NCBI GenBank assembly: GCA_007376425.1
Contig: VMGG01000004.1
Span: forward strand, 1-55,441
Source: Parcubacteria group bacterium Gr01-1014_2
GTDB taxonomy: Bacteria > Patescibacteriota > Minisyncoccia > 2-02-FULL-40-12
DNA length: 55,441 nucleotides
Reading direction: 5' to 3'
The notes under the pieces are model-generated. The model was not told the DNA's origin. It saw only the letters and a list, made by a program, of their open reading frames with translations, and searched no databases. A program made the translations under genes and the position numbers. This document shows, piece after piece, positions 1 through 55,441 of this stretch (position 1 is the stretch's first letter; each line of letters begins with the position of its first letter).

Positions 1-492
1 GCCAAATCAATCAATCCCGACATTTCGGTTGAAGGCGAGTTAGGTTATCTTCGCGGCGAATCAAAAATACAAGAAACAATAGAGATAAAGCCCGAAGACT
101 TTACCAAGCCTGAAGAAGCTAAAGAGTTTGTAGAAAAGACCGGGGTGGATCGTTTGGCTATAGTTTTTGGAAATATCCACGGGGTTGTTTCAAAACAAAA
201 AGAGAAGCTCGATTTTAGTTTGCTTAAGAAAATAAACAAAGCCGTTCCGGAAACCTTTTTGGTTTTGCACGGCGGTTCTGGACTGGCTGATAAAGAATTT
301 AAAAAATCGATTGAAAACGGAATTACCAATATCCATATCAATACTGAAGTTAGAGTGGCTTATCGCGAGGGCTTGGAGGAAAAACTTAAAGAATCGCCCC
401 AAGAAACAACGCCTTATAAATTCCTTGAGAAAGCGGTAGAAGGAATGCAGAGAGTTGTAGAAGATAAAGTTAGAATATTTCTTAGATTATAA
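1..492 (+). CDS. fba: class II fructose-bisphosphate aldolase, C-terminal part (5' end outside window)
   Basis: Frame 1 is open from base 1. Translation contains EGELGYLRGES, LAIVFGNIHG, LVLHGGSG and NIHINTE, typical of class II FBA. Confidence 0.8.
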   Translation, partial: AKSINPDISVEGELGYLRGESKIQETIEIKPEDFTKPEEAKEFVEKTGVDRLAIVFGNIHGVVSKQKEKLDFSLLKKINKAVPETFLVLHGGSGLADKEFKKSIENGITNIHINTEVRVAYREGLEEKLKESPQETTPYKFLEKAVEGMQRVVEDKVRIFLRL

Positions 493-592
493 ATCCCAAA
501 ATCCAATGACCAATGATCAATCAAATCCTAAACCCCAATTGGTCATTAATTTGTTTTAATCATTGATTGGGTATTGGGATTTGGTCATTGAG
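493..592. repeat. heptamer-periodic imperfect palindrome (family E) in the fba-secD spacer
   Basis: Left arm reads aaatccc/aaaatcc/aatgacc/aatgatc. Right arm reads tgggtat/tgggatt/tggtcat. Period is 7 nt and the arms are roughly complementary. Confidence 0.6.
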
Positions 593-596
593 AATT

Positions 597-1829
597 ATGA
601 AAATAACCATCTTGATAATTATTTTCATCCTGTTGGCTTTTTTTGTTTATCCGCAATTACCAAACAGGTTTTTGGGCGGATTCAAATTTCCGGAAAAGCC
701 CTTTCGATTGGGTCTTGATTTGCTTGGCGGAGCCAGATTAGTTTATCAGGCTGATTTGGCCAATATTCCAGAATCCGATCGAGGCGACTCAATGGAAGGC
801 GTTCGCAATGTAATCGAGCGGAGGGTTAATCTTTTTGGTGTGGCCGAGCCGGTTGTTCAATTAAGCGGCAACGACAGGTTGATAGTGGAAATGCCCCAAG
901 TCAAGGACGTTGCCGAAGCGATTAAACTGATAGGGGAGACGCCGTTTTTGGAATTCAAGGAATTGGCCGGAGAAATAAAGGAAGGACAAGAAATTTCCGC
1001 CGAAGATTTTGTTTCCACCAGCTTAAGTGGCAAGCAGTTAAAACGAGCTTATTTGTCTTTTGATCCTAATACAAACCTGCCCCATGTCAGTTTGGAATAC
1101 AATGATGAGGGCGCAAGACTGCTTTCAGAAATTTCAAAAAGGAATTTCCGCCGGCCGTTAGCTATTTTTTTAGACGGGCTGCCGATTTCAATTCCCATAG
1201 TTCAAGATGAAATAACTAATGGCCAGGCAGTAATAAGCGGGAAATTTACAATTGATGAAGCCCGGGAGTTAGCCGGCCGCCTTTCAGCCGGCGCTTTACC
1301 GGTGCCGATTCATTTAATCTCCCAAGAAATTATTGGACCAAGTCTTGGCCGGATGTCGCTTGAGCAAAGCTTGAAAGCCGGGCTTTATGGCTTAGTTGCT
1401 TTAGTTTTATTTATGGTTATTTTTTACAGAGGCTATGGTTTGATTTCAGTTTTTGTCTTATTTTTTTATACCTTTTCAGTTTTAACGATTTTTAAATTGT
1501 TGCCGGTGACCTTAACTTTGGCTGGAGTGGCCGGGTTTATTTTATCGCTTGGCATGGCTGTTGACGGGAATATTTTGATTTTTTCCCGGATTAAAGAAGA
1601 ATTGAAAGCCGGGAAAAGCCGCACTGCGGCGATTGATGCTGGTTTTCAGCGGGCCTGGTCTTCAATCCGCGACTCCCAGGTTACCACTTTGATTGCTGCT
1701 TTTGTTCTTTATATTTTTTCAACTTCATTGGTTAAAGGTTTTGCCTTAACTTTAGCCATCGGCACAATTTTCAGTATCTTCAGTGCAGTTTATGTAACAA
1801 AAGTTTTTTTAAAGTCAATTTATGGCTAG
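597..1829 (+). CDS. secD: protein translocase subunit SecD
   Basis: ATG at 597 (MKITILII). Has an N-terminal TM, GLDLLGG ARLVYQAD and a C-terminal 6-TM block. No adjacent secF. Confidence 0.85.
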   Translation: MKITILIIIFILLAFFVYPQLPNRFLGGFKFPEKPFRLGLDLLGGARLVYQADLANIPESDRGDSMEGVRNVIERRVNLFGVAEPVVQLSGNDRLIVEMPQVKDVAEAIKLIGETPFLEFKELAGEIKEGQEISAEDFVSTSLSGKQLKRAYLSFDPNTNLPHVSLEYNDEGARLLSEISKRNFRRPLAIFLDGLPISIPIVQDEITNGQAVISGKFTIDEARELAGRLSAGALPVPIHLISQEIIGPSLGRMSLEQSLKAGLYGLVALVLFMVIFYRGYGLISVFVLFFYTFSVLTIFKLLPVTLTLAGVAGFILSLGMAVDGNILIFSRIKEELKAGKSRTAAIDAGFQRAWSSIRDSQVTTLIAAFVLYIFSTSLVKGFALTLAIGTIFSIFSAVYVTKVFLKSIYG

Positions 1830-3285
1830 GCAACTTTTAAAATCCGAACACTTCTATAAATTTTTTCTGTGTCCGCATTGGATTTGGTATGACATCTACG
1901 AAGACCAGAAAAAGCATAAACACATTCCGCCGGTTTTAGAAATGCTTTACTCCGGTCGCATCCGCGAGCCGAATTCAGTTTTGCCGACTCAAGAATTCGT
2001 GGAAGTAAAACAAGAGCTTTATAATGACTTGGACGAAGCCTTCTTAGCCACAGTTGAGCTGATGAAGCAAGGCAAGAATATTTATAAACCGGTTTTGATG
2101 GAGGGCCATTGGGTCGGCGAGCCTGATTTTATTGAACGCCGTCCTATTGCTGAATTAAAAGCAGTGGATCGGTCAGCCAAAAGCAGTTTCGGCGACTGGT
2201 ATTACATTGCTTATGATATTCGCAATGACCCGGAGCTTAAAGACGAATACAAATTCCCTTTGGTTTTTGCGAGTTTGATTTTAGAAAAAATCCAAGGCGC
2301 AAGACCTCAAGATGCCTACATTATTAACGCCGATGGGGAAGCGAGGTCGTTTTTGATCGAGCCGTTTTTGGACAAATTCCAGCTTACCCTTAAAGAGATT
2401 GAAAAAGTTCTTGAGGGTGAAAAGCCGCCGCCATTCATAAAAGGCGGATGCAAGAGAAGCCCCTGGTTTGCTATTTGCGAGGAGGAAACCAAAGGCTGTG
2501 AGGATGTTTCTTTGATTCAAGGTCTTAGTCAGCGGGACCAGCGCGATTTATATGAATTAGGGGTAAAAACCCTCGGACAACTGGCTAAAACGGAATTAGA
2601 CCGGCTCCAGGGAGGACTTGAAGGCTGGAATTTTGATAAATTAATCAGAGTTCATAATCAGGCTCAAGTTTTAATTTCCGGTAAAGCGTTAATCACCCAG
2701 CATTATAATTTTCCGGAAGTGAAAACTGAAGTTTATTTCGACGTTGAAAGCGACCCGACCCGCGGAATTGATTTTTTGCTCGGTTTGTTAATTAAGAAAG
2801 GCAGGAAAACAGAATTTAAATATTTTTTAGCCAAAGGCAAGGAAGAGGAAAGGGAAATTTGGGAAGACTTTTTGAAATTTTTGGGAGAGTTAGATGATTT
2901 CGTAATCTATCATTACGGCTATTATGAAAAGCATGTATTACAGAGGTTTGAAAAAAGATACGGGGCCCAGTCGGAATTAATGAAAAAATTCCGCGATAAC
3001 AGTTTGGATTTGTATAATATTACAATCAATTCAGTAATTATGCCGTTATATTTTTATAGTTTGAAAGACATTGCCGGGTTCATTGGTTATAAGTGGAATG
3101 ATCAGGGAGCGGGCGGGGGAGAGGCGGTGACTTGGTATGATCAGTGGCTCGAGACCGGGAAGAAAGATTTTTTGGATAAGCTTATTAAATACAATGAAGA
3201 TGATGTCCGAGCAACGCTTTTGATTAAAGAATGGTTAGAAAAACAAAAACCAAAGGTACAGAAGGAAGAGTTGCCGATAGAATAA
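1822..3285 (+). CDS. RecB-family nuclease (TM0106-like) with C-terminal RNase H-fold exonuclease-like domain
   Basis: 487 aa. Cas4/RecB-like N-terminal part, then YFDVESDP, YHYGYYEK and YNEDDVRAT motifs. Confidence 0.65.
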   Translation: MARQLLKSEHFYKFFLCPHWIWYDIYEDQKKHKHIPPVLEMLYSGRIREPNSVLPTQEFVEVKQELYNDLDEAFLATVELMKQGKNIYKPVLMEGHWVGEPDFIERRPIAELKAVDRSAKSSFGDWYYIAYDIRNDPELKDEYKFPLVFASLILEKIQGARPQDAYIINADGEARSFLIEPFLDKFQLTLKEIEKVLEGEKPPPFIKGGCKRSPWFAICEEETKGCEDVSLIQGLSQRDQRDLYELGVKTLGQLAKTELDRLQGGLEGWNFDKLIRVHNQAQVLISGKALITQHYNFPEVKTEVYFDVESDPTRGIDFLLGLLIKKGRKTEFKYFLAKGKEEEREIWEDFLKFLGELDDFVIYHYGYYEKHVLQRFEKRYGAQSELMKKFRDNSLDLYNITINSVIMPLYFYSLKDIAGFIGYKWNDQGAGGGEAVTWYDQWLETGKKDFLDKLIKYNEDDVRATLLIKEWLEKQKPKVQKEELPIE

Positions 3286-3296
3286 ATATATAGACA

Positions 3297-3315
3297 CTGT
3301 CGCGTTTCGCGACAG
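3297..3315 (+). terminator. hairpin after the nuclease gene
   Basis: ctgtcgcg-ttt-cgcgacag, 8-bp GC stem, flanked by atatata/tatatat. Confidence 0.45.
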
Positions 3316-3424
3316 GTATATATTTAGTTCGCTCGGCCGTCATGAAAATAAATTTTCCTGCGGCCTCGCTGCTAAATATAGGGCTATTGCCAAAATGGGT
3401 TTTGAAAGAGTATAAAGGTAATAA

Positions 3425-3841
3425 ATGGATTCAGAGTCTAATCAACAATTTTTTTGGTTTTTAATTATTTTAATTCTTTCTTTGTTTGCCGGAGCAGTTT
3501 TTATTTTTAGCAAAGATTTGCCTAAAAACCAGCAGGCTAATGTAGGCGAGCCTAAAAATTATGTAGGCCGGACTTACACGGTTTTTTACACCAACGGCGT
3601 TTTCAGTCCGACCAATTTGCAGATTAATGTCGGCGACACAGTCAGATTTATGAATGATAGTCTTTTCCCGATAAGGGTTGTTTCTGAACCTCATCCTAAA
3701 CACACTGATTTGCCTGGTTTTGACAGCATCTCGGATATTACATCACAAGGCGTATTTACTTTTACTTTTATCAAAAGAGGCATATTCGACTACCATAACG
3801 AAAAAAAAGTTGAGCAAAAAGGAACAGTGATAGTTAAATGA
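3425..3841 (+). CDS. membrane-anchored cupredoxin-fold-like protein
   Basis: N-terminal TM. The beta-rich domain (NLQINVGDTVRFMND, GTVIVK) resembles cupredoxin/EfeO-like folds. No clear Cys copper ligand. Confidence 0.45.
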   Translation: MDSESNQQFFWFLIILILSLFAGAVFIFSKDLPKNQQANVGEPKNYVGRTYTVFYTNGVFSPTNLQINVGDTVRFMNDSLFPIRVVSEPHPKHTDLPGFDSISDITSQGVFTFTFIKRGIFDYHNEKKVEQKGTVIVK

Positions 3842-4743
3842 AATTTGGCAGAGAGCCCGTCATAAAAGCTTGCTTTCATGACGGGCGAATGAATCAAATT
3901 CAAACCTTGTTTTTTTTGCTTTTCCTCCAAGAACTCGGGCTTTTTGCCGCGACCCAGCTACTGGGGATTGTTGTGGCTTTATATAATATTAGTTTAAGTG
4001 AAGATGTACCCCCTCCTGTTGATTTAGCTAATTTAAATATTGATCAAATAATTTTCTTTTTGGCCCTTTATACTATTTTAATTTATTTTATGACTAAATT
4101 TTCTCATAAAGCCGGAGGATTTTTTAGATTTATTTTAGGATTAGTTATTTTTACTGGAAGTCAGTTAGTATTTTCAGTAATTTATATGAATTTTATTTTC
4201 ACTGCTTTGGCTTCACTTTTATTAGTTATTTTGGTTTTTAAAAAAAGAATAGTTTTTATTCATAATATAGGAATAATTTTAGGGATGGCCGGAATCGGAG
4301 CAGTTCTTGGTTTGTCTTTGACTCCGGTTTCAGTGGTGGTGCTACTTTTAATCTTGTCTTTTTACGATATAGTCGCGGTTTATAAAACCGGCCATATGGT
4401 AAAAATTGCTGAAGACATGATTAAGTCCCGGGCAATTTCCGGAATTGTCTTGCCCCAAAATAGGAAAGGCTGGTCGGCCAATATTACTAGGGTCCGGCCC
4501 GGAGGAGAATATATGATTTTAGGTTCTGGTGATTTAATAATGCCGCTTATTTTAATTTCTTCGGTCATTGGGATTCATGGTTTGGCCAGCGGACTGGTTG
4601 TTTTATTTTTCTCTCTTTTAGGTCTTTCTCTGACTTATTATCTTTTTGTTACCCAGCGGACAAGACGGCCCATGGCGGCTTTGCCGCCGATTGCCGCGAT
4701 GTCAATAGTGGGTTATTTAATTGCAACCTTTTTTAATTTTTAA
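3838..4743 (+). CDS. presenilin / signal-peptide-peptidase family (A22, GxGD) intramembrane aspartyl protease
   Basis: Polytopic. YD motif (LSFYDIVAVY), GxGD motif (ILGSGDLIMP) and a PAL-like AALPP near the C-terminus. Confidence 0.7.
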   Translation: MKFGREPVIKACFHDGRMNQIQTLFFLLFLQELGLFAATQLLGIVVALYNISLSEDVPPPVDLANLNIDQIIFFLALYTILIYFMTKFSHKAGGFFRFILGLVIFTGSQLVFSVIYMNFIFTALASLLLVILVFKKRIVFIHNIGIILGMAGIGAVLGLSLTPVSVVVLLLILSFYDIVAVYKTGHMVKIAEDMIKSRAISGIVLPQNRKGWSANITRVRPGGEYMILGSGDLIMPLILISSVIGIHGLASGLVVLFFSLLGLSLTYYLFVTQRTRRPMAALPPIAAMSIVGYLIATFFNF

Positions 4744-4755
4744 TAGAATAAAAGG

Positions 4756-5340
4756 GTGAAGTATAAATTTGCTATTTCTGGAGCGGCTGACATTGGAATG
4801 TGTGATGTAAATGCTTCGCAAAAAGCCGAAGAAATCGGCCGTGAAGTAGTCAAGAATAATGGGATTTTGATTACCGGCGCCACCACCGGCATTCCTGATT
4901 TTGCGGCTAAAGGAGCAAAAGAAGAGGGAGGCGTGGTTATTGGTTTAAGCCCGGCATCTTCGTACCAACATCACATTAAAACATACAAGCTGCCGATCGG
5001 TTGTTGCGAAACCATTATTTTTACCGGTTTTGGCTATTCTGGAAGAAATCTGTTATTGACAAAAGCTGCTGACGCAGTTATAGTTATATGCGGAGGATTC
5101 GGAACTTTAAATGAGTTTACGATTGCTTTGGAAGATGATAAACCAATTGGCGTCTTAACCGGAACTGGCGGGGCCACAGAAGAAATTTCCAATCTTTTGT
5201 TAAATATCCGAGATCCACATAAGCATGGCGCCGGGAAAGTTGTTTTTTCAAATGACCCGAAAGAATTAATTGGCAAACTCGTTAAACTAATCGAACGAGA
5301 ACAAGAAGAACTTAAAACTCCTCCGCCGATAGGAGAATAG
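4756..5340 (+). CDS. LOG/TIGR00725-family Rossmann protein
   Basis: GTG start. Contains GILITGATTGIP, VIGLSP and GGFGTLNEF. Confidence 0.6.
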   Translation: MKYKFAISGAADIGMCDVNASQKAEEIGREVVKNNGILITGATTGIPDFAAKGAKEEGGVVIGLSPASSYQHHIKTYKLPIGCCETIIFTGFGYSGRNLLLTKAADAVIVICGGFGTLNEFTIALEDDKPIGVLTGTGGATEEISNLLLNIRDPHKHGAGKVVFSNDPKELIGKLVKLIEREQEELKTPPPIGE

Positions 5341-5373
5341 GTCGATTATATTAATATTTTTGAGTATTCTAAT

Positions 5374-5625
5374 ATGACAGAAGAAAAATCTATCGGAAAA
5401 ATCTCCCATTATTACGATAAAATCGGAGTCGGGATTATAGAATTAGCCGGTGGTCTAAAGACGGGCGATACCATTAAAGTTAAAGGAAAGGACACTGATT
5501 TTGAGCAAGTTATTGATTCGATGCAGATTGAGCATGCCCAAGTCGAGAAAGCAAAAAAGGGTGATGTCATCGGTGTCAAAATGAATCAGAAAGTAAAAGA
5601 GGGAGACGAAGTGTACCTTAAGTAA
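5374..5625 (+). CDS. small EF-Tu domain-2-like beta-barrel protein
   Basis: 83 aa. Contains GVGIIELAGGLKTGDTIKVKG and KKGDVIGVK. Confidence 0.45.
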   Translation: MTEEKSIGKISHYYDKIGVGIIELAGGLKTGDTIKVKGKDTDFEQVIDSMQIEHAQVEKAKKGDVIGVKMNQKVKEGDEVYLK

Positions 5626-5748
5626 AATCCCAAATCTCAAGCACCAAATTCCAAATAAACTCCAAATTCAAAATTCCAAACATTTAGAATTTAGGTCATT
5701 GGAACTTGATTATTATTTGTGATTTGTGATTTGGAAATTGTAATTTTA
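5625..5748. repeat. family E heptamer-periodic palindrome upstream of lon
   Basis: The left arm aaatcccaaatctcaagcaccaaattccaaataaactccaaattcaaaattccaaac is about 85% identical, by eye, to an in-frame segment of mnmA (14832-14892). The right arm has tttgtga repeats. Confidence 0.65.
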
Positions 5749-5752
5749 GTTT

Positions 5753-8161
5753 ATGTCTGAATTCAAGATCAACAATTTTACTGTTAAAGAAGAGCTTCCG
5801 GTGATTGCTTTGCGGGATATGACTTTATTCCCGACTTTAATTGTTCCTTTAGCCATCGGCCGGGTAAAAACTCTTTCAGCTTTGGATAAGGCCATGGCTA
5901 GCGACAAATTGGCTATTTTTGTAACTCAAAAAAATTCATCTGAAGATATTACCCCAGAAGATTTATATTCTTTTGGAACGATCGGCAAGATCAACATGGT
6001 TTTTAAATCAAGCGCCGGCACAGCCAGAGTAGAAGTTGAGGGCGTAAAAAGAGTTAAAATTTTAAGTTTTTCCCAGACTGATCCCTATTTAACGGCTAAG
6101 ATTGAACCATTGGATGTTGTTATTACTGATGACATAGAGGTAAAGGCTTTGAGCCGTTCAGTTTTGGATAATTTTGCCGATGTTTCAGAAAAAGGCAGGC
6201 CCCTTCCGCCTGGATTTTTAAATTTAATCAGGAGTATCAAGGATCCGGAACAAGTTTTATATTTAATTGTTTACCACCTTGTCCTTTCGGTGGTTGAACA
6301 GCAAAAGATTTTAGAAACTCTTGATATAAAAGAAGCCTTAAGATTAGTAAATAAATATTTAGTTAAGGAGCTTGAAATTCTTGAAACCGAGAAAAAACTG
6401 GCTAAAGAAACCAGAAAACAGCTTGGCAAAATGCAGAAAGAAGTTTATTTACGGGAGCAGCTTAAAAGCATTGAAAAAGAATTGGGGTTGGGCGGTGAAA
6501 AAAGCGATTTTGAAGTCCTTCGCAAAAAAATCAAGGAAGTAAAAATGCCTAAAGAAGTTGAAACTAAAGCAATGAAAGAACTTGAGCGGATGGAGAGAAT
6601 GCCTTCTTTCAGTCCCGAAGTCTCTTACATTAGGACTTATCTTGACTGGCTGGTGGAATTGCCCTGGTCAACTTCTTCAGATGGGAAAATAGATATTAAA
6701 AAAGCCGTAAAGATTTTAGAGAGCGACCACTTTGGCCTTGAAAAAGCCAAAGAAAGAATTCTCGAATATTTGGCCGTTCAAAAACAGGTTGGCAAAATAA
6801 AAGGGCCGATCCTTTGTTTTATTGGGCCGCCCGGAACAGGGAAGACTTCAATTGGCCAGTCAATTGCCAAAGCTTTAGGCCGGAAGTTTTTGAGAATTTC
6901 CCTTGGCGGAGTCAGGGACGAAGCCGAGATAAGGGGGCATCGCCGAACTTATGTCGGGGCTTTGCCCGGCCGGATTATTCAAGGGATCCATAATGTAGGA
7001 ATTTGTAATCCGGTATTTATGCTGGATGAGATTGATAAGATTGGTTATGACTTCAGGGGAGATCCTTCGGCGGCATTGCTTGAAGCTCTTGATCCGGAAC
7101 AGAATTTTTCTTTTTCCGATCATTATCTCGAGGTTCCGTTTGACTTATCAAATGTTTTGTTTATTACTACGGCCAATGTGATGGATACTATTCCCCCGGC
7201 CTTGAGAGATAGGCTTGAAGTGATTGAATTTCCCGGCTATACCGAACACGAGAAGTTCCATATTGCGAAAGGATTTTTAATTCCCAAACTTTTAAAGGAG
7301 CACGGCGTTGAGAAAGTGATTAATTTCAATGATGAAGCGCTTCATCAGGTCATTAGAAAATATACTCGCGAAGCCGGAGTCAGGGACTTGGAAAGACAAA
7401 TGGCCAAAGTGGTTAGAAAAAATGTCAGGAATTTGGTTGAGAACAATGTAAAAGCAACGAAAATTTCGATTGATCTTCCCTTGCTGAAGAAATTCTTGGG
7501 TCCTGAAAAATATCTTTCCCAGCTGGCTGAAAAAAGCGACGAAGTCGGGGTGGCTACAGGCCTTGCCTGGACTTCGGTCGGCGGGGAAGTGTTGGCGGTT
7601 GAGGTGACGCGAATGCCCGGCAAAGGAAAACTGGAGTTAACCGGCCATCTTGGCAATGTAATGAGGGAGTCAGCTAAGACAGCCTTATCTTTCGGCCGTT
7701 CTTTTGCTTCAAAAGTGAATGATGGCTCTAAAGAGACAGAAATGCTTAAAGATTTTTATAACTACGATATTCATATTCACGTTCCTTCCGGCGCCATTCC
7801 AAAGGACGGGCCTTCAGCCGGTATTACTATTGCGACCGCCCTTATTTCATTATTTACTGGAATAAAAGTAAGAAAGGATGTGGCGATGACCGGAGAAGTG
7901 ACTTTACGCGGCAAGGTTTTGGAGATTGGCGGAATCAAGGAAAAAGTTTTAGCGGCTCACCGAGCCGGTGTTAAAAATGTAATTTTACCTAAAGACAATG
8001 AAAAAGACTTAGACGATATTCCTAAAGAAGTTAAAAAAGAACTCAAGTTTATTTTTGTTGAACATATGGAAGATGTTTTGAAAGCCGCTTTAAAATCTCC
8101 GAGAACTCCCAAAGAAGAAAAAGTAGAACCCAGAAGCTTGATTGCCGGCCATTATGCCTAA
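5753..8161 (+). CDS. lon: ATP-dependent Lon protease
   Basis: 802 aa. Walker A GPPGTGKTS, LDEIDK and protease motif DGPSAGITIATAL. Confidence 0.95.
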   Translation: MSEFKINNFTVKEELPVIALRDMTLFPTLIVPLAIGRVKTLSALDKAMASDKLAIFVTQKNSSEDITPEDLYSFGTIGKINMVFKSSAGTARVEVEGVKRVKILSFSQTDPYLTAKIEPLDVVITDDIEVKALSRSVLDNFADVSEKGRPLPPGFLNLIRSIKDPEQVLYLIVYHLVLSVVEQQKILETLDIKEALRLVNKYLVKELEILETEKKLAKETRKQLGKMQKEVYLREQLKSIEKELGLGGEKSDFEVLRKKIKEVKMPKEVETKAMKELERMERMPSFSPEVSYIRTYLDWLVELPWSTSSDGKIDIKKAVKILESDHFGLEKAKERILEYLAVQKQVGKIKGPILCFIGPPGTGKTSIGQSIAKALGRKFLRISLGGVRDEAEIRGHRRTYVGALPGRIIQGIHNVGICNPVFMLDEIDKIGYDFRGDPSAALLEALDPEQNFSFSDHYLEVPFDLSNVLFITTANVMDTIPPALRDRLEVIEFPGYTEHEKFHIAKGFLIPKLLKEHGVEKVINFNDEALHQVIRKYTREAGVRDLERQMAKVVRKNVRNLVENNVKATKISIDLPLLKKFLGPEKYLSQLAEKSDEVGVATGLAWTSVGGEVLAVEVTRMPGKGKLELTGHLGNVMRESAKTALSFGRSFASKVNDGSKETEMLKDFYNYDIHIHVPSGAIPKDGPSAGITIATALISLFTGIKVRKDVAMTGEVTLRGKVLEIGGIKEKVLAAHRAGVKNVILPKDNEKDLDDIPKEVKKELKFIFVEHMEDVLKAALKSPRTPKEEKVEPRSLIAGHYA

Positions 8162-8351
8162 CGATTATATAATTTTTCCTTCAGCGCGGTCGCTCCTTGC
8201 AATCGGAATAATTTCGGCGGTTTTAGCCCCTCTGGTCGGGATTATTTTGGGGTTTTACTTTTTAAGAAGGCCGCAGTTAGTTAAAGAAGGTAAGGGAATT
8301 CTTTTGGTCGCTTTAGTCTGGTTAAGTATTGTTTTTATATTTGCTTTTTAA
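8142..8351 (+). CDS. possible small 2-TM membrane protein
   Basis: ORF only. Two hydrophobic segments. Overlaps the lon end and the permease start. Confidence 0.25.
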   Translation: MPAIMPNDYIIFPSARSLLAIGIISAVLAPLVGIILGFYFLRRPQLVKEGKGILLVALVWLSIVFIFAF

Positions 8352-9486
8352 TCCCGAGAGAAGAATTTTTCTATACGCAGTTTCGATTTTAGTCGGAACT
8401 ATAGTTGGGGTTGGTATTTTTGGAATTCCTTTTTCTTTTGCCAAGGCCGGGTTTTTATCCGGTATTTTGTTTTTGGTTTTTGTCGGTTTTTTGAGTTTGG
8501 CGGTAAATTTGATTTTTGGAGAAGTGGTCTTGAGAACTAAAGAAATTCATCAGTTCACTGGCTACGCAAAAATATATCTTGGTAAAGGGGCTAAGATCCT
8601 GGCTTCGTTTGCTTGGTTTTTAAGCATCTATGGCGCCCTGCTCGCCTATATAATCATCAGTGGAAATTTCCTTTTCAATATTTTTATTTCCCAGTTTTAT
8701 GAGAACCCTCTCATTTACAGTATTTGGTTCTTTATTTTTGTTTCTTTGGCAGTTTTGGCCGGATTAAAGACAATAGTCCGCTTCGAACTTTTTATGGTTT
8801 TCTTTTTTATATTAGTCGTGTTTTTAGTTTTTATTTTAGGGATTCCCAAAATCGAACTTCAAAATCTGACTACGCTATTTAATCAGGAATTCTGGTTTTT
8901 GCCTTACGGCATTCTGCTTTTTGCTTACGCCGGTTTTTCGGCTATTCCGATCCAAAGAGAAGTGTTGAAAAGCAAAACTGGAGTTTTGAAAAAAGCAATT
9001 TTATGGGGCAGCCTGATTCCGGCCGTCCTTTACTTAATTTTTACTATTTCAATAGTCGGAATTTCAGGTGAAGCAACTTCGCCTGATGTGGTCAGCGGCC
9101 TGACTGATTTTTTTGATTATCGGATTATTTTTCTTGTTTCTATTTTCGGCATCTTGGCGATAACCACTTCTTTTTTGGCTTTAGCCTTTGCTTTAGTTGA
9201 AACTTTTAGGCTTGATTACGGATTTAAACGATTCAACGCTTGGGCTCTAACTTGTTTTATTCCTTTCTTTTTATTTTTGTTCGGGGTCAGAAATTTTATT
9301 GAAGTAATTTCTCTGGCTGGCGCTTTAGCCATTGGAGTCGAAGGTGTAATTTTAGTGGCGATGTATAAAAAAGCCAAAAAATTAGGGAATCGGGAACCAG
9401 AGTATTCTTTAAATTTTCATCCCTGGCTTTTAAATATGATAATGATTCTATTCGCTATCGGAGCTGTATACGCTATATTATTTTGA
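8329..9486 (+). CDS. amino acid permease (Trp/Tyr-permease-like)
   Basis: About 11 TM. Has the VGTIVGVGIFGIPFSFAKAG motif. TTG start is uncertain. Confidence 0.6.
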   Translation: MFLYLLFNPERRIFLYAVSILVGTIVGVGIFGIPFSFAKAGFLSGILFLVFVGFLSLAVNLIFGEVVLRTKEIHQFTGYAKIYLGKGAKILASFAWFLSIYGALLAYIIISGNFLFNIFISQFYENPLIYSIWFFIFVSLAVLAGLKTIVRFELFMVFFFILVVFLVFILGIPKIELQNLTTLFNQEFWFLPYGILLFAYAGFSAIPIQREVLKSKTGVLKKAILWGSLIPAVLYLIFTISIVGISGEATSPDVVSGLTDFFDYRIIFLVSIFGILAITTSFLALAFALVETFRLDYGFKRFNAWALTCFIPFFLFLFGVRNFIEVISLAGALAIGVEGVILVAMYKKAKKLGNREPEYSLNFHPWLLNMIMILFAIGAVYAILF

Positions 9487-9491
9487 AGTGT

Positions 9492-9516
9492 AAAAAGCGC
9501 CCTCAGAGCGCTTTTT
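9492..9516 (+). terminator. Rho-independent terminator
   Basis: aaaaagcgc-cctcaga-gcgcttttt. Confidence 0.8.
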
Positions 9517-9538
9517 ACAATGAGTAGAAAGGCTTGCT

Positions 9539-9721
9539 CGAAAAGCCTCTCGGGTACAGCCATTTCGGAAACACTCGGCCCCGTACCACTAAAATAAATT
9601 AGTTTATTTTCTGTTTATCAGAATAAACCCTCGTTCCTCATTCGCCTCGCTACAAAGAACATCTCCTCTTAACGGCTCGGCTCATGAGGTTCCTCAATGG
9701 CTATACCCTGCGGGCTTTTCG
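9539..9721 (+). mobile_element. MITE-like repeat family A, copy A1
   Basis: About 183 bp. Terminal inverted repeats (TIRs) are cgaaaagcctctcgggtacagccat and atggctataccctgcgggcttttcg. Core is ctgtttatcagaataaaccctcg...ttcgcctcgcta...acggctcggctc. Confidence 0.75.
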
Positions 9722-9820
9722 TTTAAAAATTGATACGCCCTCGCCGCTTTCCATAGCCACAAACTCGCAAAAGTTCAGAAACTGATACAGCCAAGCTGGT
9801 TTCTGTTTTCGTTTGATTTC

Positions 9821-9849
9821 TTGGCATTTTTTTGTTGTATTGCTATTAT
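9821..9849 (+). promoter_or_regulatory. sigma70-like promoter of the MOSC cassette
   Basis: TTGGCA, 17-nt spacer, TATTAT, with TGC immediately upstream (extended -10 like). Confidence 0.5.
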
Positions 9850-9904
9850 GTAGATTGTTCCAAAAATCGTTCCAAGATAACTCACGATTATAGGAGGACC
9901 AGAA

Positions 9905-10522
9905 ATGACAAGGTTAGCCTTCGAACTGAAAGGACGAGTCGAAGCTGTCCTTGTGGCGGCTAACTTCGGCTCAATTCTCTCGACGTCAGTCCCGAAAATT
10001 CAGCTCATTCGCGGACACGGCGTCAGGGGCGACAACCACGCTGGCGTACGGCTTGCGGATGTCCGAGAGAGGGAGTTTCTCTCTTTCGAATTTTCTAAGG
10101 GCGTCGAGATTGCCAACCATCGAGAGTTTTCCGCCGTCTCCGCCGAGGAGCTTGCGGAAGTCGCGCAAGCGATGAATCTCTCGAAGCCAGTTCCGCACGG
10201 CTGTCTCGGCGAGAATCTGGTGTTGAGCGGCATTCCGCGACTTACCGAGCTTCCCGCCGGAACGATGTTGTTCTTTCGAAAAGACGAGAAGCGAATCAGG
10301 ACAGCCGTGTTGATGGTGTGGGCGGAAAACACGCCGTGTCAGGGACCGGGGGAAGCGATCCAAGAGAAGTTTCCGGAAATTCCCAGACTCGCGCTTCTCT
10401 TCCCGAAGTCGGCTATCGGCAAGCGCGGAATTGTCGGGAGCATTTACGCTTCCGGCAATATCCATGCGGGCGACACGGTCGTCGCAAAGGTTCCTCGTCA
10501 GCGAATCTACAATCCCGAATAG
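9905..10522 (+). CDS. MOSC-domain protein (YiiM-like)
   Basis: Contains GHGVRGDNHAG, LGENLVLSG and GIVGSIYASGNIHAGD. SD AGGAGG lies 7 nt upstream. Visibly GC-rich relative to flanks. Confidence 0.75.
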   Translation: MTRLAFELKGRVEAVLVAANFGSILSTSVPKIQLIRGHGVRGDNHAGVRLADVREREFLSFEFSKGVEIANHREFSAVSAEELAEVAQAMNLSKPVPHGCLGENLVLSGIPRLTELPAGTMLFFRKDEKRIRTAVLMVWAENTPCQGPGEAIQEKFPEIPRLALLFPKSAIGKRGIVGSIYASGNIHAGDTVVAKVPRQRIYNPE

Positions 10523-10535
10523 GGATTGCTCGATA

Positions 10536-10571
10536 GGTGGTGGTGCGACACGCTCGTGCCACCCCTTTTTT
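10536..10571 (+). terminator. GC-rich hairpin plus T-run after the MOSC gene
   Basis: ggtggtggtgcgacacgctcgtgccacc followed by ccttttttatt. Confidence 0.6.
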
Positions 10572-10622
10572 ATTGAAAGAACTTTTTATCATCTATTCAC
10601 TATAAAATTAAACAGTTTCCAG

Positions 10623-10872
10623 AGCGAAAAGCTCGAAGGTGTATGCCTCTGAATTTTTAAATAGGGCCCGTTGGGCAATGCCTTCTCAGGAACATCCGGA
10701 GCCGAGCCGTTATAAGGAGAGGTTTTTTGTAGCGAGGCGATGGATGAGCGAGCGGTTTATTCTGATAAACAGAAAATGATAGAATTATTAAAACTGTATG
10801 AGGCCGAGCGTTTCCTGAAAGGCGTTGCCCAATAAAGGGCCCGAAGACCTACACCCGAGGATAGCTTTTCGC
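10623..10872 (-). mobile_element. family A copy A2 (variant ends, inverted relative to A1)
   Basis: Core is aggaacatccggagccgagccgt...gtagcgaggcgatggatgagcgag...tattctgataaacag...gaggccgagcgtttcc. Outer TIRs are agcgaaaagct.../...agcttttcgct. Confidence 0.7.
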
Positions 10873-10930
10873 TATTAAATCTTAGAAGCCTGAAATTGGG
10901 ATTAATTTATTTCTTATAGATTTAAAACCG

Positions 10931-10939
10931 TGCTATAAT
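10931..10939 (+). promoter_or_regulatory. extended -10 (TGCTATAAT)
   Basis: tgctataat lies 22 nt upstream of the ATG at 10962. Confidence 0.5.
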
Positions 10940-10961
10940 ACTTGGTAGTTAAAAAGTTCAA

Positions 10962-12275
10962 ATGAATATAAAAAAATCAGTATTTTTATTTTTGATTTTT
11001 TCTATTTTTTCATTTTTGACTTTCAATTTTTCCGGAGCTGATGTTCAGCAGGAAATTTCTGAAAGGGAGGAGCAGATTCAAGAATTGGAAAAACAGAAAG
11101 AAGAATTTCAAAAGCAGATTACTGAAAGACAAGGCCAGGCGAGAACCATGGAAGGGGAAATTTTTATTTTAGATACCCAAATTAAAAAGCTGCAGCTTGA
11201 AATAAGAACCCTTGATTTGGCGATTCAGCAGACTGGTTTGGAAATTGACGAAACAATTAAAAGCATTGAGGCGGCGCTTACTAAAATTGAAAAAATAAAA
11301 CAGAGCTTGGGCCAGTTTATCAGGCTACTTGATCAAAGCGATCGGGAAACACTGGTTGAGATTTTGTTTAAGAATCGCGACCTTTCGGATTTCTTCGGTA
11401 ATCTTGAAAGCATCCGCACTTCTCAAGAAAAAGCCCAGGTGACGATTAAAGACTTGAAGCAGTTAAAAATTGAACTTGAAGCAGAGCAGGAAAAACTGGA
11501 GATAAGAAAAACAGAGCAAGTTGGTTTGAGAAGTGTTCAGCAAATTCAGAAGCTTGAGGTTGATTCAAAGAAAAAGGAGAAAAATGATATTCTCAAAGTA
11601 ACTAAAGGCGAAGAGAAAAAATTCCAGGATTTGGTAAAAAAGACTGATCAAGACATAGAAAGAATAAGGGGCCAGGTGCGATTCTTGCTGGAACAGGGGA
11701 TTACTCTTGAAGAAGCTTTAAAATACGGCCAGCTGGCGGCTCAAAGAGTGGGCATTAGGCCGGCCTTTTTATTGGCGATTTTAGATGTTGAGTCAGGACT
11801 TGGAAGGAATGTTGGAACCGGGAATTGGTTGGACGATATGTATAATTGTTATCGGCGGCTTGGCAAGCTGACTAGAGCTGAAACAGAAAAAAACGCTTTT
11901 TTTGCGATAATCGGGAAGCTTGGCTTGGACGCTAATTCAGTCAGAGTTTCAAGAGCGCCAAGCTATGGCTGTGGTGGAGCGCTTGGCCCGGCTCAATTCA
12001 TTCCTTCAACCTGGCTTTTATATGAGACTCAAGTCGCCGCCTTGACTGGCCACGGCCTGCCTAATCCGTGGAGTATTGAAGATGCTTTTATGGCGGCGGC
12101 AATATACCTGGCTAATGCCGGTGCTTCCAATAAAACTCAAACCGCAGAAATCAGGGCAGCCAATGCTTATTTGAGCGGGAAAGCAAATTGCCGTCAGAGT
12201 ATTTGCCGCTATTATTCAAATTTGGTCTTACAAAAAGCGGCGGAAATAGAAAAAGATCTGCCTCGCACCTTTTAA
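10962..12275 (+). CDS. secreted coiled-coil protein with C-terminal lytic transglycosylase (SLT/MltB-like) domain
   Basis: Signal/TM, long heptad region, then LAILDVESGLGRN and GALGPAQFIPSTW. Confidence 0.6.
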   Translation: MNIKKSVFLFLIFSIFSFLTFNFSGADVQQEISEREEQIQELEKQKEEFQKQITERQGQARTMEGEIFILDTQIKKLQLEIRTLDLAIQQTGLEIDETIKSIEAALTKIEKIKQSLGQFIRLLDQSDRETLVEILFKNRDLSDFFGNLESIRTSQEKAQVTIKDLKQLKIELEAEQEKLEIRKTEQVGLRSVQQIQKLEVDSKKKEKNDILKVTKGEEKKFQDLVKKTDQDIERIRGQVRFLLEQGITLEEALKYGQLAAQRVGIRPAFLLAILDVESGLGRNVGTGNWLDDMYNCYRRLGKLTRAETEKNAFFAIIGKLGLDANSVRVSRAPSYGCGGALGPAQFIPSTWLLYETQVAALTGHGLPNPWSIEDAFMAAAIYLANAGASNKTQTAEIRAANAYLSGKANCRQSICRYYSNLVLQKAAEIEKDLPRTF

Positions 12276-12289
12276 ACGCCAACATAAAT

Positions 12290-12901
12290 TCAGTGAACTA
12301 ATTTTTTTTCTTTGGGCTCATCGTATTCCCGTAATTTCTCGGCTGGCGAGAGGCCAGCCAGTATTTTATGAGGGAAGCAGTTCCATGCCTCGGTGACTAA
12401 ATCAAGAATATTTTGGAGCTCTGATGCGTCTCCGCCGCGGTCAAACATCGCCACTATCTTCATCATATCATCAGACTCATTCTCGTAATAAATCGCATCT
12501 TTAACATCTTTCAAACTGAAATCGCTCTCGGTTTCTTTAAGCAGGCTTTCGATTTCGCTTTCAATTTCTTTTCTTTCCATTAAAATATCAGCTGGTATCG
12601 GACGAGACTGTTCTAAAATTTTCTGATAAACAGAAGAATCGGTGAATCTACTCCATAAGAATTGAAGACTTTTACTTATTGATGGCTTCATTTCATCAAT
12701 ATATTCAACATCATCCTCGCCGTTGTCATACTGCTGGAGTAGTTTTTCAATTTCAGCAACAAAATCAAGATATTGCTCTTTTGCGATTATTTGCTCTTCT
12801 TTTTGTTCTTTGGTTAGCGGTTTTCCTTCCGGGAAAATAAAGGGTATTAAGCCCTTTGATTCTACTTCGCTTGGACGCTGTGTACAATCAGAATTGTCCA
12901 C
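12290..12901 (-). CDS. acidic hypothetical protein
   Basis: 203-aa ORF with a GTG start. C-terminal AWNCFPHKILAGLSPAEK. No family recognised with confidence. Confidence 0.35.
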   Translation of the reverse strand: MDNSDCTQRPSEVESKGLIPFIFPEGKPLTKEQKEEQIIAKEQYLDFVAEIEKLLQQYDNGEDDVEYIDEMKPSISKSLQFLWSRFTDSSVYQKILEQSRPIPADILMERKEIESEIESLLKETESDFSLKDVKDAIYYENESDDMMKIVAMFDRGGDASELQNILDLVTEAWNCFPHKILAGLSPAEKLREYDEPKEKKLVH

Positions 12902-13064
12902 GCGCTCCTCGTTCGTCGAAATAAACGGCTCGGCTCGGGCGCTAAGAGAACAGTAAAGCCAGTCGCTTGTTTTCCGCGCCGCCTCGCGGACGCGCCCGTC
13001 AGAAGGAACATAGTTCTTTCAAAAGAGAGACAGTTGACACCCATGACGGGTCACTCAGACTGTC

Positions 13065-13117
13065 TCTCTTCCTACCAAAGTTTTTATTCAAGAGAATGAG
13101 GATTTTGGCAGGGAGAG
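13065..13117 (+). repeat. about 52-bp direct repeat DR1 flanking the TA-like pair
   Basis: tctcttcctaccaaagtttttattcaagagaatgaggattttggcagggaga. Preceded by the hairpin gagagacagt...actgtctctc (13024-13064). Confidence 0.7.
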
Positions 13118-13151
13118 ATCCCTTGGTTCAGAAGAGGAGAGTTCGTTAAAT

Positions 13152-13379
13152 TTATTGAGACGGAGTTAGCTTTACTGTAATTGGCAGTTCAATCGGTTGC
13201 TGTTTTAACAGCCGCTTGGCGGCGTTAAGGACAGTGAAACCCTTAATTCGTTTGGTCTTCGGGTCAAGTCTGATGACAATATCGTTATCAGCCTCCCGAG
13301 AAATTGAATTAGCCGAAGGTTTGCCTTCGGAAAAATAAAGCACATCAGCTTTTTTGTCGTAAAAGTAATAAAGTTTCAT
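13152..13379 (-). CDS. DUF2283-like small protein (putative antitoxin)
   Basis: MKLYYFYDKKADVLYFSEGKP is the typical DUF2283 N-terminus. Lies 2 nt after the upstream partner. Confidence 0.55.
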   Translation of the reverse strand: MKLYYFYDKKADVLYFSEGKPSANSISREADNDIVIRLDPKTKRIKGFTVLNAAKRLLKQQPIELPITVKLTPSQ

Positions 13380-13381
13380 GG

Positions 13382-13645
13382 TTATTTGGAGGTTAGATAA
13401 GCAGTCAAAATAAAGTTTCTGGTGCCTGTCTTAACTACGATAGCTAAGTTTCTTTGTTTATCAACCAAACCGTATAAAATGAATACATTTTTATCTGATT
13501 TGGAAGAACGAATCAATTTGGGCGCAGAAAGGATTTTAGGAAAACGCTTTTTAAACCTTTTGATTTCTGGATGGAACTTGATGATATGAGAAAATCGTTC
13601 GTCAGTCAGTTCTACCGTGCCAAAAGGAGAATCAAACCGATTCAT
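13382..13645 (-). CDS. DUF4258-like small protein (putative toxin)
   Basis: 87 aa, basic. Tightly coupled to the DUF2283-like gene. Confidence 0.45.
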   Translation of the reverse strand: MNRFDSPFGTVELTDERFSHIIKFHPEIKRFKKRFPKILSAPKLIRSSKSDKNVFILYGLVDKQRNLAIVVKTGTRNFILTAYLTSK

Positions 13646-13687
13646 TTGATTTCAGTGTAGGATACGTAAATTTTGTTGTCAACCGTG

Positions 13688-13739
13688 TTTCTTCCTACCA
13701 AAGTTTTTATTCAAAGCAATGAAGATTTTGGCAGGGAGA
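13688..13739 (+). repeat. direct repeat DR2
   Basis: tttcttcctaccaaagtttttattcaaagcaatgaagattttggcagggaga. Near-identical to DR1. Confidence 0.7.
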
Positions 13740-13750
13740 AATATCAGAAG

Positions 13751-13824
13751 TCGCCATTAAGCTGTGGAGCTGGAGAAGAAAATTCTCTCTCCTCGCCAGC
13801 CCCATAGCTTAATGGCGATTTTTT
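13751..13824 (+). terminator. long hairpin plus T6, just upstream of mnmA
   Basis: tcgccattaagct...agcttaatggcga (13-bp outer stem, with inner stem gctgg...ccagc), followed by tttttt. Confidence 0.5.
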
Positions 13825-13872
13825 GTTTCTAAAGTTGCTGGTTTTAAAAATTTATTACATAATATAAAAGTT

Positions 13873-15105
13873 ATGTTGAAGAAAGTCAGCAGGAAAAAAA
13901 CTGTATATGTAGCAATGAGCGGCGGTGTTGATTCTTCGGTTGCCGCGGCTTTATTGAAAAAAGCCTATTTAGATTCGGATGGGCGTATTTGGATTGCCGA
14001 AGGACGAAGTCCGAAGGCGCGCTATTCGTGTGCTGTTGTGGGAGTTTTTATGAAACCATACCAGCCAAGGGCTGGAATTTTCAATTTTCAATTTTCAATT
14101 TTCAATAAAGATAATTGTTTATGGAAGCAGGACAGGGAAGATGCATTGCGAGTGGCGGCGAAACTGGATATTCCGCTTTTGACCTGGGACCTGTCCAAGG
14201 AATATGAGAAACGGGTGGTGAGGTATATGATCGACGGCTATAAAAAGGGGATTACGCCAAATCCAGATGTGATGTGCAATAAGTTCATTAAGTTTGGGTT
14301 ATTTTTGGAAAAAGCGTTGGAGATGGGCGCGGATTATATCGCGACCGGACACTATGTAAGGAAACAAACGACTTACAACAAACAACAAACAACTGGAGGG
14401 GAAAAAACTAAAAAGTCGTCAGTCGTAAGTTATAAGTTGTTAGTTGGCATTGATGAAAACAAAGACCAGTCATATTTTTTATACACTTTGACGCAGGAAC
14501 AATTGAGTCGTTGTCTCTTCCCGGTAGGGGACTGGAACAAAAAAGAAGTCAGAAAAATGGCTAAGAAATTCGGTTTGCCTAATTGGGATAAAAAAGACAG
14601 CCAAGGCGTTTGTTTTGTGGGGCCTTTGGAGGTTAAAGAGTTTTTAAAAAGAAATATCAAATCAAAAAGGGGATTGGTTTTAAGGAAAAGCGACCGTAAA
14701 ATTTTGGGGGAGCATGATGGGGTGTGGTATTATACCATCGGCCAGAGGCACGGTTTTGGCTTAAATGGCGGCCGGCCTTATTACGTAGTAGATAAAGATA
14801 CTAAAAAGAATATTCTTTATGTAGATGATTTAAAAAATCCCAAATCCCAAGCACCAAATCCCAAACAAATTCTAAATCCCAAAATCCAAATAAGAGAACT
14901 CAATTGGATAAGAAAACAGAGAGTACCACTAAATTGTAAAGTGAAGACTAGATACAGGCAAAAAGATATTGATTGCACCATTATAAAGAATGGTTCGGAT
15001 AAGGCTTTGGTGGAAATAAAAGAAAATAATCTGGCTATTGCGCCGGGCCAATCAGCCGTGTTCTACAAAGGGAACGAAGTTTTAGGCGGTGGGATTATAG
15101 TATAA
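13873..15105 (+). CDS. mnmA: tRNA-specific 2-thiouridylase MnmA, with several in-frame insertions
   Basis: Contains VAMSGGVDSSVAA, NPDVMCNKFIKFG, ATGHYVR, KDQSYFLY and DSQGVCFVG. Confidence 0.9.
   Translation: MLKKVSRKKTVYVAMSGGVDSSVAAALLKKAYLDSDGRIWIAEGRSPKARYSCAVVGVFMKPYQPRAGIFNFQFSIFNKDNCLWKQDREDALRVAAKLDIPLLTWDLSKEYEKRVVRYMIDGYKKGITPNPDVMCNKFIKFGLFLEKALEMGADYIATGHYVRKQTTYNKQQTTGGEKTKKSSVVSYKLLVGIDENKDQSYFLYTLTQEQLSRCLFPVGDWNKKEVRKMAKKFGLPNWDKKDSQGVCFVGPLEVKEFLKRNIKSKRGLVLRKSDRKILGEHDGVWYYTIGQRHGFGLNGGRPYYVVDKDTKKNILYVDDLKNPKSQAPNPKQILNPKIQIRELNWIRKQRVPLNCKVKTRYRQKDIDCTIIKNGSDKALVEIKENNLAIAPGQSAVFYKGNEVLGGGIIV
14076..14103 (+). repeat. perfect heptamer array (aattttc)x4 inside mnmA
   Basis: Read directly. 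Encodes IFNFQFSIF. Preceded by the hairpin ccagccaagggctgg. Confidence 0.85.
14832..14892 (+). repeat. family E element inserted in-frame in mnmA
   Basis: aaaaatcccaaatcccaagcaccaaatcccaaacaaattctaaatcccaaaatccaaata. Encodes KNPKSQAPNPKQILNPKIQI. Confidence 0.75.
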
Positions 15106-15108
15106 GTT

Positions 15109-15140
15109 TACCCCCATACTCATGTATGAGTGTGGGGGTA
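15109..15140 (+). terminator. hairpin after mnmA (no T-run)
   Basis: tacccccatactcat-gt-atgagtgtgggggta. Confidence 0.4.
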
Positions 15141-15151
15141 GAAAAGTAAAA

Positions 15152-15185
15152 GTTGAATTAAAATCCATATGGATTTTAATTCAAC
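15152..15185. promoter_or_regulatory. perfect 34-bp palindrome 10 nt upstream of alaS
   Basis: gttgaattaaaatccat / atggattttaattcaac. Confidence 0.45.
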
Positions 15186-15194
15186 AATTGATTT

Positions 15195-16463
15195 TTGGGT
15201 CATCAAGAAATCAGAAAAAAGTTTTTGGATTTTTTTGAGAAGAGAGGACATAAAGTTGTTCCTTCGTCTTCGCTTATTCCCGATGATCCGTCGGTTCTTT
15301 TCACCACGGCCGGAGTCCAGCAATTCAAACCTTATTATACCGGGCAAAAAGATTCAGAAAAAGATTTTGGTACTCGCAGAATAATATCAATACAAAAATC
15401 ATTGAGAACTACCGATATTGATGAAGTGGGCGATGAAAGCCATACAACATTTTTTGAAATGCTGGGCTATTTTTCGTTTGGCGATTATTTTAAAAAAGAA
15501 ACTATAGAATGGACTTACAATTTTTTGGTGAATAAATTAGGTTTTTTTAAAGAAAGATTAAGGCCAACTGTTTTTGGAGGTGATGGAGCAATTTCTTTTG
15601 ATAAAGAATCTTTTGAAACTTGGAAGTCATTGGGTTTTCAAGATCAAGAGATTGGCTTGGGCAACAGAAAAGATAATTTTTGGGGGCCGATTGGAAATGA
15701 TGGTCCATGCGGACCGGCAAATGAAATTTATGTAGATGATATAGAAATCGGTACCCTGGTTTTTAATGAATACTATTGCGATAAAGAAAAACATTTTTTG
15801 CCGTTGACCCAAAAAGGTGTAGATGTCGGTTTGGGATTTGAAAGAATGGCCATGTTTTTACAGAACGTTAAATCAGTCTATGAAACCGATCTTTTTATGC
15901 CTATAATTACCGAATTGAGAGGTAAGAATTTATATGATTACGAAACCAATGAGAGATCTGAAAGAATAATTGCCGATCATTTGAAGGCAAGTGCTTTTGT
16001 TATTTCTGACGGAGTGATGCCGTCCAATGTAGAAAGGGGTTATGTTTTAAGACGATTAATTAGAAAAGTCATGAGGCATTCAAAGAAGTTGAATTTATCT
16101 GATGATTTTATAGAACGTTCATTGAAAACTATCATAAACATTTATAAAGAGTATTATCCGGATTTAAAAGAGAACGGGTGGGAAATATTAGATATATTCA
16201 ATCAAGAATTTAAGAAATTTGGAAAAGCGCTGGAAAAAGGAATAAAAGAATTTGAAAAAGGCATTATTCAATTTAAAAACAATGGAATAATTCCTGGGTC
16301 CTACGCTTTTAATATACAGCAAAGTCTTGGAGTTACTTTGGATATTATACAGGATATTGCCAAAGAAAAAGGTATGGAAATAGATTTTAAAGCCTTTAAA
16401 GAAGCAGAAAAAAAACACAAAGAAATTTCAAGGATTAGTCAAGAGAAGAAATTTAGAAAATAG
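15195..16463 (+). CDS. alaS: alanyl-tRNA synthetase, aminoacylation plus tRNA-recognition domains only (no editing or C-Ala domains)
   Basis: TTG start. Contains EIRKKFLDFFEKRGH, FTTAGVQQFKPYY and HTTFFEMLGYFSFGDYFK. Stops after 422 aa. Confidence 0.85.
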   Translation: MGHQEIRKKFLDFFEKRGHKVVPSSSLIPDDPSVLFTTAGVQQFKPYYTGQKDSEKDFGTRRIISIQKSLRTTDIDEVGDESHTTFFEMLGYFSFGDYFKKETIEWTYNFLVNKLGFFKERLRPTVFGGDGAISFDKESFETWKSLGFQDQEIGLGNRKDNFWGPIGNDGPCGPANEIYVDDIEIGTLVFNEYYCDKEKHFLPLTQKGVDVGLGFERMAMFLQNVKSVYETDLFMPIITELRGKNLYDYETNERSERIIADHLKASAFVISDGVMPSNVERGYVLRRLIRKVMRHSKKLNLSDDFIERSLKTIINIYKEYYPDLKENGWEILDIFNQEFKKFGKALEKGIKEFEKGIIQFKNNGIIPGSYAFNIQQSLGVTLDIIQDIAKEKGMEIDFKAFKEAEKKHKEISRISQEKKFRK

Positions 16464-16483
16464 TGTAAGCTTTATCAATCTTT

Positions 16484-17941
16484 ATGAAAATAATCAACAT
16501 GGCTTCAAGCGACAATTTTGAAGATATTTTAGAAGCAGTTAAAGATTCAGAATCAGCCGAAGTGATTTTAGTTATTCCTAAATCAAACAGGGTTTTTAAG
16601 AATAAGAATAAAGTTGAAAAATTAAAAAACCACTTTGAAAAATTAAATAAGGATGTTTCAATTATTTCTTCCGGAGAAGAGACGTTTAAGAAAAGCCATA
16701 GAAAAAACACTGATATCGTTTCTCTCTACTCCGAAAAACCGTCTAAAGAAAAAAATATTTTTAAAGCTCCGCTCATATTCCCTACCATTTTGAAACAGAT
16801 TAACGGGAAAGATATGAAGAATTTTATTTTGATATTTCTTGGGGCCTCACTCTTATTTTTCATCTTGATTGTTTTGACTTCTGTAAGCCAGGCCAGGATA
16901 AGAATATTTCCGCATAAAAATGATTTTTCCATAAATATTCCAGTGACTATTTCTGATAAGATAACCGAGATCGACGAGGTTTATGGAATTATCCCCGGCG
17001 AGTCTATCCAAATTGAAAAAATTGTTTCAAAGACTTTTGTATCAAACGGCGAGAAAGACGTTTTCCAAAAAGCAAGAGGCAAAATAATAATTTATAATAA
17101 CTTTAGTACTTCGTCTCAAGTTCTAATTGCCACAACCAGATTCCAGACTCCGGAAGGGTTAGTTTTCAGGATAACCAAAGCAACTGTCGTGCCTGAAGCT
17201 ATTCAAGAGGGTGAGAAGCTTAAACCGGGGCAGATTGAAGTCGAGGTCGTGGCTGATCGGGCTGGCGAAGAATATAATATTGAGCCGACTGAATTTAAGA
17301 TTCCCGGCTTTTTAGGCACCCTGAAATACCAGGGATTTTACGCGAAATCAGTTGAAAAGTTTTCCGGCGGCTTTATTGGCAAGGCCAGTATTGTAACTAA
17401 AGAAGATATGGAAAAAGCTGAAAACCAAGTCAAAGAAGAAGCAGTAAATGAAATAAGGAAAGAGCTTGCCTTACTCATTAATTTTAAAATTCTTAATGAA
17501 ACATTGGATATAGAGTTAGAAACAGCTGATTCTAATACGGCAGGTGACCTTGGCCAAGAGTTTAGAGTTGGATACAGAGCCAAGCTTAAAACTATTGCTT
17601 TTAGGGAAGACGATGTCGCAAAATTTATTTCTCAGTATGTAGAAAACTCTCAAGACCTGAAAGTTATCCAGAAAGGGCTAAGAATAGATTATGGAGATAT
17701 TAAATTTAACAAGGGAGCAAATGAGCTTTCTTTGAAGTTAGCTTCGGTTGGTCAGACTGCTGAAAGTATAGATAAGGGGAAAATTATTTCCGAAATCGTT
17801 GATAGGAAAAGCGATGAAGCCAAGTCGTATCTGGGTAACCTAAAGGAGGTCGAATCAGCTCAAATATTTTTGTCGCCATTTTGGGTTAGGTCAATTCCCA
17901 AAAATAAAGACAGGGTAGAAATACAAGTGGTGATTGAATGA
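16484..17941 (+). CDS. membrane-anchored hypothetical protein (baseplate-J-like region possible)
   Basis: 485 aa with one TM near residue 120. No confident family call. Confidence 0.45.
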   Translation: MKIINMASSDNFEDILEAVKDSESAEVILVIPKSNRVFKNKNKVEKLKNHFEKLNKDVSIISSGEETFKKSHRKNTDIVSLYSEKPSKEKNIFKAPLIFPTILKQINGKDMKNFILIFLGASLLFFILIVLTSVSQARIRIFPHKNDFSINIPVTISDKITEIDEVYGIIPGESIQIEKIVSKTFVSNGEKDVFQKARGKIIIYNNFSTSSQVLIATTRFQTPEGLVFRITKATVVPEAIQEGEKLKPGQIEVEVVADRAGEEYNIEPTEFKIPGFLGTLKYQGFYAKSVEKFSGGFIGKASIVTKEDMEKAENQVKEEAVNEIRKELALLINFKILNETLDIELETADSNTAGDLGQEFRVGYRAKLKTIAFREDDVAKFISQYVENSQDLKVIQKGLRIDYGDIKFNKGANELSLKLASVGQTAESIDKGKIISEIVDRKSDEAKSYLGNLKEVESAQIFLSPFWVRSIPKNKDRVEIQVVIE

Positions 17942-17945
17942 CAAT

Positions 17946-17974
17946 TTGACATTTCTCTTTTATTCCGCTATCTT
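17946..17974 (+). promoter_or_regulatory. sigma70-like promoter for the infA-rpmJ-rpsM... cluster
   Basis: TTGACA, 17-nt spacer, TATCTT. Confidence 0.5.
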
Positions 17975-17996
17975 TAATTAGTTAAAAATCTTTAGA

Positions 17997-18206
17997 TTGA
18001 AAAAGGAAAAAAATACAAAACAAGGCCAGGTAATAGAGAGCCTCCCGAATGCTTATTTCAGGGTCAAAATGGAAGACGGCAAAGTGATTTTAGCCCACAT
18101 TTCAGGAAAGATGCGGCTTTTTTATATCAAGGTAATGCTTGGAGACAGAGTTTTAGTTGAATTAAGCCCTTATGGGGAGCGGGGGAGGATTGTGAAGAGG
18201 CTTTAA
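17997..18206 (+). CDS. infA: translation initiation factor IF-1
   Basis: Contains [31 protein letters not shown]. Confidence 0.9.
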
Positions 18207-18241
18207 AAAGAAGTTTAAAAGTTTAAAGTTTAAAAATTAGA

Positions 18242-18355
18242 ATGCGGATCCAGACTTCAATAAAAAAAATGTGCCGGAATTGCAAAATTGTCCGGAGAAA
18301 AGGACGCTTGTATTGCATTTGCCGGATTCCGAAACATAAACAGAGACAGAAATGA
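18242..18355 (+). CDS. rpmJ: 50S ribosomal protein L36
   Basis: Not in the ORF track (37 aa). Translation is [37 protein letters not shown], with a TGA stop. Confidence 0.9.
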
Positions 18356-18359
18356 CGAC

Positions 18360-18746
18360 ATGCCAAGGCTTAGCGGGGTTAATATCCCTGATAACAAAAA
18401 AATAGATATTGCTTTAACTTATATTTATGGAATAGGCCCGACTTTGGCTAAGCTTGTTTTGAAAACAACCGGCGTGAATTCGGATAGACTGGCTAAAGAT
18501 TTGACCAGCGATGAGATAAATAAAATCCAGGGCGTTATAGATAAAAATTATAGGGTTGAAGGAGAGTTAAGGAGAGAAATTTTAGAGAATGTAAAGAGGC
18601 TGAAAGAAACCGGATCGTGGAAAGGAGGGAGACATATGAGAAAGCTGCCTCTTCATGGCCGAACAAGGACGAATTCAAGGACCCTGCGGGGTAATATTAG
18701 GAAGACAATGGGTTCTGGGAAGCGTCCGCCAGCGACACCAACATAA
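18360..18746 (+). CDS. rpsM: 30S ribosomal protein S13
   Basis: MPRLSGVNIPDNKKIDIALTYIYGIG. Confidence 0.95.
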   Translation: MPRLSGVNIPDNKKIDIALTYIYGIGPTLAKLVLKTTGVNSDRLAKDLTSDEINKIQGVIDKNYRVEGELRREILENVKRLKETGSWKGGRHMRKLPLHGRTRTNSRTLRGNIRKTMGSGKRPPATPT

Positions 18747-18748
18747 TC

Positions 18749-19192
18749 ATGGGTAAAAAGAAGATAGTTACAAAATCTGGAGACGAAACTTCGGCCGTTG
18801 ACAAGGAGGCCAAGGTTAAAGTTTCTAAAAAAGCCTCCAAAAGACAGGTTATTAAAGGCAATATTTACATTCATGTTTCATTTAACAATACGATTGTCAC
18901 TGTTACAGATGAAAAAGGAGGAGTTTTGAGCTGGGCTTCGGCCGGAAATTTAGGATTTAAAGGAACGCGAAAATCAACTCCTTTTGCTGCGACATTGGTC
19001 GGGAAGTCAGCCGCCGAAAAAGCAAGGCGCTTTGGTTTTGCTGAAGCAGATATTTTTGTAAAAGGAGTTGGTCCGGGCCGCGACGCGGCGATAAGGGGCT
19101 TGTTTTCTGCCGGAGTCGATATTAGAAGTATAATTGATAACACGCCGATTCCGCATGGCGGAGTAAAAGCTCCAAAGCCAAGGCGCGTCTAA
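18749..19192 (+). CDS. rpsK: 30S ribosomal protein S11
   Basis: Contains IYIHVSFNNTIVTVTD and GTRKSTPFAA. Confidence 0.95.
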   Translation: MGKKKIVTKSGDETSAVDKEAKVKVSKKASKRQVIKGNIYIHVSFNNTIVTVTDEKGGVLSWASAGNLGFKGTRKSTPFAATLVGKSAAEKARRFGFAEADIFVKGVGPGRDAAIRGLFSAGVDIRSIIDNTPIPHGGVKAPKPRRV

Positions 19193-19201
19193 AGTCTAAA
19201 A

Positions 19202-19840
19202 GTGGCACGATATACTGGTCCAAAAGAAAGAATAGAGAGGCGCTTGGGAGAAAAACTTTTTTTGAAAGGCGAGCGTTCTTATTCTCCAAAAGCGGCAATA
19301 ATTAGAAAGCCATACCCGCCGGGTCTTCACGGGAAAAAAATTAAGAACAGAAAATTTTCAGAATACGGCTTACAGCTTCTTTCAAAACAGAAAGTGAGGA
19401 ATATTTACAAGATTTTAGAAAAGCAGTTTCGTAACTACATTGATGAATCATTAAAGTCAAAAGGAGATAGCGGCGAAACATTGGTTCAAAATCTCGAGCG
19501 TCGGCTTGATAATGTTGTTTTCAGGATGGGTTTTTCTGATGCCCGGGACAAGGCCAGGCAACTGGTCAGTCATAGCCATTTTTTAGTTAATGATCGGCCG
19601 ACTAATATTCCTTCTTTCCGGGTTAGGATAGGCGATATCGTGAAAGTAAAACCGCAAAATTTAAAAAATAATTATTTTTCATCTTTCTTGCCGCAATATA
19701 CGAAAAAATACCAGCCGCCTTCGTGGGTGGAATTCGATAAGGAGACCTTTGTCGGCCGGGTCAAGAATTTGCCGAATTTACCCGAAAGCGGCGTAGAGCA
19801 CAAAGATGTTCAGGCGATAATCGAGTTTTATTCCCGATAA
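19202..19840 (+). CDS. rpsD: 30S ribosomal protein S4
   Basis: GTG start. Begins MARYTGPKERIERRLGEKLFLKG. Confidence 0.95.
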   Translation: MARYTGPKERIERRLGEKLFLKGERSYSPKAAIIRKPYPPGLHGKKIKNRKFSEYGLQLLSKQKVRNIYKILEKQFRNYIDESLKSKGDSGETLVQNLERRLDNVVFRMGFSDARDKARQLVSHSHFLVNDRPTNIPSFRVRIGDIVKVKPQNLKNNYFSSFLPQYTKKYQPPSWVEFDKETFVGRVKNLPNLPESGVEHKDVQAIIEFYSR

Positions 19841-19952
19841 CAATTATTATGATTAGATGTCGAATTAGATTTTTATTCGTATAATTAGTATCAATTAGTA
19901 TTAGTATCGATACCAATATACGAATTATACTAATGATACTAATGTAAGAAAT

Positions 19953-20717
19953 ATGGAAATATTAGTTGGAGAGCCAAAAGTAGTTCATTATGAGAAAAAC
20001 CGAGCTGTTTTTGAAATCAGTCCGCTTTACGCCGGATACGGCGTGACCCTTGGCAATTCATTAAGGCGCGTACTACTTTCTTCGATGGAAGGCGCGGCCG
20101 CAGTAAAAATCAAAATTGATGGCGTGGCTCATGAATTCTCCACCGTTAACGGCGTTTTGGAAGACGTAGTTGACATAATTTTGAATTTGAAGAAAATCAG
20201 GTTTAAATTATCCGGCGTTGATTCAGCTAAAGTTACTTTGAATGCCAAAGGCGAGAAAGAAATTCACGCCGGCGACTTAAAAGCTCCCTTCGGAGTTGAG
20301 GTGGTCAACCCAGACCAGATTATCGCCACTATTACCGATAAGAAAGCAGAGTTTAATATGGAAATAGAAGTTGAGAGGGGGATTGGTTATATGCCGGTTG
20401 AACAGAAGCAGAAAGAAAAACTTTCAGTTGGAGAGATAGCCATTGATGCCATATTTAATCCGGTCAGAAAGGTAAGCTTCCGAGTTGAAAATATCAGAGT
20501 CGGCGAGAGGACGGATTTTAACAAGCTTTTCGTTGACGTTGAGACTGATGGGAGTATTACCCCTCAAGAAGCGCTAAAAAGAGCAGTTGGAATTTTAATG
20601 GAGCAGTTTAAAGCAGTCGGTGAGAGCGGCAGTTTGCAGATTGAAGAAAAAAGTTCAACCGAAGGAGTTGTCGAGGCGCCGAAGAGAAAAAGAGGAAGAC
20701 CGCGGAAAGAGAAATAG
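19953..20717 (+). CDS. rpoA: RNA polymerase alpha subunit, N-terminal domain only, with AT-hook-like C-terminal tail
   Basis: 254 aa. Has the alpha-NTD (GNSLRRVLLSS). Ends ...EAPKRKRGRPRKEK. No alpha-CTD. Confidence 0.9.
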   Translation: MEILVGEPKVVHYEKNRAVFEISPLYAGYGVTLGNSLRRVLLSSMEGAAAVKIKIDGVAHEFSTVNGVLEDVVDIILNLKKIRFKLSGVDSAKVTLNAKGEKEIHAGDLKAPFGVEVVNPDQIIATITDKKAEFNMEIEVERGIGYMPVEQKQKEKLSVGEIAIDAIFNPVRKVSFRVENIRVGERTDFNKLFVDVETDGSITPQEALKRAVGILMEQFKAVGESGSLQIEEKSSTEGVVEAPKRKRGRPRKEK

Positions 20718-20732
20718 AGTATCGATACCTTT

Positions 20733-21080
20733 ATGAGAAAACGCAAAAAAGGTAAAAAATTCGGGAGAGTCAAAGCGCAGAGAAGGGCTTTAATGAATAG
20801 CCTGGCTTCGGCTTTAGTTTTGCATAAAAAGATAAAGACTACCGAGACGAAAGCCAAAGAATTAAGACGGTTTATTGAGCCGTTGATTACAAAGGCAAAA
20901 ATCGGTAATTTGCATAAAAGACGCCAGGTGATAAAGTTTTTATCGGATTCGGTTACAGATAAGTTATTCGGCGATATCGTTCCGTCATATAAAGAAAGGC
21001 CAGGCGGCTATACCAGAATAATAAAATTAGCGCCGCGGCAATCCGACGGTGCGAAGATGGCTCAGATAGAGTTTGTATGA
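20733..21080 (+). CDS. rplQ: 50S ribosomal protein L17
   Basis: Contains FGRVKAQRRALMNSLA and ERPGGYTRI. Confidence 0.9.
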   Translation: MRKRKKGKKFGRVKAQRRALMNSLASALVLHKKIKTTETKAKELRRFIEPLITKAKIGNLHKRRQVIKFLSDSVTDKLFGDIVPSYKERPGGYTRIIKLAPRQSDGAKMAQIEFV

Positions 21081-21415
21081 TTCACGAAATCGATGCGGCA
21101 AACCAGTCATTGGGGCGTTTAGCTTCAAGAGTAGCTCTGATTTTGAGCGGCAAGACGAGCCCTAAGTTTCAAGCCTATATCCTAGCCGGAGAAAAGGTCG
21201 TAGTTTTGAATGCTGGAAAAATAAAGTTGACCGGCCGAAAAATAGACCAGAAAAAATATTATCATTATTCGGGCTATCCGGGCGGCTTAAGAACCATAAA
21301 AGTTAAAGATGTTTTTGAGAAAAACCCAAGCGAGGTGTTGAGAAGAGCGGTTTTGGGGATGCTGCCAAAAAACAGGTTGAGAAAAGAAATGATTAAGAAT
21401 CTGACGTTTAAATAA
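21077..21415 (+). CDS. rplM: 50S ribosomal protein L13 (short form)
   Basis: Contains SLGRLASRVALILSGK, YYHYSGYPGG and GMLPKN. Confidence 0.9.
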   Translation: MIHEIDAANQSLGRLASRVALILSGKTSPKFQAYILAGEKVVVLNAGKIKLTGRKIDQKKYYHYSGYPGGLRTIKVKDVFEKNPSEVLRRAVLGMLPKNRLRKEMIKNLTFK

Positions 21416-21459
21416 ATCCCAATTTAAAATTTAAAATTTGAGTTTTGAATTTAATAACT

Positions 21460-21945
21460 ATGCCTAAAGCAAAAACTAAAACCACAAAGAAAAAAGAAGT
21501 TGAGAAGATAGAAGTTAAGAAAGAAAGTCCGGAAAGGTATCTTGAAGCAGTCGGCCGAAGGAAAGAATCAGTTGCCCGGATAAGGCTTTTTACCAAGAAA
21601 TCAAGCGATGCTTTTCCAGAAGATAAGGGACTTATTTCAGTTAACCAGAAATCATATCAGGATTATTTCAAAGACCCGTTTTTGCAAAATACAGTTGAGA
21701 GCCCTCTTAGAAAATTAAAGTCTTTAGACAGGTTTAAAGGTTCTATATTAGTAAAGGGAGGCGGGCTTACCGGCCAGGCTGAAGCCTCAAGGCTTGGTAT
21801 TTCACGCGCCTTGATTTTGTTTGATGCCAATTACCGAAAAAAGCTCAAAAAATTCGGCTACTTGACCCAGGATTCAAGAATCAAAGAAAGACGCAAGTAC
21901 GGGCTGAAAAAAGCTCGCAAAGCGCCGCAGTGGGCCAAGAGGTAA
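21460..21945 (+). CDS. rpsI: 30S ribosomal protein S9
   Basis: ATG at 21460. Contains GRRKESVARIRL, GGGLTGQAEA and DSRIKERRKYG. Confidence 0.9.
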   Translation: MPKAKTKTTKKKEVEKIEVKKESPERYLEAVGRRKESVARIRLFTKKSSDAFPEDKGLISVNQKSYQDYFKDPFLQNTVESPLRKLKSLDRFKGSILVKGGGLTGQAEASRLGISRALILFDANYRKKLKKFGYLTQDSRIKERRKYGLKKARKAPQWAKR

Positions 21946-22009
21946 ACCCACGACATCGCATTGGGCAAAAAGAAAAACACTGCCAGAAGATGAATAAAAA
22001 CCTTGACTG

Positions 22010-22018
22010 TGCTATAAT
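22010..22018 (+). promoter_or_regulatory. extended -10 (TGCTATAAT) 6 nt before an ATG (leaderless-type arrangement)
   Basis: ccttgactgtgctataatcaaattATG. Confidence 0.45.
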
Positions 22019-22024
22019 CAAATT

Positions 22025-22213
22025 ATGAGTAAAACATACATAACAGTCACGGCAAGTATTTTTACCGTGATAGGTCTTCTTCACCTGGTCAGAGTTATTT
22101 ATGGCTGGGAGGCGGTGATCGGCGCTTGGGAGATTCCGATGTGGGCGAGCTGGCTGGCAGTTTTGGTGGCCGGCAGTCTGGCCGTCAAGGGTTGGGAATT
22201 GAGAAGGAGATAA
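22025..22213 (+). CDS. small 2-TM membrane protein, GC-richer than its surroundings
   Basis: 62 aa: MSKTYITVTASIFTVIGLLHL...WLAVLVAGSLAVKGW. Confidence 0.45.
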   Translation: MSKTYITVTASIFTVIGLLHLVRVIYGWEAVIGAWEIPMWASWLAVLVAGSLAVKGWELRRR

Positions 22214-22214
22214 T

Positions 22215-23093
22215 TTAAATCACTAAATCATTTCTCATGCCGGTGTCGTCAACTTCCACAAAACGGGTTTGTCCGTTTTCGTTCAAATAGATTAAATGCC
22301 AGCCAGTCTTAAACCAAAAAACCTGTTTTATTTTTTCGTCAGTCCCCAAAATTAATTCTTTCTGGCCTTCTTTGAAATAGGGCGACTCGTTTTCGTCTTT
22401 CAGCCATAAAACATTTATCTCGTTTTGGCCAACAATGGCCATTTTTTTATTATCCGGTGATAGAATCAAATCAGTAGTGGGGGATAAGTGGAGGCGGTCC
22501 CAGTTGCCTTCAGAATTAAGCAAAAATACTCCCGGCGCCTTGAGATCGTAAGAAGCCAGGTAAATATTTTCCCGCAGAATTTTGAGTTTATAATTTTTTA
22601 TATAGACCGCTTCGGAAGAAATTATTTCAGTCTCTCCATTTTCTAAACTATGATAAAGCAAGCCGTCAGTTCTGCTTATGAAGTAATTTGTATTTTCTTC
22701 TTCTTGTTCGGAATTTTTAATGAAATCATTTATTTCTTCATTATTGATTAAATAAATATGGGCCAGTTGTCCGACTTCACCTGACCTAATTTCAATATTC
22801 TTGCTAAGCGATAAAAACCCGTCTTTTTCGATTCTTATATTATAGCTTCTAGGGACAAGGTATTTTTCTATAAAAGTGCCTGATAAAAATGAGGTTTGGC
22901 CGTTAAGCCGGCCGTCTATAAAAATTTGGACATCGCTGAAGTTAGTTTTTACAAATAAACTGCCGGTTTTAACCCAGCCGCGGTTTTTAAAATCGAATTG
23001 ATAGCCGTATGCATAAATGACGACAAGGTAGCTTGAGGCAAAAAAAATGAGAAAAGACGATATTAGGATCAGCTTTTTGAAACGTCTATTCAT
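22215..23093 (-). CDS. membrane-anchored PEGA-domain / beta-propeller-like protein
   Basis: N-terminal TM, then VQIFIDGRLNGQTS...YNIRIEKDGF (PEGA-like). Confidence 0.5.
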   Translation of the reverse strand: MNRRFKKLILISSFLIFFASSYLVVIYAYGYQFDFKNRGWVKTGSLFVKTNFSDVQIFIDGRLNGQTSFLSGTFIEKYLVPRSYNIRIEKDGFLSLSKNIEIRSGEVGQLAHIYLINNEEINDFIKNSEQEEENTNYFISRTDGLLYHSLENGETEIISSEAVYIKNYKLKILRENIYLASYDLKAPGVFLLNSEGNWDRLHLSPTTDLILSPDNKKMAIVGQNEINVLWLKDENESPYFKEGQKELILGTDEKIKQVFWFKTGWHLIYLNENGQTRFVEVDDTGMRNDLVI

Positions 23094-23239
23094 AATTCAG
23101 TCGTTCGAAAACGACTGGGCTATATTTTACATTTTAACTAACCGTCAGTCAATTTGTTTTTGCTGTAGATTTTTGATAGGTTGGAGTTTACAATTAGGCT
23201 TATTTCGTCTATGAAATTTGCCTAACTGTAAACTCTTTT

Positions 23240-24247
23240 ATGTTTACCAAAAAAATCGGAATAGATTTAGGCACAACTAATACTCTTGTTTTTGTTCCGG
23301 GCAACGGCATTAGGATTAATGAACCGTCAGTGGTGGCGATTTCTTTATTTGATAACCGCATCTTAGCGGTCGGCAATTTAGCTAAAGAAATGCTCGGCCG
23401 CGCGCCAGACACGATCTCGGTGGTCAAACCATTGAAAGACGGGGTCATTGCCGATTATAAGGTGACTCAAGCCATGATCAGATATTTTATTAATAATTCA
23501 TTCAGCAAGGTTAATTTTTTTAAAAAAGAAGTTTTGATGTCGGTGCCGGTGGCGATAAGTTCAACCGAAAGGAGAGCAGTGATTGAAGCGGGAATGAATG
23601 CCGGAGTCAAAGCAGTTTATTTGGTCAAAGAGCCGGTGTTAGCGGCAATCGGCGCCGGAATTCCGATCAATTCTTCTTACGGCCATATGGTCGTGAATAT
23701 CGGCGGGGGAACGACCGAGGTGGCAGTAATAAGTCTTGGCGGAGTAGTGACTTCGGCCGGGGTTAGAGTGGCCGGCAATAAAATTGACCAAGCCATTATT
23801 GATTACGTCAAAAAAAAGCATAATCTGGCCATAGGCGAAAGAACGGCCGAGCTGATTAAAATCAATATCGGCACGGCGGTAAAGGTTTCAAATGAAGAAA
23901 CTCTTTCAATCAGGGGGAGAGATTTAGTGACTGGCCTGCCTAAAACTATTGATTTAACTTCTAATGAAGTAAGCGAAGCGATTCAGGAGCAATTAAAAGA
24001 AATCAATCAAGTCATCAAGAAAGTTTTACAGGAAACGCCGCCGGAGCTTTGCGCTGACATTATTGAAAGAGGAATTGTGCTGACCGGCGGAGGGGCTTTG
24101 CTTAAAAATATAGATGTTTTCATCACCCGGCTAACCGGCGTTTCTTCGCATATTGCGGAAGAGCCGCTTCTTTGCGTGGCTAAAGGAGCCGGCGCAGTGC
24201 TTGAGAATTTAGATGTTTATAAGAGAAATATAATTACGAGAAGATAG
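23240..24247 (+). CDS. mreB: rod-shape-determining protein MreB
   Basis: Contains IGIDLGTTNTLVF, VNIGGGTTEVAV and LTGGGALL. Confidence 0.9.
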   Translation: MFTKKIGIDLGTTNTLVFVPGNGIRINEPSVVAISLFDNRILAVGNLAKEMLGRAPDTISVVKPLKDGVIADYKVTQAMIRYFINNSFSKVNFFKKEVLMSVPVAISSTERRAVIEAGMNAGVKAVYLVKEPVLAAIGAGIPINSSYGHMVVNIGGGTTEVAVISLGGVVTSAGVRVAGNKIDQAIIDYVKKKHNLAIGERTAELIKINIGTAVKVSNEETLSIRGRDLVTGLPKTIDLTSNEVSEAIQEQLKEINQVIKKVLQETPPELCADIIERGIVLTGGGALLKNIDVFITRLTGVSSHIAEEPLLCVAKGAGAVLENLDVYKRNIITRR

Positions 24248-24270
24248 ATTAAAGTAAAAAGCTACCGCGA

Positions 24271-24418
24271 GGCATATCAATTTCTTCGTTTGGGAGCCCT
24301 TCTTGGAAATGGCACGCAATTTTACTCGAATTGCCGCTAGCTATGGGCGTGTCTACCCCTTTATCCCCTAGCTTGTTACCGGCAATTCTTCGTAAAAGTA
24401 TCGGCCATTTCCTAAGAA
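24271..24418 (+). mobile_element. MITE-like repeat family B, copy B1 (right end replaced by A3)
   Basis: atcaatttcttcgtttgg...gaattgccgctagctatggg...ccctagcttgttaccggcaattc... Confidence 0.65.
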
Positions 24419-24592
24419 CCCGTTGGGCGATGCCTTCTCAGGAACATCCGGAGCCGAGCCGTAAAGAGGAGATAAGATAGGTAGCGAGGCGATGGATGAG
24501 CGAGGGGTTTATTCTGATAAACAGGAGATAAAAGAATTATAAAAGTTGTACGAGGCCGAGCGTTTCCTGAAAGGCATTGCCCAAGAAAGGGC
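24419..24592 (-). mobile_element. family A copy A3
   Basis: cccgttgggcgatgcc...ggagccgagccgt...gtagcgaggcgatggatgagcgag...gaggccgagcgtttcc...ggcattgccc. Confidence 0.7.
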
Positions 24593-24615
24593 TTAACTGC
24601 ATAACATCAATAAAA

Positions 24616-25962
24616 ATGAGGATAGCTTTAGTTCATGATTGGTTGGTGCGGCTTGGCGGAGCGGAGCGGGTCTTGATTGCTTTCCATAAAATTTTCCCCG
24701 AAGCCCCGATCTACACTCTTTTTTACGACAAAGAATTTGTTTCACAGTATCTTCCGAAAGCTAAAATAACTCCTTCATTTTTGCACAAAGTTCCAAATAT
24801 AAAGAAACTGCATCCGTGGCTGAAAATTTTAATGCCCGCGGCCATAGAATCATTTGATTTGTCTGACTTTGATTTGATTATTTCGTCGAGCCACGAATTC
24901 AGCCATGGCGTTTTATCAAAGCAGTCGGCCAAGCATATCTGTTTTTATCATAGCCCTTCCCGAATTTTATGGGACAGGACCTATGAATATGCCAGAGATT
25001 TTAAAGAAAGGGGAAAGGGCGCGTTTAAATTATCTTTAATAAAATTAGGCCAGCATTTTTTGAGAATTTGGGATCATGGAGCCAGCCAAAGGCCAGATGT
25101 TGTCTTAGCCAATTCAAAGCATGTGGCTCAAAGAATTAAAAAATATTATGGCCGAGAAGCCAAAGTGATTTATCCACCGGTAACGCTTTCGCGGGAGCAT
25201 CTGGTCCGCGAAAAGCCTCTCGGGTACAGCCATCTCGGAAACACTCGGCCTCATACAACTTATATACAAAATTTATCTCCTGTTTATCAGAATAAACCCT
25301 CGCTCCTCGTTCGCCTCGCTAAACGGATACCCCCTCTTTACGGCTCGGCTCGCGAGGTTCCTCAATGGCTATACCCTGCGGGCTTTTCGTTCAGAATTAA
25401 TACTGTTCACCGAACAACTCTCGCCCGGCTCGCTGATTACTTTTTAATCGTTTCTCAGCTTTACCCGCACAAAAACATTGACTTGGCGGTTGAAGCATTT
25501 AAGCATTTGCCGAGCTTGAATTTATTAATAATTGGCGAAGGGCCGGAATACAAAAATTTAAAATCCAAAATTAAAAAATTAAAATTAAGAAATGTAGAAT
25601 TGTTAGGGTTTGTTTCAGACGAAGATTTGCCGGTTTATTATAAGGGTTGCTTGGCATATCTTATTTGCAATGAAGAGGATTTTGGCATTTCGCCGATAGA
25701 AGCAATGTCTTTTGGAAAGCCGGTTTTAGCCTATAAAAAAGGCGGGGCAAAAGAGTCGGTGCTGGAAGGAAAAACCGGTGAATTTTTCGATAAGCTTGAA
25801 CCTGACTGTTTATCAGAAGCAGTAGAGTTAATCACTGAAAAAATAAAAAACGGCCATTTTAACGAGCTGGCTATAAAAAAACATTCTGAAAAATTCAGTT
25901 TTGAACGGTTTAAAAAAGAGGTTTTTGATATTATTAAATTTTTAGATTATAATTTGGCATGA
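24616..25962 (+). CDS. GT4-family glycosyltransferase carrying an in-frame family A insertion
   Basis: ATG at 24616 (MRIALVHDWL..GGAERV). C-terminal domain has GFVSDEDL and EDFGISPIEAMSFGKPVL. Confidence 0.8.
   Translation: MRIALVHDWLVRLGGAERVLIAFHKIFPEAPIYTLFYDKEFVSQYLPKAKITPSFLHKVPNIKKLHPWLKILMPAAIESFDLSDFDLIISSSHEFSHGVLSKQSAKHICFYHSPSRILWDRTYEYARDFKERGKGAFKLSLIKLGQHFLRIWDHGASQRPDVVLANSKHVAQRIKKYYGREAKVIYPPVTLSREHLVREKPLGYSHLGNTRPHTTYIQNLSPVYQNKPSLLVRLAKRIPPLYGSAREVPQWLYPAGFSFRINTVHRTTLARLADYFLIVSQLYPHKNIDLAVEAFKHLPSLNLLIIGEGPEYKNLKSKIKKLKLRNVELLGFVSDEDLPVYYKGCLAYLICNEEDFGISPIEAMSFGKPVLAYKKGGAKESVLEGKTGEFFDKLEPDCLSEAVELITEKIKNGHFNELAIKKHSEKFSFERFKKEVFDIIKFLDYNLA
25209..25389 (+). mobile_element. 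family A copy A4 inside the GT4 coding sequence
   Basis: Full-length with both TIRs. Translated as ...EKPLGYSHLGNTRPHTTYIQNLSPVYQNKPSLLVRLAKRIPPLYGSAREVPQWLYPAGFSF... Confidence 0.8.
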
Positions 25963-27167
25963 TGCGTTATAAAGCTCTAATACCAGCTATTTTAATTTCC
26001 TTAATTATCGGTTTTTTTGGCGGAGTAGAATTCCAGAAATTCCAGGAGCCAAGCCGGGGATTAAGAGAATTAATCAACCGCGATTTAGGACAACCCGAGG
26101 CGGTTGACTTCAGCTTATTTTGGGATGTTTGGAATCTGGTTCATCAAAGATATGTCGGCCGTTCTGAATTGAATACCCAAGACATGGTTTTGGGGGCGAT
26201 TAAAGGAATGGTTGAAAGCATCGGTGATCCTTTTACTGTATTTTTAAAGGCTGAAGAAAGTAAAAGACTGCAGGAAGACATAAGCGGAGAGTTTGCCGGT
26301 GTCGGGATAGAAATAGGGTTAAGGAAGGGGACTTTAACGGTTATTTCGCCGCTAGATGATACGCCGGCGTCCCGAGCCGGAATCATTGCCGGGGATAAGA
26401 TTTTAAGCATTGACAGCCAGTCAACCGCCGAAATTACCATCGAGGAAGCAGTTTCAAAGATAAGGGGCCGTCGAGGAACTAAAGTTGTTTTGACTATTTC
26501 AAGAAATAAAGACGGGGAAGATGAAACAAAAGATTTTGAATTAGTCAGAGACAAGATAAAAGTCCCGACGGTTAAATGGACCAAGATTGAACCGGATATC
26601 GGTCATATTAGACTTTTTAGTTTTAACCAAATAGCTAAAAATGAATTTGATAAGGCTCTTGATGAATTAAAAAAGCAGGGCGCCAGCAAGAAATTAATTT
26701 TGGATTTAAGAAACAATCCGGGCGGGCTTTTGGATTTAGCCATAGATATCTCAAGCTACTTTTTAGAGCCGGGTTACGTAGTGGTGATTGAAGACTTTGG
26801 CGGTGGTTTAAGAGAAGAACTAAAATCCAAGCCTAATGGCTTTTTAAAAGACGCAAAAGTCGTTATTTTAATCAATAAAGGTTCGGCTTCGGCTTCGGAA
26901 ATCGTGGCTGGCGCCTTGCACGATAACCTTGGCGTCAAACTAATAGGGGAGACGACGTTCGGGAAAGGCTCGGTTCAGCAGGTTGAACAATTGAGGCTTA
27001 AGACGGCTTTGAAAATAACCGTGGCCAAATGGTTGACACCGAAAGGGCGTTCCATTAGCGATCAAGGAATAGAGCCGGATATTAAAATTGAAAGGACCGA
27101 AGAGGATGTTAAAAACGACCGCGACCCGCAGCTGGAGAAGGCGATTGAAGTGATAAAAGAACTGTAG
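25959..27167 (+). CDS. ctpA: carboxy-terminal processing protease (S41) with PDZ domain
   Basis: Contains GDKILSID, LDLRNNPGG, GSASASEIVAGAL and TFGKGSVQ. Confidence 0.85.
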   Translation: MMRYKALIPAILISLIIGFFGGVEFQKFQEPSRGLRELINRDLGQPEAVDFSLFWDVWNLVHQRYVGRSELNTQDMVLGAIKGMVESIGDPFTVFLKAEESKRLQEDISGEFAGVGIEIGLRKGTLTVISPLDDTPASRAGIIAGDKILSIDSQSTAEITIEEAVSKIRGRRGTKVVLTISRNKDGEDETKDFELVRDKIKVPTVKWTKIEPDIGHIRLFSFNQIAKNEFDKALDELKKQGASKKLILDLRNNPGGLLDLAIDISSYFLEPGYVVVIEDFGGGLREELKSKPNGFLKDAKVVILINKGSASASEIVAGALHDNLGVKLIGETTFGKGSVQQVEQLRLKTALKITVAKWLTPKGRSISDQGIEPDIKIERTEEDVKNDRDPQLEKAIEVIKEL

Positions 27168-27179
27168 AAAGCCTTAATC

Positions 27180-27356
27180 GGCAATACCCAATTTCTTCTA
27201 GTGAGCCTCTTCTTGGAAATGGCGCGGTACTTTGCTTGAATTGCCGACAACTAGGGCGTGTCTACCCCTTTATCCCCTAGCTTGTTACCGGCAATTCTTC
27301 GCAAAGATACCGGCCATTTCACAAGACACGCCTCAAATCAGAAATTGGGCATTACC
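27180..27356 (+). mobile_element. family B copy B2 (full length)
   Basis: TIRs are ggcaatacccaatttct and agaaattgggcattacc. Internal hairpin is gaattgccg...ctaggg/ccctag...cggcaattc. Confidence 0.7.
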
Positions 27357-27407
27357 TCATGGCTTTCTACAATTACCTCACGCTTTTCGCTTACTTTATT
27401 ACAAAAG

Positions 27408-27431
27408 TTCAGAAATCGGCTATACCCCTCG
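27408..27431 (+). repeat. solo family-A-end-like module
   Basis: ttcagaaatcggctatacccctcg. Compare the A end ttccgaaatggctgtacccgagagg. Confidence 0.55.
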
Positions 27432-27480
27432 TTTTCTTTTCCCGAATCCGCTCACAAAACATTCCCGCATTGCTTACTTC

Positions 27481-27526
27481 AAAAAGAAAAAGGCCACCGC
27501 AGCTTACGCTTTGGCGGCCTGGTGGC
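27481..27526 (-). terminator. hairpin plus T-run (minus-strand reading) after the small membrane gene
   Basis: Plus strand reads aaaaagaaaaa-ggccaccgc...gcggcctggtggc. Confidence 0.55.
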
Positions 27527-27712
27527 TTTGGTCTTTTCTGACGATTCGATTTCATCAACCGTTCAAGGAACAACATACATCCTCCTCTATATACAGGCTA
27601 GCATTTTGATGAATTCCGACGCAAGGTCGGAGTTCCAACTGATAACGTTGAGTTCCGGTGAGGGTCATTAATTGGCATAAGTATCAAAGACGGGATTTTG
27701 ACTCAACGTCTC

Positions 27713-27916
27713 TTAAGAGTCGTAAGAAGCGGACTCTCTCCAAAGCCAGACGATCAAACCGAGGCCGCAGAGAATCACAAACAGAAGTGCCCACGCTGGT
27801 AAATTTTCTACCAAGAACCAGATGTAACTTGTGACATCCAGCTTCAGGTAAAGGTAAATTATCAGCAGACTCATTGTGACGGCAACGCCAAGAGGCAGAA
27901 ATTTCGCTGTTCTCAT
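27713..27916 (-). CDS. small 2-TM membrane protein (GC-rich cassette)
   Basis: 67 aa. The SD GAGGAGGA lies 4 nt upstream of the ATG. Confidence 0.45.
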   Translation of the reverse strand: MRTAKFLPLGVAVTMSLLIIYLYLKLDVTSYIWFLVENLPAWALLFVILCGLGLIVWLWRESASYDS

Positions 27917-28113
27917 TTGCTCCTCCTCTATATGCTAAATTACCCGCGCAATTAGTTGAAGCATGGCTTTCTTCCTTGAAAAGGTCTATAAATTTTGTAT
28001 CATAAAGTTAAGTAGCAATCAAATGCGAAAAGCGCGAGGTGTAGCCATTGTTTGTAAAAACATTAAAAAACCAGCTTGGCGTATCTGATCTTTGAACTTT
28101 TGTAAGTTTGTAG

Positions 28114-28137
28114 CGAGGGGTATAGCCGATTTCTGAA
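28114..28137 (-). repeat. solo family-A-end-like module, inverted copy
   Basis: cgaggggtatagccgatttctgaa is the reverse complement of 27408-27431. Confidence 0.6.
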
Positions 28138-28166
28138 CTACCAAGGGAGCAGAAACAAATAACCGA

Positions 28167-28229
28167 AAGAGAGTGAAAATTTGCCGATGACAAATAGGGT
28201 GGAGGGTGCCTTATTTGTCGGCAAATTTT
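28167..28229. repeat. family B core hairpin only (B5)
   Basis: aaaatttgccgatgacaaata-gggtggagggtgcc-ttatttgtcggcaaatttt. Supplies the first 8 codons of rplI. Confidence 0.7.
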
Positions 28230-28622
28230 AATGAGGTCAAGTTCTTACTTGCCTATGCCAGGAATTTTTTGGTGCCAAAGAAGTTGGCGATTCTGGCGAC
28301 CGCTGAAAATTTAAAAGAGATAGATGAATTAAAAAAGAAAAAGGCTTTGACTATTCAAGAGGAGCTTCAGAAAATGAAAGAAGTAGCCGATAGATTAAAA
28401 GATTACAGGTTGATTATTGAAACTAAAGCCGACGAAAAAGGAAATTTATACGCGGCAATAATGCCGAAAAAAATAGGCGAAGCTTTGAGGGAGCGGGGGA
28501 TAGAGGTTAATCCTGACTACCTTGAAATTTTCAATATAATTAAAAAGGTTGGGGTTCACCAAGCTTTATTTAAATATTATGACATTGAGGCTAAATTTGA
28601 AGTAGAGACAGTTCGGGTCTAA
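28206..28622 (+). CDS. rplI: 50S ribosomal protein L9 with a replaced or truncated N-terminus
   Basis: L9 homology starts at ...[29 protein letters not shown]. The GTG start and codons 1-8 lie in the B5 hairpin. Confidence 0.65.
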
Positions 28623-28891
28623 ATAACATTAACAACCGTAGCAATTTTTTTAGAACCGTCAAATTTAGAGAGCTTTTTAGTTTTAAAGTTAATTTTACCT
28701 TCTTTGACAGCGTAAATCGTGTCGTCTCCGCCAAGGCGGACGCCAATACCAGGCACATATTTTGTACCCCTTTGCCTGATTATTATATTGCCTGGCCGAA
28801 CGATCTGATCTCCAAAAAGTTTGACGCCAAGGCGCTGTGAAGCTGATTCACGGGCATTTTTAGACGAACCTTTTTGTTTTGTATGTGCCAT
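28619..28891 (-). CDS. rpmA: 50S ribosomal protein L27
   Basis: [29 protein letters not shown]...RQRGTK. Confidence 0.9.
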
Positions 28892-28924
28892 AATCTTTAA
28901 ACTTTAAATATTTAAACTTTTCTT

Positions 28925-29335
28925 ATGTTATCAGAAATTTTAGAAACAATCAAGAAAAACCTATTCCTCATATTTTTAATCGTTTTAATCTCCCTTTTGA
29001 GCTTTCAGTTGGGCCGAATTTCAAAAACTTCATTTCAACCTATAAAAATAGAGAAGGCGAGCCTATTAGAAATTCAAAATTTAGGAACTGAAGGTAGAGT
29101 AGGGGAGACTGAAAAAAATTTAAAAACAGACTTCAGGACTAAATCGATCCAAGAATTGGATCGATCGCCCGATTCAATAGAGTTTAGGGTGGTAGCAAGT
29201 AAAAATTCAAATAAATATCACTTCCTTTGGTGTCCGGGAGCAAAACAGATTAAGGAACAAAATAAAATTTATTTTAATACCGAACAAGAAGCAATCAATG
29301 CCGGATATATTTTAGCCGGTAATTGTTCTAAATAG
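28925..29335 (+). CDS. membrane-anchored protein with Ada-like metal-binding (sunset-type) C-terminal domain
   Basis: Contains ASKNSNKYHFLWCPGAKQIKEQNKIYFNTEQEAINAGYILAGNC. Confidence 0.5.
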   Translation: MLSEILETIKKNLFLIFLIVLISLLSFQLGRISKTSFQPIKIEKASLLEIQNLGTEGRVGETEKNLKTDFRTKSIQELDRSPDSIEFRVVASKNSNKYHFLWCPGAKQIKEQNKIYFNTEQEAINAGYILAGNCSK

Positions 29336-29378
29336 GCTAAAGCCCGTTGGGTTCGCCCGAACACTTCTATAAGAAATG

Positions 29379-30128
29379 TTATAGGGAGACCCCATTCTTA
29401 ATTTTTTTAATCCAGAAATCATGTTCCCATTCCCAAAGATTTCTACAAGCCAAGAAGGCTTTAATATCATTTTCAAAACTATCTAACTCTTTAAGTTCAA
29501 TATCGCCTAAAATCGGCCCCCAAGAATGTTGGCAATTATTGGCTCCGCCTCTAATTTTTATATTTCCGCCTTTTTCTCTTAATTTTGCCCCGCATTTTTG
29601 ACAGGTTTTAGCCTGATCAATCCGTAAGACCCAACGAGTGGTCGGAAAAATATTATTTTCTCTTACTGCTTCAACGTAAGCCGCGGTTTGCAATCCATAA
29701 TCGCGATAAATTGAATACGAAGTCTTAATATCCAAAATTCCAAGCCGGCCATTTAGTTTGCCGATGACATCAACTGTGCCGGCATACCAATGATTTTTAG
29801 AGACGACTCGTTCCTCAACTTTCATCGGAACGATTTCGTTTTTTTTCTTAAATTCCACAAAGGCGTCAATGGCTGGTTTAATAGAAAAGGGGATAGCCAC
29901 TGATTTTTCTCCCAATATTGCTTCAATTGTTTCATGGATTAGAGTCCCTTCATCAGCGGATCTTGATTTAATTGATTCAGCCATCGAAAAACTGCCTTGG
30001 TCAGCGTAAAACTTATAAAGAGCCGGCTTAGCCTTAATGGAGACGATAGAGGTGACTCGGGGATACCAAACGCCATCTATCTCATATCCAGTTTTTGCTT
30101 TGAAGTGTTTTAAATCAGCGTAGAACAT
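29379..30128 (-). CDS. PD-(D/E)XK nuclease-superfamily protein with Zn-ribbon insertion
   Basis: Contains GTVDVIG, LDIKTS and CQKCGAKL...CQH. Confidence 0.55.
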   Translation of the reverse strand: MFYADLKHFKAKTGYEIDGVWYPRVTSIVSIKAKPALYKFYADQGSFSMAESIKSRSADEGTLIHETIEAILGEKSVAIPFSIKPAIDAFVEFKKKNEIVPMKVEERVVSKNHWYAGTVDVIGKLNGRLGILDIKTSYSIYRDYGLQTAAYVEAVRENNIFPTTRWVLRIDQAKTCQKCGAKLREKGGNIKIRGGANNCQHSWGPILGDIELKELDSFENDIKAFLACRNLWEWEHDFWIKKIKNGVSL

Positions 30129-30189
30129 TAAAGATGTAGTTTAGCATTATTTTAACAACATCCAAATTTCTAATGTTGATAACAGGGGA

Positions 30190-30217
30190 TTGACCCAAAG
30201 TAGTAGTACTCTATGAT
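30190..30217 (+). promoter_or_regulatory. sigma70-like promoter upstream of the tyrosine recombinase
   Basis: TTGACC, 16-nt spacer, TATGAT. Confidence 0.4.
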
Positions 30218-30312
30218 ATATAAAGGTTCGCATAATTATACTTTATCGTATAATCATGGACTTTGACTATATAATCAGCACTTCCCTTTTAATCAAGACT
30301 AAAATTGTATTC

Positions 30313-31269
30313 ATGGAAAAAAACCAAAAACCTATCCCCGCTCATATAAATAATTTTTTGGATTGGTTAGACATTGAAAAAGGGTTGTCGTCTAAATCCC
30401 AAGAAAGTTACTGTAGGTTTATAAAAAAGTTTTTAGATTGGTTAAAGGTACGTAAGCTGGAAAATTTAAAACCCCACGAGCTCTCCTCCGACCATATTTG
30501 GCAGTACAGAGTTTTTTTATCGCGCCACTCCTCTACTTCTAAAAAAATGCCGTTAAAAAAATCCACCCAAAATTATTATTTGATTGCTTTACGTTCTTTG
30601 CTTAATTATTTTGCCAACCGCGACATCTTATCTTTGCCGGCCGAAAAAATTAAATTGGCTCACGATAAAGATGAACGGCAAGTCAGGTTTCTGAATTTAG
30701 AAAAGTTAGAAAAACTATTTTCTGTCCCGGACATCAATAAGATTCAAGGATTAAGAGACCGGACGATATTTGAGGCATTTTTTTCTACCGGAATGCGTAT
30801 TTCCGAGCTTACTTCTTTAAATAAAGAACAGGTTAAAATTAGTCCCGGCATTAAAGAATTAGAATTAGCAATTACTGGCAAGGGTGGCCGAGTCAGAACA
30901 GTGTATTTCTCCGAGAGAGCGATTCACTGGCTCAAGAAGTATCTAGACACCAGAAAAGACAACGACAAGGCTTTATTTATCAATTATCGTTCTAAAAAAG
31001 GAGCTTCAAGGCGATTAACCCCGCGCTATATTGAAAAAATTATGAAAACTTATGTTATGTTGGCCGGGTTGCCTATTTTTACCACCCCTCATGTAATGAG
31101 ACATTCGTTTGCCACGGATTTATTAAGCCAAGGTGTGGATATAAGGACTCTTCAGGAGTTTTTGGGCCATAAAAACATTTCAGCAACCCAAATTTATACT
31201 CACGTGACTAATAAAAGATTAAGAGAAATCCATCGCAAATTTCACAGCGGTAGAAAGTTAACAATATAA
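30313..31269 (+). CDS. tyrosine site-specific recombinase XerC/XerD family
   Basis: ATG at 30313. Contains RDRTIFEAFFSTGMRISEL, HVMRHSFAT and LGHKNISATQIYTH. Confidence 0.85.
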   Translation: MEKNQKPIPAHINNFLDWLDIEKGLSSKSQESYCRFIKKFLDWLKVRKLENLKPHELSSDHIWQYRVFLSRHSSTSKKMPLKKSTQNYYLIALRSLLNYFANRDILSLPAEKIKLAHDKDERQVRFLNLEKLEKLFSVPDINKIQGLRDRTIFEAFFSTGMRISELTSLNKEQVKISPGIKELELAITGKGGRVRTVYFSERAIHWLKKYLDTRKDNDKALFINYRSKKGASRRLTPRYIEKIMKTYVMLAGLPIFTTPHVMRHSFATDLLSQGVDIRTLQEFLGHKNISATQIYTHVTNKRLREIHRKFHSGRKLTI

Positions 31270-31275
31270 GTTTAG

Positions 31276-32562
31276 CTAATCATTTCTTGTAAACATCACT
31301 AAGTCCTTGAAGAATAAAGAAAGCGCCTTACTAAGCGGTAAAATTCTTAAAAAGTATTTCAAGTCAACTAATTGCCTTAAGCAATAACCCCAAAAGCCGG
31401 CGATGTTCAGCCCTTTATAATGAAAGTAGGCCCACTTGCCCCCTGCTGGTGCTATCCAGGCATCATAAAATGGCTTATAAGGCCCCATTCTCTGGTTTTT
31501 AATGGTTCTAATAATGTTTTCAGCAGCGACATCAGCTTGATCGTGAGCCACATAAGCCATTGCCGGGACTGGTTTTTTGGTTTGAGGGTCAATTAAAGTT
31601 GCGCTGTCCCCTATCGCAAAAATATTCTTGTTACTTGTTTCATCTGAATTTTTTGTTTGTAAAAAGTCGTTAATTTCAATTGTCCCTCTTTTTGTCAGTT
31701 TTAATCCTAAATTTTCCAAAAGTCTTGAGCCACGGACTCCGCCAGTCCAAATTATTAAATCAAAACCGGTTAGCTCTCCTCCAGCTTTTGTTTTTATGGA
31801 GTCGGGCCCGACTTCTTCGACTTGGGAATTAAGCCGAATATTAACGCCGAGTTTTCTAAGCCTTTTTTCAATAGATTTTCTTTGTCTTACGTTTAGCACT
31901 GGCAGAATCGCCGGGCCGGCCTCAAACAACTGAATCTGGGTGCATTTTTTATCCAGACTGCAGGCCTTGACGATATTTTTTACGCAACAGGCAAGTTCTG
32001 CGGTCAGCTCCACTCCGGTAAATCCCCCACCAATAATCCCGATTTTAATCGGTTCTGCCCGGTTCTCTTTCTGGTAATTATCGTAAATTTCCCTGATTTT
32101 TTTAAAAATCCCGATGGCGTCGTCTATGGCTTTAAAATTAAAGGCATAATCTTGAACTCCGGGAATCCCGTAAAATTCAGTTTCCCCGCCAAGGGCAATA
32201 ATTAAATAATCAAAATCGAGTTTGTTTCCGGCGCCGGTATTTACAAACCTTTTCCTTAAGTTTACTTCTTTTATTTCTGTTTGGACAAAATCTATTTTTT
32301 TGTTTTCTAATGTTTCGCTAAGGGGTATCGCAACCGAGCCTCTTAAGTATTTCGCAAAACCATCTTCAATTAGCCCATAAACCGTGGCTACTTCGTAAAG
32401 TGACGGCATGAAAAGGTGAAAATTATTCCGATCAACCAAGGTAATTTTCCAGCCTGCGGCTGGTCCGCCGGAGGCGGAAAAGTTCCTTTTGAGTTTTTTC
32501 TCCAACTTTAAAGCAGCGCTAACTCCGCCAAAACCAGCCCCCAAGATAAGGATATTTGTCAT
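31276..32562 (-). CDS. ndh: type II NADH dehydrogenase / FAD-dependent pyridine nucleotide-disulfide oxidoreductase
   Basis: Contains ILILGAGFGGV, IGIIGGGFTGVE and FAIGD. Confidence 0.8.
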   Translation of the reverse strand: MTNILILGAGFGGVSAALKLEKKLKRNFSASGGPAAGWKITLVDRNNFHLFMPSLYEVATVYGLIEDGFAKYLRGSVAIPLSETLENKKIDFVQTEIKEVNLRKRFVNTGAGNKLDFDYLIIALGGETEFYGIPGVQDYAFNFKAIDDAIGIFKKIREIYDNYQKENRAEPIKIGIIGGGFTGVELTAELACCVKNIVKACSLDKKCTQIQLFEAGPAILPVLNVRQRKSIEKRLRKLGVNIRLNSQVEEVGPDSIKTKAGGELTGFDLIIWTGGVRGSRLLENLGLKLTKRGTIEINDFLQTKNSDETSNKNIFAIGDSATLIDPQTKKPVPAMAYVAHDQADVAAENIIRTIKNQRMGPYKPFYDAWIAPAGGKWAYFHYKGLNIAGFWGYCLRQLVDLKYFLRILPLSKALSLFFKDLVMFTRND

Positions 32563-32564
32563 AT

Positions 32565-33881
32565 TCAGATATAATCCAAAGGATTTAAGCTTCCGTCAAA
32601 ATAGTTAAAATAAACTTGGCCTGTTTTCGGACCAATAAAAGTAAAAAATTCATGATACAAACTTAAATGCAGATGAGAACCAGTGACAAAGCCAGTTGCT
32701 CCTTCGTAGCCTATAACCGTATCTTGGTCAACTCTTTCTCCTGTCAGAACCAATGCTGGATCTCTCATGTGGCCGTAGACGCTGACTAAATCATTATCGT
32801 GTCTTATGGCGAGCCAATTGCCGCCGGCATTATTAAATCCTTTTGCTAAAACTACTCCTTGGCCGATTGATTTTATCTCTGAACCAGGCCCGCCAGTCAT
32901 ATCGATGCCATTATGAGGAGCGCCTCCGTAAGCTCCTCTTTTAGCAAAGCTAGTATATCCATATCCCTGGGTTATTATATAATCATCCAGAGGTATTTTA
33001 TAGAGCTTGGCTTTAGGCGGGACTGACGCGGCTTTTACCATGACTATGTAAATACCTTGTTTTCGGGCCTCTGTTTCAAATACTTGCAGTTCTTGATAAA
33101 ATTCGGCTTTTTTCTTTTCGACTTCAGTCAGAAGCTGTTGGAATTTTTGTTCCTGGCCTTTTGTTTTAACTAACAGGTCATTTTTAGTTAATTGAGTTGT
33201 TTCAGAAGCAATTTTTTGGTTTTGGCGCCTGGTGTTCAGGGTTACCATTTCCAGTTTCTTAGTTTCAGCCGCCTCTTTTCGGCTATCGAGTTCTTTTTTA
33301 AGTTCAATAAAACTCGTAAGGTTTAAGGCTAATTGCCCTTGCAGATTATTTATATGTTCGAGGTGACTAAAAAAGTCAGAAATTTTGGGATTGGCCAGGA
33401 GTATAAACGCAAAATCTTGTTTTTCGTTGTTGTCTAGCTGTCTTAATAGCTCTGAAATTGATTTTTTATTTTTATCTATTTTACTTTCGGTTTGAGCGAT
33501 TTCCACATTTAAATCTTTAATTTCAAGATTAGTCAGCTCTATTCTCCGGTTGGTGGTCAGTATATCAATTTGTAATTTGGCAATCCGGTTCTCTAAAATT
33601 GCCAATTCTTTTTTTAAAGTTGTGCCTTCGGCTTGTTTTTTAGTTATCTGTTTTTTGTATTCAGATGACTGTTTTTCGAGTTCCTGGATCTGCTGTCTTA
33701 TTTCAAGGATTTTATCGTCCCGATTTTGTTCAACGCTTTGCGTTGACAACAAAATCGAGGATCCTCGATACTCTGTATCGGGACTATTATTTTCTTGGGC
33801 AGAAACGATTAAACAATTGGCGAAAAAGTAAACCAGACCAAAAATATTAATTAAAAGCGATCGCTTTTTATTAATAGTCAT
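32565..33881 (-). CDS. coiled-coil M23 family metallopeptidase
   Basis: Long coiled coil, then HNGIDM and GSHLHLSLY. Confidence 0.8.
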   Translation of the reverse strand: MTINKKRSLLINIFGLVYFFANCLIVSAQENNSPDTEYRGSSILLSTQSVEQNRDDKILEIRQQIQELEKQSSEYKKQITKKQAEGTTLKKELAILENRIAKLQIDILTTNRRIELTNLEIKDLNVEIAQTESKIDKNKKSISELLRQLDNNEKQDFAFILLANPKISDFFSHLEHINNLQGQLALNLTSFIELKKELDSRKEAAETKKLEMVTLNTRRQNQKIASETTQLTKNDLLVKTKGQEQKFQQLLTEVEKKKAEFYQELQVFETEARKQGIYIVMVKAASVPPKAKLYKIPLDDYIITQGYGYTSFAKRGAYGGAPHNGIDMTGGPGSEIKSIGQGVVLAKGFNNAGGNWLAIRHDNDLVSVYGHMRDPALVLTGERVDQDTVIGYEGATGFVTGSHLHLSLYHEFFTFIGPKTGQVYFNYFDGSLNPLDYI

Positions 33882-35455
33882 TCGATTATGGCTTTTTCTA
33901 TTCTTTTTAGAATAATTTCTTTTGGTAGAACCCCCAATAAATCAACCGGATCTGGCGAACCTTGCTTTCCGGTCAGAGCCACCCGTAACGGCCAATAAAC
34001 CGCTCCCCTGTCTCCATTAAATTTATCTTTGGCTAAATCATCTAATTTTTTTCTGATGTAATCTTTATCAAAAATTTCCCAGTCAATTGGTTCAAGAGTT
34101 TCTTTAACTAAAGTGAGCGCTTTTTTAGTATCCTCGCCGGGCATATTTTTTTTACCCGCCTGCTTGTCCGCCAAAGCTTTAGCGTCGGCGGAAGCTTTAG
34201 CGTAGGAGGGCCAATTTAAGAGTCCCCTATCGTATTTTGGCTCTCTGAAAAAGTAATCAAAATTTTTTATGTCAGATAACTTTTCCATTCTTTCTGTCAT
34301 AAGATGCTGGATTTTGTCCAAGTAGTCGTCTTTTACCCAGTTAAATTGTTGCTTCGCAACACCGCCTTTGGCGGATTTAACGGGGTGAATATCATTTACC
34401 CCAAGTTCTTTAATGATGAACGGCATGATTGCTGCCCTGAATTGTTCAGGCGGCAACTGATGGATATAATAGCCGCTCATCCAGTTTAGTTTTTTTATAT
34501 CAAAAACCGCTGGAGATTTTTGGACATTTTTTAAATCAAATGAAGAGATTAATTCGTCAATGTAATAAATATCTTCTGGCTTTTTGTTTTGATCGTTTGG
34601 ATTTTGGATTTTGGATTTTGGATTTTTATTTGGCCTCCATCCCAAAAGCGCCATAAAATTAACTAAAGCTTCGGTTAGATAACCATCTTCGCGGTATTCA
34701 CCGATTGCCGTGGCCCCGTGCCTTTTTGAAAGCTTTGTCCGGTCCGGCCCCAGAATCAAAGGCAGATGGGCGTACCAGAGCGGTTTAATTCCGAGCGCTT
34801 CTTGAATCAAAATCTGTTTTGGCGTATTTGAAATATGGTCTTCTCCTCTGATAACATGAGAGATTTTCGTTTCATGGTCATCAACTACTACGGCAAAATT
34901 ATATAACGGCGTGTCCAAATCTTTTGCCAAACTTAAGTCCCCTATCAATTTTTCCTGCCACTCAACTGTTCCGCGGATAATGTCGTTGAAATGAATAGTT
35001 CGTGTTGAATTCTCATTGACTTTCAGTCGGATTATGCCGTTTTTGTTTTGAAACTTGAAACTTGAAACTTGAAACTTGTGTTCGCAGACATGGCGCGGGG
35101 CTTCTTTTTTTTTCATTTGCTCTTTTTTTTCGGTTTCCAACTCCTCAACCGAGTGATAGCACCAAAACGCCTTGTCCTCGTCTAAAAGTTTCTGAAGGTG
35201 TTTTTTATAAATATCTAATCGTTCGCTTTGCCTGTAAAATTCATCCCATTCTAAATTAAGCCAATCCAAAGAATCTTTAATATCTTCTTCAAATTTTGGG
35301 CTTGAGCGTTCTAAGTCTGTGTCCTCAATTCTTAAAACAAAAATTCCGCCGTTTTTCCGGGCAAATAGCCAGTTAAAAAGCGCAGTCCGGGCAGTTCCGA
35401 TATGCAAAGGCCCGGTCGGCGAAGGCGCTATTCTGACTCTGATTTCGTTGGACAC
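33878..35455 (-). CDS. gltX: glutamyl-tRNA synthetase with in-frame low-complexity insertions
   Basis: Contains RIAPSPTGPLHIGTARTALFNW and KLSKRHG. Confidence 0.9.
   Translation of the reverse strand: MSNEIRVRIAPSPTGPLHIGTARTALFNWLFARKNGGIFVLRIEDTDLERSSPKFEEDIKDSLDWLNLEWDEFYRQSERLDIYKKHLQKLLDEDKAFWCYHSVEELETEKKEQMKKKEAPRHVCEHKFQVSSFKFQNKNGIIRLKVNENSTRTIHFNDIIRGTVEWQEKLIGDLSLAKDLDTPLYNFAVVVDDHETKISHVIRGEDHISNTPKQILIQEALGIKPLWYAHLPLILGPDRTKLSKRHGATAIGEYREDGYLTEALVNFMALLGWRPNKNPKSKIQNPNDQNKKPEDIYYIDELISSFDLKNVQKSPAVFDIKKLNWMSGYYIHQLPPEQFRAAIMPFIIKELGVNDIHPVKSAKGGVAKQQFNWVKDDYLDKIQHLMTERMEKLSDIKNFDYFFREPKYDRGLLNWPSYAKASADAKALADKQAGKKNMPGEDTKKALTLVKETLEPIDWEIFDKDYIRKKLDDLAKDKFNGDRGAVYWPLRVALTGKQGSPDPVDLLGVLPKEIILKRIEKAIIE
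34599..34626. repeat. perfect heptamer array (ggatttt)x4 inside gltX
   Basis: Read directly. On the minus strand it encodes ...KSKIQNPN... Confidence 0.85.
35051..35078. repeat. perfect heptamer array (aaacttg)x4 inside gltX
   Basis: Read directly. On the minus strand it encodes ...HKFQVSSFKFQ... Confidence 0.85.
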
Positions 35456-35579
35456 ATATAAATTTTAACTGAGTAAATTGATAAAGCCAACATTGACTAC
35501 TGGTATTAGCTATGTTAAGGTGCAAAAAATCAAGTCAATCTCGGCTTGATGAATTGGACCTTGAGATGGAGAATTACCG

Positions 35580-36560
35580 ATGCCAAAGACGTATCAGCCT
35601 GCTGGCGTCGGTATGACGCCAAGCAAAACTAAACTCGGAAAGTTCATCAGAGTTCGCCGACTTGAGCTCAATCTTCGGCAAGTTCCGCTGTCCAAATTGA
35701 TTGGTGTTGGTGGAAATAACATCGGCATGATTGAGACTGGAAAGCGGAAATATCTCAACGATTCCCAACTTGTCCGGCTTGCTAAAGCACTTCAGTGCGA
35801 CGTGGAGGAACTGCGCAAGCGCATGCCGGTCAAGCATATCGCACAACCGAATACGGAATTGGGGAAACTCATCCGTTCTCGGCGTGAAGAACTCGGTCTG
35901 ACGCTTAAAGGCTTTGCCAAAAAGATGAGGATGACCCCTCAACAGGCAAAGCGCTTGGAAGTTAAGAAAAGCCCTCAGATCACCTACTATTCCTTAGTTA
36001 CAAAACTGGCGAAAGTTCTGAATCTGGAGCCGTCAGCTCTAATCAGGTTTGTTCGTGGAGCTAGAAAGTCTACTGCCAGCGAACTCGGCCTGTTAATACG
36101 AAATCGCCGGAAAGAGCTGGTGATGAGTATTAGTCAGCTCGCTGGAAAACTGGACGTCAGCCGGCAGTATGTCAATCGCGTCGAGTTTGGGCAGTGTTCT
36201 TTGAGTGAGAACGATGACATGATTGAGCGGCTTGCCAAAGTTCTCAAACTCGATGTAAACAACCTGCAAGCTGTCAGACCAATAAGGAAGCGGATGGATA
36301 CTGTCAACCCCTTAGGCGAATTTCTGGCCGCGAAGCGATTGGAACTTCGTTTGACCCAGCGAGAGATCGCCGAACGTGTGGATATTCATTGCAACGCTGT
36401 CTCTCGTATCGAGAGAGGATGGTTCCATCCGAATCCCAACTTGCTCGACAAACTTGCCAAAGTGCTGGACTGTCAAGTCCCGCCGGAGCTAATTCCTCCG
36501 CCGCGAGAGCATGGCAACAGCCACAAGCCCCGCGGATCAGGAACTAGAACCTTCCAATGA
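35580..36560 (+). CDS. protein made of four tandem XRE-type helix-turn-helix domains (GC-rich cassette)
   Basis: Four repeats of LG.(F/L)IR.RR.EL.L(T/S)...(L/F)A.K........(I/V)E.G......L..LAKVL. Confidence 0.7.
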   Translation: MPKTYQPAGVGMTPSKTKLGKFIRVRRLELNLRQVPLSKLIGVGGNNIGMIETGKRKYLNDSQLVRLAKALQCDVEELRKRMPVKHIAQPNTELGKLIRSRREELGLTLKGFAKKMRMTPQQAKRLEVKKSPQITYYSLVTKLAKVLNLEPSALIRFVRGARKSTASELGLLIRNRRKELVMSISQLAGKLDVSRQYVNRVEFGQCSLSENDDMIERLAKVLKLDVNNLQAVRPIRKRMDTVNPLGEFLAAKRLELRLTQREIAERVDIHCNAVSRIERGWFHPNPNLLDKLAKVLDCQVPPELIPPPREHGNSHKPRGSGTRTFQ

Positions 36561-36578
36561 CTCGGCTCATTTCCACGG

Positions 36579-36610
36579 GCCTGCACTTCTTCGGAGTTGC
36601 AGGCTCTTTT
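36579..36610 (+). terminator. Rho-independent terminator of the HTH gene
   Basis: gcctgca-cttcttcggagt-tgcaggc followed by tctttt. Confidence 0.7.
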
Positions 36611-36685
36611 CATCGAATTAAAACTTTCCCAGGTTGTCTAAAATAACAATTTTGATATATATGGATAAGAATCCATATAATTATA

Positions 36686-37048
36686 ATGATTAGAGTATTT
36701 ACAGGGCCGACGAGAATCGGTAAAGAGTTACATAAAATCAAAGAAAGATTAGAAGGAGGAAAGTCCCGATCGCATTTTGCGATTGGGGATCCCCGATATC
36801 GCAAAGCGATATCGGGACCGGAACGCGGGATTCACGGACCAATGCACGCCTTAGCCAAAGAGATTTCAGAAACATTCGGCGAACCGAAAAAATTCGCCAT
36901 GTATCTCGGAATAATAAAGAATATCGGCTTAAGGAAAGCTTATTGGATATTTTCAAAAATAAAGCAGTCGAAAGACGTAAAAACGCCCGGGAAACTTTTT
37001 GTTTATGAATCTTCTTATCATAAAAAAGCCAAACGAGATACTAAGTAA
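36686..37048 (+). CDS. hypothetical protein containing a GC-rich nested-palindrome insertion
   Basis: 120-aa ORF. Palindromes ggggatcccc and cccgatatcgc-aaa-gcgatatcggg lie at 36785-36816. Confidence 0.4.
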   Translation: MIRVFTGPTRIGKELHKIKERLEGGKSRSHFAIGDPRYRKAISGPERGIHGPMHALAKEISETFGEPKKFAMYLGIIKNIGLRKAYWIFSKIKQSKDVKTPGKLFVYESSYHKKAKRDTK

Positions 37049-37417
37049 GAAACTCGAAAGCGTAAAGGAAATAACTCCTCAAATAAAGAAGCTTATTTTG
37101 AATATGAGGAAAGTTATGAAAGAAGCCAGTGGTGTTGGCTTAGCGGCTAATCAGGTCGGTCAAGATATGCAATTTTTTATTATTGATGAGAATTTAGCCA
37201 AAGAATACAGTGCGCCAAGCGTTTATATAAATCCCGAAGTTAAGTCCTACTCAAAAGACGAAGAAGAATTAGAAGAAGGGTGTTTAAGCATTCCGGAAAC
37301 TTGGCTCAAGATTAGAAGGTATAAGAAAGTGAAAGTTAAGACAGTGGATGAGACCGGGAAGAAGTTCAAGTTTATCGCTAAAGGAATTCTAGCTCGGGTT
37401 TTACAGGGCAGGACTTT

Positions 37418-37442
37418 TTCGGGAAACCGGCTATACCCCTCG
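37418..37442 (+). repeat. solo family-A-end-like module at the def breakpoint
   Basis: ttcgggaaaccggctatacccctcg. Confidence 0.55.
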
Positions 37443-37460
37443 CTTGAACTTTCATTTTTA

Positions 37461-37499
37461 CAAAAAGAAAAAGGCGCACGGACCCGTAGGTCGTGCGCC
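37461..37499 (-). terminator. Rho-independent terminator (minus strand) of the 107-aa cassette gene
   Basis: Minus strand reads ggcgcacg-acctacgggtc-cgtgcgcc followed by tttttcttttt. Confidence 0.65.
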
Positions 37500-37532
37500 T
37501 GGTGAAACTTGACGAGAAAGGAGCCGACTGGA

Positions 37533-37856
37533 CTAGGAGGTGGCGGTTTCCACTTGTTCCTTGGCCTTTTTCTCTTCTTCTTTCTTCTCGGCTTCCTGCT
37601 TCTCTTCGAGAAGACCGACCGGGATGTTGAGTGTCTGGAGACTTTCCAGATCGCCCAGACCGACGACCAAATGTCCGTCCCAAGGACCCAGTACTCGTTC
37701 TTGCCAGGCCGCGAGGATTTCGTCGTGACCCTTCGGAATCTTGGTCTCGTTGATGAGCATTCCTAGGCACATCATGTCGCTGTATGAGGCGCAACGGATG
37801 GCTTCAACGATTGATTCGTGGAACGGACGCCGCTGCTTCGCTGACTGTTCTGTCAT
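37533..37856 (-). CDS. hypothetical 107-aa protein (GC-rich cassette)
   Basis: SD AAGGAG lies 7 nt upstream. Acidic and lysine-rich C-terminal tail. No family recognised. Confidence 0.5.
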   Translation of the reverse strand: MTEQSAKQRRPFHESIVEAIRCASYSDMMCLGMLINETKIPKGHDEILAAWQERVLGPWDGHLVVGLGDLESLQTLNIPVGLLEEKQEAEKKEEEKKAKEQVETATS

Positions 37857-37904
37857 AAAAAGAGCTCCTTGAATATAGATTGGTCTTTCCCAACCTAATT
37901 TTGT

Positions 37905-37933
37905 ACTATATATCTATTAACTATTTCTGTCAA
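37905..37933 (-). promoter_or_regulatory. sigma70 promoter TTGACA-17-TATAGT (minus strand)
   Basis: Minus strand reads ttgaca gaaatagttaatagata tatagt. Confidence 0.6.
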
Positions 37934-37993
37934 CGGCGGATTTTTGAGTTAAGTTTTAATATAAAATAAGCCGCAAGCCTATTGTAAAATTAA

Positions 37994-38174
37994 GAAAGCC
38001 CGCAGGGTATTGTTGTTGAGGAACCTCATGAGCCGAGCCGTATAGAGAAAACATTCTTTGTAGCGAGGCGATTGAGGAGCGAGGGTTTATTCTGATAAAC
38101 ACTGCTGTCCAACCAATATAACTACCTCTTGCGAGGCCGAGCGTTTCCGAAACAATTATACCCGAGAGGCTTTC
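37994..38174 (-). mobile_element. family A copy A5
   Basis: gaaagcccgcagggtattg...gagccgagccgt...gtagcgaggcgattgaggagcgagggtttattctgataaac...gaggccgagcgtttccg...cccgagaggctttc. Confidence 0.7.
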
Positions 38175-38199
38175 TTCTAAATATTTAGACTTAGCTATA

Positions 38200-39018
38200 A
38201 TGAAACTAATTTTCTTTGGCACATCTGACTTCTCAAGGCCGGTTTTTGAGGCTCTAAAAAAAAAGGGCCACTCCCCTATTTTGTGGAATTTAGAAAACTC
38301 TTTTCAAGATTTTAAAAATTTAAAGCCGGACATCTGCGTTGTCGCCGCTTATGGAAAAATCATTCCAAAAGAATGGCTTGAAGTTCCGAAATACGGATTT
38401 CTGAATGTTCATCCCTCGCTTTTACCAAAATACCGCGGTGCCTCCCCTATCCAAACAACAATTCTAAATGGCGATGCAGAAACTGGCGTCACGATAATCT
38501 TAATGGATGAGAAAGTAGACCATGGACCAATAATAGCAAAATCCAAAATCCAAATTTCAAAATCAAAAAATTACAGACAGTTAGAAAGAGAACTGGCTGA
38601 ACTAGGAGCCGAGTTACTTATTGAGATTTTACCGAAATGGACTAATGGCAAGATAAAACCAAAAGAACAAAATCACAGCGGAGCGACTTACACGAAAAAG
38701 TTTTCGTGGATAGACGGAAAAATAGATTGGTCAAAACCTGCTGTAGAAATTGACCGTCAAATTAGGGCTTTGAATCCCGAACCCGGAACGTGGACTTTAT
38801 GGAAAAGTAGAGTATTGAAGATTTTCAATGTCCAGACAGTAAAATCAAAACTTTCAGAAGCTCCTGGCCGGGTGATGAATATAGAAAACCAGATTTTAGT
38901 AAAATGCGGCTTAGATGTCCTGATTCTGAAAGAAATCCAACTCGAAGGGAGAAAGTTGCTCTCAATAAAAGATTTTATCAATGGGCATAAAGATTTTATC
39001 GGCTCCGAATTGACTTAA
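38200..39018 (+). CDS. fmt: methionyl-tRNA formyltransferase
   Basis: Contains IFFGTSDFS, NVHPSLLPKYRGASPIQ and DHGPII. Confidence 0.9.
   Translation: MKLIFFGTSDFSRPVFEALKKKGHSPILWNLENSFQDFKNLKPDICVVAAYGKIIPKEWLEVPKYGFLNVHPSLLPKYRGASPIQTTILNGDAETGVTIILMDEKVDHGPIIAKSKIQISKSKNYRQLERELAELGAELLIEILPKWTNGKIKPKEQNHSGATYTKKFSWIDGKIDWSKPAVEIDRQIRALNPEPGTWTLWKSRVLKIFNVQTVKSKLSEAPGRVMNIENQILVKCGLDVLILKEIQLEGRKLLSIKDFINGHKDFIGSELT
38538..38572 (+). repeat. degenerate heptamer array inside fmt
   Basis: aaaatcc aaaatcc aaatttc aaaatca aaaaatt. Encodes KSKIQISKSKN. Confidence 0.6.
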
Positions 39019-39050
39019 TACTACTTTCTACTTACTATTTACTAAATTCT

Positions 39051-39620
39051 ATGCTCGGTATGAACGATTTAAGAATCGGAACTTTTTTTATTGTAGAAGG
39101 GCAACCTTTCGAGGTTTTGTTTTCTCAGCATTTGAAGATGCAGCAGCGCCGGCCCGTAATGCAGACTAAGATAAAAAACCTTATTACTGGTAAAATTGTT
39201 GAAAGGAATTTTCAGCAGTCTGATTACTTTGAAGAAGCTGACATTCAGAAAAAAGAAGTAAAGTTTTTATACTCGCATCGGGATGAATTTTGGTTTTCAG
39301 AAACAGATGACTCATCTAAGAGGTTTAAACTGGGCAATGATATAATCGGCGAGGCATCCAAATTTTTAAAACCGAATACGATTATCACTTCCCTACTCTT
39401 CAATAGCCAAATTATAAATATAAAATTGCCTGTAAAAATGGATTTCAAAGTGGTTGAAGCTCCACCATCAACCCGAGGCAATACTGCTCAAGGAGGGACC
39501 AAGCAAGTTAAGCTTGAAACCGGCGCCATGGTAGACGCACCTCTTTTTATCAATGAGGGAGATATTATTCGGATTAATACTCAAACTGGAGAATACGCAG
39601 AAAGAGTTGAAAAAAGATAG
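39051..39620 (+). CDS. efp: elongation factor P
   Basis: Contains NDLRIGTFFIVEGQPFEV, TRGNTAQGGTK and PLFINEGD. Confidence 0.9.
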   Translation: MLGMNDLRIGTFFIVEGQPFEVLFSQHLKMQQRRPVMQTKIKNLITGKIVERNFQQSDYFEEADIQKKEVKFLYSHRDEFWFSETDDSSKRFKLGNDIIGEASKFLKPNTIITSLLFNSQIINIKLPVKMDFKVVEAPPSTRGNTAQGGTKQVKLETGAMVDAPLFINEGDIIRINTQTGEYAERVEKR

Positions 39621-39790
39621 CTCAAATCAGAAATTGATATTGCCTCACGGCTTTCTTATATTTTAACAAAAGGAAAAGGCGCTGGATTTCTCCAATTTTG
39701 GTGAGATTTGATGTTGTGAAATTCCTTTGATATTGTTAAATGTAGCATCTTTCTGCATGAGGCAGGAGGGATTGATCAAGGAGTATAGGG

Positions 39791-40123
39791 ATGAAACTCA
39801 AGAATGCGTATAACGCGGTAGGTCTTGCGTGCCTCGTTGGTGCAATGGTCTTCGAGATTGTTTTTTTCAACAATCTCTTCTCGCACGGCTTTACGTCTGC
39901 TGCGGCTGGAGCAGGGACGGGATTCGTTGTTTCCATCTTGGTAACGTTTGTTTGCATGAGATGGGCATACGGGGCAGCTTCCTTCAGGAGGATATATGCC
40001 GTAGAGCCGCCGAATGTGTTTGAAAACCGAGAAATTGAAGGTGTGCCGATTCGCGACGCGATCCAAAATATAGTGGACGCGAGAATGGACGAACTGAGTC
40101 GCTCTTTGTCACAAATGACGTGA
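39791..40123 (+). CDS. 2-TM membrane protein (GC-rich cassette)
   Basis: SD AAGGAG lies 7 nt upstream. 110 aa. Confidence 0.5.
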   Translation: MKLKNAYNAVGLACLVGAMVFEIVFFNNLFSHGFTSAAAGAGTGFVVSILVTFVCMRWAYGAASFRRIYAVEPPNVFENREIEGVPIRDAIQNIVDARMDELSRSLSQMT

Positions 40124-40172
40124 AGCGCTTCTTAACGCGGCGTCCCACTAAGAAGTTCCTTCTAAGCACGTT

Positions 40173-40215
40173 GAGGCCCCGACTTTTTACGGGGCCTCTT
40201 ACATTATTTTTTTAG
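40173..40215 (+). terminator. Rho-independent terminator
   Basis: gaggccccg-actttttа-like loop-cggggcctc followed by ttacattattttttt. Confidence 0.7.
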
Positions 40216-40255
40216 ACTGCGCCGGCGAAGCCCGAAAAAAAAGTTTTTAAAATAA

Positions 40256-40437
40256 CGAAAAGCCCGCAGGGTATAGCCATTGAGGAACATCCGGAGCCGA
40301 GCCGTTAAGAGAAGATAAGATAGGTAGCGAGGCGATGGATGAGCGAGGGTTTATTCTGATAAACAGGAAATAAGAGAATTATTAAAGTTGTATGAGGCCG
40401 AGCGTTTCCTTAATGGCTGTACCCGAGAGGCTTTTTG
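40256..40437 (-). mobile_element. family A copy A6 (full length)
   Basis: cgaaaagcccgcagggtatagccattgagg...gaggccgagcgtttccttaatggctgtacccgagaggctttttg. Confidence 0.75.
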
Positions 40438-40722
40438 CACGGCATCACTCCTTTCTTCTCCGCAAAACCGCTAATCCTACTATTCCAGCTAGCGCCCACC
40501 AGAATTGGGCGGTTTCTGTTTTAAAATAGGCAAAAATCGGATGATCCAGTTTGGCCAAAATTTCAGCCGGCAGTAAAACCGTGATACGACTCACAAAAAC
40601 CCCAAGGATTAAAACGCTCAAAAAACAAGAACCAAAAAATAAGAGGTTGGTTTAGAGAGGTTTTCTAAAATGTTGGCGAAGTTGTCTAATATCAATCTTA
40701 ATATTATTATAGAATAAACATA

Positions 40723-41976
40723 ATGATAGTCAAAAAACTCAAGAAGATCTGGCGGTTTTTCGGTCCTGGTTTTATTACCGGAGCCGTGGATGATGACCCT
40801 GTTGGGATTGCCACTTATGCCATCGCTGGTTCAAAACTTGGTTTCTCTTCTCTTTGGACTGCTTTTTTCACCTATCCTTTGATGACCGCGGTTCAGGAAA
40901 TGTGCGCGAGAATAGGGATTATTACCAAAATGGGTCTTGCTGGCGTACTCAAAAAGCATTACCCATTTTTATTTTTGGTTTTGGTGGCCCTTTTGATGGT
41001 CTCGGCCAATATCTTGAATATCGGGGCCGACATTTCAGGAATGAGCGCGACAACTAATCTTTTGATTCCATGGGTACCAGAAAAAGCTTTAGCTCTGGTT
41101 TATTCTTTATTAATAGTTTATCTTATGATTTTTTTGAATTTTAAAAAATTAATCAAGTATTTTAAATGGCTTTCTCTCACCCTTCTTTTTTATATGGCGG
41201 CGGCGCTTTTTGTCCCTCATGACTGGACCGAAGTTTTAAAATATATAATTACCCCAAAATTAACCTTGAATAAAGAGACAATTTCTTTAATCATTGCGGT
41301 CTTTGGCACGACTATTTCCCCTTATCTTTTCTTTTGGCAGACGACTGAAGAAGCAATTGAAGAAAAAAATCACCATCATGAGCATTGGCATATCCATGAC
41401 GAAAAGCTTAAAAAAGAAATAACTCATATGGAAGAAGACGTCTCTCTGGGAATGTTTTTTTCAAATTTAATAATGTTTTTTGTAATGATGCTGGCGGCGA
41501 CTTTGTTTTTCGGGCAGGGGGTAAGCATCACTACTATTAATGAATTGTCCAAATTACTGAAGCCGCTCCTTGGTTCTTTGGGGCAATGGATTTTTACCTT
41601 TGGAATTGTTGGCACCGGCCTTTTAGTAATTCCGGTTTTAGCGGCAAGTTCGGCCTACATCTTGGCTGAAACATTTGGCTGGAAAGAGGGACTGGAGAAA
41701 AAATTCCATCGGGCGAAAGAATTTTATTTAGTGATTATCCTTTCAACTCTTCTGGCTCTATTAATGAACTATTTTAATTTTAATCCCGTTAAACTTCTTT
41801 TTTATACCGCCTTATTCCATGGAATAATTTCGCCTTTCCTGATTTTGACTATTCTTTCTATTTCTAATAATAAAAAAGTGATGGGCACTTACGTGAATTC
41901 AAGTCTAAGTAATATATTGGGATTTGGAGCCTTTATGATAATGGCCGTGGCTGTAATTTTATATTTCATCTTATGA
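40723..41976 (+). CDS. NRAMP-family divalent metal transporter
   Basis: Contains GPGFITGAVDDDPVGIATY. About 11 TM. Confidence 0.8.
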   Translation: MIVKKLKKIWRFFGPGFITGAVDDDPVGIATYAIAGSKLGFSSLWTAFFTYPLMTAVQEMCARIGIITKMGLAGVLKKHYPFLFLVLVALLMVSANILNIGADISGMSATTNLLIPWVPEKALALVYSLLIVYLMIFLNFKKLIKYFKWLSLTLLFYMAAALFVPHDWTEVLKYIITPKLTLNKETISLIIAVFGTTISPYLFFWQTTEEAIEEKNHHHEHWHIHDEKLKKEITHMEEDVSLGMFFSNLIMFFVMMLAATLFFGQGVSITTINELSKLLKPLLGSLGQWIFTFGIVGTGLLVIPVLAASSAYILAETFGWKEGLEKKFHRAKEFYLVIILSTLLALLMNYFNFNPVKLLFYTALFHGIISPFLILTILSISNNKKVMGTYVNSSLSNILGFGAFMIMAVAVILYFIL

Positions 41977-43379
41977 TTAAGTTTTTAAATACCCTATCCG
42001 GGCAAAAAGAAGAATTTATTCCGATAAAAAACAAAAAAGTCGGTATTTTTGTCTGCGGGCCGACGGTTTACGACTGGCCCCACATCGGCCACGCTCGGAC
42101 TTACGTTATTTTTGACGTTATCGTTAAATACCTGCGCTACAAGGGCTATAAAGTTAAATTTGTGATGAATATTACTGACATTGACGATAAAATAATTGAC
42201 CGGGCAAAAGAAGAAAAGAAAACATGGAAAGAGGTAGCCGAGTTTTACGAAAAGGATTTTATGAAAGACATTGCAGAGTTAGGCATTAACAGCGTCGATA
42301 AATTCGCCAGAGCCACCGAACACACCGAACAAATCATTAAACAAATAAAAGTTCTTATTGAAAAAGGTTATGCTTATCAAACTGAAGATGGAATCTATTT
42401 TGACATTTCAAAATTTGATGATTACGGCAAACTTTCCAAAAGAACTGTTGAGCAGGCCGAAGACGCTGTTTCAAGAATTGACGAATCAATAAATAAAAGA
42501 AATAAAGGCGATTTTGTTTTATGGCGGTTGTCAAAAGAGGGTGAACCAGCGTGGGATTTTGAAACAGGAATAACTAATTCGGCGGGCCGGCCTGGCTGGC
42601 ATATCGAGGATACAGCCATTTCTGAAAAATATCTTGGCCAGCAATATGAAATCCATGGCGGCGGCCAAGATTTAATATTCCCCCATCATGAAGCTGAAAT
42701 CGCCCAAGCCGAAGCCGCTTCAGGGGAAAAGCCTTTCGTAAAATACTGGCTTCATTCTGGTTTTCTTACTATTAACGGCCAAAAAATGTCAAAATCTCTT
42801 AAAAATTTTATAACCATCAAGGATATTTTAAAAGGATACTTGCCAGAAGCAGTAAGATTTATGATTTTAAGCACCCATTACCGCTCCCCTATTGATTACA
42901 AAGAAGACTTGATTAAACAATCAGAAGCCGGAATTCAAAGAGTTTTGGAATTAGTCAACAAGCTTGAGTTGATAAAAAAATCAGGCCCTGAAGAAAAAAA
43001 AGTAGAGATCGACGAGATTATAAAGAATGTCCAAATGGAATTTAATGCCAAAATGGACGATGATTTTAATACTCCCGAAGCAGTGGCAGCTTTATTTAAT
43101 TTCATCAGAATAGTAAACAGTTTTATTGATAATCAAAATTTAGACAGAAAATCAGCTGAAAAAGCTATTGGGGTTTTAAAAGAAATAGACGAGGTCTTTG
43201 GAATTCTTCCTAAAAAAGAATCCGGAATACCGGAAAAAATCTTTGAATTAGTCCAAAATCGCGAGAAGTTAAGAAAAGAAAAAGCTTGGCTTGAAGCTGA
43301 TAAAGTCAGGGATGAAGTTAAATCTCTTGGTTATTCCATTGAAGACACGCCCTATGGGCCGTTAGTTAAGAAGTCTTAG
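41973..43379 (+). CDS. cysS: cysteinyl-tRNA synthetase
   Basis: Contains CGPTVYDWPHIGHARTY, GWHIEDT and KMSKSL. Confidence 0.95.
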   Translation: MIKFLNTLSGQKEEFIPIKNKKVGIFVCGPTVYDWPHIGHARTYVIFDVIVKYLRYKGYKVKFVMNITDIDDKIIDRAKEEKKTWKEVAEFYEKDFMKDIAELGINSVDKFARATEHTEQIIKQIKVLIEKGYAYQTEDGIYFDISKFDDYGKLSKRTVEQAEDAVSRIDESINKRNKGDFVLWRLSKEGEPAWDFETGITNSAGRPGWHIEDTAISEKYLGQQYEIHGGGQDLIFPHHEAEIAQAEAASGEKPFVKYWLHSGFLTINGQKMSKSLKNFITIKDILKGYLPEAVRFMILSTHYRSPIDYKEDLIKQSEAGIQRVLELVNKLELIKKSGPEEKKVEIDEIIKNVQMEFNAKMDDDFNTPEAVAALFNFIRIVNSFIDNQNLDRKSAEKAIGVLKEIDEVFGILPKKESGIPEKIFELVQNREKLRKEKAWLEADKVRDEVKSLGYSIEDTPYGPLVKKS

Positions 43380-43564
43380 CGAAAACCTTCCCTCGGTATA
43401 TGTCTTCGGGAACCGCTCGTCCAGCCCAGCGAGCGGGACTCGCTGTACTTACGACCTCGCAAAGTCAAGACTCGTTCTGCTTCGCAGAACTTTAAACAAT
43501 CTTGACTTACCCTGCTGCTCGGTCTCCAGAACTTCCCGAGAGACATATCCCTCGCGGTTTTCGC
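43379..43564. mobile_element. MITE-like repeat family D
   Basis: TIRs are gcgaaaaccttccctcggtatatgtcttcggga and ttcccgagagacatatccctcgcggttttcgc. Inner hairpin is aagtcaaga...tcttgactt. The TIR tip resembles family A. Confidence 0.6.
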
Positions 43565-43603
43565 TAATCTACCTTTCCCAAAGTGAAGGGTATTAATTCA
43601 AAA

Positions 43604-43861
43604 CGAAAAGCCCGCAGGGCACAGCCATTAGTTTCACTCCGGCCGCAGGGGTATAATCAATTTCTGAGCCTGGGGAGTCGTCTTAGAAAATAGCCGGTAT
43701 CTTTATGAAGAATTGCCGATGACAAATCTATGGTGGAGGTACCCTGATTTGTCGGCAATTCGAATAAAGTGCCGCGCTATTTTCAAGAAGGGGCACCAAA
43801 CGAAGAAATTGATTGTACCCCGAGAGACGGTTCCGAGATGGCTGTGCCCGAGAGGCTTTTC
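43604..43861 (-). mobile_element. family A ends only (A7 shell) enclosing a family B copy
   Basis: Left end is cgaaaagcccgcagggcacagccatt. Right end is gatggctgtgcccgagaggcttttc. The interior is B4. Confidence 0.6.
43649..43820 (-). mobile_element. family B copy B4 (inverted; type-2 inner hairpin)
   Basis: The reverse complement of its right flank matches the B3 left flank. Core is gaattgccgatgacaaatc...gatttgtcggcaattc. Confidence 0.7.
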
Positions 43862-43893
43862 AAATAATTCTCAACACTCTATCCCCTACTAAA

Positions 43894-43924
43894 AGTAAGT
43901 AGTAAGTAGTAAGTAGTAAGTAGT
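43894..43924 (+). repeat. perfect heptamer array (agtaagt)x4 abutting the dnaB start codon
   Basis: Read directly: agtaagt x4, then agt, then ATG. Confidence 0.85.
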
Positions 43925-45265
43925 ATGAATCAGATCGATAAATTGCCGCCGCAAAATCTTGAAGCTGAAAAATCCGTCCTCGGCTCTATTTTAATTGACA
44001 AAGATTCTTTAGAAAAAGTAATAGATATCTTAAGGCCCGATGATTTTTACGGCCGCCAGCACCAGCTAATTTTTGGAGCGATGGTCAGTCTTTTAGAAAA
44101 AAATGAACCGATAGATATTTTAACCGTGACTAATAAGCTTGAAGAATTCAAAGACCTGGAAAATGCCGGCGGGGCCGCTTATCTAACTTCTTTACTGGGC
44201 GTCACCCCGACTTCAGCTCATATTTTAAATTACGGGAAAATAGTTCAGCGGAAGAAAATTTTAAGAGACCTGATTGATTCGGCTCATAAAATTGTCAGCC
44301 TTGGCCATCAGGAAGAAGAAACTATCGAAAGAATCCTGGACCAGGCCGAGCAAAAGCTTTTTGCCGTTTCCCAGCGGTCAATCTCCCAAGAATTCTTAGC
44401 TTTAAAAGAAGGACTTCAGGAGGCTTTTGAACGGTTAGAGAGGCTTCATAAAGGCGATGGCGCTTTGCGGGGCCTTTCAACTGGCTTTGTTGATTTAGAT
44501 AATATCCTGGCTGGATTGCAACGTTCTGATTTGATTATTGTTGGTGCAAGGCCGTCCCTTGGCAAAACTACTTTGGCTTTGGATATGGCCAGAAATGTTG
44601 CCAGAAAAGAAAATATTGGAGTCGGTATTTTTAGTTTGGAAATGTCAAAAGATCAGGTGATAGATAGAATCTTGGCCTCCGAAGCCGGGATCGGTCTTTG
44701 GAAAATGAGGACTGGACATCTTTCGAGCGCCGGCGATTTTAATGATTTCTCAAAAATTTCAATTGCCTTAAACAACCTGTCTCAAGTTCCGATTTTCGTT
44801 GACGATACCCCATCCCCTACTATTTTGCAGATAAGAGCGATGGCGAGACGCTTGAGGTCAAAAAATAATTTAGGTCTTTTAGTAATTGACTATCTTCAAT
44901 TAGTCCAGCCTAGATCCGACATTGATGGCTATGTTCAGCAGGTAACTGATGTGGCGAATTCTTTAAAAGGATTAGCTCGTGAGCTGAATATTCCGGTTAT
45001 TGCCGTTTCCCAGTTATCAAGAGCAGTGGAAGCAAGGCCAGACCAAAGGCCAAGACTTTCTGATTTAAGAGAGTCTGGCGGGATTGAGCAGGCCGCGGAT
45101 TTGGTGATGTTTATTCATCGGGAAGATAAAGTCAGACGGGATTCTGATCGAAAAAACATTGCTGAAATAATCATTGCCAAGCACCGCAACGGCCCCACCG
45201 GCGTAATTGAGCTTTACTTTGACGAAGAAGAGGTGAGTTTTAAGAACTTAGCGAAAAATATTTAG
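43925..45265 (+). CDS. dnaB: replicative DNA helicase DnaB
   Basis: Contains LPPQNLEAEKSVLGSIL, GARPSLGKTT and SQLSRAVE. Confidence 0.95.
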   Translation: MNQIDKLPPQNLEAEKSVLGSILIDKDSLEKVIDILRPDDFYGRQHQLIFGAMVSLLEKNEPIDILTVTNKLEEFKDLENAGGAAYLTSLLGVTPTSAHILNYGKIVQRKKILRDLIDSAHKIVSLGHQEEETIERILDQAEQKLFAVSQRSISQEFLALKEGLQEAFERLERLHKGDGALRGLSTGFVDLDNILAGLQRSDLIIVGARPSLGKTTLALDMARNVARKENIGVGIFSLEMSKDQVIDRILASEAGIGLWKMRTGHLSSAGDFNDFSKISIALNNLSQVPIFVDDTPSPTILQIRAMARRLRSKNNLGLLVIDYLQLVQPRSDIDGYVQQVTDVANSLKGLARELNIPVIAVSQLSRAVEARPDQRPRLSDLRESGGIEQAADLVMFIHREDKVRRDSDRKNIAEIIIAKHRNGPTGVIELYFDEEEVSFKNLAKNI

Positions 45266-45278
45266 AAACCCTGAATCG

Positions 45279-45456
45279 GGTGTAATCAATTTCTTCGTTT
45301 GGTGCCCCTTCTTGAAAATAGCACGTCACTTTGCTCGAATTGCCGATAACTAGGGCGTGTCTACCCCTTTATCCCCTAGCTTATAAGCGGCAATTCTTCG
45401 CAAAGATACCGGCTATTTTCTAAGACGACTCCCCACGCTCAGAAATTGATTACACC
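45279..45456 (+). mobile_element. family B copy B3 (full length)
   Basis: TIRs are ggtgtaatcaatttct and agaaattgattacacc. Has the type-1 inner hairpin. Confidence 0.75.
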
Positions 45457-45475
45457 TTTATTTATAATAAAACTA

Positions 45476-45757
45476 ATGGCTAAAAGAAAAAAATCAAAAA
45501 ACGGCTCTCCGGAAATTGGAGCAATATCCGAATACTTTGAAGATCAAGTAAAAGTAATAGCCGAGCATATCCTAAGTATAAATAAGAAACTTGGGAAACT
45601 TGAGGCTATTGAAGAAGCGATAATGTTAACACAAGAAAATATGGAGATTATGAAAATGGATATGGAGTTTATTAAACACGGATTTAAGATAAAAGTAGAT
45701 ATTGACGAGTTCGCCGTTCTGGAAAAAAGAGTTTCCAAATTAGAAAGCCGTTTATAA
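45476..45757 (+). CDS. small coiled-coil hypothetical protein
   Basis: ATG at 45476 (MAKRKKSK...). The upstream TTG of the tracked ORF lies inside repeat B3. Confidence 0.4.
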   Translation: MAKRKKSKNGSPEIGAISEYFEDQVKVIAEHILSINKKLGKLEAIEEAIMLTQENMEIMKMDMEFIKHGFKIKVDIDEFAVLEKRVSKLESRL

Positions 45758-45843
45758 GTTTTGAAAAATAAAGCTTTCCTCGGCTATACCCCTCGCCGAT
45801 CTTTTTTTTCAAATTTACGTTTTAACATACTATAGCATATTAA

Positions 45844-45884
45844 GCCGAGCGTTTCCGAAATGGCTATACCCGAGAGGCTTTTCG
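45844..45884 (-). repeat. family A right-end fragment (A8)
   Basis: gccgagcgtttccgaaatggctatacccgagaggcttttcg. A solo-end-like cggctatacccctcg lies at 45781-45795. Confidence 0.6.
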
Positions 45885-45886
45885 CC

Positions 45887-46198
45887 TTAAGAAATACTTA
45901 AAATCTCAACTTCGGTAAAGAACTGCCTGTGGCCCTTTTTCTTTTTGTAGCGGGTCTTATGCATAAAGCGGAAAACAATTTTTTTCTCTCCCCTGCCCTG
46001 CTTTAAAACCTTTGCCCTGACTTTTATTCCTTCAAGATATGGCTGGCCGATTTTAATTTCCTTGCCGTTGGCAAAAAGTAAAACTTCATTAAATTCAAAT
46101 TCGTCGCCTTCATTTTGGTTTAGTTTTTCTATCTTTAATTTTTGACCCTCGGAAACAATATATTGTTTCCCGCCAGTTTTTATTATAGCGATATTCAT
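45887..46198 (-). CDS. rplU: 50S ribosomal protein L21
   Basis: MNIAIIKTGGKQYIVSEGQKLKIEKL. The start lies 3 nt from the tRNA. Confidence 0.9.
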   Translation of the reverse strand: MNIAIIKTGGKQYIVSEGQKLKIEKLNQNEGDEFEFNEVLLFANGKEIKIGQPYLEGIKVRAKVLKQGRGEKKIVFRFMHKTRYKKKKGHRQFFTEVEILSIS

Positions 46199-46200
46199 AG

Positions 46201-46273
46201 CGACCCCAATGGGATTCGAACCCATATTGCCGGAATGAGAATCCGACGTCCTAAACCATTAGACGATGGGGCC
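46201..46273 (-). tRNA. tRNA-Glu (anticodon CUC)
   Basis: GGCCCCATCGTCTAATGGTTTAGGACGTCGGATTCTCATTCCGGCAATATGGGTTCGAATCCCATTGGGGTCG folds as a cloverleaf by hand. It has a 7-bp acceptor stem, a TTCGAAT T-loop and anticodon loop TTCTCAT. No encoded CCA. Confidence 0.85.
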
Positions 46274-47681
46274 TTCGGCAAGTCCTCGATTGCTTTCTGG
46301 AAGATGATTTTCTCCTTTTACCTAGTAAATAACCCAAGATAAAAACTAAAGCGCCAAAAGGTATAGTTTGTCCTGAAATCCCGTCAAAAATATTGGCTAA
46401 GAAATTATTCCCTGCTCCGGCTTCTTCTCCCTTCACCGAAAACTTGGCAAAAACCGGGTCGCTATAAACGCCATTAGAATCAATGGCATGAACCCACCAG
46501 TTATAAGTATTGCCGGATTTAACCGGAACCTTTATTGAAGTCGAATCAAAATTATTCAAACAAAGGTAATGCGGGTTATTTGGGCAATTATTTCTTGAGT
46601 TTCTTTCGTCGGTTTTAATTCCTGGCTCTAGCCGAGCTGAGCTCGGCTCTAGCCGGACAGCATAAAACTTGGCTCCTTTGACTGAATCCCAAGATAAATT
46701 TATTTCTTCAGTGTCATTTGAGAATTCGTCGCCATTTGGTTTTAAGTTTGTCGGGGCCGCCAATTTTAATATTTTGATTGCAGGTGAAACTGAACCATCC
46801 GAAATAACCTGAACCGAACAAGTAGCTGAAGCAGTCTTCCCGACTGCATCAGTAATAGTCAGTTGAGCAGTTTTAGTTCCGGCTGTTCCAAAAGACAGCC
46901 GGACTGTTTGGGTATTTCCTGAAACATCGCCGCTCCATCTATAAGTTATCGGCTCGGTTCCGTAGCTTTGAGCGCCGGCAAAAATAATAGTCTGACCAAC
47001 TGAAGCTTTAGCCGGATTAGTAACACAAGCGGTATTAAACTGGCTGTTTGGCCGAATAAACGGAGTAATCGGAGTAGAACCAGACGGGTTTACAAATATG
47101 ACTTGGGTATCAGAAGCGTATTCACCTGAACTATTATTACAACGCAAAGTATAGCTAACCGTTGTTGAAGGAAAAACGGTTTCGCTTCCAAACGGCGGTC
47201 TAAGTCCAGACCAATAGCCCGATGCTTCACAGGACACAGCATTAGTTGAACTCCAGATTAAAGTAGTTGACTCCCCCCGGAAAATTGATTCTGGATTAGC
47301 AGTTACATTAACGCTTACAAGAGAACTCGATGTTTCACCCACCTGGACCCTCACTTGAGCAACGTTTGAATAACCAGAGACATTACTGCAAGTGATAAAA
47401 TAAGTGGCGGTTTCAGAAGGAGTTATTGTTTCATTCCCTGAAATAGCTCTGATTCCATACCAAGGGCTTTGAGCATTGCTATGAGCAACACAGCCATCGG
47501 TATTGGTTGAATTCCAGTTTAAATTAATTTTTTCGCCTTTGTTTACACTGGTAAGGTTGGAACTAATACTTACTGAAACCGGTCCGGTAGCCGCAAAACT
47601 GTTACTTGGAATAAAGTTAAAAAGGCCGTAGATTAAAAAGGCCAGAATAATTATAAATATCTTATTTTTTGAGGTTTTCAT
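46251..47681 (-). CDS. secreted/surface protein with tandem Ig-like repeats and a C-terminal TM plus basic tail
   Basis: Signal/TM, then repeated (N/S)..L.W.STN...C.A...(Y)...C.N modules. The last 8 codons overlap the tRNA 5' half. Confidence 0.5.
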   Translation of the reverse strand: MKTSKNKIFIIILAFLIYGLFNFIPSNSFAATGPVSVSISSNLTSVNKGEKINLNWNSTNTDGCVAHSNAQSPWYGIRAISGNETITPSETATYFITCSNVSGYSNVAQVRVQVGETSSSLVSVNVTANPESIFRGESTTLIWSSTNAVSCEASGYWSGLRPPFGSETVFPSTTVSYTLRCNNSSGEYASDTQVIFVNPSGSTPITPFIRPNSQFNTACVTNPAKASVGQTIIFAGAQSYGTEPITYRWSGDVSGNTQTVRLSFGTAGTKTAQLTITDAVGKTASATCSVQVISDGSVSPAIKILKLAAPTNLKPNGDEFSNDTEEINLSWDSVKGAKFYAVRLEPSSARLEPGIKTDERNSRNNCPNNPHYLCLNNFDSTSIKVPVKSGNTYNWWVHAIDSNGVYSDPVFAKFSVKGEEAGAGNNFLANIFDGISGQTIPFGALVFILGYLLGKRRKSSSRKQSRTCRRPHRLMV

Positions 47682-47807
47682 AGGGGTTTTTAAGCTTTTT
47701 TAGTATATCACTGGAAAAAGACTTTGTCAAATTCTAGTCGACCCCCTAAATAATTTTTTAGTTAATTTAATTGTCTGCTATTATCGTTGTATGCTATTAT
47801 TATTTTT

Positions 47808-48266
47808 ATGAAAAACTCACTAACTTTAATTATTGTAGTTATTTTATTGGTTGTTTCTGGAATATTTTTGTTCGGTCGTCAAAGCAACGGGCCAGAAGTA
47901 TTGCCATCACCTACTCCTACTCCAAACACAAACTCAACAGTCTCGCCCCAAATAACTCCAACTCCGACAGCAATTCAAACTCCTCAAAGTTCAGTCAAAG
48001 AATTTAGAATAACTGGTTCGCCCTTTAAATTCGACGTAAAAGAAATAAAAGTTAAAAAAGGCGACCGAGTAAGAATTGTTTTCAGAAATGCGGAGGGAAT
48101 GCATGACTGGGTAATTGATGAATTTAATGCCAGAACTAAACAGCTTCAGGCTGAACAACAAGAGACGATTGAATTTATTGCTGATAAAAAGGGCCAGTTC
48201 CAGTATTACTGTTCGGTCGGGACTCACAGGCAAATGGGCATGTGGGGCGCTCTAATAGTTGAATAA
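47808..48266 (+). CDS. membrane-anchored type-1 (blue) copper cupredoxin
   Basis: Contains GMHDWVIDEF and YYCSVGTHRQMGMWG (His, Cys, His and Met ligands). Confidence 0.7.
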   Translation: MKNSLTLIIVVILLVVSGIFLFGRQSNGPEVLPSPTPTPNTNSTVSPQITPTPTAIQTPQSSVKEFRITGSPFKFDVKEIKVKKGDRVRIVFRNAEGMHDWVIDEFNARTKQLQAEQQETIEFIADKKGQFQYYCSVGTHRQMGMWGALIVE

Positions 48267-48291
48267 ACTAAAAATATTAAGCGCGCCTAAT

Positions 48292-49407
48292 TTATTTTTC
48301 TTGAGACAACTCGTTGTATAAATTCTCAAATTTATATTGGAGAAAATACCATCGGTAAAGGGCCCAGCCGATTGGCATTGGAAGCCAAAATGTAAATGCT
48401 CTTAGAAGCAAGGTCATCGCTAAGGCTGGCCCGGCGGCTAAACCAAAAGATATTAAAATCAAAGTCATACTGCCTTCAAATACGCCCAAAGATCCGGGAA
48501 CGAAAGTAGCCATACTTATAAATCTCACTAATGAAAAAACAATGAAGGCCAGCCGAAATCCGATAGGATGGCCGATGGCAAAAGAAATAAAGTAAAGAGT
48601 AGTGATATGGGCGAAAATAATCATGCACTGCCATAAAAAAGCCATCCAGAAGCTTTTCGCTTTTTTTTGCAGCATCTTGAAATTTAAAGAACTCCTGAAT
48701 TGATCGAAGATCACTTCGGCATGTTTGCTGTGATCGATAGCATCTTCATCTTTAAGCTTCCTTTTTTTCTCAAAATGTCGATGGAGCCAATTAGTTATCC
48801 ATCTGGCTAAACCGCTTCTTTTGCGCCTCTGGATCAAAAAGAAAACAGAAACAACGATAACAGCTGAAAAAGAAAAAAAATAAATTACATACCTTAGTTG
48901 AGGAACATTAGCGATGGCTCCGCCTTTTAAAATAATTGCCGAAGAAGCGATAAAAAACGAACCCGTAGCCATCCACAGAGTCATTATTTCAAGAAAAGCC
49001 CGGCCCATCCCTTCAGCTACGCTAAGCCCGTATTTTTTTAAATACTGAATAAAAAAGACTTGGCCGGAGAGGCCGGCTGAAGGCAGGGCTTGGTTCAAAA
49101 ATTGAACCACAAAAGACATCGGGTAAAGTTCTCCAGGCTTCACTTCTAAATCTTTAATCCTTAATACATCACGATAATTTAAAGCCTGGAAATAATAGAC
49201 AAAAAGCTGGATTAAGATTATGGCTGCTAACCACCCAAGGTTAGATCCGGCAAAAATTTCTCCAATTAGCTTAAGCTCGGAAAATCTAAAGTAAATGATC
49301 ACCAAAACAGCCAGAGTAATTAAATAGAATAAAAACTGCCCGAGATTTATACGAGGTGCTGAACCGGCCCAATTATTGCTATTTTCGTTTTTTTTTGATG
49401 TAGCCAC
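48292..49407 (-). CDS. flippase-like / LPG-synthase-TM (UPF0104) family membrane protein
   Basis: About 8 TM, with a basic loop RRKRSGLARWITNWLHRH. Confidence 0.6.
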   Translation of the reverse strand: MATSKKNENSNNWAGSAPRINLGQFLFYLITLAVLVIIYFRFSELKLIGEIFAGSNLGWLAAIILIQLFVYYFQALNYRDVLRIKDLEVKPGELYPMSFVVQFLNQALPSAGLSGQVFFIQYLKKYGLSVAEGMGRAFLEIMTLWMATGSFFIASSAIILKGGAIANVPQLRYVIYFFSFSAVIVVSVFFLIQRRKRSGLARWITNWLHRHFEKKRKLKDEDAIDHSKHAEVIFDQFRSSLNFKMLQKKAKSFWMAFLWQCMIIFAHITTLYFISFAIGHPIGFRLAFIVFSLVRFISMATFVPGSLGVFEGSMTLILISFGLAAGPALAMTLLLRAFTFWLPMPIGWALYRWYFLQYKFENLYNELSQEK

Positions 49408-49525
49408 TGTAGCTACAAATAGTTTAGGAGTTTTTTAAGACTTTATCCAGTTTGGCGTCCCATTGTATTGCTTTAATAACATTTTGTATATAGAATTAAT
49501 TAAAACAGTACCTTGGAGGTAGGAT

Positions 49526-49885
49526 ATGGCGATAAAATGGACTGACCGCGAAGAAGAAGAGCTTCAGGAGATTATAGAAGCGCTTATGGGAAACTGTGAA
49601 GAATTTCTGGAAGGCACCGATTCAGAAAGCTGATTTCTTACTTACTGGACCGACCAGAGTGGAAAAACCACCTATATCAGATGTTCTGATGGAGATTGTG
49701 CTTCAATTTCCTCGGCCGAATTCTGGGAAATTAAAAAACAAATCGGCAAAGAGTGCCTTCTTTGCGCCGGTCCTCTGATGCCCATTTTTGACTCTGAGTC
49801 CAAGCCGGTTCTTTACCTGGTTTGCGACCGATGCGAATCAGTTCACATAGTCGCTTCCGGCGAACTTTGCCTATTCGCCAATTAG
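49526..49885 (+). CDS. Cys-rich (Zn-ribbon-like) ORF interrupted by a single in-frame TGA at 49631-49633
   Basis: SD GGAGGT lies 5 nt upstream of the ATG. A 35-codon ORF, then TGA, then 83 more in-frame codons with no start codon near their beginning (CSDGDC, CLLC, CDRC). A terminator follows. Confidence 0.4.
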
Positions 49886-49908
49886 CCTGGGACTATGTTG
49901 CCCAGGCT
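49884..49908 (+). terminator. hairpin terminator
   Basis: agcctggg-actatgtt-g-cccaggct. Confidence 0.55.
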
Positions 49909-50020
49909 ATTCGTTTATTATGAACTTTTATTCTCTTCCGCTCGGGCAGTAATTTCAAGATGACAGCTTTTGTGCTCCCTGCACCAAGCCTCGCATTTTT
50001 CGGCCCACTCTTTGTCTTCA

Positions 50021-50941
50021 ATGAAGTATAATTACTCTCTTAAAAAATTGGTGACATTGAAAATTGGCGGTCTGGCTAAGTACTTTATTAATGTACAAAG
50101 TGAAAGAACGCTAATTGAGGCGATAGAATGGGCAAGAAAATCAAAAGTGAGTTTTTGCGTGATCGGTGAAGGCTCAAATTTAATTCCAAATGATGAGGGC
50201 TTTAATGGTCTAATAATTAAAAACGAAATAAAAAATCTAAAAGTAGATGGTACTAAAGTTCTTATTGGAAGTGGGAATAACCTTTTAAAAATTATCCATA
50301 GATTAAATAAACTTGGGTTGGCTGGAATGGAGAAAATGGCTGGCATTCCAGGTACAGTCGGCGGAGCAATCTTTGGCTCGGCTGGTGCGTACGGTTCGGA
50401 TATAAAGGATTATCTTGTTAGAGTAAAGCTATTTGATGGGATTAAAATTAGATGGTTTTCAAAAAAACAATGCCATTTTAAATATCGCGAGAGTATCTTT
50501 AAGAGAAATAAAAAATATATTATTTTGGGGGCAGAATTCAAACTGAAAAATGAAAACCCGGAAAAACTTTATAAAATATCTGAAGAGATAATAAAATTAC
50601 GCAAACAAAAATATCGGCAAGGTCTCTTGTGTCCAGGGAGTTTTTTCAAAAACATTGTAGTAGGAGAAATAAGCCCAGCGGCATTGAAAAAGAAATTTTT
50701 ATCAAAAATACCAAAAGAAAAAGTAATTTATGGGAAAATTCCATCTGGTTTTCTTCTTGAAACGATTGGAGCTAAAGGAATGAAGTATGGAAAAATTGGG
50801 GTAGCTAAACACCATGGTAATCTTATTTATAATTCTGGCTCCGGCAAATCAAATGAAGTTGTAAAACTAGCAGAAATTCTAAAAAATAAAGTAAAGAAAA
50901 GGTTCGGTATAAATTTAGAAGAAGAAGTTCAATATTTATGA
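50021..50941 (+). CDS. murB: UDP-N-acetylenolpyruvoylglucosamine reductase
   Basis: ATG at 50021. Contains LKIGGLAKYF, IGEGSNL and GIPGTVGGAI. Confidence 0.85.
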   Translation: MKYNYSLKKLVTLKIGGLAKYFINVQSERTLIEAIEWARKSKVSFCVIGEGSNLIPNDEGFNGLIIKNEIKNLKVDGTKVLIGSGNNLLKIIHRLNKLGLAGMEKMAGIPGTVGGAIFGSAGAYGSDIKDYLVRVKLFDGIKIRWFSKKQCHFKYRESIFKRNKKYIILGAEFKLKNENPEKLYKISEEIIKLRKQKYRQGLLCPGSFFKNIVVGEISPAALKKKFLSKIPKEKVIYGKIPSGFLLETIGAKGMKYGKIGVAKHHGNLIYNSGSGKSNEVVKLAEILKNKVKKRFGINLEEEVQYL

Positions 50942-50951
50942 GCATTCTAAT

Positions 50952-52277
50952 ATGAGCAAATTTATTGTTTGGGGTGGAAAACCATTAAAAGGAACATATG
51001 TGGTTTCTGGTGCCAAAAATGCGGGGCCAAAACTTCCCATTGCAGCTTTGTTGAGTAATGAGAAATGTATATTCCACAATATCCCAAGAATCTCTGATAC
51101 TTATAGAACAGTTGATGCCCTAACTTCGTTGGGTTGTTCGGTTCGCTTTGTAGACAAAAACTCTGTTGAAGTTGAATGTGCTGATATATATTCCTCTGAA
51201 ATTCCCCTCGAGGCAATGTCTGCTCGGCAGGCCGTTCTCTTTATTGGCGCAACATTGGCACGAACAGGAAAAGTTATTGTTTATCCTCCAAAAGGAGATG
51301 CGATTGGTAAGCGACCACTCAATAGACATCTCGAAGGCATTAAGGCATTGGGAGGCCACATAAGTAGAAAAAATAATCGAATGGAAATATCCATGCCAAC
51401 AAGACCGCAATCAGTAACTTATACTTTTGAAAAAAATACTCACTGTGGAACAGAAAATTTAATCTTAGCTTCGGTGTTTAATATCGGAAAAGTAATTTTA
51501 AAAAATGCTGCGGAAGAACCAGAAGTTGATAATTTAATAAAATGTTTGAATGACATGGGCGCAAAAATTAAAAGAATCGAATCAAGAGTTATTGAAATCC
51601 GCGGAGTAGAGCCGCTACTAAAAGGCGTAGAATCTTTCTCTATATTTGATAGGCTTGAAGCGGCAACAGCTATCATTCTGTCTGTTATGACAGGTGGAAA
51701 TATAGCCATTAAAAATGCTCACAAGGAATTGCTGGAGCCGCTAGTTAAAACTTTAAAAGAAATCGGCGTTGAAGTTAGTTTCAAAAAAAATATTGCCAAG
51801 ATCGTTAAAATAAAAAAACCGCTGAAATCAACGGAGATTATAACTGACTGGCATCCAGGTTTTATGACTGATTGGCAACCTCTCATAACTTTGATGCTTG
51901 CATATATGGCGAGCGGAAAATCTATGATTCACGAACGGATTTTCGAAACGCGATGGAGATATTTAGAAGAGCTACAAAAAATGGGGTTACGATACGATCT
52001 TTTTCACCCGGATGCATATGGACCAGAATACTATAATTTTAATGACTCCGAATATGACGCCAGAGAAACTTATGCAGTAAATGTATATGGCCCAACAGAT
52101 TTACAACCAGCAGAATTAAATTCACACGATGTTAGAGCTGGGATAGATATGTTACTTGCTAGTATCATTGCGAATGGAAAAAGCATTATCAGTGATCCAC
52201 AAAATCATATTGATCGAGGTTACGAAAACATAGTTGAAAAACTCAATGAGCTTGGTGCAGATATAAAAAGAGTGTAA
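50952..52277 (+). CDS. murA: UDP-N-acetylglucosamine 1-carboxyvinyltransferase (Asp at the fosfomycin-target Cys position)
   Basis: Contains VSGAKNAGPK and PKGDAIGKRPLNRHL (compare E. coli PGGCxIGARPVDLH). Confidence 0.9.
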   Translation: MSKFIVWGGKPLKGTYVVSGAKNAGPKLPIAALLSNEKCIFHNIPRISDTYRTVDALTSLGCSVRFVDKNSVEVECADIYSSEIPLEAMSARQAVLFIGATLARTGKVIVYPPKGDAIGKRPLNRHLEGIKALGGHISRKNNRMEISMPTRPQSVTYTFEKNTHCGTENLILASVFNIGKVILKNAAEEPEVDNLIKCLNDMGAKIKRIESRVIEIRGVEPLLKGVESFSIFDRLEAATAIILSVMTGGNIAIKNAHKELLEPLVKTLKEIGVEVSFKKNIAKIVKIKKPLKSTEIITDWHPGFMTDWQPLITLMLAYMASGKSMIHERIFETRWRYLEELQKMGLRYDLFHPDAYGPEYYNFNDSEYDARETYAVNVYGPTDLQPAELNSHDVRAGIDMLLASIIANGKSIISDPQNHIDRGYENIVEKLNELGADIKRV

Positions 52278-52291
52278 TTTAATCAATGCAA

Positions 52292-52338
52292 GCGGGCAAA
52301 AAATTTCCTCCCCTTGAACCCCTCCATTTTTTGCCCGC
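52292..52338. other. perfect 13-bp-stem hairpin downstream of murA
   Basis: gcgggcaaaaaat, 21-nt loop, attttttgcccgc. Confidence 0.6.
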
Positions 52339-52456
52339 GAGCGAATCCCGCCGCCCGTCCGCCTCTGGCGGAGAGCCAAGCAGAAAATTGCCTTTCATTT
52401 TCTGATTTTGCGCGCGCCCGATTTTTTAGAAGGTAAGGCAATTTTTATGTGAGGCA

Positions 52457-52509
52457 CAGCCGCCGCTTCCCGCCTGCGCCGAGGCTTCGGCGGGCAGGTG
52501 CGGCGGCTG
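52457..52509. other. GC-rich nested hairpin
   Basis: cagccgccgc ... gccgaggcttcggc ... gcggcggctg. Confidence 0.6.
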
Positions 52510-52584
52510 GCGGCGGGTCAGCGCAGGTTTCGCTTTTTGGATTTGTGTATCAGATTTGGTAAAATGATTTCAAAAGTTTGTGGG

Positions 52585-52744
52585 TGTTCTAAATACGCAG
52601 CAGAATTGAACGCAACGAACTCTGAATTTGGAGATGAACGGGTTTGCTCAACCAGCCCCGCCTTTGGCGGGACTGGTCTCGCTTTGGCGGCGGCTTCGCC
52701 GCCGGTATTCGCCAAATTGAAGCGGATTTTAATACTTTCGGGGG
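52585..52744 (+). repeat. inverted repeat R, copy a (pairs with 54031-54190)
   Basis: ...acgaactctgaatttggagatgaacgggtttgctcaaccagccccgcctttggcgggactggtctcgctttggcggcggcttcgccgccggtattcgccaaattgaagcggattttaatactttcggggg. Confidence 0.8.
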
Positions 52745-52778
52745 AATTCAATTTTTTCTTTTTTCAAAAACTGTTAAT

Positions 52779-54239
52779 ATGAATAATATGAATGTGAAAA
52801 ATTGTGCAATTTATACTCGGGTCTCCACCGATAACCAAGCGGAAAAAGAATTTTCATCTTGCGAAGCGCAAGAACAGAAAATCCGCTCGTATATTTCGAG
52901 TCAGGATAACTGGCAAGTTTTCAAAACATATAATGATGGCGGATTTTCTGGAGCAACCCTGGAGCGTCCCGCACTCCAACAGTTACTTTCAGATTTAAAA
53001 AAAGAAAAAATTGATGTGGTTTTGGTCTACAAAATTGATCGGCTCACCCGTTCGCCGAAAGATTTTTACCAACTGATTGAATCTTTTGAGCAAGCAAAAA
53101 TTGATTTTATTTCCATTACTGAAAGATTTGACACCTCAACTCCAGCCGGAAGATTATTGAGAAATATCATGCTAACTTTTTCTCAATTTGAGCGAGAGCT
53201 AACAAGCGAGAGAACGAAAGATAAAATGTTAGAGCGAGCCAGAAAGGGTTTAGCTAATGGTGGATATACTCCTTATGGCTACTCGCGACAAGAGAAAAAG
53301 TTAGTAATAAGTCCGAAAGAAGCCGAAGAAATAAAATCAATTTTTGAAACTTATGTTGAAACTGGTTCATTGGCCGAGACCTATCGAATTTTGAAAAGCA
53401 AAAATGTAAAAAGTAAGTTTGGCAAAAATTTCTCAAAAACAATTATCGCCTATCTTTTACGAAATCCTGTTTATATTGGAAAGATAAAGCACAATAACCA
53501 GATTTACGATGGAATCCATGAGCCGATAATTTCGGAAGAAATTTTTGCCATTGCTCAAAAAATTCATAAGGAAAAGCAGAAAAATTTTAGAGTGTACAAA
53601 AATTTCCTGTTCGGCGGACTGATAAAGTGCGAGGAGTGCGGCTCAAATATGACTTCTTTCTTCAGCAACAAGCATAGAAATGGAGAATTCAAACGCAGAT
53701 ATTACTATTACCGATGTACTTCTACAACCAAATTTGACTGGCAATCTTGTTCTGTAAAACAAGTATCCGCCGAACGATTGGAAAATTTTTGTCTGGAAAA
53801 TTTAGAGCGAATTTCAGTTGATAAAAGCTATATTGAAAATCTTGTTTTTCGCCTAAATCATAGCTCTGACGCTGGATACCGAGTTGGACACGAACTAACT
53901 GATTCATGTTCTAAATTTTCCACCGAAACCATTTCGGATACTCTAAAATTTTTCCTCAATAAACTCAAAACCACCAAAGGAATTGAAAGAAATCTTTTTG
54001 CTAAAAAGTTTCTTTCAAACATTTTCTACTCCCCCGAAAGTATTAAAATCCGCTTCAATTTGGCGAATACCGGCGGCGAAGCCGCCACCAAAGCGAAACC
54101 AGCCCCGCCATTGGCGGGGCTGGTTGAGCGAACCCTCTCATCTCCAAAATCCGAGTTCGTATCGTCAAACATTGCTGTGTATCTTGAAGATAGTCCGAAC
54201 CCATTTCGCCGCCTTCGGCGGCGGTGGCCAAAACTCTGA
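52779..54239 (+). CDS. large serine recombinase
   Basis: Contains CAIYTRVSTDNQ, YKIDRLTRS, a recombinase domain, a Zn ribbon (CEECGS...YYYYRC) and a coiled coil. The last ~70 codons lie in repeat R copy b. Confidence 0.9.
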   Translation: MNNMNVKNCAIYTRVSTDNQAEKEFSSCEAQEQKIRSYISSQDNWQVFKTYNDGGFSGATLERPALQQLLSDLKKEKIDVVLVYKIDRLTRSPKDFYQLIESFEQAKIDFISITERFDTSTPAGRLLRNIMLTFSQFERELTSERTKDKMLERARKGLANGGYTPYGYSRQEKKLVISPKEAEEIKSIFETYVETGSLAETYRILKSKNVKSKFGKNFSKTIIAYLLRNPVYIGKIKHNNQIYDGIHEPIISEEIFAIAQKIHKEKQKNFRVYKNFLFGGLIKCEECGSNMTSFFSNKHRNGEFKRRYYYYRCTSTTKFDWQSCSVKQVSAERLENFCLENLERISVDKSYIENLVFRLNHSSDAGYRVGHELTDSCSKFSTETISDTLKFFLNKLKTTKGIERNLFAKKFLSNIFYSPESIKIRFNLANTGGEAATKAKPAPPLAGLVERTLSSPKSEFVSSNIAVYLEDSPNPFRRLRRRWPKL

Positions 54240-54272
54240 AAAATTGATTGGAAAATCTGAATCGCAATTCTG
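54031..54272 (-). repeat. inverted repeat R, copy b (left 160 bp pairs with copy a; right ~99 bp pairs with copy c)
   Basis: cccccgaaagtattaaaatccgcttcaatttggcgaataccggcggcgaagccgcc...gtgtatcttgaagatagtccgaacccatttcgccgcc...gaatcgcaattctg. Confidence 0.8.
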
Positions 54273-54358
54273 GTCATCAGCACTTTGTCCTACACAACGG
54301 ACAGGCAGCTTAACGCCCTTTTACGTGAGTTACCTAATGAGACTCACGGGCGAAGTGG

Positions 54359-54580
54359 TTAGGACGCTCTTTCGATCTTGCCGATACATTCGCCGCGCCC
54401 CGCTTTTATTACTTCTTCCACCTGCCGGCGGGCATCATCTTCTGAACGTGCCCGGACTTTCATCACGTACTCGTATTTTGAGTCGGGCTCAGGTACGAAG
54501 GCGTAATCATCTATTTCCGGACAATACACCTCCGAATAGTCGCAACCAACGACCGTCACCACAAAAAGTTGCTTCTTCAT
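54359..54580 (-). CDS. hypothetical 73-aa protein (GC-rich cassette, distal gene)
   Basis: MKKQLFVVTVVGCDYSEVYCPEIDDY... SD AAGGAG lies 8 nt upstream. Confidence 0.5.
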   Translation of the reverse strand: MKKQLFVVTVVGCDYSEVYCPEIDDYAFVPEPDSKYEYVMKVRARSEDDARRQVEEVIKAGRGECIGKIERAS

Positions 54581-54624
54581 CGCGATTTCTCCTTTTGGAA
54601 AGTGGCTCGCTAGGGCCGTGTTGG

Positions 54625-55032
54625 TTAACGGATGGAACGGATGGACTGATGCGCTGTCGCTTCGCTTCCGTCTTGAGCGAAGCTGAACTCGAGAATGTGG
54701 TACGGCTCTTTCACGCCGGTACGATACGCACTGACTTCGAGAGTCAACGCGCGGTGCCAGCGGAGAGTCAAACACACTTCAACTCGATGAGCTTCAGCGA
54801 AAGCTCTCTGTGTATCACCACTCTCAGAGTGGCAACCACAGACGAACTTATCAAGCCCGTCGTGAGGATACAATCTCAAGTTCTGGACCACGACACGACC
54901 TTGGGGATCGGTACCGAAAGCCACGAACTTGGCGAAAAAATTCAGAGCGGCGCGATATGCAATCGACCACTCCGTGTTCTTCTTGAGTGCGTCCTTCACT
55001 GTCTTGTCAACGAACAATGAAACTTTCTTCAT
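54625..55032 (-). CDS. hypothetical 135-aa protein (GC-rich cassette, proximal gene)
   Basis: MKKVSLFVDKTVKDALKKNTEW... The SD and leader are near-identical to those of the downstream gene. Confidence 0.5.
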   Translation of the reverse strand: MKKVSLFVDKTVKDALKKNTEWSIAYRAALNFFAKFVAFGTDPQGRVVVQNLRLYPHDGLDKFVCGCHSESGDTQRAFAEAHRVEVCLTLRWHRALTLEVSAYRTGVKEPYHILEFSFAQDGSEATAHQSIRSIR

Positions 55033-55095
55033 CGCGATTCTCCTTTTGGAATAGGCTCGCTAGGGCCTATAATGCCGGAATGGCACTATGTTTAT

Positions 55096-55124
55096 ACTAT
55101 ACACCTATCAGTATGATTTGTCAA
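55096..55124 (-). promoter_or_regulatory. sigma70 promoter TTGACA-17-TATAGT (minus strand) for the two-gene cassette
   Basis: Minus strand reads ttgaca aatcatactgataggtg tatagt. A second TTGACA lies 11 nt upstream. Confidence 0.6.
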
Positions 55125-55247
55125 GTTTTTGTCAAAAACCAACAAAAAAGCCCTATTTTAGGCCATTTTATGAGGATATTAAAATTTTATTTTTTTCCTA
55201 TGGTTCGAGCCGATATTTTTATTAGGTTCTTTGGCAGTTTTTTGATT

Positions 55248-55346
55248 CAGAATTGCGATTCAGATTTTCCAATCAATTTTTCAGAGTTTTGGCCATCGCC
55301 GCCGTAGGCGGCGAAATGGGTTCGGACTATCTTCAAGATACACAGC
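55248..55346 (+). repeat. inverted repeat R, copy c (pairs with 54174-54272)
   Basis: cagaattgcgattcagattttccaatcaatttttcagagttttggccatcgccgccgtaggcggcgaaatgggttcggactatcttcaagatacacagc. Confidence 0.8.
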
Positions 55347-55441
55347 CACCGAGGATTTGTCAAAGAGTTGGAAGCCGCCTCGCTTCGCTCGGCGATTAAA
55401 TCATAAGGAGAATTGGGCTTAAAAATCAGTTGGCGATTCTG

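Follow-up and report, generated by a model that had tools for sequence, protein, structure and literature searches.

Probable horizontally acquired gene islets with their own Shine-Dalgarno sites in an SD-less, AT-rich region of a Parcubacteria genome

Base composition of the window

The window, i.e. the whole stretch of 55,441 nt analysed here, comes from an ultra-small groundwater bacterium of the Parcubacteria (Paceibacteria-type, CPR; source record name Gr01-1014_2). Its GC content is 40.1% overall and 39.4% in the segments that are conserved with relatives. Eight segments, hereafter cassettes, differ from this background: cassette 1 (9905-10522, 56.5% GC), cassette 2 (22025-22213, 50.8%), cassette 3 (27713-27916, 46.1%), cassette 4 (35580-36560, 50.4%), cassette 5 (37533-37856, 54.0%), cassette 6 (39791-40123, 49.2%), cassette 7 (49526-49885, 45.8%) and cassette 8 (54359-55032, 51.6%). 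Two of the eight are only modestly GC-rich. A previous reading of the sequence alone (the sequence-only reading) had pointed out these segments, which do stand out by GC and GC3, but the "mid-30s" background that it gave was wrong.

The contrast in composition that it noted is real. GC3 ranges from 0.54 to 0.65 in eight cassette genes versus 0.27 to 0.46 in 42 backbone genes, with no overlap between the two classes (Mann-Whitney p = 2e-9). GC1 is likewise raised and, besides GC1 and GC2, GC3 of the cassettes lies far beyond the backbone range. Furthermore, the tetranucleotide usage of the pooled cassettes correlates with that of the backbone at only 0.23, versus 0.94-0.96 for backbone chunks of equal length. 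Like genomic islets, the cassettes therefore have a composition that is atypical of the host core, for both GC3 and tetranucleotides.

Cassettes and other inserted DNA

Cassette 1 is a MOSC-domain gene (9905..10522, + strand; GC3 0.65) preceded by the SD sequence AGGAGG. It belongs to insertion block 1 (9484..10914), which comprises a permease terminator hairpin, the MITE-like repeat A1, the MOSC cassette and the MITE-like repeat A2; at this site, L169 has 16 bp and L168 has a different small gene (DUF1059). Cassette 2 (22025..22213, +) encodes a 62-aa membrane protein and has a TATAAT box 6 nt 5' of its ATG, i.e. a leaderless type of start. At this location, the rpsI/PEGA hot spot, L082 has another insert, 3 kb long, with two strongly SD-led, GC-rich ORFs. 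Insertion block 3 (27164..28253), whose L082 counterpart is 73 bp, includes repeat B2 (27165-27347), a perfect 26-nt inverted repeat (27406-27431 / 28114-28139) and two SD-led ORFs on the minus strand (27713-27916, which is cassette 3, and 27409-27576).

Insertion block 4 (35456..36650, +) holds cassette 4 (35580-36560), which encodes four tandem XRE-type HTH domains; its SD is degraded to GGAGA in the window, compared with GGAGGA in homologues. Cassette 5 (37533..37856, -) encodes a 107-aa orphan protein and has the SD AAGGAG; its counterpart in L004 (4059-4346) has the SD AGGAGGAG. Cassette 6 (39791-40123), a 110-aa membrane protein gene with the SD AAGGAG and a hairpin at 40173-40215, makes up insertion block 6 (39623..40446, +) together with repeat A6 (40245-40438). 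This block is absent from L002, the junction being 2 nt 3' of the efp stop codon. Cassette 7 (49478..49891, +) is SD-led (GGAGGT), but its gene (49526-49885) is a pseudogene in the window owing to two frameshifts; an intact, SD-led orthologue of 122 aa is found at a different locus in L003 (19872-20240).

Cassette 8 (54174..55346, -) is a two-gene operon (55032-54625, 135 aa, then 54580-54359, 73 aa) with a duplicated AAGGAG ribosome-binding module at each gene, lying between 99-nt inverted repeats that are 98% identical (54174-54272 / 55248-55346). It is the sole cassette that adjoins a serine recombinase. The gene of this large recombinase (52780..54239, +) has a backbone-like GC content and no SD, and is bracketed by 159-nt inverted repeats (52587-52745 / 54030-54188), the right arm of which falls within its 3' end. 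For cassettes 1-7, no flanking integrase, tRNA or direct repeats were found as marks of integration; the single tRNA of the window (46200-46273) is away from the cassettes.

Another insertion, unlisted in the sequence-only reading, is specific to the window (12263..13893). It contains an SD-led ORF of 203 aa (12290-12901, -), a DUF2283 gene and an 87-aa ORF, the latter two being bracketed as a pair by 61-nt direct repeats.

Two families of MITE-like repeats

Family A has six full copies in the window (about 190 bp, 75-88% identity), with long terminal inverted repeats of about 35-45 nt and two end subtypes that co-vary at both termini; on folding, the element forms a long hairpin (z = -6.2). 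Family B has four copies. Neither family matches Rfam, and the window encodes no transposase gene. A1 (9539..9736, -; about 190 bp) and A2 (10652..10844, +; type-2 ends) are found on either side of the MOSC gene. B1 (24276-24417) and A3 (24419-24596), both on the plus strand, lie between mreB and a glycosyltransferase gene, at a site that has no cassette and where L082 carries a family A copy in the opposite orientation. A4 (25208..25403, -) is an in-frame insertion within the glycosyltransferase ORF 24616-25962, in the linker between its domains. A5 (37982..38177, +) is absent from L004, despite the presence of cassette 5 there. The core gene dnaB is bracketed by repeats: upstream, a composite absent in L002 (43369..43864) consists of family A ends (43583-43629 and 43816-43863) around B4 (43650-43820, -), and downstream are B3 (45263-45456) and a solo family A end (45838-45885), both on the plus strand.

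Both families are thus short, non-coding, dispersed elements with terminal inverted repeats, and they vary in presence at orthologous sites: A4 is absent from L082, A5 from L004, and A6 and B4 from L002. Moreover, at the 3' end of def, L176, a near-identical strain, carries a family A copy that the window lacks. Since the repeat junctions lie in divergent sequence, no target-site duplication could be called there. Repeats are adjacent to five of the eight cassettes, all but cassettes 2, 4 and 7 (hypergeometric p ~0.003 on roughly 50 intergenic intervals). The repeat families and their occurrence at five cassettes, as initially described, are real; the elements are MITE-like and have insertion hot spots in common with the cassettes.

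Translation signals, promoters and terminators

Nine of the ten cassette starts pair with the anti-SD ACCUCCUUU at -6.4 to -11.8 kcal/mol. Neither the window nor the 178 loci that were fetched contain a 16S rRNA or an rpsU gene, and the 16S tail of the host may differ from this sequence. By comparison, 3.4% of random positions pair at -7 or lower, and the first starts of backbone genes have a median of about -0.7 kcal/mol. SD is absent from the start of cassette 2 (22025), which was already known as the exception, and weak (GGAGA) at that of cassette 4 (35580). Among convincing ORFs, two further starts are SD-led, 12901 and the new 5' end of rplI (28206/28215), and both are inside window-specific inserted DNA. 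Two other candidates, 52644 and 43546, were rejected as SD-led starts because of weaker scores and unconvincing gene starts.

No alternative motif was found 5' of the backbone genes, where the sequence is A/T-rich and G-depleted. Folding energy over positions -30 to +30 averages -5.1 kcal/mol for backbone starts versus -9.9 kcal/mol for cassette starts (p = 7e-5). The strong SD of cassette genes and the SD-less state of backbone genes are both borne out by scoring, and the genes fall into two classes by composition and SD. This dichotomy has exceptions: cassette 2 is SD-less, the inserted ORF 12290-12901 is SD-led but has only 39% GC, and the DUF2283 pair is accessory but AT-rich and SD-less.

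The three consensus promoters noted before are all present, namely TTGACA-17-TATAGT near cassette 5 (37933-37905) and at cassette 8 (55124-55096), and TTGGCA-17-TATTAT at 9821-9849; at least three cassettes have their own near-consensus promoter. However, backbone genes are preceded by equally good sigma-70-type sites, and promoters therefore do not tell the two classes apart. Likewise, the expected terminator hairpins do occur 3' of the MOSC gene, 39791-40123 and 49526-49885, but a generic terminator scan gave a signal that was not above chance.

Cassettes are accessory insertions

The presence or absence of cassettes was compared with one to three relatives per cassette. Cassette 1 is absent in L168 and L169, cassette 3 in L082, cassette 4 in both L003 and L004, and cassette 6 in L002. 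Cassette 5 is present in L004, where it is syntenic, and absent in L003, whereas cassette 7 is at another locus in L003. Each testable cassette is thus missing or replaced in syntenic relatives at exact intergenic junctions, and these junctions fall exactly at gene ends. Therefore, the cassettes are accessory insertions, gain here and loss in relatives not being formally separable for any one of them.

The same intergenic spots carry different insertions across relatives. Besides the rpsI/PEGA spot described above, SD-led ORFs are found downstream of dnaB in both L003 and L004, and L004 has a second SD-led ORF at def/fmt. This points to hot spots that cassettes and repeats share.

Cassette families in other genomes

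For the MOSC protein, 170 homologues share 57-91% identity with it, and the named ones are mostly CPR, this taxonomy relying on few source names, with "Binatia" and "Anaplasmataceae" labels that come from MAG bins and may be wrong. The MOSC gene is strongly SD-led in six distinct contexts, window included, and among the five others it exceeds its locus by 8-12 GC points in four AT-rich hosts. Elsewhere in CPR, MOSC and multi-HTH (cassette 4) genes occur in unrelated contexts, in which they are also GC-rich and are the only strongly SD-led gene called at the locus. Nucleotide homology between MOSC copies is confined to the leader, SD, ORF and terminator, which delimits a transferable unit at 9867-10586 in the window. 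All these parts are conserved between copies, and the terminator hairpin is kept with compensatory changes in four genomes; for the multi-HTH family, leader and SD are conserved. The proposal that cassettes are self-contained is thus supported for these two families, including the terminator for MOSC.

One MOSC homologue is found on a contig of 66% GC (L177) beside conjugation genes (TraC/TraG/PrgI), its five called neighbours being mostly SD-less. GC3 of the gene follows a gradient, 0.93 on this contig, 0.65 in the window and 0.49 in L166. An identical multi-HTH protein is encoded in two contexts that share a 2.2-kb element (98.7% identity). Furthermore, in a host of 52% GC (L173), the multi-HTH gene has the GC content of the host and is still the sole strongly SD-led gene at its locus; SD is therefore a property of the family. 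Absence from syntenic relatives, together with homologues in other lineages and contexts, is what is expected for islets and upholds the earlier view that the cassettes were horizontally acquired. In contrast, no family A repeat was found at the other MOSC loci (L162-L167, four distinct contexts scanned), nor any flanking inverted repeat in the three of them that were scanned for repeats; the same cargo does not recur with the same flanking repeats, as it would in a composite transposon.

The association between SD and GC extends beyond these families. In a sample of 58 SD-poor Parcubacteria loci, SD-led ORFs exceed the GC of their locus by 2.3 points versus 0.1 for the rest (p = 6e-8), and 25% of GC-rich ORFs are SD-led versus 8.8% of the remaining ORFs (odds ratio 3.5, p = 2e-5). 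The control motif CCUCC had no effect at these loci. Only 48% of Parcubacteria were found to have an anti-SD motif, and its losses overlap the group lacking uL1 (PMC9297842). In addition, 83% of the transfers inferred into Patescibacteria come from other Patescibacteria (PMC12455944).

Origin of the cassettes

We consider it probable that the cassettes are horizontally acquired islets carrying their own SD in an SD-less, AT-rich core, the repeats being separate mobile DNA. Genes of the conserved core would initiate without SD pairing, through A/T-rich, weakly structured leaders or leaderless starts. The islets, most of which are single genes and which span 0.3-1.4 kb, are dispersed over intergenic hot spots that tolerate insertion. 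Their source would be a pool of genes that CPR bacteria have in common and that extends to SD-using bacteria of high GC content and to the conjugative elements of these. A leader and an SD would come with each family and a terminator with some, the promoter being local. Their GC-richness may be the incompletely ameliorated composition of the source pool. SD would be kept by selection within the family, likely since a GC-richer, structured start region could not use the structure-free initiation of the core. Families A and B and the other inverted repeats would build up and undergo rearrangement at these hot spots without serving as the vehicle of the cassettes.

Other explanations may be considered. 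The SD motifs could be non-functional relics, retained from SD-using donors in a lineage that lost its anti-SD. This would fit the low frequency of anti-SD in Parcubacteria, the lack of any SD in core genes, the decayed SD of cassette 4 and the pseudogene state of cassette 7. We find it possible though unlikely, since the AGGAG core and its spacing of 5-8 nt are kept in six MOSC contexts, three multi-HTH contexts, three cassette 5 homologues and both copies of cassette 7, despite divergence of spacers and leaders and a protein identity of only 43-83%. Moreover, the multi-HTH SD is retained at compositional equilibrium in the 52% GC CPR host, amid SD-less neighbours. The sequence-only reading instead made the repeats a delivery or shuffling system. 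Cassettes would then travel inside composite transposons bounded by MITEs, or inside a larger parent element with ends of the family A type, and a transposase or recombinase whose gene lies elsewhere would mobilise them in trans. Several arrangements are suggestive: the MOSC gene lies between two inverted family A copies in a 1.43-kb block that is entirely missing in L169; cassette 3 lies between perfect 26-nt inverted repeats with the family A end motif GGTATAGCC; the regions upstream of cassettes 1 and 3 have in common 48 nt adjoining the repeat end on its inner side; and cassette 8 lies between near-identical inverted repeats beside the serine recombinase. The polymorphism with L176 indicates recent repeat activity at the strain level, and the significant co-localisation leaves room for some mechanistic link. 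Nevertheless, repeat delivery did not hold up and we judge it quite unlikely: the MOSC loci scanned elsewhere lack these repeats, none of 80 DnaB-anchored Parcubacteria loci yielded family A, L004 has cassette 5 without A5 and three cassettes have no repeat nearby. Conversely, repeats also occur alone, around dnaB and in frame within the glycosyltransferase gene. A1 and A2 are only 77% identical with different end subtypes, and no target-site duplication is definable around repeats or cassettes in the divergent junction sequence.

Alternatively, the cassettes could be ancestral genes lost in the sampled relatives, their GC content resulting from amino-acid or expression constraints. The small number of relatives, the synteny of cassette 5 in L004 and the raised GC1 would agree with this. 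It is nonetheless very unlikely given the recurrence of the same families in unrelated contexts, the identical multi-HTH protein in two of them, the different locus of cassette 7 in L003, the extreme GC3 and the junctions at gene ends. Finally, foreign GC-rich fragments could have been stitched in through shared repeats during assembly, or by contamination; two short independent contigs (L001 and L175) do end inside flanking repeats and offer no cassette-backbone link of their own. However, the 23.9-kb contig L176, an independent assembly, matches positions 37406-45456 at 100%, including cassettes 5 and 6; with the backbone context unchanged, it also holds cassette 4 and four repeat loci. An independent assembly thus reproduces three cassettes in context, which are therefore not chimeras. 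As the flanking repeat copies (75-88% identity) are too divergent to mislead an assembler and comparable SD-led, GC-rich genes occur in relatives at these hot spots, this explanation is hardly credible.

Comparison with known systems

Our favoured horizontal islets resemble the genomic islets of Patescibacteria, which are strain-variable, deviate in GC, GC3 and tetranucleotide usage, have homologues mostly in Patescibacteria and are occasionally linked to non-CPR donors or mobile elements (PMC12455944). They differ in being single genes of 0.3-1.4 kb at intergenic hot spots rather than multi-gene islands, in having a conserved SD in a genome whose core is SD-less, and in exceeding the host in GC, the usual trend for acquired DNA being towards AT.

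The SD-independent initiation of Bacteroidia (PMC7797042, PMC9976891, PMC13000453) also combines an SD-less core, A-rich unstructured leaders and a small minority of genes that keep a strong, conserved SD, such as rpsU in Flavobacterium johnsoniae. However, the SD-bearing gene is there a core, autoregulated one, whereas here SD-bearing genes are mobile and accessory. Moreover, the anti-SD of Bacteroidia is present but sequestered by bS21, bS18 and bS6 (PMC7797042, PMC9976891, PMC13000453), whereas some Parcubacteria are reported without anti-SD (PMC9297842).

As in integrons, the cassettes are small, mostly single-gene mobile units of diverse, often unknown function, whose content varies between close relatives. 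Unlike integron cassettes, they are dispersed over 45 kb on both strands with their own promoters, rather than in a tandem array behind a common one. Self-comparison of their 3' ends found no shared, attC-like element but family-specific terminator hairpins. The only tyrosine recombinase (30256-31269; Phage_integrase and SAM-like N domains, XerC/D-like) is 2-4 kb or more from any cassette and so is no adjacent IntI. The integron-like organisation suggested earlier is thus not supported: the contrast is one of horizontal acquisition with an unusual split of translation signals, not an integron-like machine.

MITE-bounded composite elements include, for example, integron mobilization units and MITE-flanked resistance genes. 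The MOSC block, with two inverted non-coding copies bearing terminal inverted repeats around a cargo, and cassette 3, between its perfect inverted repeats, have a similar layout, but the copies around MOSC are only 77% identical, no target-site duplication was found and the same cargo occurs elsewhere without repeats. Rickettsia palindromic elements insert in frame in protein-coding genes and keep the reading frame, as A4 does in the glycosyltransferase gene. They belong, however, to an unrelated repeat family and phylum, and A4 is the one clear in-frame copy in the window. A shorter palindromic insert is also found at 36760-36825.

Composition and distribution of the cassettes

The exact MOSC protein belongs to a source record that names Parcubacteria group bacterium Gr01-1014_2, and the overall GC content of the window is 40.1%. 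The eight segments that the sequence-only reading had picked out by eye as GC-rich all lie above the background, but they are less uniform than estimated and the background is 39-40% rather than in the mid-30s. GC content is 56.5% in cassette 1 (MOSC, 9905-10522), 54.0% in cassette 5 (37533-37856), 51.6% in cassette 8 (54359-55032), 50.8% in cassette 2 (22025-22213), 50.4% in cassette 4 (multi-HTH, 35580-36560), 49.2% in cassette 6 (39791-40123), 46.1% in cassette 3 (27713-27916) and 45.8% in cassette 7 (49526-49885). GC3 separates the two sets completely, being 0.54-0.65 in the 8 cassette genes versus 0.27-0.46 in the 42 backbone genes (Mann-Whitney p = 2e-9). Furthermore, the tetranucleotide usage of the pooled cassettes correlates with that of the backbone at r = 0.23 only, versus 0.94-0.96 for backbone chunks of equal length, so that the cassettes are compositionally distinct. 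Outside the cassettes, the window is GC-rich only at the interspersed repeats. Non-coding RNA was rejected as a source of GC-rich patches: ARAGORN and Rfam gave tRNA-Glu only, with no match to repeats or cassettes (Rfam at gathering or E-value thresholds).

Syntenic relatives were obtained by DnaB anchoring (L002, L003 and L004, Parcubacteria or Paceibacteria MAGs with DnaB identities of 91%, 86% and 86%); further ones were obtained via RpsD (L082) and via orthologues of the permease 8329-9486 (L168 and L169). The block 9484-10914, which carries MOSC between repeat copies A1 and A2, is replaced by 16 bp in L169 and by a different small gene in L168, and the block 12263-13893 (an SD-led ORF and a DUF2283 pair) by 73 bp in L169. 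At the place of cassette 2 (block 21948-22213), L082 harbors an unrelated 3-kb insert with two GC-rich, strongly SD-led ORFs; in the same genome, 73 bp stand for the block 27164-28253 (cassette 3 and repeat copy B2). Cassette 4 (block 35456 to about 36650) is missing from L003 and L004, and cassette 5 is missing from L003 but present in L004, with the SD AGGAGGAG and 50% GC. The block 39623-40446 (cassette 6 and A6) is missing from L002, the junction being located 2 nt past the efp stop codon. Cassette 7 (block 49478-49891) is a pseudogene in the window and is intact at another locus in L003. This distribution marks the cassettes as accessory. An independent 23.9-kb assembly of a near-identical strain (L176), 100% identical to window 37406-45456, carries cassettes 4, 5 and 6 in the same context; chimeric assembly is therefore excluded for these three.

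Start regions of cassette and backbone genes

SD strength was scored as the energy with which ACCUCCUUU pairs to positions -20 to -3. Values for cassette starts are -6.4 to -11.8 kcal/mol, while first starts of backbone genes are mostly above -4 kcal/mol and values of -7 kcal/mol or lower occur at 3.4% of random positions. The proposed opposition between strongly SD-led cassette genes and SD-less backbone genes was thus borne out, with one exception, the start at 22025 (cassette 2), which has no SD and carries instead a TATAAT box at a distance of 6 nt from its ATG, on the 5' side. In a motif scan of the window, a strong SD combined with an ATG marked the 5' end of an ORF at the following positions only: 9905, 27916, 27576, 37856, 39791, 55032 and 54580; the sites of 35580 and 12901 are weaker. 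ORF 12290-12901 and the rplI start, which seem to be exceptions among the backbone genes, both lie inside window-specific inserted DNA. The stretch from -13 to -1 of core genes is G-depleted and A/T-rich, and a motif search found no alternative upstream ribosome-binding motif. Start-region GC is 29% in core genes versus 43% in cassettes, and the mean folding energy over -30 to +30 is -5.1 versus -9.9 kcal/mol (p = 7e-5). Start regions hence fall into two classes, core and cassette.

Promoters and terminators do not separate cassettes from backbone. The consensus promoters quoted for several cassettes exist, but backbone genes are preceded by equally good ones. Among the hairpin terminators ascribed to the cassettes, that of MOSC is conserved in four genomes with compensatory stem changes; however, a generic terminator scan remained at chance level.

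Cassette families in other genomes

MOSC has 170 homologues (57-91% identity), and the named ones are mostly from CPR. Four of them (L162, L164, L166 and L178) lie in unrelated contexts, 8-12 GC points above their locus, and all four have a strong SD. MOSC is the sole strongly SD-led called gene in L162, L164 and L166; in L178, a few small ORFs nearby are SD-led too. Nucleotide homology to the window is limited to 9867-10586, i.e. leader, SD, ORF and terminator. A homologue 63% identical, with a GC3 of 0.93 and an SD, is encoded on L177, a contig of 66% GC that carries the label Binatia, where it adjoins PrgI, TraC-like and TraG-type genes. Across hosts, the GC3 of MOSC is 0.93, 0.65, 0.61 and 0.49, which looks like graded amelioration. 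A serine recombinase encoded close to MOSC in L164 was considered as a shared partner and rejected, since it is 24% identical to that of the window and thus belongs to the same superfamily without being a specific partner.

Named homologues of the multi-HTH protein are likewise from CPR. An identical multi-HTH protein was found in two contexts, within a common 2.2-kb element (98.7% identity). In a host of 52% GC (L173), the multi-HTH gene has the GC content of its host and is still the only strongly SD-led gene there. Its leader ...GGCTTGAAAATGGAGGAAT..ATG is conserved, the window copy being degraded to GGAGAATT. In L170 (3300-3380), the 2.2-kb element lies directly 5' of a tRNA gene; in L171, its left flank is a different one.

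The products of cassettes 2, 3, 5, 6, 7 and 8 have no match in Pfam, PHROGs or NCBIfam; one of them, 8a, is a real family with 31 cluster representatives. The search for donor lineages thus led mostly to CPR for MOSC and multi-HTH, plus the one MOSC gene beside conjugation-type genes. Horizontal acquisition of the cassettes is upheld by their lack in syntenic relatives and by the recurrence of MOSC and multi-HTH in unrelated contexts. Horizontal transfer among Patescibacteria is documented (PMC12455944).

Interspersed repeats and their relation to the cassettes

The interspersed repeats announced by the sequence-only reading exist. Family A (about 190 bp) occurs in six full copies and as solo ends, and family B in four copies; the serine recombinase is enclosed by an inverted pair of 159 nt, and cassette 8 by one of 99 nt (98% identity). 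Family A has long terminal inverted repeats (AAAAGCCCGCAGGGTATAGCCATTGAGGAAC) that co-vary in two subtypes, a strong hairpin fold (z = -6.2) and a presence/absence pattern that differs between relatives, even with respect to the near-identical strain L176. It has all the marks of a MITE. No target-site duplication was resolvable at the A4 and MOSC-block junctions. The exact family A core motif does not occur in the DnaB-anchored loci, and BLAST found one diverged copy in L082.

Repeats had been proposed to deliver or shuffle the cassettes. Cassettes do share intergenic intervals with repeats above chance (5/8, p about 0.003, for roughly 50 intervals), and a residual link is possible for cassettes 1, 3 and 8. 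However, repeats also bracket dnaB, stand without any cassette between mreB and a glycosyltransferase gene, and, in one copy, lie in frame inside this same gene. Moreover, neither family A nor other flanking repeats were found around MOSC in the other genomes scanned, L004 has cassette 5 but no A5, and what a given hot spot has collected varies from genome to genome. Permissive sites used by both are the simpler explanation, and we consider it improbable that repeats are the vehicle of the cassettes. The likeness to integrons does not hold either: of three defining features tested, an adjacent IntI, attC sites and a promoterless array, all are missing. No inversion of the segment enclosing cassette 8 was seen in L175, the only other contig, where its orientation is the same.

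Two further features were observed at repeat ends. A 48-nt segment, GC(C/T)ACAAACT..CAAAAGTTCA..GATAC..CCAAGCTGGTTT, occurs at 9756-9803 (+) and 28068-28115 (-) with about 40/48 matching positions, just inside repeat ends and 5' of cassettes 1 and 3. At repeat termini, the motif GGTATAGCC(A/G)(A/T)T occurs nine times versus 0.09 expected.

A clade-wide contrast and its possible meaning

The contrast was examined in 58 SD-poor Parcubacteria-type loci, the window being left out. ORFs whose SD pairs at -8.5 kcal/mol or below are 2.3 GC points above their locus versus 0.1 for the rest (p = 6e-8), and 25% of the ORFs that lie at least 6 GC points above their locus are SD-led versus 8.8% of the others (odds ratio 3.5, p = 2e-5). 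The composition-matched control motif CCUCC shows no association in these loci. Therefore, the SD/GC contrast is a clade-wide tendency and not peculiar to one contig.

All family members examined share the SD core and its spacing, although their spacer sequences differ, which argues for selection on the SD and hence for a ribosome that would be able to read it. This conflicts with the reported lack of an anti-SD motif in about half of Parcubacteria (PMC9297842). The 16S rRNA 3' end was not found among 161, then 175 fetched loci.

It is conceivable, though we hold it only tentatively, that Paceibacteria-type Parcubacteria run two initiation regimes, an SD-independent one for the reduced core, with AT-rich unstructured leaders or leaderless mRNAs, and another for an accessory mobile pool with a selected, portable SD. 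Core genes would initiate in a structure-free or leaderless manner; GC-richer imports would be unable to use this route and would retain their SD. The more structured accessory transcripts would need such a portable SD, which would be functional in any recipient. If so, the SD would mark the flexible genome in this clade, and ribosomes would keep, or conditionally expose, a working anti-SD. Conserved SDs in the mobile genes of lineages reported to be partly devoid of anti-SD argue either for ribosomes that are still able to use an SD or for a very rapid inflow of genes.

For the uncultivated CPR bacteria, rules of translation and gene flow are inferred from genomes only. An SD-less core versus an SD-led accessory set is a clean and quantifiable flag for recent acquisitions in Parcubacteria MAGs. 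It also matters for gene calling, as start-site models trained on the core will mis-handle accessory genes and vice versa. The closest functional analogue is found in Bacteroidia, whose ribosomes ignore SDs and in which rpsU alone retains one (PMC7797042, PMC9976891, PMC13000453); unlike there, the SD-bearing set of the window is the mobile accessory genome. We found no description in the literature of MITEs in CPR or of a core/accessory SD contrast.

Gene remodelling and other local features

Small insertions and deletions erode or remodel genes in this reduced genome, as illustrated by a glycosyltransferase gene, the 5' end of rplI and, at the strain level, the 3' end of def. ORF 24616-25962 encodes a GT4 glycosyltransferase with two Rossmann domains, and the MITE copy A4 (25208-25403; window 25183-25434) lies in frame in the linker that separates them. 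Compared with the orthologue of L082, the protein is longer by about 69 residues and the reading frame is intact, in a manner that may be likened to Rickettsia palindromic elements. The 1.09-kb insertion 27164-28253 replaced the first ~22 codons of rplI (L9; 28206-28622). The L082 gene begins with MKIILTENIKGLGQIGETVEVKSG, missing from the window copy, whose ORF has its start in the insertion, 3' of a GGTGGAGGG motif. L9 may be in the course of decay here, in a clade in which bL9 is often absent. At window 37405/37406, L176 has 243 bp more (3022-3263), comprising the native def 3' end with its stop codon and a further family A copy enclosed by CGAGGGGTATAGCCGATTTC inverted ends; these being missing, the window def ORF extends to 37505, and the C-terminus of its product is changed. 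Another 127 bp are extra in L176 at window 45456/45457.

Within the insertion 12263-13893, 61-nt direct repeats (13059-13119 and 13682-13742, 87% identical) flank two genes, a DUF2283 gene and an ORF of 87 aa, that may form a toxin-antitoxin-like pair; this pair is SD-less and AT-rich in contrast to the listed cassettes. Adjoining the cassette 6/A6 insertion, a 58-aa ORF at 40445-40621 (-) is the remnant of a membrane-protein gene, 278 bp shorter than L002 2107-2570. In ORF 36686-37048, a small conserved gene, an insert of about 60 nt (36760-36825) with two GC-rich palindromes, CCCGATCGCATTTTGCGATTGGGG and CCCCGATATCGCAAAGCGATATCGGG, keeps the frame open and is not found in the L003 and L004 orthologues. 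The large serine recombinase (52780-54239) has no SD and a backbone-like composition. It lies between the 159-nt inverted repeats 52587-52745 and 54030-54188 (87% identity), and its last ~70 codons read through the right 159-nt arm, then the 99-nt repeat of cassette 8.

Just past murA, 52292-52338 forms a perfect 13-bp stem (GCGGGCAAAAAAT...ATTTTTTGCCCGC) whose 21-nt loop includes CCUCC twice. Identity to L004 17513-17558 is 98%, versus only about 77% for the adjoining DNA; the element, for which Rfam gave no match, is possibly a regulatory hairpin or a conserved small RNA. Tandem heptamers, (TAGTAAG)x4, lie at 43896-43924, directly 5' of the dnaB start codon. Finally, a 57-nt CA-rich repeat, AAAATCCCAAATC...CCAAA, is located 3' of two unrelated genes (5624-5680 and 14834-14890, 86% identical), and AAAATCCAAAAT runs of a similar kind occur at 25546-25593 and 38538-38571.

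Follow-up and report, generated by a model that had tools for sequence, protein, structure and literature searches.

The DNA analyzed here, termed the window, is a 55,441-nt stretch, contig VMGG01000004.1, of Parcubacteria group bacterium Gr01-1014_2, whose genome is 545 kb with an assembly that is 90% complete. Patescibacteria have tiny, gene-dense genomes in which classical mobile elements are few. At the locus of interest an amino-acid permease gene and a gene for a coiled-coil/lytic transglycosylase (SLT) protein flank a gap that holds, from left to right, one copy of a repeat termed family A (A1), a GC-rich cassette with a single ORF for a MOSC-domain protein, and another copy (A2) in the opposite orientation (Table 1).

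Table 1. Features between and including the two host genes that anchor the gap (positions are those of the window)
Feature	Position	Strand	Basis
Host amino-acid permease gene (Trp_Tyr_perm family), left anchor	8329..9486	+	Pfam PF03222, E=1e-32
Hairpin AAAAAGCGC-N7-GCGCTTTTT just 3' of the permease stop	9491..9519	+	read from sequence
Family A element A1, short subfamily; 3' end of folding strand toward the permease stop, 54 nt	9539..9722	-	
Repeated 28-nt module AAATTGATACGCCCTCGCCGCTTTCCAT, similar to the outer end of long A elements	9727..9754	+	repeat copies
Module C, hairpin CAGAAAC...GTTTCTG then T-rich run	9741..9809	+	
Transferable MOSC cassette, promoter to terminator	9798..10586	+	nucleotide homology to other genomes (blastn)
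Predicted sigma-70-type promoter TTGGCA-17-TATTAT, TG-extended -10	9821..9849	+	consensus scan, 10/12 matches
Shine-Dalgarno AGGAGG, 7 nt 5' of the ATG (9905)	9892..9897	+	sequence; conserved in homologous cassettes
Predicted YuaD-like stand-alone MOSC protein, 205 aa, conserved ENTPC cysteine motif	9905..10522	+	PF03473, E=1.1e-15
Intrinsic terminator, 10-bp stem (hairpin 10539-10563) and T run	10539..10573	+	terminator scan
Family A element A2, long subfamily; core 10656-10843 and extra outer stem; 3' end toward the SLT gene	10623..10872	+	
Extended -10 (TGcTATAAT), predicted SLT gene promoter	10931..10939	+	read from sequence
Host coiled-coil/lytic transglycosylase (SLT_2) gene, right anchor	10962..12275	+	PF13406, E=1.7e-11

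An earlier sequence-only reading had proposed a GC-rich unit with its own promoter, Shine-Dalgarno sequence, MOSC ORF and terminator, located between the end of the permease gene and the promoter of the SLT gene, and both the make-up of the unit (from GC, motif and Pfam data) and its location are borne out. GC is 58% over 10001-10400, and 56.5% in the MOSC ORF vs 39.9% in the rest of the window. The promoter region is conserved across other MOSC cassettes, with the alignment to locus L001 showing an overlapping TTGACT/TATACT pair, and the terminator is kept at every homologous locus, that of the GC-rich host L073 included. On the host side, the hairpin that follows the permease gene is, from its sequence, probably a bidirectional terminator of that gene, missed by the consensus terminator scan because its T run sits inside the stem. 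The extended -10 of the SLT gene was not called by the consensus promoter scan; a relative of the same genus (G001) shows GTGGTATAAT at its position. That the inner junctions might reflect a chimeric assembly was considered and rejected, since an independent Logan contig of 986 nt is 100% identical to 9694-10679, crosses both inner junctions and ends inside both repeats.

Between A1 and the promoter there are two repeated modules. Copies of the 28-nt module, 96% identical, are present elsewhere in the genome (C22 3467-3494, C16 9344-9368 and C35 614-638). Module C, which includes a 35-mer (9768-9802) singled out in the earlier reading, has the appearance of an upstream insulating terminator and is probably one, and the homology to foreign MOSC cassettes begins within it, at 9798/9799. 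The claim that it recurs inverted near 28056-28100 is correct as to recurrence: gapped local alignment of 9741-9809 to the reverse complement of ~28057-28130 scores 67, for shuffles at 19 +/- 3.5 with a maximum of 33, which argues that the module is indeed repeated there. As to extent and similarity the claim needs amending, the copy being longer and more diverged than described, and the exact 35-mer having a single occurrence within 3 mismatches. Weaker copies of module C are at 27402-27440, C31 about 90-137 and C37 5333-5364.

PF03473, the sole Pfam match, covers residues 69-192 of the MOSC protein, and the B. subtilis YuaD structure (PDB 1ORU) matches residues 18-194 with E=3e-23, its ENDPC aligned with ENTPC. 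On these comparisons the protein is classed as a YuaD-like stand-alone MOSC protein with no extra N- or C-terminal domain; B. subtilis YuaD is in the same length class (195 vs 205 aa) and the cysteine motif is conserved. YuaD is without a C-terminal helical bundle and its own function is uncharacterized (PMC5818509). Homologues (n=170) are mostly from Patescibacteria and, judged by a dN/dS of 0.09-0.17, the gene is functional and under purifying selection. MoaC (PF01967), the one biosynthesis gene tested, was not found in the assembly, with 11 of 14 control genomes positive, and a role dependent on molybdenum cofactor is therefore uncertain. By analogy to the MOSC proteins YiiM and YcbX, the enzyme may possibly act in the reduction of N-hydroxylated compounds.

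The MOSC cassette is foreign and was acquired horizontally, with established boundaries and many contexts. It is 83-91% identical at the nucleotide level (blastn) to loci L001-L006, L062-L067 and L073-L079, and occurs in at least eight other genomic contexts in other Patescibacteria, none of them adjoined by family A; even at E<=10, family A had no match in 21 other MOSC loci representing these contexts. The left homology ends at 9798/9799 in four contexts (L062-65, L066, L067 and L078/79) and begins later, at 9861-9903, in the others; on the right it ends at 10569-10586. The ends of homology are ragged between contexts (upstream 13-268 nt, downstream about 47-156 nt), and the MOSC unit is therefore no fixed-end element. 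Flanking repeats or att-like motifs were sought at the foreign cassettes, and an imperfect direct repeat of 16 nt (AAACAGAAACTTGAAA / AAAGAAAAACTTGAAA), seen in homologous contexts, was all that emerged. Identity of the protein to its counterparts on MOSC-bearing contigs of other Patescibacteria is 83-91%, whereas the markers L20, S20, RuvA, MurE and IF-2 on these contigs are 33-47% identical to those of this genome. None of the 60 relatives, same genus included, has the gene, which is single copy here. A similarity that greatly exceeds that of core genes, a patchy distribution and atypical GC are together what horizontal transfer leads one to expect.

A Patescibacteria contig with 57% GC (L073) carries a 91% identical MOSC gene at host-like composition. 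The pattern that the sequence-only reading had named as telling against capture, namely the same gene at this locus, without flanking repeats, in distant relatives and with host-like GC, is accordingly seen in part, the host-like GC being that of L073, and the loci being other ones. What is pertinent more generally is that at least some GC-rich, self-expressed cassettes in Patescibacteria are true imports, with a GC content still resembling that of the single composition-matched host found, and that the present case, with a conserved gene, definable cassette boundaries and one composition-matched 57% GC host, is unusually clean. As to a vehicle, a large serine recombinase (LSR) gene is 1.7 kb upstream of MOSC in L003 and L004, in L062 the ORF that precedes MOSC is no LSR, and other MOSC contigs have only 42-52-nt hairpin repeats in common with the window's LSR region, the large serine recombinases of this genome being at 52.6-55.0 kb; a link between the cassette and LSR elements is suggestive only.

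The gap in which the cassette is found is itself variable. Permease orthologues are present in all seven family relatives, with the SLT gene next in six of these, and SLT orthologues, 52-88% identical, are present in all seven. The gap measures 86 nt in G004; in G001, where it includes a small ORF, it is 264 nt. Cupredoxin-like ORFs occupy it in G005, G007 and G006, in the last of these together with a fragment of an A-type end and a cation exchanger, and in G002 it has other repeats. The rpoC-ftsK, S21-yqeY and comM-M23 gaps behave similarly, and across genera these four are hot spots of recurrent insertion. A few intergenic slots are, in effect, dumping grounds shared between genera for cassettes and palindromic repeats alike, and genes bracketed by repeats are therefore explained without composite transposition.

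A1 and A2 are real and in opposite orientation, as the sequence-only reading held: they form inverted repeat I9 and are matched by nhmmer on opposite strands (A1 at 9540-9725, the A2 core at 10656-10843). They are 77% identical over 172 nt (blastn) and belong to different subfamilies. Family A elements are ~185-250 nt with terminal inverted repeats, the ends being CGAAAAGCC.CTCGGGTA.AGCCATT and its complement, and the 545-kb genome has 16 full-length and about 15 partial matches (nhmmer), far above chance. The nearest copies to A2 are at C37 5719-5891 (92%) and C20 10718-10829 (94%); copies adjacent to cassettes are among the most alike (92-94%), which counts against the reading favored below and hints at a recent linked burst. 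Both ~31-nt termini of A1 are 100% identical to the ends of an element with a different core (C5 7002-7191). The family is short, non-coding, multi-copy and has terminal inverted repeats, as MITEs do. Across 17 aligned copies with flanks there is no consistent target-site duplication, and searches of the assembly with PF01609, PF00665 and PF01797 found no transposase-bearing relative. A literature search for MITEs in Patescibacteria returned nothing relevant, and family A is not described there for Patescibacteria.

Family A is found in this genome and six of seven relatives, which makes seven genomes of the host's family, and in none of 53 other genomes of the order, save for one 31-nt match. 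Its core shows 75-89% conservation between genera with protein identities of 70-88%. Sister genomes differ in copy number, from 2 to at least 16, positions are mostly non-orthologous between genomes, and one copy is inside a glycosyltransferase ORF. MOSC is absent from all 66 metagenome loci that bear family A.

On the minus strand the predicted fold of A1 has -75.4 kcal/mol (z=-7.0), vs -60 on the plus strand. For 38 copies from 7 genomes, 87.2% of cells are paired vs 39-55% in slid controls, double-change cells number 99 vs 17-30, the covariation score is 0.214 vs 0.04-0.07, and 11 pairs have changed on both sides; G-U pairs are frequent at three positions. Modeling in this way supports a conserved, strand-specific, multi-stem predicted fold with covariation, and the family merits dedicated study. 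Rfam gave no match for family A, whether at the gathering threshold or at E<=10, and for the whole window, together with a relaxed search of 9400-11000, gave only tRNA and chance-level matches. The 3' end of the folding strand is a median of 29-45 nt from a gene, and the 5' end 143-152 nt. A rule that copies are co-directional with the downstream gene was discarded, with 9 of 12 scorable copies in this genome and 17 of 51 metagenome copies conforming; only the distance asymmetry survives. Readings of the elements as integron attC sites were also set aside, given elements of 185-250 nt that are multi-branched and in opposite orientations and a cassette with its own promoter, as was IS200/IS605 or REP-RAYT affiliation, there being no Y1 transposase and the terminal inverted repeats being long.

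Elsewhere in the genome the A-cassette-A layout is present at C37 4514-5893 and C20 10745-11954, with no Pfam match for the cassette ORFs of either. G001 is without repeats and without cassettes at all three sites, and this joint absence of the blocks from a same-genus relative is suggestive. As a counterpoint to the reading favored below, three A-cassette-A blocks of the same relative orientation were observed where by our rough arithmetic ~0.5 genes with A on both sides would be expected by chance. A pairs also bracket core genes, namely SecY in G004, EF-P in L090 and fmt-efp in the window, and in the comM-M23 gap of this genome there is an A and A' pair with nothing between, the site being empty in G001, G005 and G006. 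Copies near GC-rich islands number 7 of 16 vs 3.7 expected for random intergenic placement (P about 0.06), and the association is marginal.

The sequence-only reading saw in this architecture a composite transposon, for which a transposase acting in trans on the outermost ends of A1 and A2 would move the 1.33-kb block. The outer ends of the block are similar and inverted (CGAAAAGCCTCTCGGGTACAG vs GCGAAAAGCTATCCTCGGGTGTAG, ~75% identical by eye), the layout recurs at C37 and C20 with all three blocks missing from the same-genus relative, and that two families with different cores have 100% identical 31-32-nt ends suggests machinery that recognizes ends. However, the claim is not supported on a closer look at the block itself, which has been seen once, MOSC being with A in none of the 21 other MOSC loci or the 66 metagenome loci, and within which cassette homology stops (about 9798 and 10586). 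The two elements, at 77% identity, are of different subfamilies. No target-site duplication is present outside 9539 and 10872, where the flanks are GTAGAAAGGCTTGCT on the left and TATTAAATCTTAGAA on the right, their only common word being the 5-mer TAGAA, 9-10 nt from each end. Within the three families that the transposase search covered, DDE_Tnp_1 (PF01609), rve (PF00665) and Y1_Tnp (PF01797), nothing was found in the 90%-complete assembly, controls being positive. The existence of A pairs around core genes, and of one that is empty, also goes against it. Empty sites, proposed as a check, gave no precise alignment, the gaps of relatives differing in content, and two of the 'empty' sites in G001 retain end-like motifs, so that the edges of the blocks are not clean insertion edges. 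Composite transposition is, on balance, quite unlikely. A different proposal leaves the gene untransposed and has the outward A pair, as a long palindrome, serve as a fragile or recombinogenic landing pad that captures foreign cassettes. An 'empty' outward pair exists (C5 6789-7191), GC-rich cassettes are within all three outward pairs here and, among metagenome loci, within two out of three (L101, L134), core genes are what inward pairs enclose, and the hairpin module containing the left breakpoint is found again upstream of further cassettes of this genome. Set against this, the orientation pattern follows from the 3' end of each A pointing at the nearest host gene, the inner junctions of the three blocks have no common sequence except A, many GC-rich islands lack an A copy close by, the association is only marginal (P about 0.06), and hot spots in relatives gain cassettes without A (G001, G005 and G007 at the permease-SLT gap). 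Such a landing pad is unlikely.

The broader version of that idea, also improbable, is that this family of Patescibacteria acquires genes by a system without a transposase, in which outward A pairs are where the genes are captured. If it were so, foreign cassettes (MOSC, and the orphans at C37 and C20) would be installed between gene-end and gene-start A copies, with short hairpin modules as the sites of recombination and the repeats both insulating the newcomer and giving portable homology for passing the cassette on, and family A would be a class, as yet undescribed, of structured elements in ultra-small bacteria that are strand-specific and either mobile or recombinogenic. Least probable, and very much so, is that the A elements are RNA or DNA selected by the host for a function (insulator, terminator, RNA-stability or regulatory), here isolating the newcomer's strong promoter from the genes on either side. 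The conserved one-strand fold with compensatory changes and G-U pairs is what this would predict, as are the core conservation of 75-89% across genera and the consistent polarity toward gene ends, but the variation in copy number from 2 to 16 or more between sisters, the copy inside the glycosyltransferase ORF, mostly non-orthologous positions and the lack of any matching Rfam family are not.

The reading we favor, and hold to be probable, is that the MOSC cassette is a horizontal import into a permissive slot, between palindromic repeats of the host lineage that are not part of the travelling unit. The latter would be a self-expressed unit, 9798-10586, with insulating hairpin, promoter, Shine-Dalgarno sequence, YuaD-like ORF and terminator, that circulates among distantly related Patescibacteria. 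It would have landed in the permease-SLT gap, a permissive slot of a gene-dense genome that different genera have variously filled. Family A copies, for their part, would settle beside gene ends, the folding strand having its 3' end toward the nearest gene, and with one copy behind the permease stop and another ahead of the SLT promoter, the inverted bracket arises from placement alone. With family A confined to the host's family and MOSC absent from 60 relatives, the repeats would be resident and the gene the newcomer, an order of events that we infer. Because the left breakpoint lies in the module C hairpin, the proposed route of entry is recombination at short shared hairpin/terminator modules, and the vehicle may have been large-serine-recombinase elements, on which the cassette would sit in at least one further genome.

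In integron mobilization units a gene cassette lies between two MITEs of 288 bp, and there is a 5-bp duplication. Here also two short non-autonomous inverted-repeat elements are around a cargo gene; however, they are 77% identical, and there is no target duplication, no cognate transposase (of three families) and no second location. Hairpin-forming repeat families are known in the Correia elements of Neisseria and the Rickettsia palindromic elements. Family A resembles them in being 150-250 nt, high-copy, for the most part intergenic, near gene ends, sometimes in ORFs and lineage-restricted, and differs in its multi-branched fold, whose internal stems have compensatory changes and whose G-U pairs are strand-specific, in having ends common to families with different cores, and in that no TA duplication was seen. 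Phage morons are autonomous promoter-ORF-terminator units, and the MOSC cassette is like them in having a single accessory ORF, its own promoter and terminator, odd composition, a location between resident transcription units and many contexts. Unlike morons, it is in a chromosomal gap between housekeeping genes, with no recognizable prophage. The minimal mobile elements of Neisseria, reportedly described by Saunders and Snyder, are said to have no mobility gene and are presumed to be exchanged by recombination. In common with these there is a slot between conserved genes whose accessory content varies or is nil, and again no mobility gene; the differences are that the comparison here is between genera rather than strains, and that the present slot also gathers palindromic repeats.

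In the 1,475-nt permease–SLT interval, A1 and A2, two copies of the dispersed repeat family A, lie in inverted orientation on opposite strands (77% identity over 172 nt) to either side of a MOSC-domain gene with its own expression signals. The ORF has 56.5% GC versus 39.9% in the remainder of the window; the GC maximum, 58%, is at 10001-10400. A 986-nt Logan contig, an independent assembly from another run, is 100% identical to 9694-10679 and terminates within A1 and within A2, as repeats would predict; since it spans both inner repeat–cassette junctions and breaks inside the repeats, both junctions are real. With these junctions, the inverted copies, the GC contrast and the expression signals, what the sequence-only reading had observed, a GC-rich promoter–ORF–terminator unit bracketed by inverted repeats, is confirmed. 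An extra module, said there to recur inverted near 28 kb, does so in diverged form: its 35-mer is unique at up to 3 mismatches, but 9741-9809, aligned with gaps to ~28057-28130 in reverse complement, scores 67 (shuffles, 19 ± 3.5). Other small GC-rich genes in this genome have weaker copies of the hairpin module upstream.

Features of the permease–SLT interval, with the family B repeat copies of the window
Feature	Position	Remarks
Permease gene	8329-9486	PF03222, E=1e-32
Hairpin directly 3′ of permease stop	9491-9519	
Repeat A1	9539-9722	
Repeated 28-nt module	9727-9754	
Hairpin module	9741-9809	holds the 35-mer
Promoter, sigma-70-type	9821-9849	TTGGCA-17-TATTAT, TG-extended -10, 10/12 matches
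AGGAGG		7 nt 5′ of ATG of MOSC ORF
MOSC ORF	9905-10522	205 codons
Terminator of MOSC cassette	10539-10573	10-bp stem and T run
Repeat A2	core 10656-10843; long form 10623-10872	
TGcTATAAT of SLT gene	10931-10939	
SLT-domain gene	10962-12275	PF13406
Family B copies	24296-24418; 27205-27327; 43650-43820; 45278-45456	

The encoded protein has a MOSC domain (PF03473, E=1.1e-15). Among proteins of solved structure, only B. subtilis YuaD (1ORU, E=3e-23) is related to it in sequence, and the cysteine motif, ENTPC, aligns with ENDPC there. YuaD is a functionally uncharacterised stand-alone MOSC protein that lacks the C-terminal bundle present in YiiM (PMC5818509). The window's protein is named by no NCBIfam model. 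From the dN/dS of 0.09-0.17 against six homologues, the ORF is a working gene. Dependence of its product on home-made molybdenum cofactor is doubtful, as MoaC, the sole cofactor gene searched for, was not found in the 90% complete assembly.

Sequence comparison shows that the MOSC gene is foreign and that the unit that travels leaves out A1 and A2. The gene is in none of 60 relatives (1 of the same genus, 6 of the same family and 53 of the same order). Identity declines smoothly, from 91% to 57%, over 170 homologues, whose named hosts are Spechtbacteria, Kaiserbacteria, Parcubacteria, Paceibacterota, Moraniibacteriota and Saccharibacteria. When the neighbour genes of 21 retrieved loci with close MOSC relatives were compared, at least 8 genomic contexts with differing neighbours were evident, e.g. 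hypothetical genes beside ribosomal protein L20, DUF347 with glutaredoxin, a large serine recombinase and then two unknown genes, a PaaX-like gene, HTH with serine hydrolase, IF-2, or a small HTH protein. Between the MOSC-bearing contigs and the window's own genome the MOSC proteins are 83-91% identical, versus 33-47% for orthologous core proteins. Nucleotide homology to the window ends on the right at 10569-10586 in all MOSC loci, and on the left at 9798/9799 in four distinct contexts and at 9861-9903 in the rest. The foreign loci have in common among themselves a ragged stretch (13-268 nt upstream, ~47-156 nt downstream) with the terminator always inside, and family A has no match at E<=10 in any of the 21. 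An imperfect 16-nt direct repeat, AAACAGAAACTTGAAA / AAAGAAAAACTTGAAA, is present around the cassette at one foreign locus, L078 (4475-4490 and 5329-5344), and likewise at L062-L067; it may be the scar of a recombination event or a coincidence in flanks that are homologous.

One locus, L073, on a 46-kb contig (JGI 3300025323) of 57% GC whose MurE groups with Patescibacteria/Paceibacterota proteins, is the only one with the MOSC gene in an operon-like arrangement. Homology there begins only at the SD (9892), and the gene, 91% identical, comes after those for an HTH regulator and a serine hydrolase. Its composition is host-like (55% GC versus 57% for the contig), and this lineage may be where it is native. 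The GC content of the cassette thus resembles that of a lineage where the gene looks native; the cassette keeps 52-56% GC in hosts of 37-47% GC.

The repeats have a narrower distribution. Family A, with 16 full-length and ~15 partial copies (nhmmer) in the 545-kb assembly, ~10.6% of whose bases have a second copy elsewhere in it, is found in 7 genomes of the host's family at 2-16 or more copies per genome and, one 31-nt match excepted, in none of 53 other genomes of the order. Neither Rfam nor the literature searched yielded a match or description. A multi-stem structure is conserved over 38 aligned copies from the 7 genomes: for its 37 pairs, 87.2% of cells are paired versus 39-55% with the partner slid, double-sided changes number 99 cells versus 17-30 in slid controls and 33 in shuffles, and the covariation score is 0.214 versus 0.04-0.07 in slid controls. 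An internal stem (columns 44-58 with 85-99) is 97% paired, with the variants CAU/AUG, CGC/GCG, CGU/ACG and AUCC/GGAU. At three positions G-U pairs are frequent, which assigns the fold to a single strand (plus for A2, minus for A1), and A1 has a folding energy of -75.4 kcal/mol (z=-7.0) on the minus strand versus -60 on the plus. The ends are inverted repeats, CGAAAAGCC.CTCGGGTA.AGCCATT. Both A1 ends (9539-9570, 9693-9723) are 100% identical over 31-32 nt to those of an element, A′, at 7002-7191 of contig C5 of the same genome, whose core is unrelated to that of A1, and so families with swapped cores have identical ends. (The A′ core recurs in the permease–SLT gap of a family relative, G002.)

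A second dispersed family, B (~120 nt, containing ...GAATTGCCGA...ACCGGCAATTC...), often adjoins A copies and is also in the permease–SLT and comM–M23 gaps of G002. A repeat-dense gap of the window, from an S41 peptidase gene to rplI (27165-28252), has on its minus strand two small ORFs with strong SD sites (TATAGAGGAGGA), one of which encodes a small membrane protein; to their sides are families B and C and a lone A-type end.

Four gaps were compared across genera, and their contents vary from genus to genus. The sequence-only reading had proposed to seek empty sites in relatives. For permease–SLT, G004 has an empty gap of 86 nt and G001, of the host's own genus, a small ORF; G005, G007 and G006 have cupredoxin-like ORFs (G006 also a cation exchanger and, immediately 3′ of the permease stop, an A-type end fragment) and G002 other palindromic repeats. 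The rpoC–ftsK gap contains an A copy in G005, and in G007 an A fragment and a different gene of 50-69% GC. (This 196-aa ORF of G007 C1 has its own upstream region and adjoins the fragment; the window's genome has another cassette there.) Between comM and M23 are repeats in G004 and G002 and a GC-rich gene in G007, and between S21 and yqeY 0-2 nt in G004 and G006 and hairpin-rich spacers in G001 and G007. With most genes abutting in these genomes, the economical explanation is that a few tolerant gaps gather both kinds of insertion. Genome-wide, 7 of 16 A copies are near GC-rich islands versus 3.7 expected, a marginal excess (P ~0.06). Two further A-cassette-A blocks (C37 4490-5944 and C20 10714-11968) are inserted at S21–yqeY and rpoC–ftsK, where the gap in relatives is short. 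Each has a consensus TTGACA-17-TATAAT promoter, one or more GC-rich orphan ORFs to which Pfam gives no match, and terminators.

The sequence-only reading was of a composite transposon, in which A1 and A2 bracket the MOSC gene as a mobile unit. Its foreign, self-contained cassette between two non-autonomous repeats stands; composite transposition is not supported. The layout of A, GC-rich promoter-ORF-terminator cassette and inverted A is indeed repeated, at C37 4514-5893 and C20 10745-11954, but the A1-MOSC-A2 block itself is present once, with MOSC and A together nowhere else, and A pairs also surround non-cassette genes (SecY in G004, EF-P in a metagenome contig, fmt-efp in the window) or, as A and A′ between comM and the M23 peptidase gene, nothing at all, at a site empty in G001, G005 and G006. 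Though the A copies around the three cassettes are among the most similar to one another (92-94%), A1 and A2 are of different subfamilies, and cassette homology ends 75 nt and 37 nt inside the inner edges of the repeats. The target-site duplication sought outside 9539 and 10872 is absent, with no direct repeat abutting 9538/10873 and none consistent across family A copies, and the three transposase families searched for (DDE_Tnp_1, rve, Y1_Tnp) were not detected in the assembly.

G001 is without repeats and without cassette at all three A-cassette-A sites, which speaks for the composite reading, yet it keeps end-like motifs at two of these "empty" sites, GAAAAGCTT after rpoC and CAAGCTTTCTATTGTATC before yqeY, and so the block edges are not clean insertion edges. 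(These spacers have long-A end-like motifs and no A core, either deletion footprints or older mini-elements.) Outward- and inward-facing A pairs are equal in metagenome loci (3 versus 3). That the inverted copies face outward at the MOSC locus is explained by each A copy aiming its 3′ end at the nearest host gene: on the folding strand the 3′ end is a median of 45 nt from a gene end in the window's genome and 29 nt for 51 scorable metagenome copies, the 5′ end being farther (152 and 143 nt). That the repeats promote cassette capture is a minority reading, kept alive by the three blocks of repeat, cassette and repeat that are peculiar to this genome.

As to the entry of the cassette into a tolerant gap, the left homology breakpoint at 9798/9799 separates the loop of a hairpin (CAGAAAC...GTTTCTG, with a T run after it) from its 3′ arm. 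Foreign cassettes have the identical 3′ arm with another 5′ arm and loop (AACAGAAAC TTGAAAAA GTTTCTGTT), and in the window's genome the 5′ part comes from a module that recurs upstream of other cassettes. One crossover at this short common hairpin and a second immediately beyond the terminator would be enough to bring the cassette in, with no need for a dedicated enzyme. For transfer between genomes, large serine recombinase elements are a plausible, if thinly attested, vehicle; in one other genome the cassette is 1.7 kb downstream of such a recombinase gene. The MOSC unit is a further example of the known accessory cassette in a variable slot, moron-like or minimal-mobile-element-like, and the structured palindromic repeat beside it, present in two copies, is specific to the lineage.

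Follow-up and report, generated by a model that had tools for sequence, protein, structure and literature searches.

Classical MITEs are flanked by direct target-site duplications and share their ends with a cognate IS, and for some elements of the ERIC/IRU, Correia/CREE, RUP, BOX, and Nezha types occasional intragenic copies that are in frame are reported. Protein-coding palindromes have long been considered peculiar to Rickettsia. Candidate Phyla Radiation (CPR) bacteria have very small genomes, which are usually described as streamlined. For the Rickettsia palindromic elements (RPEs; Ogata et al. 2000, 2002), a review reports 44 insertions into unrelated genes of R. conorii, with nearly half of the elements within ORFs (PMC10969869). 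REPs are given as 20-40 nt in one account of such repeats (PMC3733652). A preliminary description, made from the sequence alone, knew of no account of an in-frame palindromic insertion in a genome of the kind examined here; consistent with this, a search of the literature on MITEs and palindromic repeats in CPR, Patescibacteria, and Parcubacteria found nothing relevant.

The window analyzed here is the whole of a 55,441-nt stretch of DNA from Parcubacteria group bacterium Gr01-1014_2 (contig VMGG01000004.1). It contains a gene on the forward strand (24616-25962) for a GT4 (GT-B fold) glycosyltransferase (GT) of 448 aa, identified by its ORF, Pfam, AF2/Foldseek, and synteny (the order MreB-GT-CtpB-L9 is kept at orthologous loci). 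The N-terminal Rossmann domain (aa 1 to about 189; 24616-25182) matches Glyco_transf_4 (PF13439) at aa 32-193 with 35.6 bits against a cut-off of 28.5, and most of it is modeled at a pLDDT of 75-95, falling to 67-75 near aa 110-140. The C-terminal Rossmann domain (25439-25959) matches Glycos_transf_1 (PF00534) at aa 275-408 with 112.5 bits against a cut-off of 26.4, also matches PDB 2f9f, and carries an E-x7-E motif (EDFGISPIE); residues E353, D355, F356, G357, and E362 are invariant across 24 orthologues. The AF2 model has a confident GT-B fold (pTM 0.76), for which Foldseek returned HepE (E = 2.8e-17) and further matches to BshA, PimA, and MshA (TMt 0.64-0.75). These solved GT4 enzymes share both Pfam domains, the fold, and the E-x7-E motif with the window protein. 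However, solved relatives are 357-400 aa long (357-379 aa for the structures matched by the model) with a short interdomain connection, where this protein has about 85 extra residues.

Within this connection lies a palindromic element of 181 nt with complementary ends, here called family A, which runs on the forward strand from 25209 (CGAAAAGCC...) to 25389 (...GGGCTTTTCG) and encodes aa 200-258. It aligns end to end with five intergenic copies in the window, and its membership in the family is far beyond chance, since a profile of the six window copies (this one included) recovers it with nhmmer at E = 1.8e-54. The preliminary description of a full copy with both inverted ends at this position, related to three of the intergenic copies, is thus borne out by alignment and nhmmer. 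The intergenic copies are located at 9539-9722 (forward strand), 10665-10843 (reverse strand, arm subfamily 2), 37995-38176 and 40254-40438 (both reverse strand), all four found by alignment and nhmmer, and at 24415-24594 (reverse strand, nhmmer), 21 nt upstream of the GT start; this last copy has an orthologue of 94% identity in the related genome L025. As had been said of the first of these, the copy at 9539 has stops (two) in the frame equivalent to that of the GT.

The element is positioned between the two Pfam domains, where the preliminary description had placed it, and the domain limits and the AF2 model agree on this. The ORF (24577/24616-25962) is unbroken through the element into the C-terminal domain, again as described, and its translation includes the peptides KPLGYSHLGNTRPHTT...VPQWLYPAGFS and EDFGISPIEAMSFGKPVL. 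Residues 193-260 are modeled with pLDDT below 50, perhaps partly a consequence of the insert being present in only 3 of the 24 aligned sequences. An intein was considered as well; aa 193-275 match no Pfam domain, the inserted segment measures 60-85 aa, and at other sites its DNA is a non-coding repeat. A promoter and terminator scan of 24200-26100 found nothing within the element.

Family A is restricted to a small number of related groundwater Parcubacteria, where its copies normally lie between genes. Among 81 unique full copies from related Patescibacteria and metagenome contigs, 77 lie outside any spanning ORF and three are in a real ORF, all in this one GT gene. At least one stop interrupts the GT-equivalent frame in 14 of 21 intergenic copies examined. 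The viral contigs searched contained no copy and so give no hint that phages carry the family. When the encoded peptide was compared by HMMER with all of 1.84e9 proteins, only short spurious ORFs and repeat proteins came up. A word-indexed protein search with the 59-aa insert peptide gave no candidate; it missed even P0001, which contains the peptide, and is hence uninformative.

The preliminary description called the element MITE-like, and in part this stands. Family A is short and multi-copy (about 180 nt, with six full copies in 55 kb, most copies having stops in most frames), and every copy has complementary arms of about 30-45 nt. However, no direct target-site duplication is present in 24 copies aligned with their flanks, and the nucleotides that immediately flank the arms are inverted-complementary (CG..CG, GAG..CTC, GAAT..ATTC). 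No transposase was found in the window, where the sole recombinase is of the serine type and has inverted repeats of its own that are unrelated to family A, and a 1.7-kb interval bounded by family A arms in L084 has no ORF recognizable as a transposase as judged without a Pfam scan. A filled-versus-empty pair was sought between the window and L025 downstream of ctpB, and a mosaic of different repeats with no clean junction was found. Because neither a direct-repeat target duplication nor a transposase was found, "MITE" describes the shape only. Family A thus differs from classical MITEs in these two respects, no cognate IS having been found, and shares with bacterial MITEs that have hairpin RNA (ERIC/IRU, Correia/CREE, RUP, BOX, and Nezha) a small size, multiple copies, a non-coding nature, and long inverted ends that fold into a hairpin. 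Its arms covary between subfamilies while the core is near-invariant, the opposite of a purely TIR-defined element. Like REP/BIME elements with RAYT transposases and IS200/IS605-derived palindrome-associated elements, family A has no target duplication, a hairpin kept by compensatory change, and nested palindromes; it is longer than REPs, and an unsystematic look noticed no Y1 transposase or TnpB near its copies.

Most orthologues of the GT (360-390 aa, all syntenic) do not have the segment, and it is missing from thousands of GT4 relatives. The closest orthologue, L025/P0003, is empty as well and is 91% identical at the amino acid level outside the linker. A homologous segment occurs only in the orthologues P0002 and P0004, both members of the narrow clade to which the window gene belongs. 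The independent assemblies GCA_964404775.1 and GCA_964446215.1 have the insertion at the identical codon (three assemblies in all). The frame is kept in three lineages, with a 3-nt length difference and a common 1-nt deletion relative to typical copies, and a reading of the sequence from the element up to the first strand of the C-terminal domain found no in-frame ATG, GTG, or TTG. Other orthologues have different linkers, all in frame: in L028 only the element termini are left (GAAGAGCCTCTCGGG|CTTTTT), in L002 a perfect 11-bp palindrome remains, L003 and L026 have the core at a different junction, and L027 has, in reverse orientation, family A arms around another core. In other lineages this linker thus holds in-frame elements or deletion footprints of independent origin, and it tolerates many outcomes.

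The preliminary description had the insert adding about 60 residues. The in-frame addition holds, and the size does not, since the GT-foreign sequence probably amounts to about 250 nt (about 25183-25436, or about 85 aa) and makes up the whole linker. To the left of the core, an outer extension (approximately 25183-25208, forward strand) encodes TLSREHLVRE and is shared with an intergenic copy, L040:1510-1533. The right outer extension (approximately 25390-25436, forward strand; TTCAGAATTAATACTGTTCACCGAACAACTCTCGCCCGG..., encoding FRINTVHRTTLARLA) is shared with other copies, its first 25-40 nt or so being common to L040, L055, L061, L024, and window positions 43583-43605. Both extensions are within a patch where third-codon-position identity between the window and L001 is about 0.9, and one intergenic copy (L040) has both of them. 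Its GT-linker-like flanks raised the suspicion that L040 is a GT pseudogene, which was rejected by tblastn and an ORF map: the copy is intergenic, between PBP2-like and MurF-like genes (named from reading ORF translations).

The host gene is under purifying selection, with an omega of 0.10 between the window and L001 and of 0.098 between the window and L025 outside a tract described below, whereas the insert has an omega of 0.9-1.8 and shows no purifying selection. Together with the stops in most intergenic copies, this agrees with the earlier view that the element is not a conserved coding module. At the nucleotide level, the element has a dS of 0.09, while the tract next to it reaches 0.8 and the remainder of the gene 1.5-1.7. 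Its DNA is far better conserved than a neutral passenger of the gene's age should be, which requires recent spread, gene conversion, or nucleotide-level selection. Around the element, a tract of differing ancestry (approximately 25160-25575, forward strand) is delimited by a shift in nucleotide identity between the window and L025, from 0.90-0.98 outside to 0.67-0.83 inside, and in dS, from 0.335 to 1.09. The window copy is chimeric, with a centre that matches the resident copies and a right-hand part that has the GCTA-AACGGAT deletion and is of the L001/L040 type. Vertical inheritance with simple losses was rejected as the whole story, because the ancestry of the element-bearing tract differs from that of the surrounding gene. 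As far as these sequence comparisons indicate, homologous recombination of a tract of about 400 nt, and not local transposition, is probably how the element arrived or persisted here.

Taken as a whole, the most likely account, which we regard as well on the side of probable, is that a family A repeat lodged in the GT linker, is read through as a neutral loop, and lies in a recombinant tract. The 181 nt are part of a non-autonomous, hairpin-forming dispersed repeat, normally intergenic, a copy of which, probably as a nested unit of about 250 nt with outer arms, became lodged in the GT-B interdomain linker. Its phase keeps the reading frame with no stop codon, and the copy would survive because the linker tolerates almost any sequence. 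Read-through would give the 448-aa enzyme, with two Rossmann domains joined by a loop of about 85 aa, which is probably disordered and a neutral passenger and not a functional module. We infer that the insert is translated, as suggested by an ORF that stays open and in frame in three lineages, by the purifying selection seen in the host gene, and by the lack of an internal start; the peptides predicted from the inserted unit include IPPLYGSAR and the junction-spanning EKPLGYSHLGNTR and EVPQWLYPAGFSFR. The differing ancestry of the tract makes it most likely that homologous recombination either transferred its allele or deleted the element from the sister lineage, and the centre of the copy would later have been overwritten by a resident-type copy.

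The predicted RNA fold of the core element has an energy of -55 kcal/mol (z = -3.9), and it speaks against the read-through account in that such a hairpin in the mRNA could hinder translation or attract RNase III. An alternative that we consider unlikely is that the element is kept for a function of the folded RNA or ssDNA (mRNA stability or translation control, host-factor binding, or a recombination or insertion site), with the peptide as a by-product. Five helices are maintained by compensatory changes (95.5% of cells paired, 12 pairs changed on both sides), and the observed covariation was reached by none of 500 shuffles. In the in-gene copy, the 5' terminal arm (AAAGCCTCTCGGGTACAGCCATCTCGGAA; 25212-25240) pairs with the 3' terminal arm (GTTCCTCAATGGCTATACCCTGCGGGCTTT; 25357-25386) to form helices 1-3, the internal hairpin GTTTAT-CAGA-ATAAAC (25282-25297) is helix 4, and CCTCGT (25305-25310) pairs with GCGAGG (25352-25357) in helix 5 (25305-25357), all on the forward strand. 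Arm subfamilies covary (GCCAT/ATGGC, GTTGT/ACAAC, GCCTT/AAGGC), helix 4 variants preserve pairing (GTTTTT..AAAAAC, GTCCC..GGGAC, GTTCGT..ACGAAC), and pair 109-155 of helix 5 is GC in nine cases, AU in six, CG in four, and UA in one. Helix 5 encloses the invariant motifs TCGCCTCGCTA and ACGGCTCGGCTC; unpaired motifs are the most conserved parts of the element. Further, the strand that serves as sense in the GT has 61 G-U pairs against 19 A-C pairs, dS of the in-gene copies is low relative to their surroundings (0.8-1.7), and the in-gene copies of L001 and L003 hold the inner hairpin with a different sequence, GTCCC..GGGAC. However, this GC-hairpin variant is also present in intergenic copies (L040, L055, L061), and evolution in situ is therefore not needed. 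Between co-directional genes there is no clear orientation bias (19 sense, 12 antisense), most orthologues, the sister lineage included, do without the element, and the orthologous intergenic copy upstream of the GT has diverged at about the rate of the neighbouring genes (94% versus 90-98%). Rfam also provides no match: Rfam 15 at the gathering threshold found only tRNA in the whole window, and permissive scans of two copies found nothing at 25150-25450 and no credible match at 40200-40500, where the sub-threshold match was to the sR32 snoRNA (E = 0.35, 12.8 bits versus a gathering score of 40). We give similarly little weight to the broader proposal that family A is a new structure-selected nucleic-acid element (an RNA with a role in the cell, or a hairpin-mobilised ssDNA with neither target duplication nor known transposase) and not a decaying transposon relic. 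If it were so, the five-helix fold and conserved loops would be under selection even inside coding sequence, the same approximately 180 nt would serve as protein linker and folded RNA or DNA signal, and the GT linker would have been hit repeatedly because its outer-arm hairpin is a favoured site for landing or recombination.

The long terminal stem joins the element ends, as in excised intervening sequences, and could mean that the segment is not part of one protein, through intron-like removal at the RNA level, two separate domain polypeptides, or decay of a pseudogene. This is less probable still. Frame and freedom from stops are retained in three diverged in-gene copies and also in L026 and L027, whose in-frame elements are different ones, Rfam gives nothing with its intron and ribozyme families included, and no in-frame start codon follows the element. 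A pseudogene is also hard to reconcile with the omega of about 0.1 that separates the window from its close sister.

That the segment is ancestral GT sequence from which the intergenic copies derive is close to refuted. P0002 and P0004 do carry a homologue at the same place; the case named beforehand as fatal to an insertion was a homologous segment in unrelated lineages, and these two are of the same clade, with the DNA also intergenic. The 77 copies outside spanning ORFs, the stops in two thirds of those examined, the empty GT4 relatives and nearest orthologue, the omega of at least 1 in the segment, and the occurrence of family A arms around other cores all stand against an ancestral origin. 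A repeat-induced misjoin, conceivable in a metagenome-assembled genome with many repeat copies, is extremely improbable given the same insertion at the same codon in the two other assemblies and a reading frame that is exact on both sides.

The comparison with Rickettsia made in the preliminary description can be narrowed. RPEs and family A are both palindromic repeats of about 100-200 nt that are intergenic and also in frame inside conserved protein genes, where they extend the protein by a peptide, without destroying it, at a site that is structurally tolerant, and both reside in small, host-dependent genomes. The likeness described here is one of form and setting, and the hosts are unrelated (Alphaproteobacteria versus Patescibacteria). 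RPEs are in many unrelated genes and their frames are generally open, whereas most family A copies examined have stops in the GT frame and only the GT copies (3 of 81) are in real ORFs; family A is therefore not Rickettsia-like in frequency. The parallel fails for family A itself and applies loosely to the clade's set of small palindromes. Other small palindromes are in frame in unrelated genes, namely MnmA in the window and a Pyr_redox_2 oxidoreductase in related genomes. The palindrome families of the clade comprise A, B, C, the KSQ/NPK repeat, and the QRFPASHGNLRRA and RALAASNG elements.

This Parcubacteria clade carries several palindromic repeat families whose copies have repeatedly come to lie, in frame, within the surface linkers of conserved enzymes. 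In metagenome-assembled genomes, inserts of this kind make proteins longer and can lead to errors in annotation and in domain boundaries drawn by homology. If a second, unrelated lineage with reduced genomes behaves like Rickettsia, this would point to a general link between small populations or host dependence and tolerance of intragenic selfish DNA, and the inserts would be a natural experiment on the origin of new protein loops and linkers.

The GT4 glycosyltransferase (GT) gene of the window (24616-25962, + strand, 448 aa) carries a normally intergenic structured repeat, family A, in frame in the linker between its two Rossmann domains, and the host gene is still constrained. The ORF is uninterrupted through the element, with Pfam domains on either side (Glyco_transf_4 at residues 32-193, Glycos_transf_1 at residues 275-408). 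The in-gene copy (25209-25389, + strand, 181 nt) reads CGAAAAGCCTCTCGGGTACAGCC...GGCTATACCCTGCGGGCTTTTCG, has complementary ends, and matches a profile made from all six window copies with E = 1.8e-54. The open frame, the Pfam placement and the family membership therefore confirm what the preliminary description had observed, namely an element of the same family as the intergenic copies, in frame between the N- and C-terminal domains.

The GT protein shows 100% identity to a public "glycosyl transferase group 1" of Parcubacteria group bacterium Gr01-1014_2. The public annotation is 429 aa long, 19 residues less than the ORF from the ATG at 24616; orthologue N-termini (MKIALVHDW) support 24616 as the start, and an antisense family A copy ends just 21 nt upstream. 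An AlphaFold2 model (pTM 0.76) has two confident Rossmann domains and pLDDT <50 at residues 193-260. Its Foldseek matches include the GT4 enzymes HepE, BshA, PimA and MshA (357-400 aa), and PDB 2f9f is a sequence match of the C-domain. The E-x7-E motif (EDFGISPIE) is invariant across 24 orthologues, and the gene order MreB - GT - CtpB-like S41 protease - L9 is common to orthologous loci.

A repeat finder and a six-way alignment identified six full family A copies in the window. The other five lie between long ORFs, at 9539-9722 (+), 10665-10843 (-), 24415-24594 (-, upstream of the GT), 37995-38176 (-) and 40254-40438 (-), and solitary arms occur at 45836-45885, 43814-43862 and 43583-43629. A pattern built from the invariant core was searched in 185,579 species genomes, metagenome stretches and viral contigs. 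It was present in five Patescibacteria MAGs (plus one chance match) and 72 metagenome stretches, mainly from Hainich groundwater and JGI aquifer samples; none was found in the viral contigs. As RNA, the in-gene copy has a folding energy of -55.1 kcal/mol (z = -3.9 relative to shuffles). Among 21 diverse copies, family A forms five helices with standard pairs in 95.5% of cells, compared with 35-61% in slid controls. Both sides have changed in 12 pairs (52 cells), a covariation reached in 0 of 500 shuffles. Compensatory changes are seen in the arms (GCCAT/ATGGC, GTTGT/ACAAC, GCCTT/AAGGC), helix 5 (CCTCAT/ATGAGG, CCTCGC/GCGAGG, CATCC/GGATG) and the inner hairpin (GTTTAT/ATAAAC, GTTTTT/AAAAAC, GTCCC/GGGAC, GTTCGT/ACGAAC), while conservation is highest in the unpaired motifs ACGGCTCGGCTC, TCGCCTCGCTA and GGAAACGCTCGGCC. 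Read along the GT sense strand, G-U pairs are more numerous than A-C pairs (61 and 19, respectively); copies between co-directional genes have no clear orientation bias (19 sense, 12 antisense). The bases next to the arms are inverted-complementary and form no direct repeats, so no target-site duplication was found. Neither the window nor the interval between arms in locus L084 yielded a transposase partner, and there was no Rfam match. We therefore describe family A as a structured palindromic repeat; it is MITE-like in shape, as first proposed, but is not a demonstrated MITE.

The inserted segment is absent from most of the 120 best GT homologues, which are 355-390 aa long. Three lineages have the element, all with one and the same frame: the window, L001 (P0002, GCA_964404775.1), where the junction is identical to that of the window, and L003 (P0004, GCA_964446215.1), where it differs (PPVE|KPLG...AGFS|PYFLIV). 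Compared with typical copies, all three in-gene copies lack 1 nt (GCTA-AACGGAT). Other orthologous linkers hold remnants or variants, all in frame. L026 has a core lacking ~75 nt internally, at the L003 junction. L027 (P0015) has a different core in opposite orientation between family A arms. L028, which is sister to L001, retains only GAAGAGCCTCTCGGG|CTTTTT, a footprint in which both element termini are joined at the CGGG present in both arms. L002 has a perfect 11-bp palindrome, CCGGGCGAGAG-TAATTCAT-CTCTCGCCCGG, corresponding to the outer arms. From these sequences we infer at least three separate insertions into the GT linker, with deletions afterwards.

The preliminary description sized the element at ~181 bp and ~60 residues, which is too small. 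Third-codon-position identity between the window and L001 is 0.4-0.65 over most of the GT and 0.85-1.0 across ~85 codons, comprising the element with ~10 codons to its left and ~16 to its right. An intergenic copy at L040:1510-1750, between PBP2-like and MurF-like genes (identified by reading ORF translations), shares with the GT copies a left extension (CGGGAG.ATCTGGT.CGCG), the 1-nt deletion, and a right extension (TTCAGAATTAATAC..TTC.CCG.ACA.CTCTC) that is also found in L055, L061, L024 and window 43583-43605. The identity patch and the outer extensions indicate a foreign unit of ~250 nt, probably at about 25183-25436 (residues ~190-274), or practically the entire interdomain linker, which spans only ~17-20 aa in orthologues without the insert.

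The insert is without protein-level constraint, and its DNA is conserved far beyond synonymous sites. Between the window and L001, the gene outside the linker has dS 1.45, dN 0.15 and omega 0.10, and the core element has dS 0.088, dN 0.158 and omega ~1.8; between L001 and L003 the core element has dS 0.065, dN 0.058 and omega 0.9. Outside the linker, the nearest relative of the window GT is the sister contig L025 (91% amino acid and 80% third-position identity), which is without the element, while that of the L001 GT is the footprint-bearing L028. Nucleotide identity between the window and L025 is 0.90-0.98 along the GT, but falls to 0.67-0.83 at about 25160-25575, a tract in which the window is nearer L001 than L025; the GT gene is therefore a mosaic. 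Outside this tract, window-L025 dS is 0.335, dN 0.033 and omega 0.098, and window-L001 dS is 1.7, dN 0.162 and omega 0.095; on its C-side, the respective values are 1.09, 0.157 and 0.144, and 0.81, 0.112 and 0.138. The window-L025 omega of 0.098 shows that the insert-bearing GT is still under purifying selection; we estimate that the ratio would move toward ~0.5 if the window branch were unconstrained. The mosaic tract points to recombination rather than local transposition as the origin of the allele: homologous recombination appears to have exchanged the element-bearing linker, which was either gained by the window lineage or lost from that of L025. A mosaic identity profile is seen for the L001 and L028 GTs too, with 0.86-0.95 over the first 120 codons, 0.62-0.85 through the middle and 0.92-0.97 around the catalytic motif, and frequent GT recombination is therefore not confined to the window lineage.

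The L001 and L003 in-gene copies are 91-95% identical to intergenic copies in L040, L055 and L061, as alike as to each other. The window in-gene copy is a chimera, with a central ~60 nt matching the resident copies (GTTTATCAGAATAAAC type) and a right part that retains the L001/L040 diagnostic deletion, a pattern indicative of gene conversion or of recombination between elements. The window and L025 share an orthologous family A copy upstream of the GT. Its 94% identity is about that of the neighbouring genes, so no extra constraint in situ is seen there.

Only three of 81 unique full-length family A copies, all in the GT, are inside long spanning ORFs; one more lies in an evidently spurious 155-aa ORF. 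When the insert peptide was compared exhaustively with 1.84 billion representative proteins by HMMER, there were 7 matches, 3 of them short ORFs called over intergenic copies and the others long repeat proteins. Among 21 intergenic copies, 7 are free of stops in the GT frame, and the L040-type subfamily has an open frame across the whole unit. The in-gene copy is thus a rare survivor in a single gene and not a general habit of family A. A split enzyme is argued against by the lack of an in-frame start codon downstream of the element. The GT mRNA would be read through the element, the extra ~85 aa forming a disordered loop. In an essential or useful gene only insertions that keep the frame and lack stops would survive, and the GT-B interdomain linker may tolerate these. 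Nucleotide conservation of the element would come from copies having recently spread laterally and converted one another, rather than from a function of the in-gene copy. The original interpretation is largely right, with corrections to unit size, MITE label, allele origin and generality.

A family B repeat lies between mreB and the GT in the window (24296-24414; further copies at 27205-27327, 45304-45426 and 43649-43820) and is cleanly absent from L025 in a region otherwise 92-94% identical. This presence/absence polymorphism suggests that the repeat has recently moved or been deleted. In a composite region (43380-43880), family A-type arms (43814-43862 and 43583-43629) surround a family B core, and the adjoining family C core (~43440-43520) is the one that occurs in frame, reversed, in the L027 linker; arms and cores look like modules that can be exchanged. 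The gene at 52644-54239 encodes a large serine recombinase (Resolvase, Recombinase and Zn_ribbon_recom domains). A 159-nt inverted repeat (52587-52745 / 54030-54188) flanks and overlaps this gene, and a 99-nt inverted repeat (54174-54272 / 55248-55346, 98% complementary) follows it where G+C is higher (0.51). The interval 52587-55346, at the end of the contig, may be a mobile element that has integrated there.

Proteins of the clade carry further small palindromes in frame. One, a 57-nt A/C-rich repeat, is intergenic at 5624-5680 and, at 14834-14890, inside an MnmA-like tRNA methyltransferase gene (13873-15105), where the added peptide KNPKSQAPNPKQILNPKIQI falls precisely between the Pfam M and C domains; similar peptides (NPKFQIP, SKFKIQ) are found in the GT linkers of homologues P0008, P0020, P0037 and P0076. 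The L001 GT has a second in-frame insert in its C-domain (L001:11180-11257), a palindrome with a 13-bp perfect stem (RGVLRALAASNG) that encodes RG(V/T)LRALAASNG; it also occurs in the GTs of L006 (3801-3829) and L086 (3505-3533), with intergenic copies in L093 and L013. The peptide QRFPASHGNLRRA is encoded by a ~40-nt hairpin that three unrelated genes contain in frame: the L025 GT (1170-1238), an L001 Pyr_redox_2 oxidoreductase (17000-17039, where the DNA is 100% identical) and an L056 ORF of 303 aa (9462-9546). Because of two such inserts the L001 oxidoreductase has 488 aa, compared with 425-428 aa in L002 and the window, whose own enzyme (31279-32562) has an 8-aa extra segment near the N-terminus. 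The literature collection searched, which is incomplete, held no description of MITEs or coding palindromes in CPR bacteria, and this absence is therefore weak evidence of novelty. As far as could be found, palindromic selfish DNA in frame in a protein is of a known kind and is without a report from this lineage. Taken as a set, the small palindromic repeats of the clade resemble the situation in Rickettsia (PMC10969869) and hint at a broader, clade-level phenomenon.
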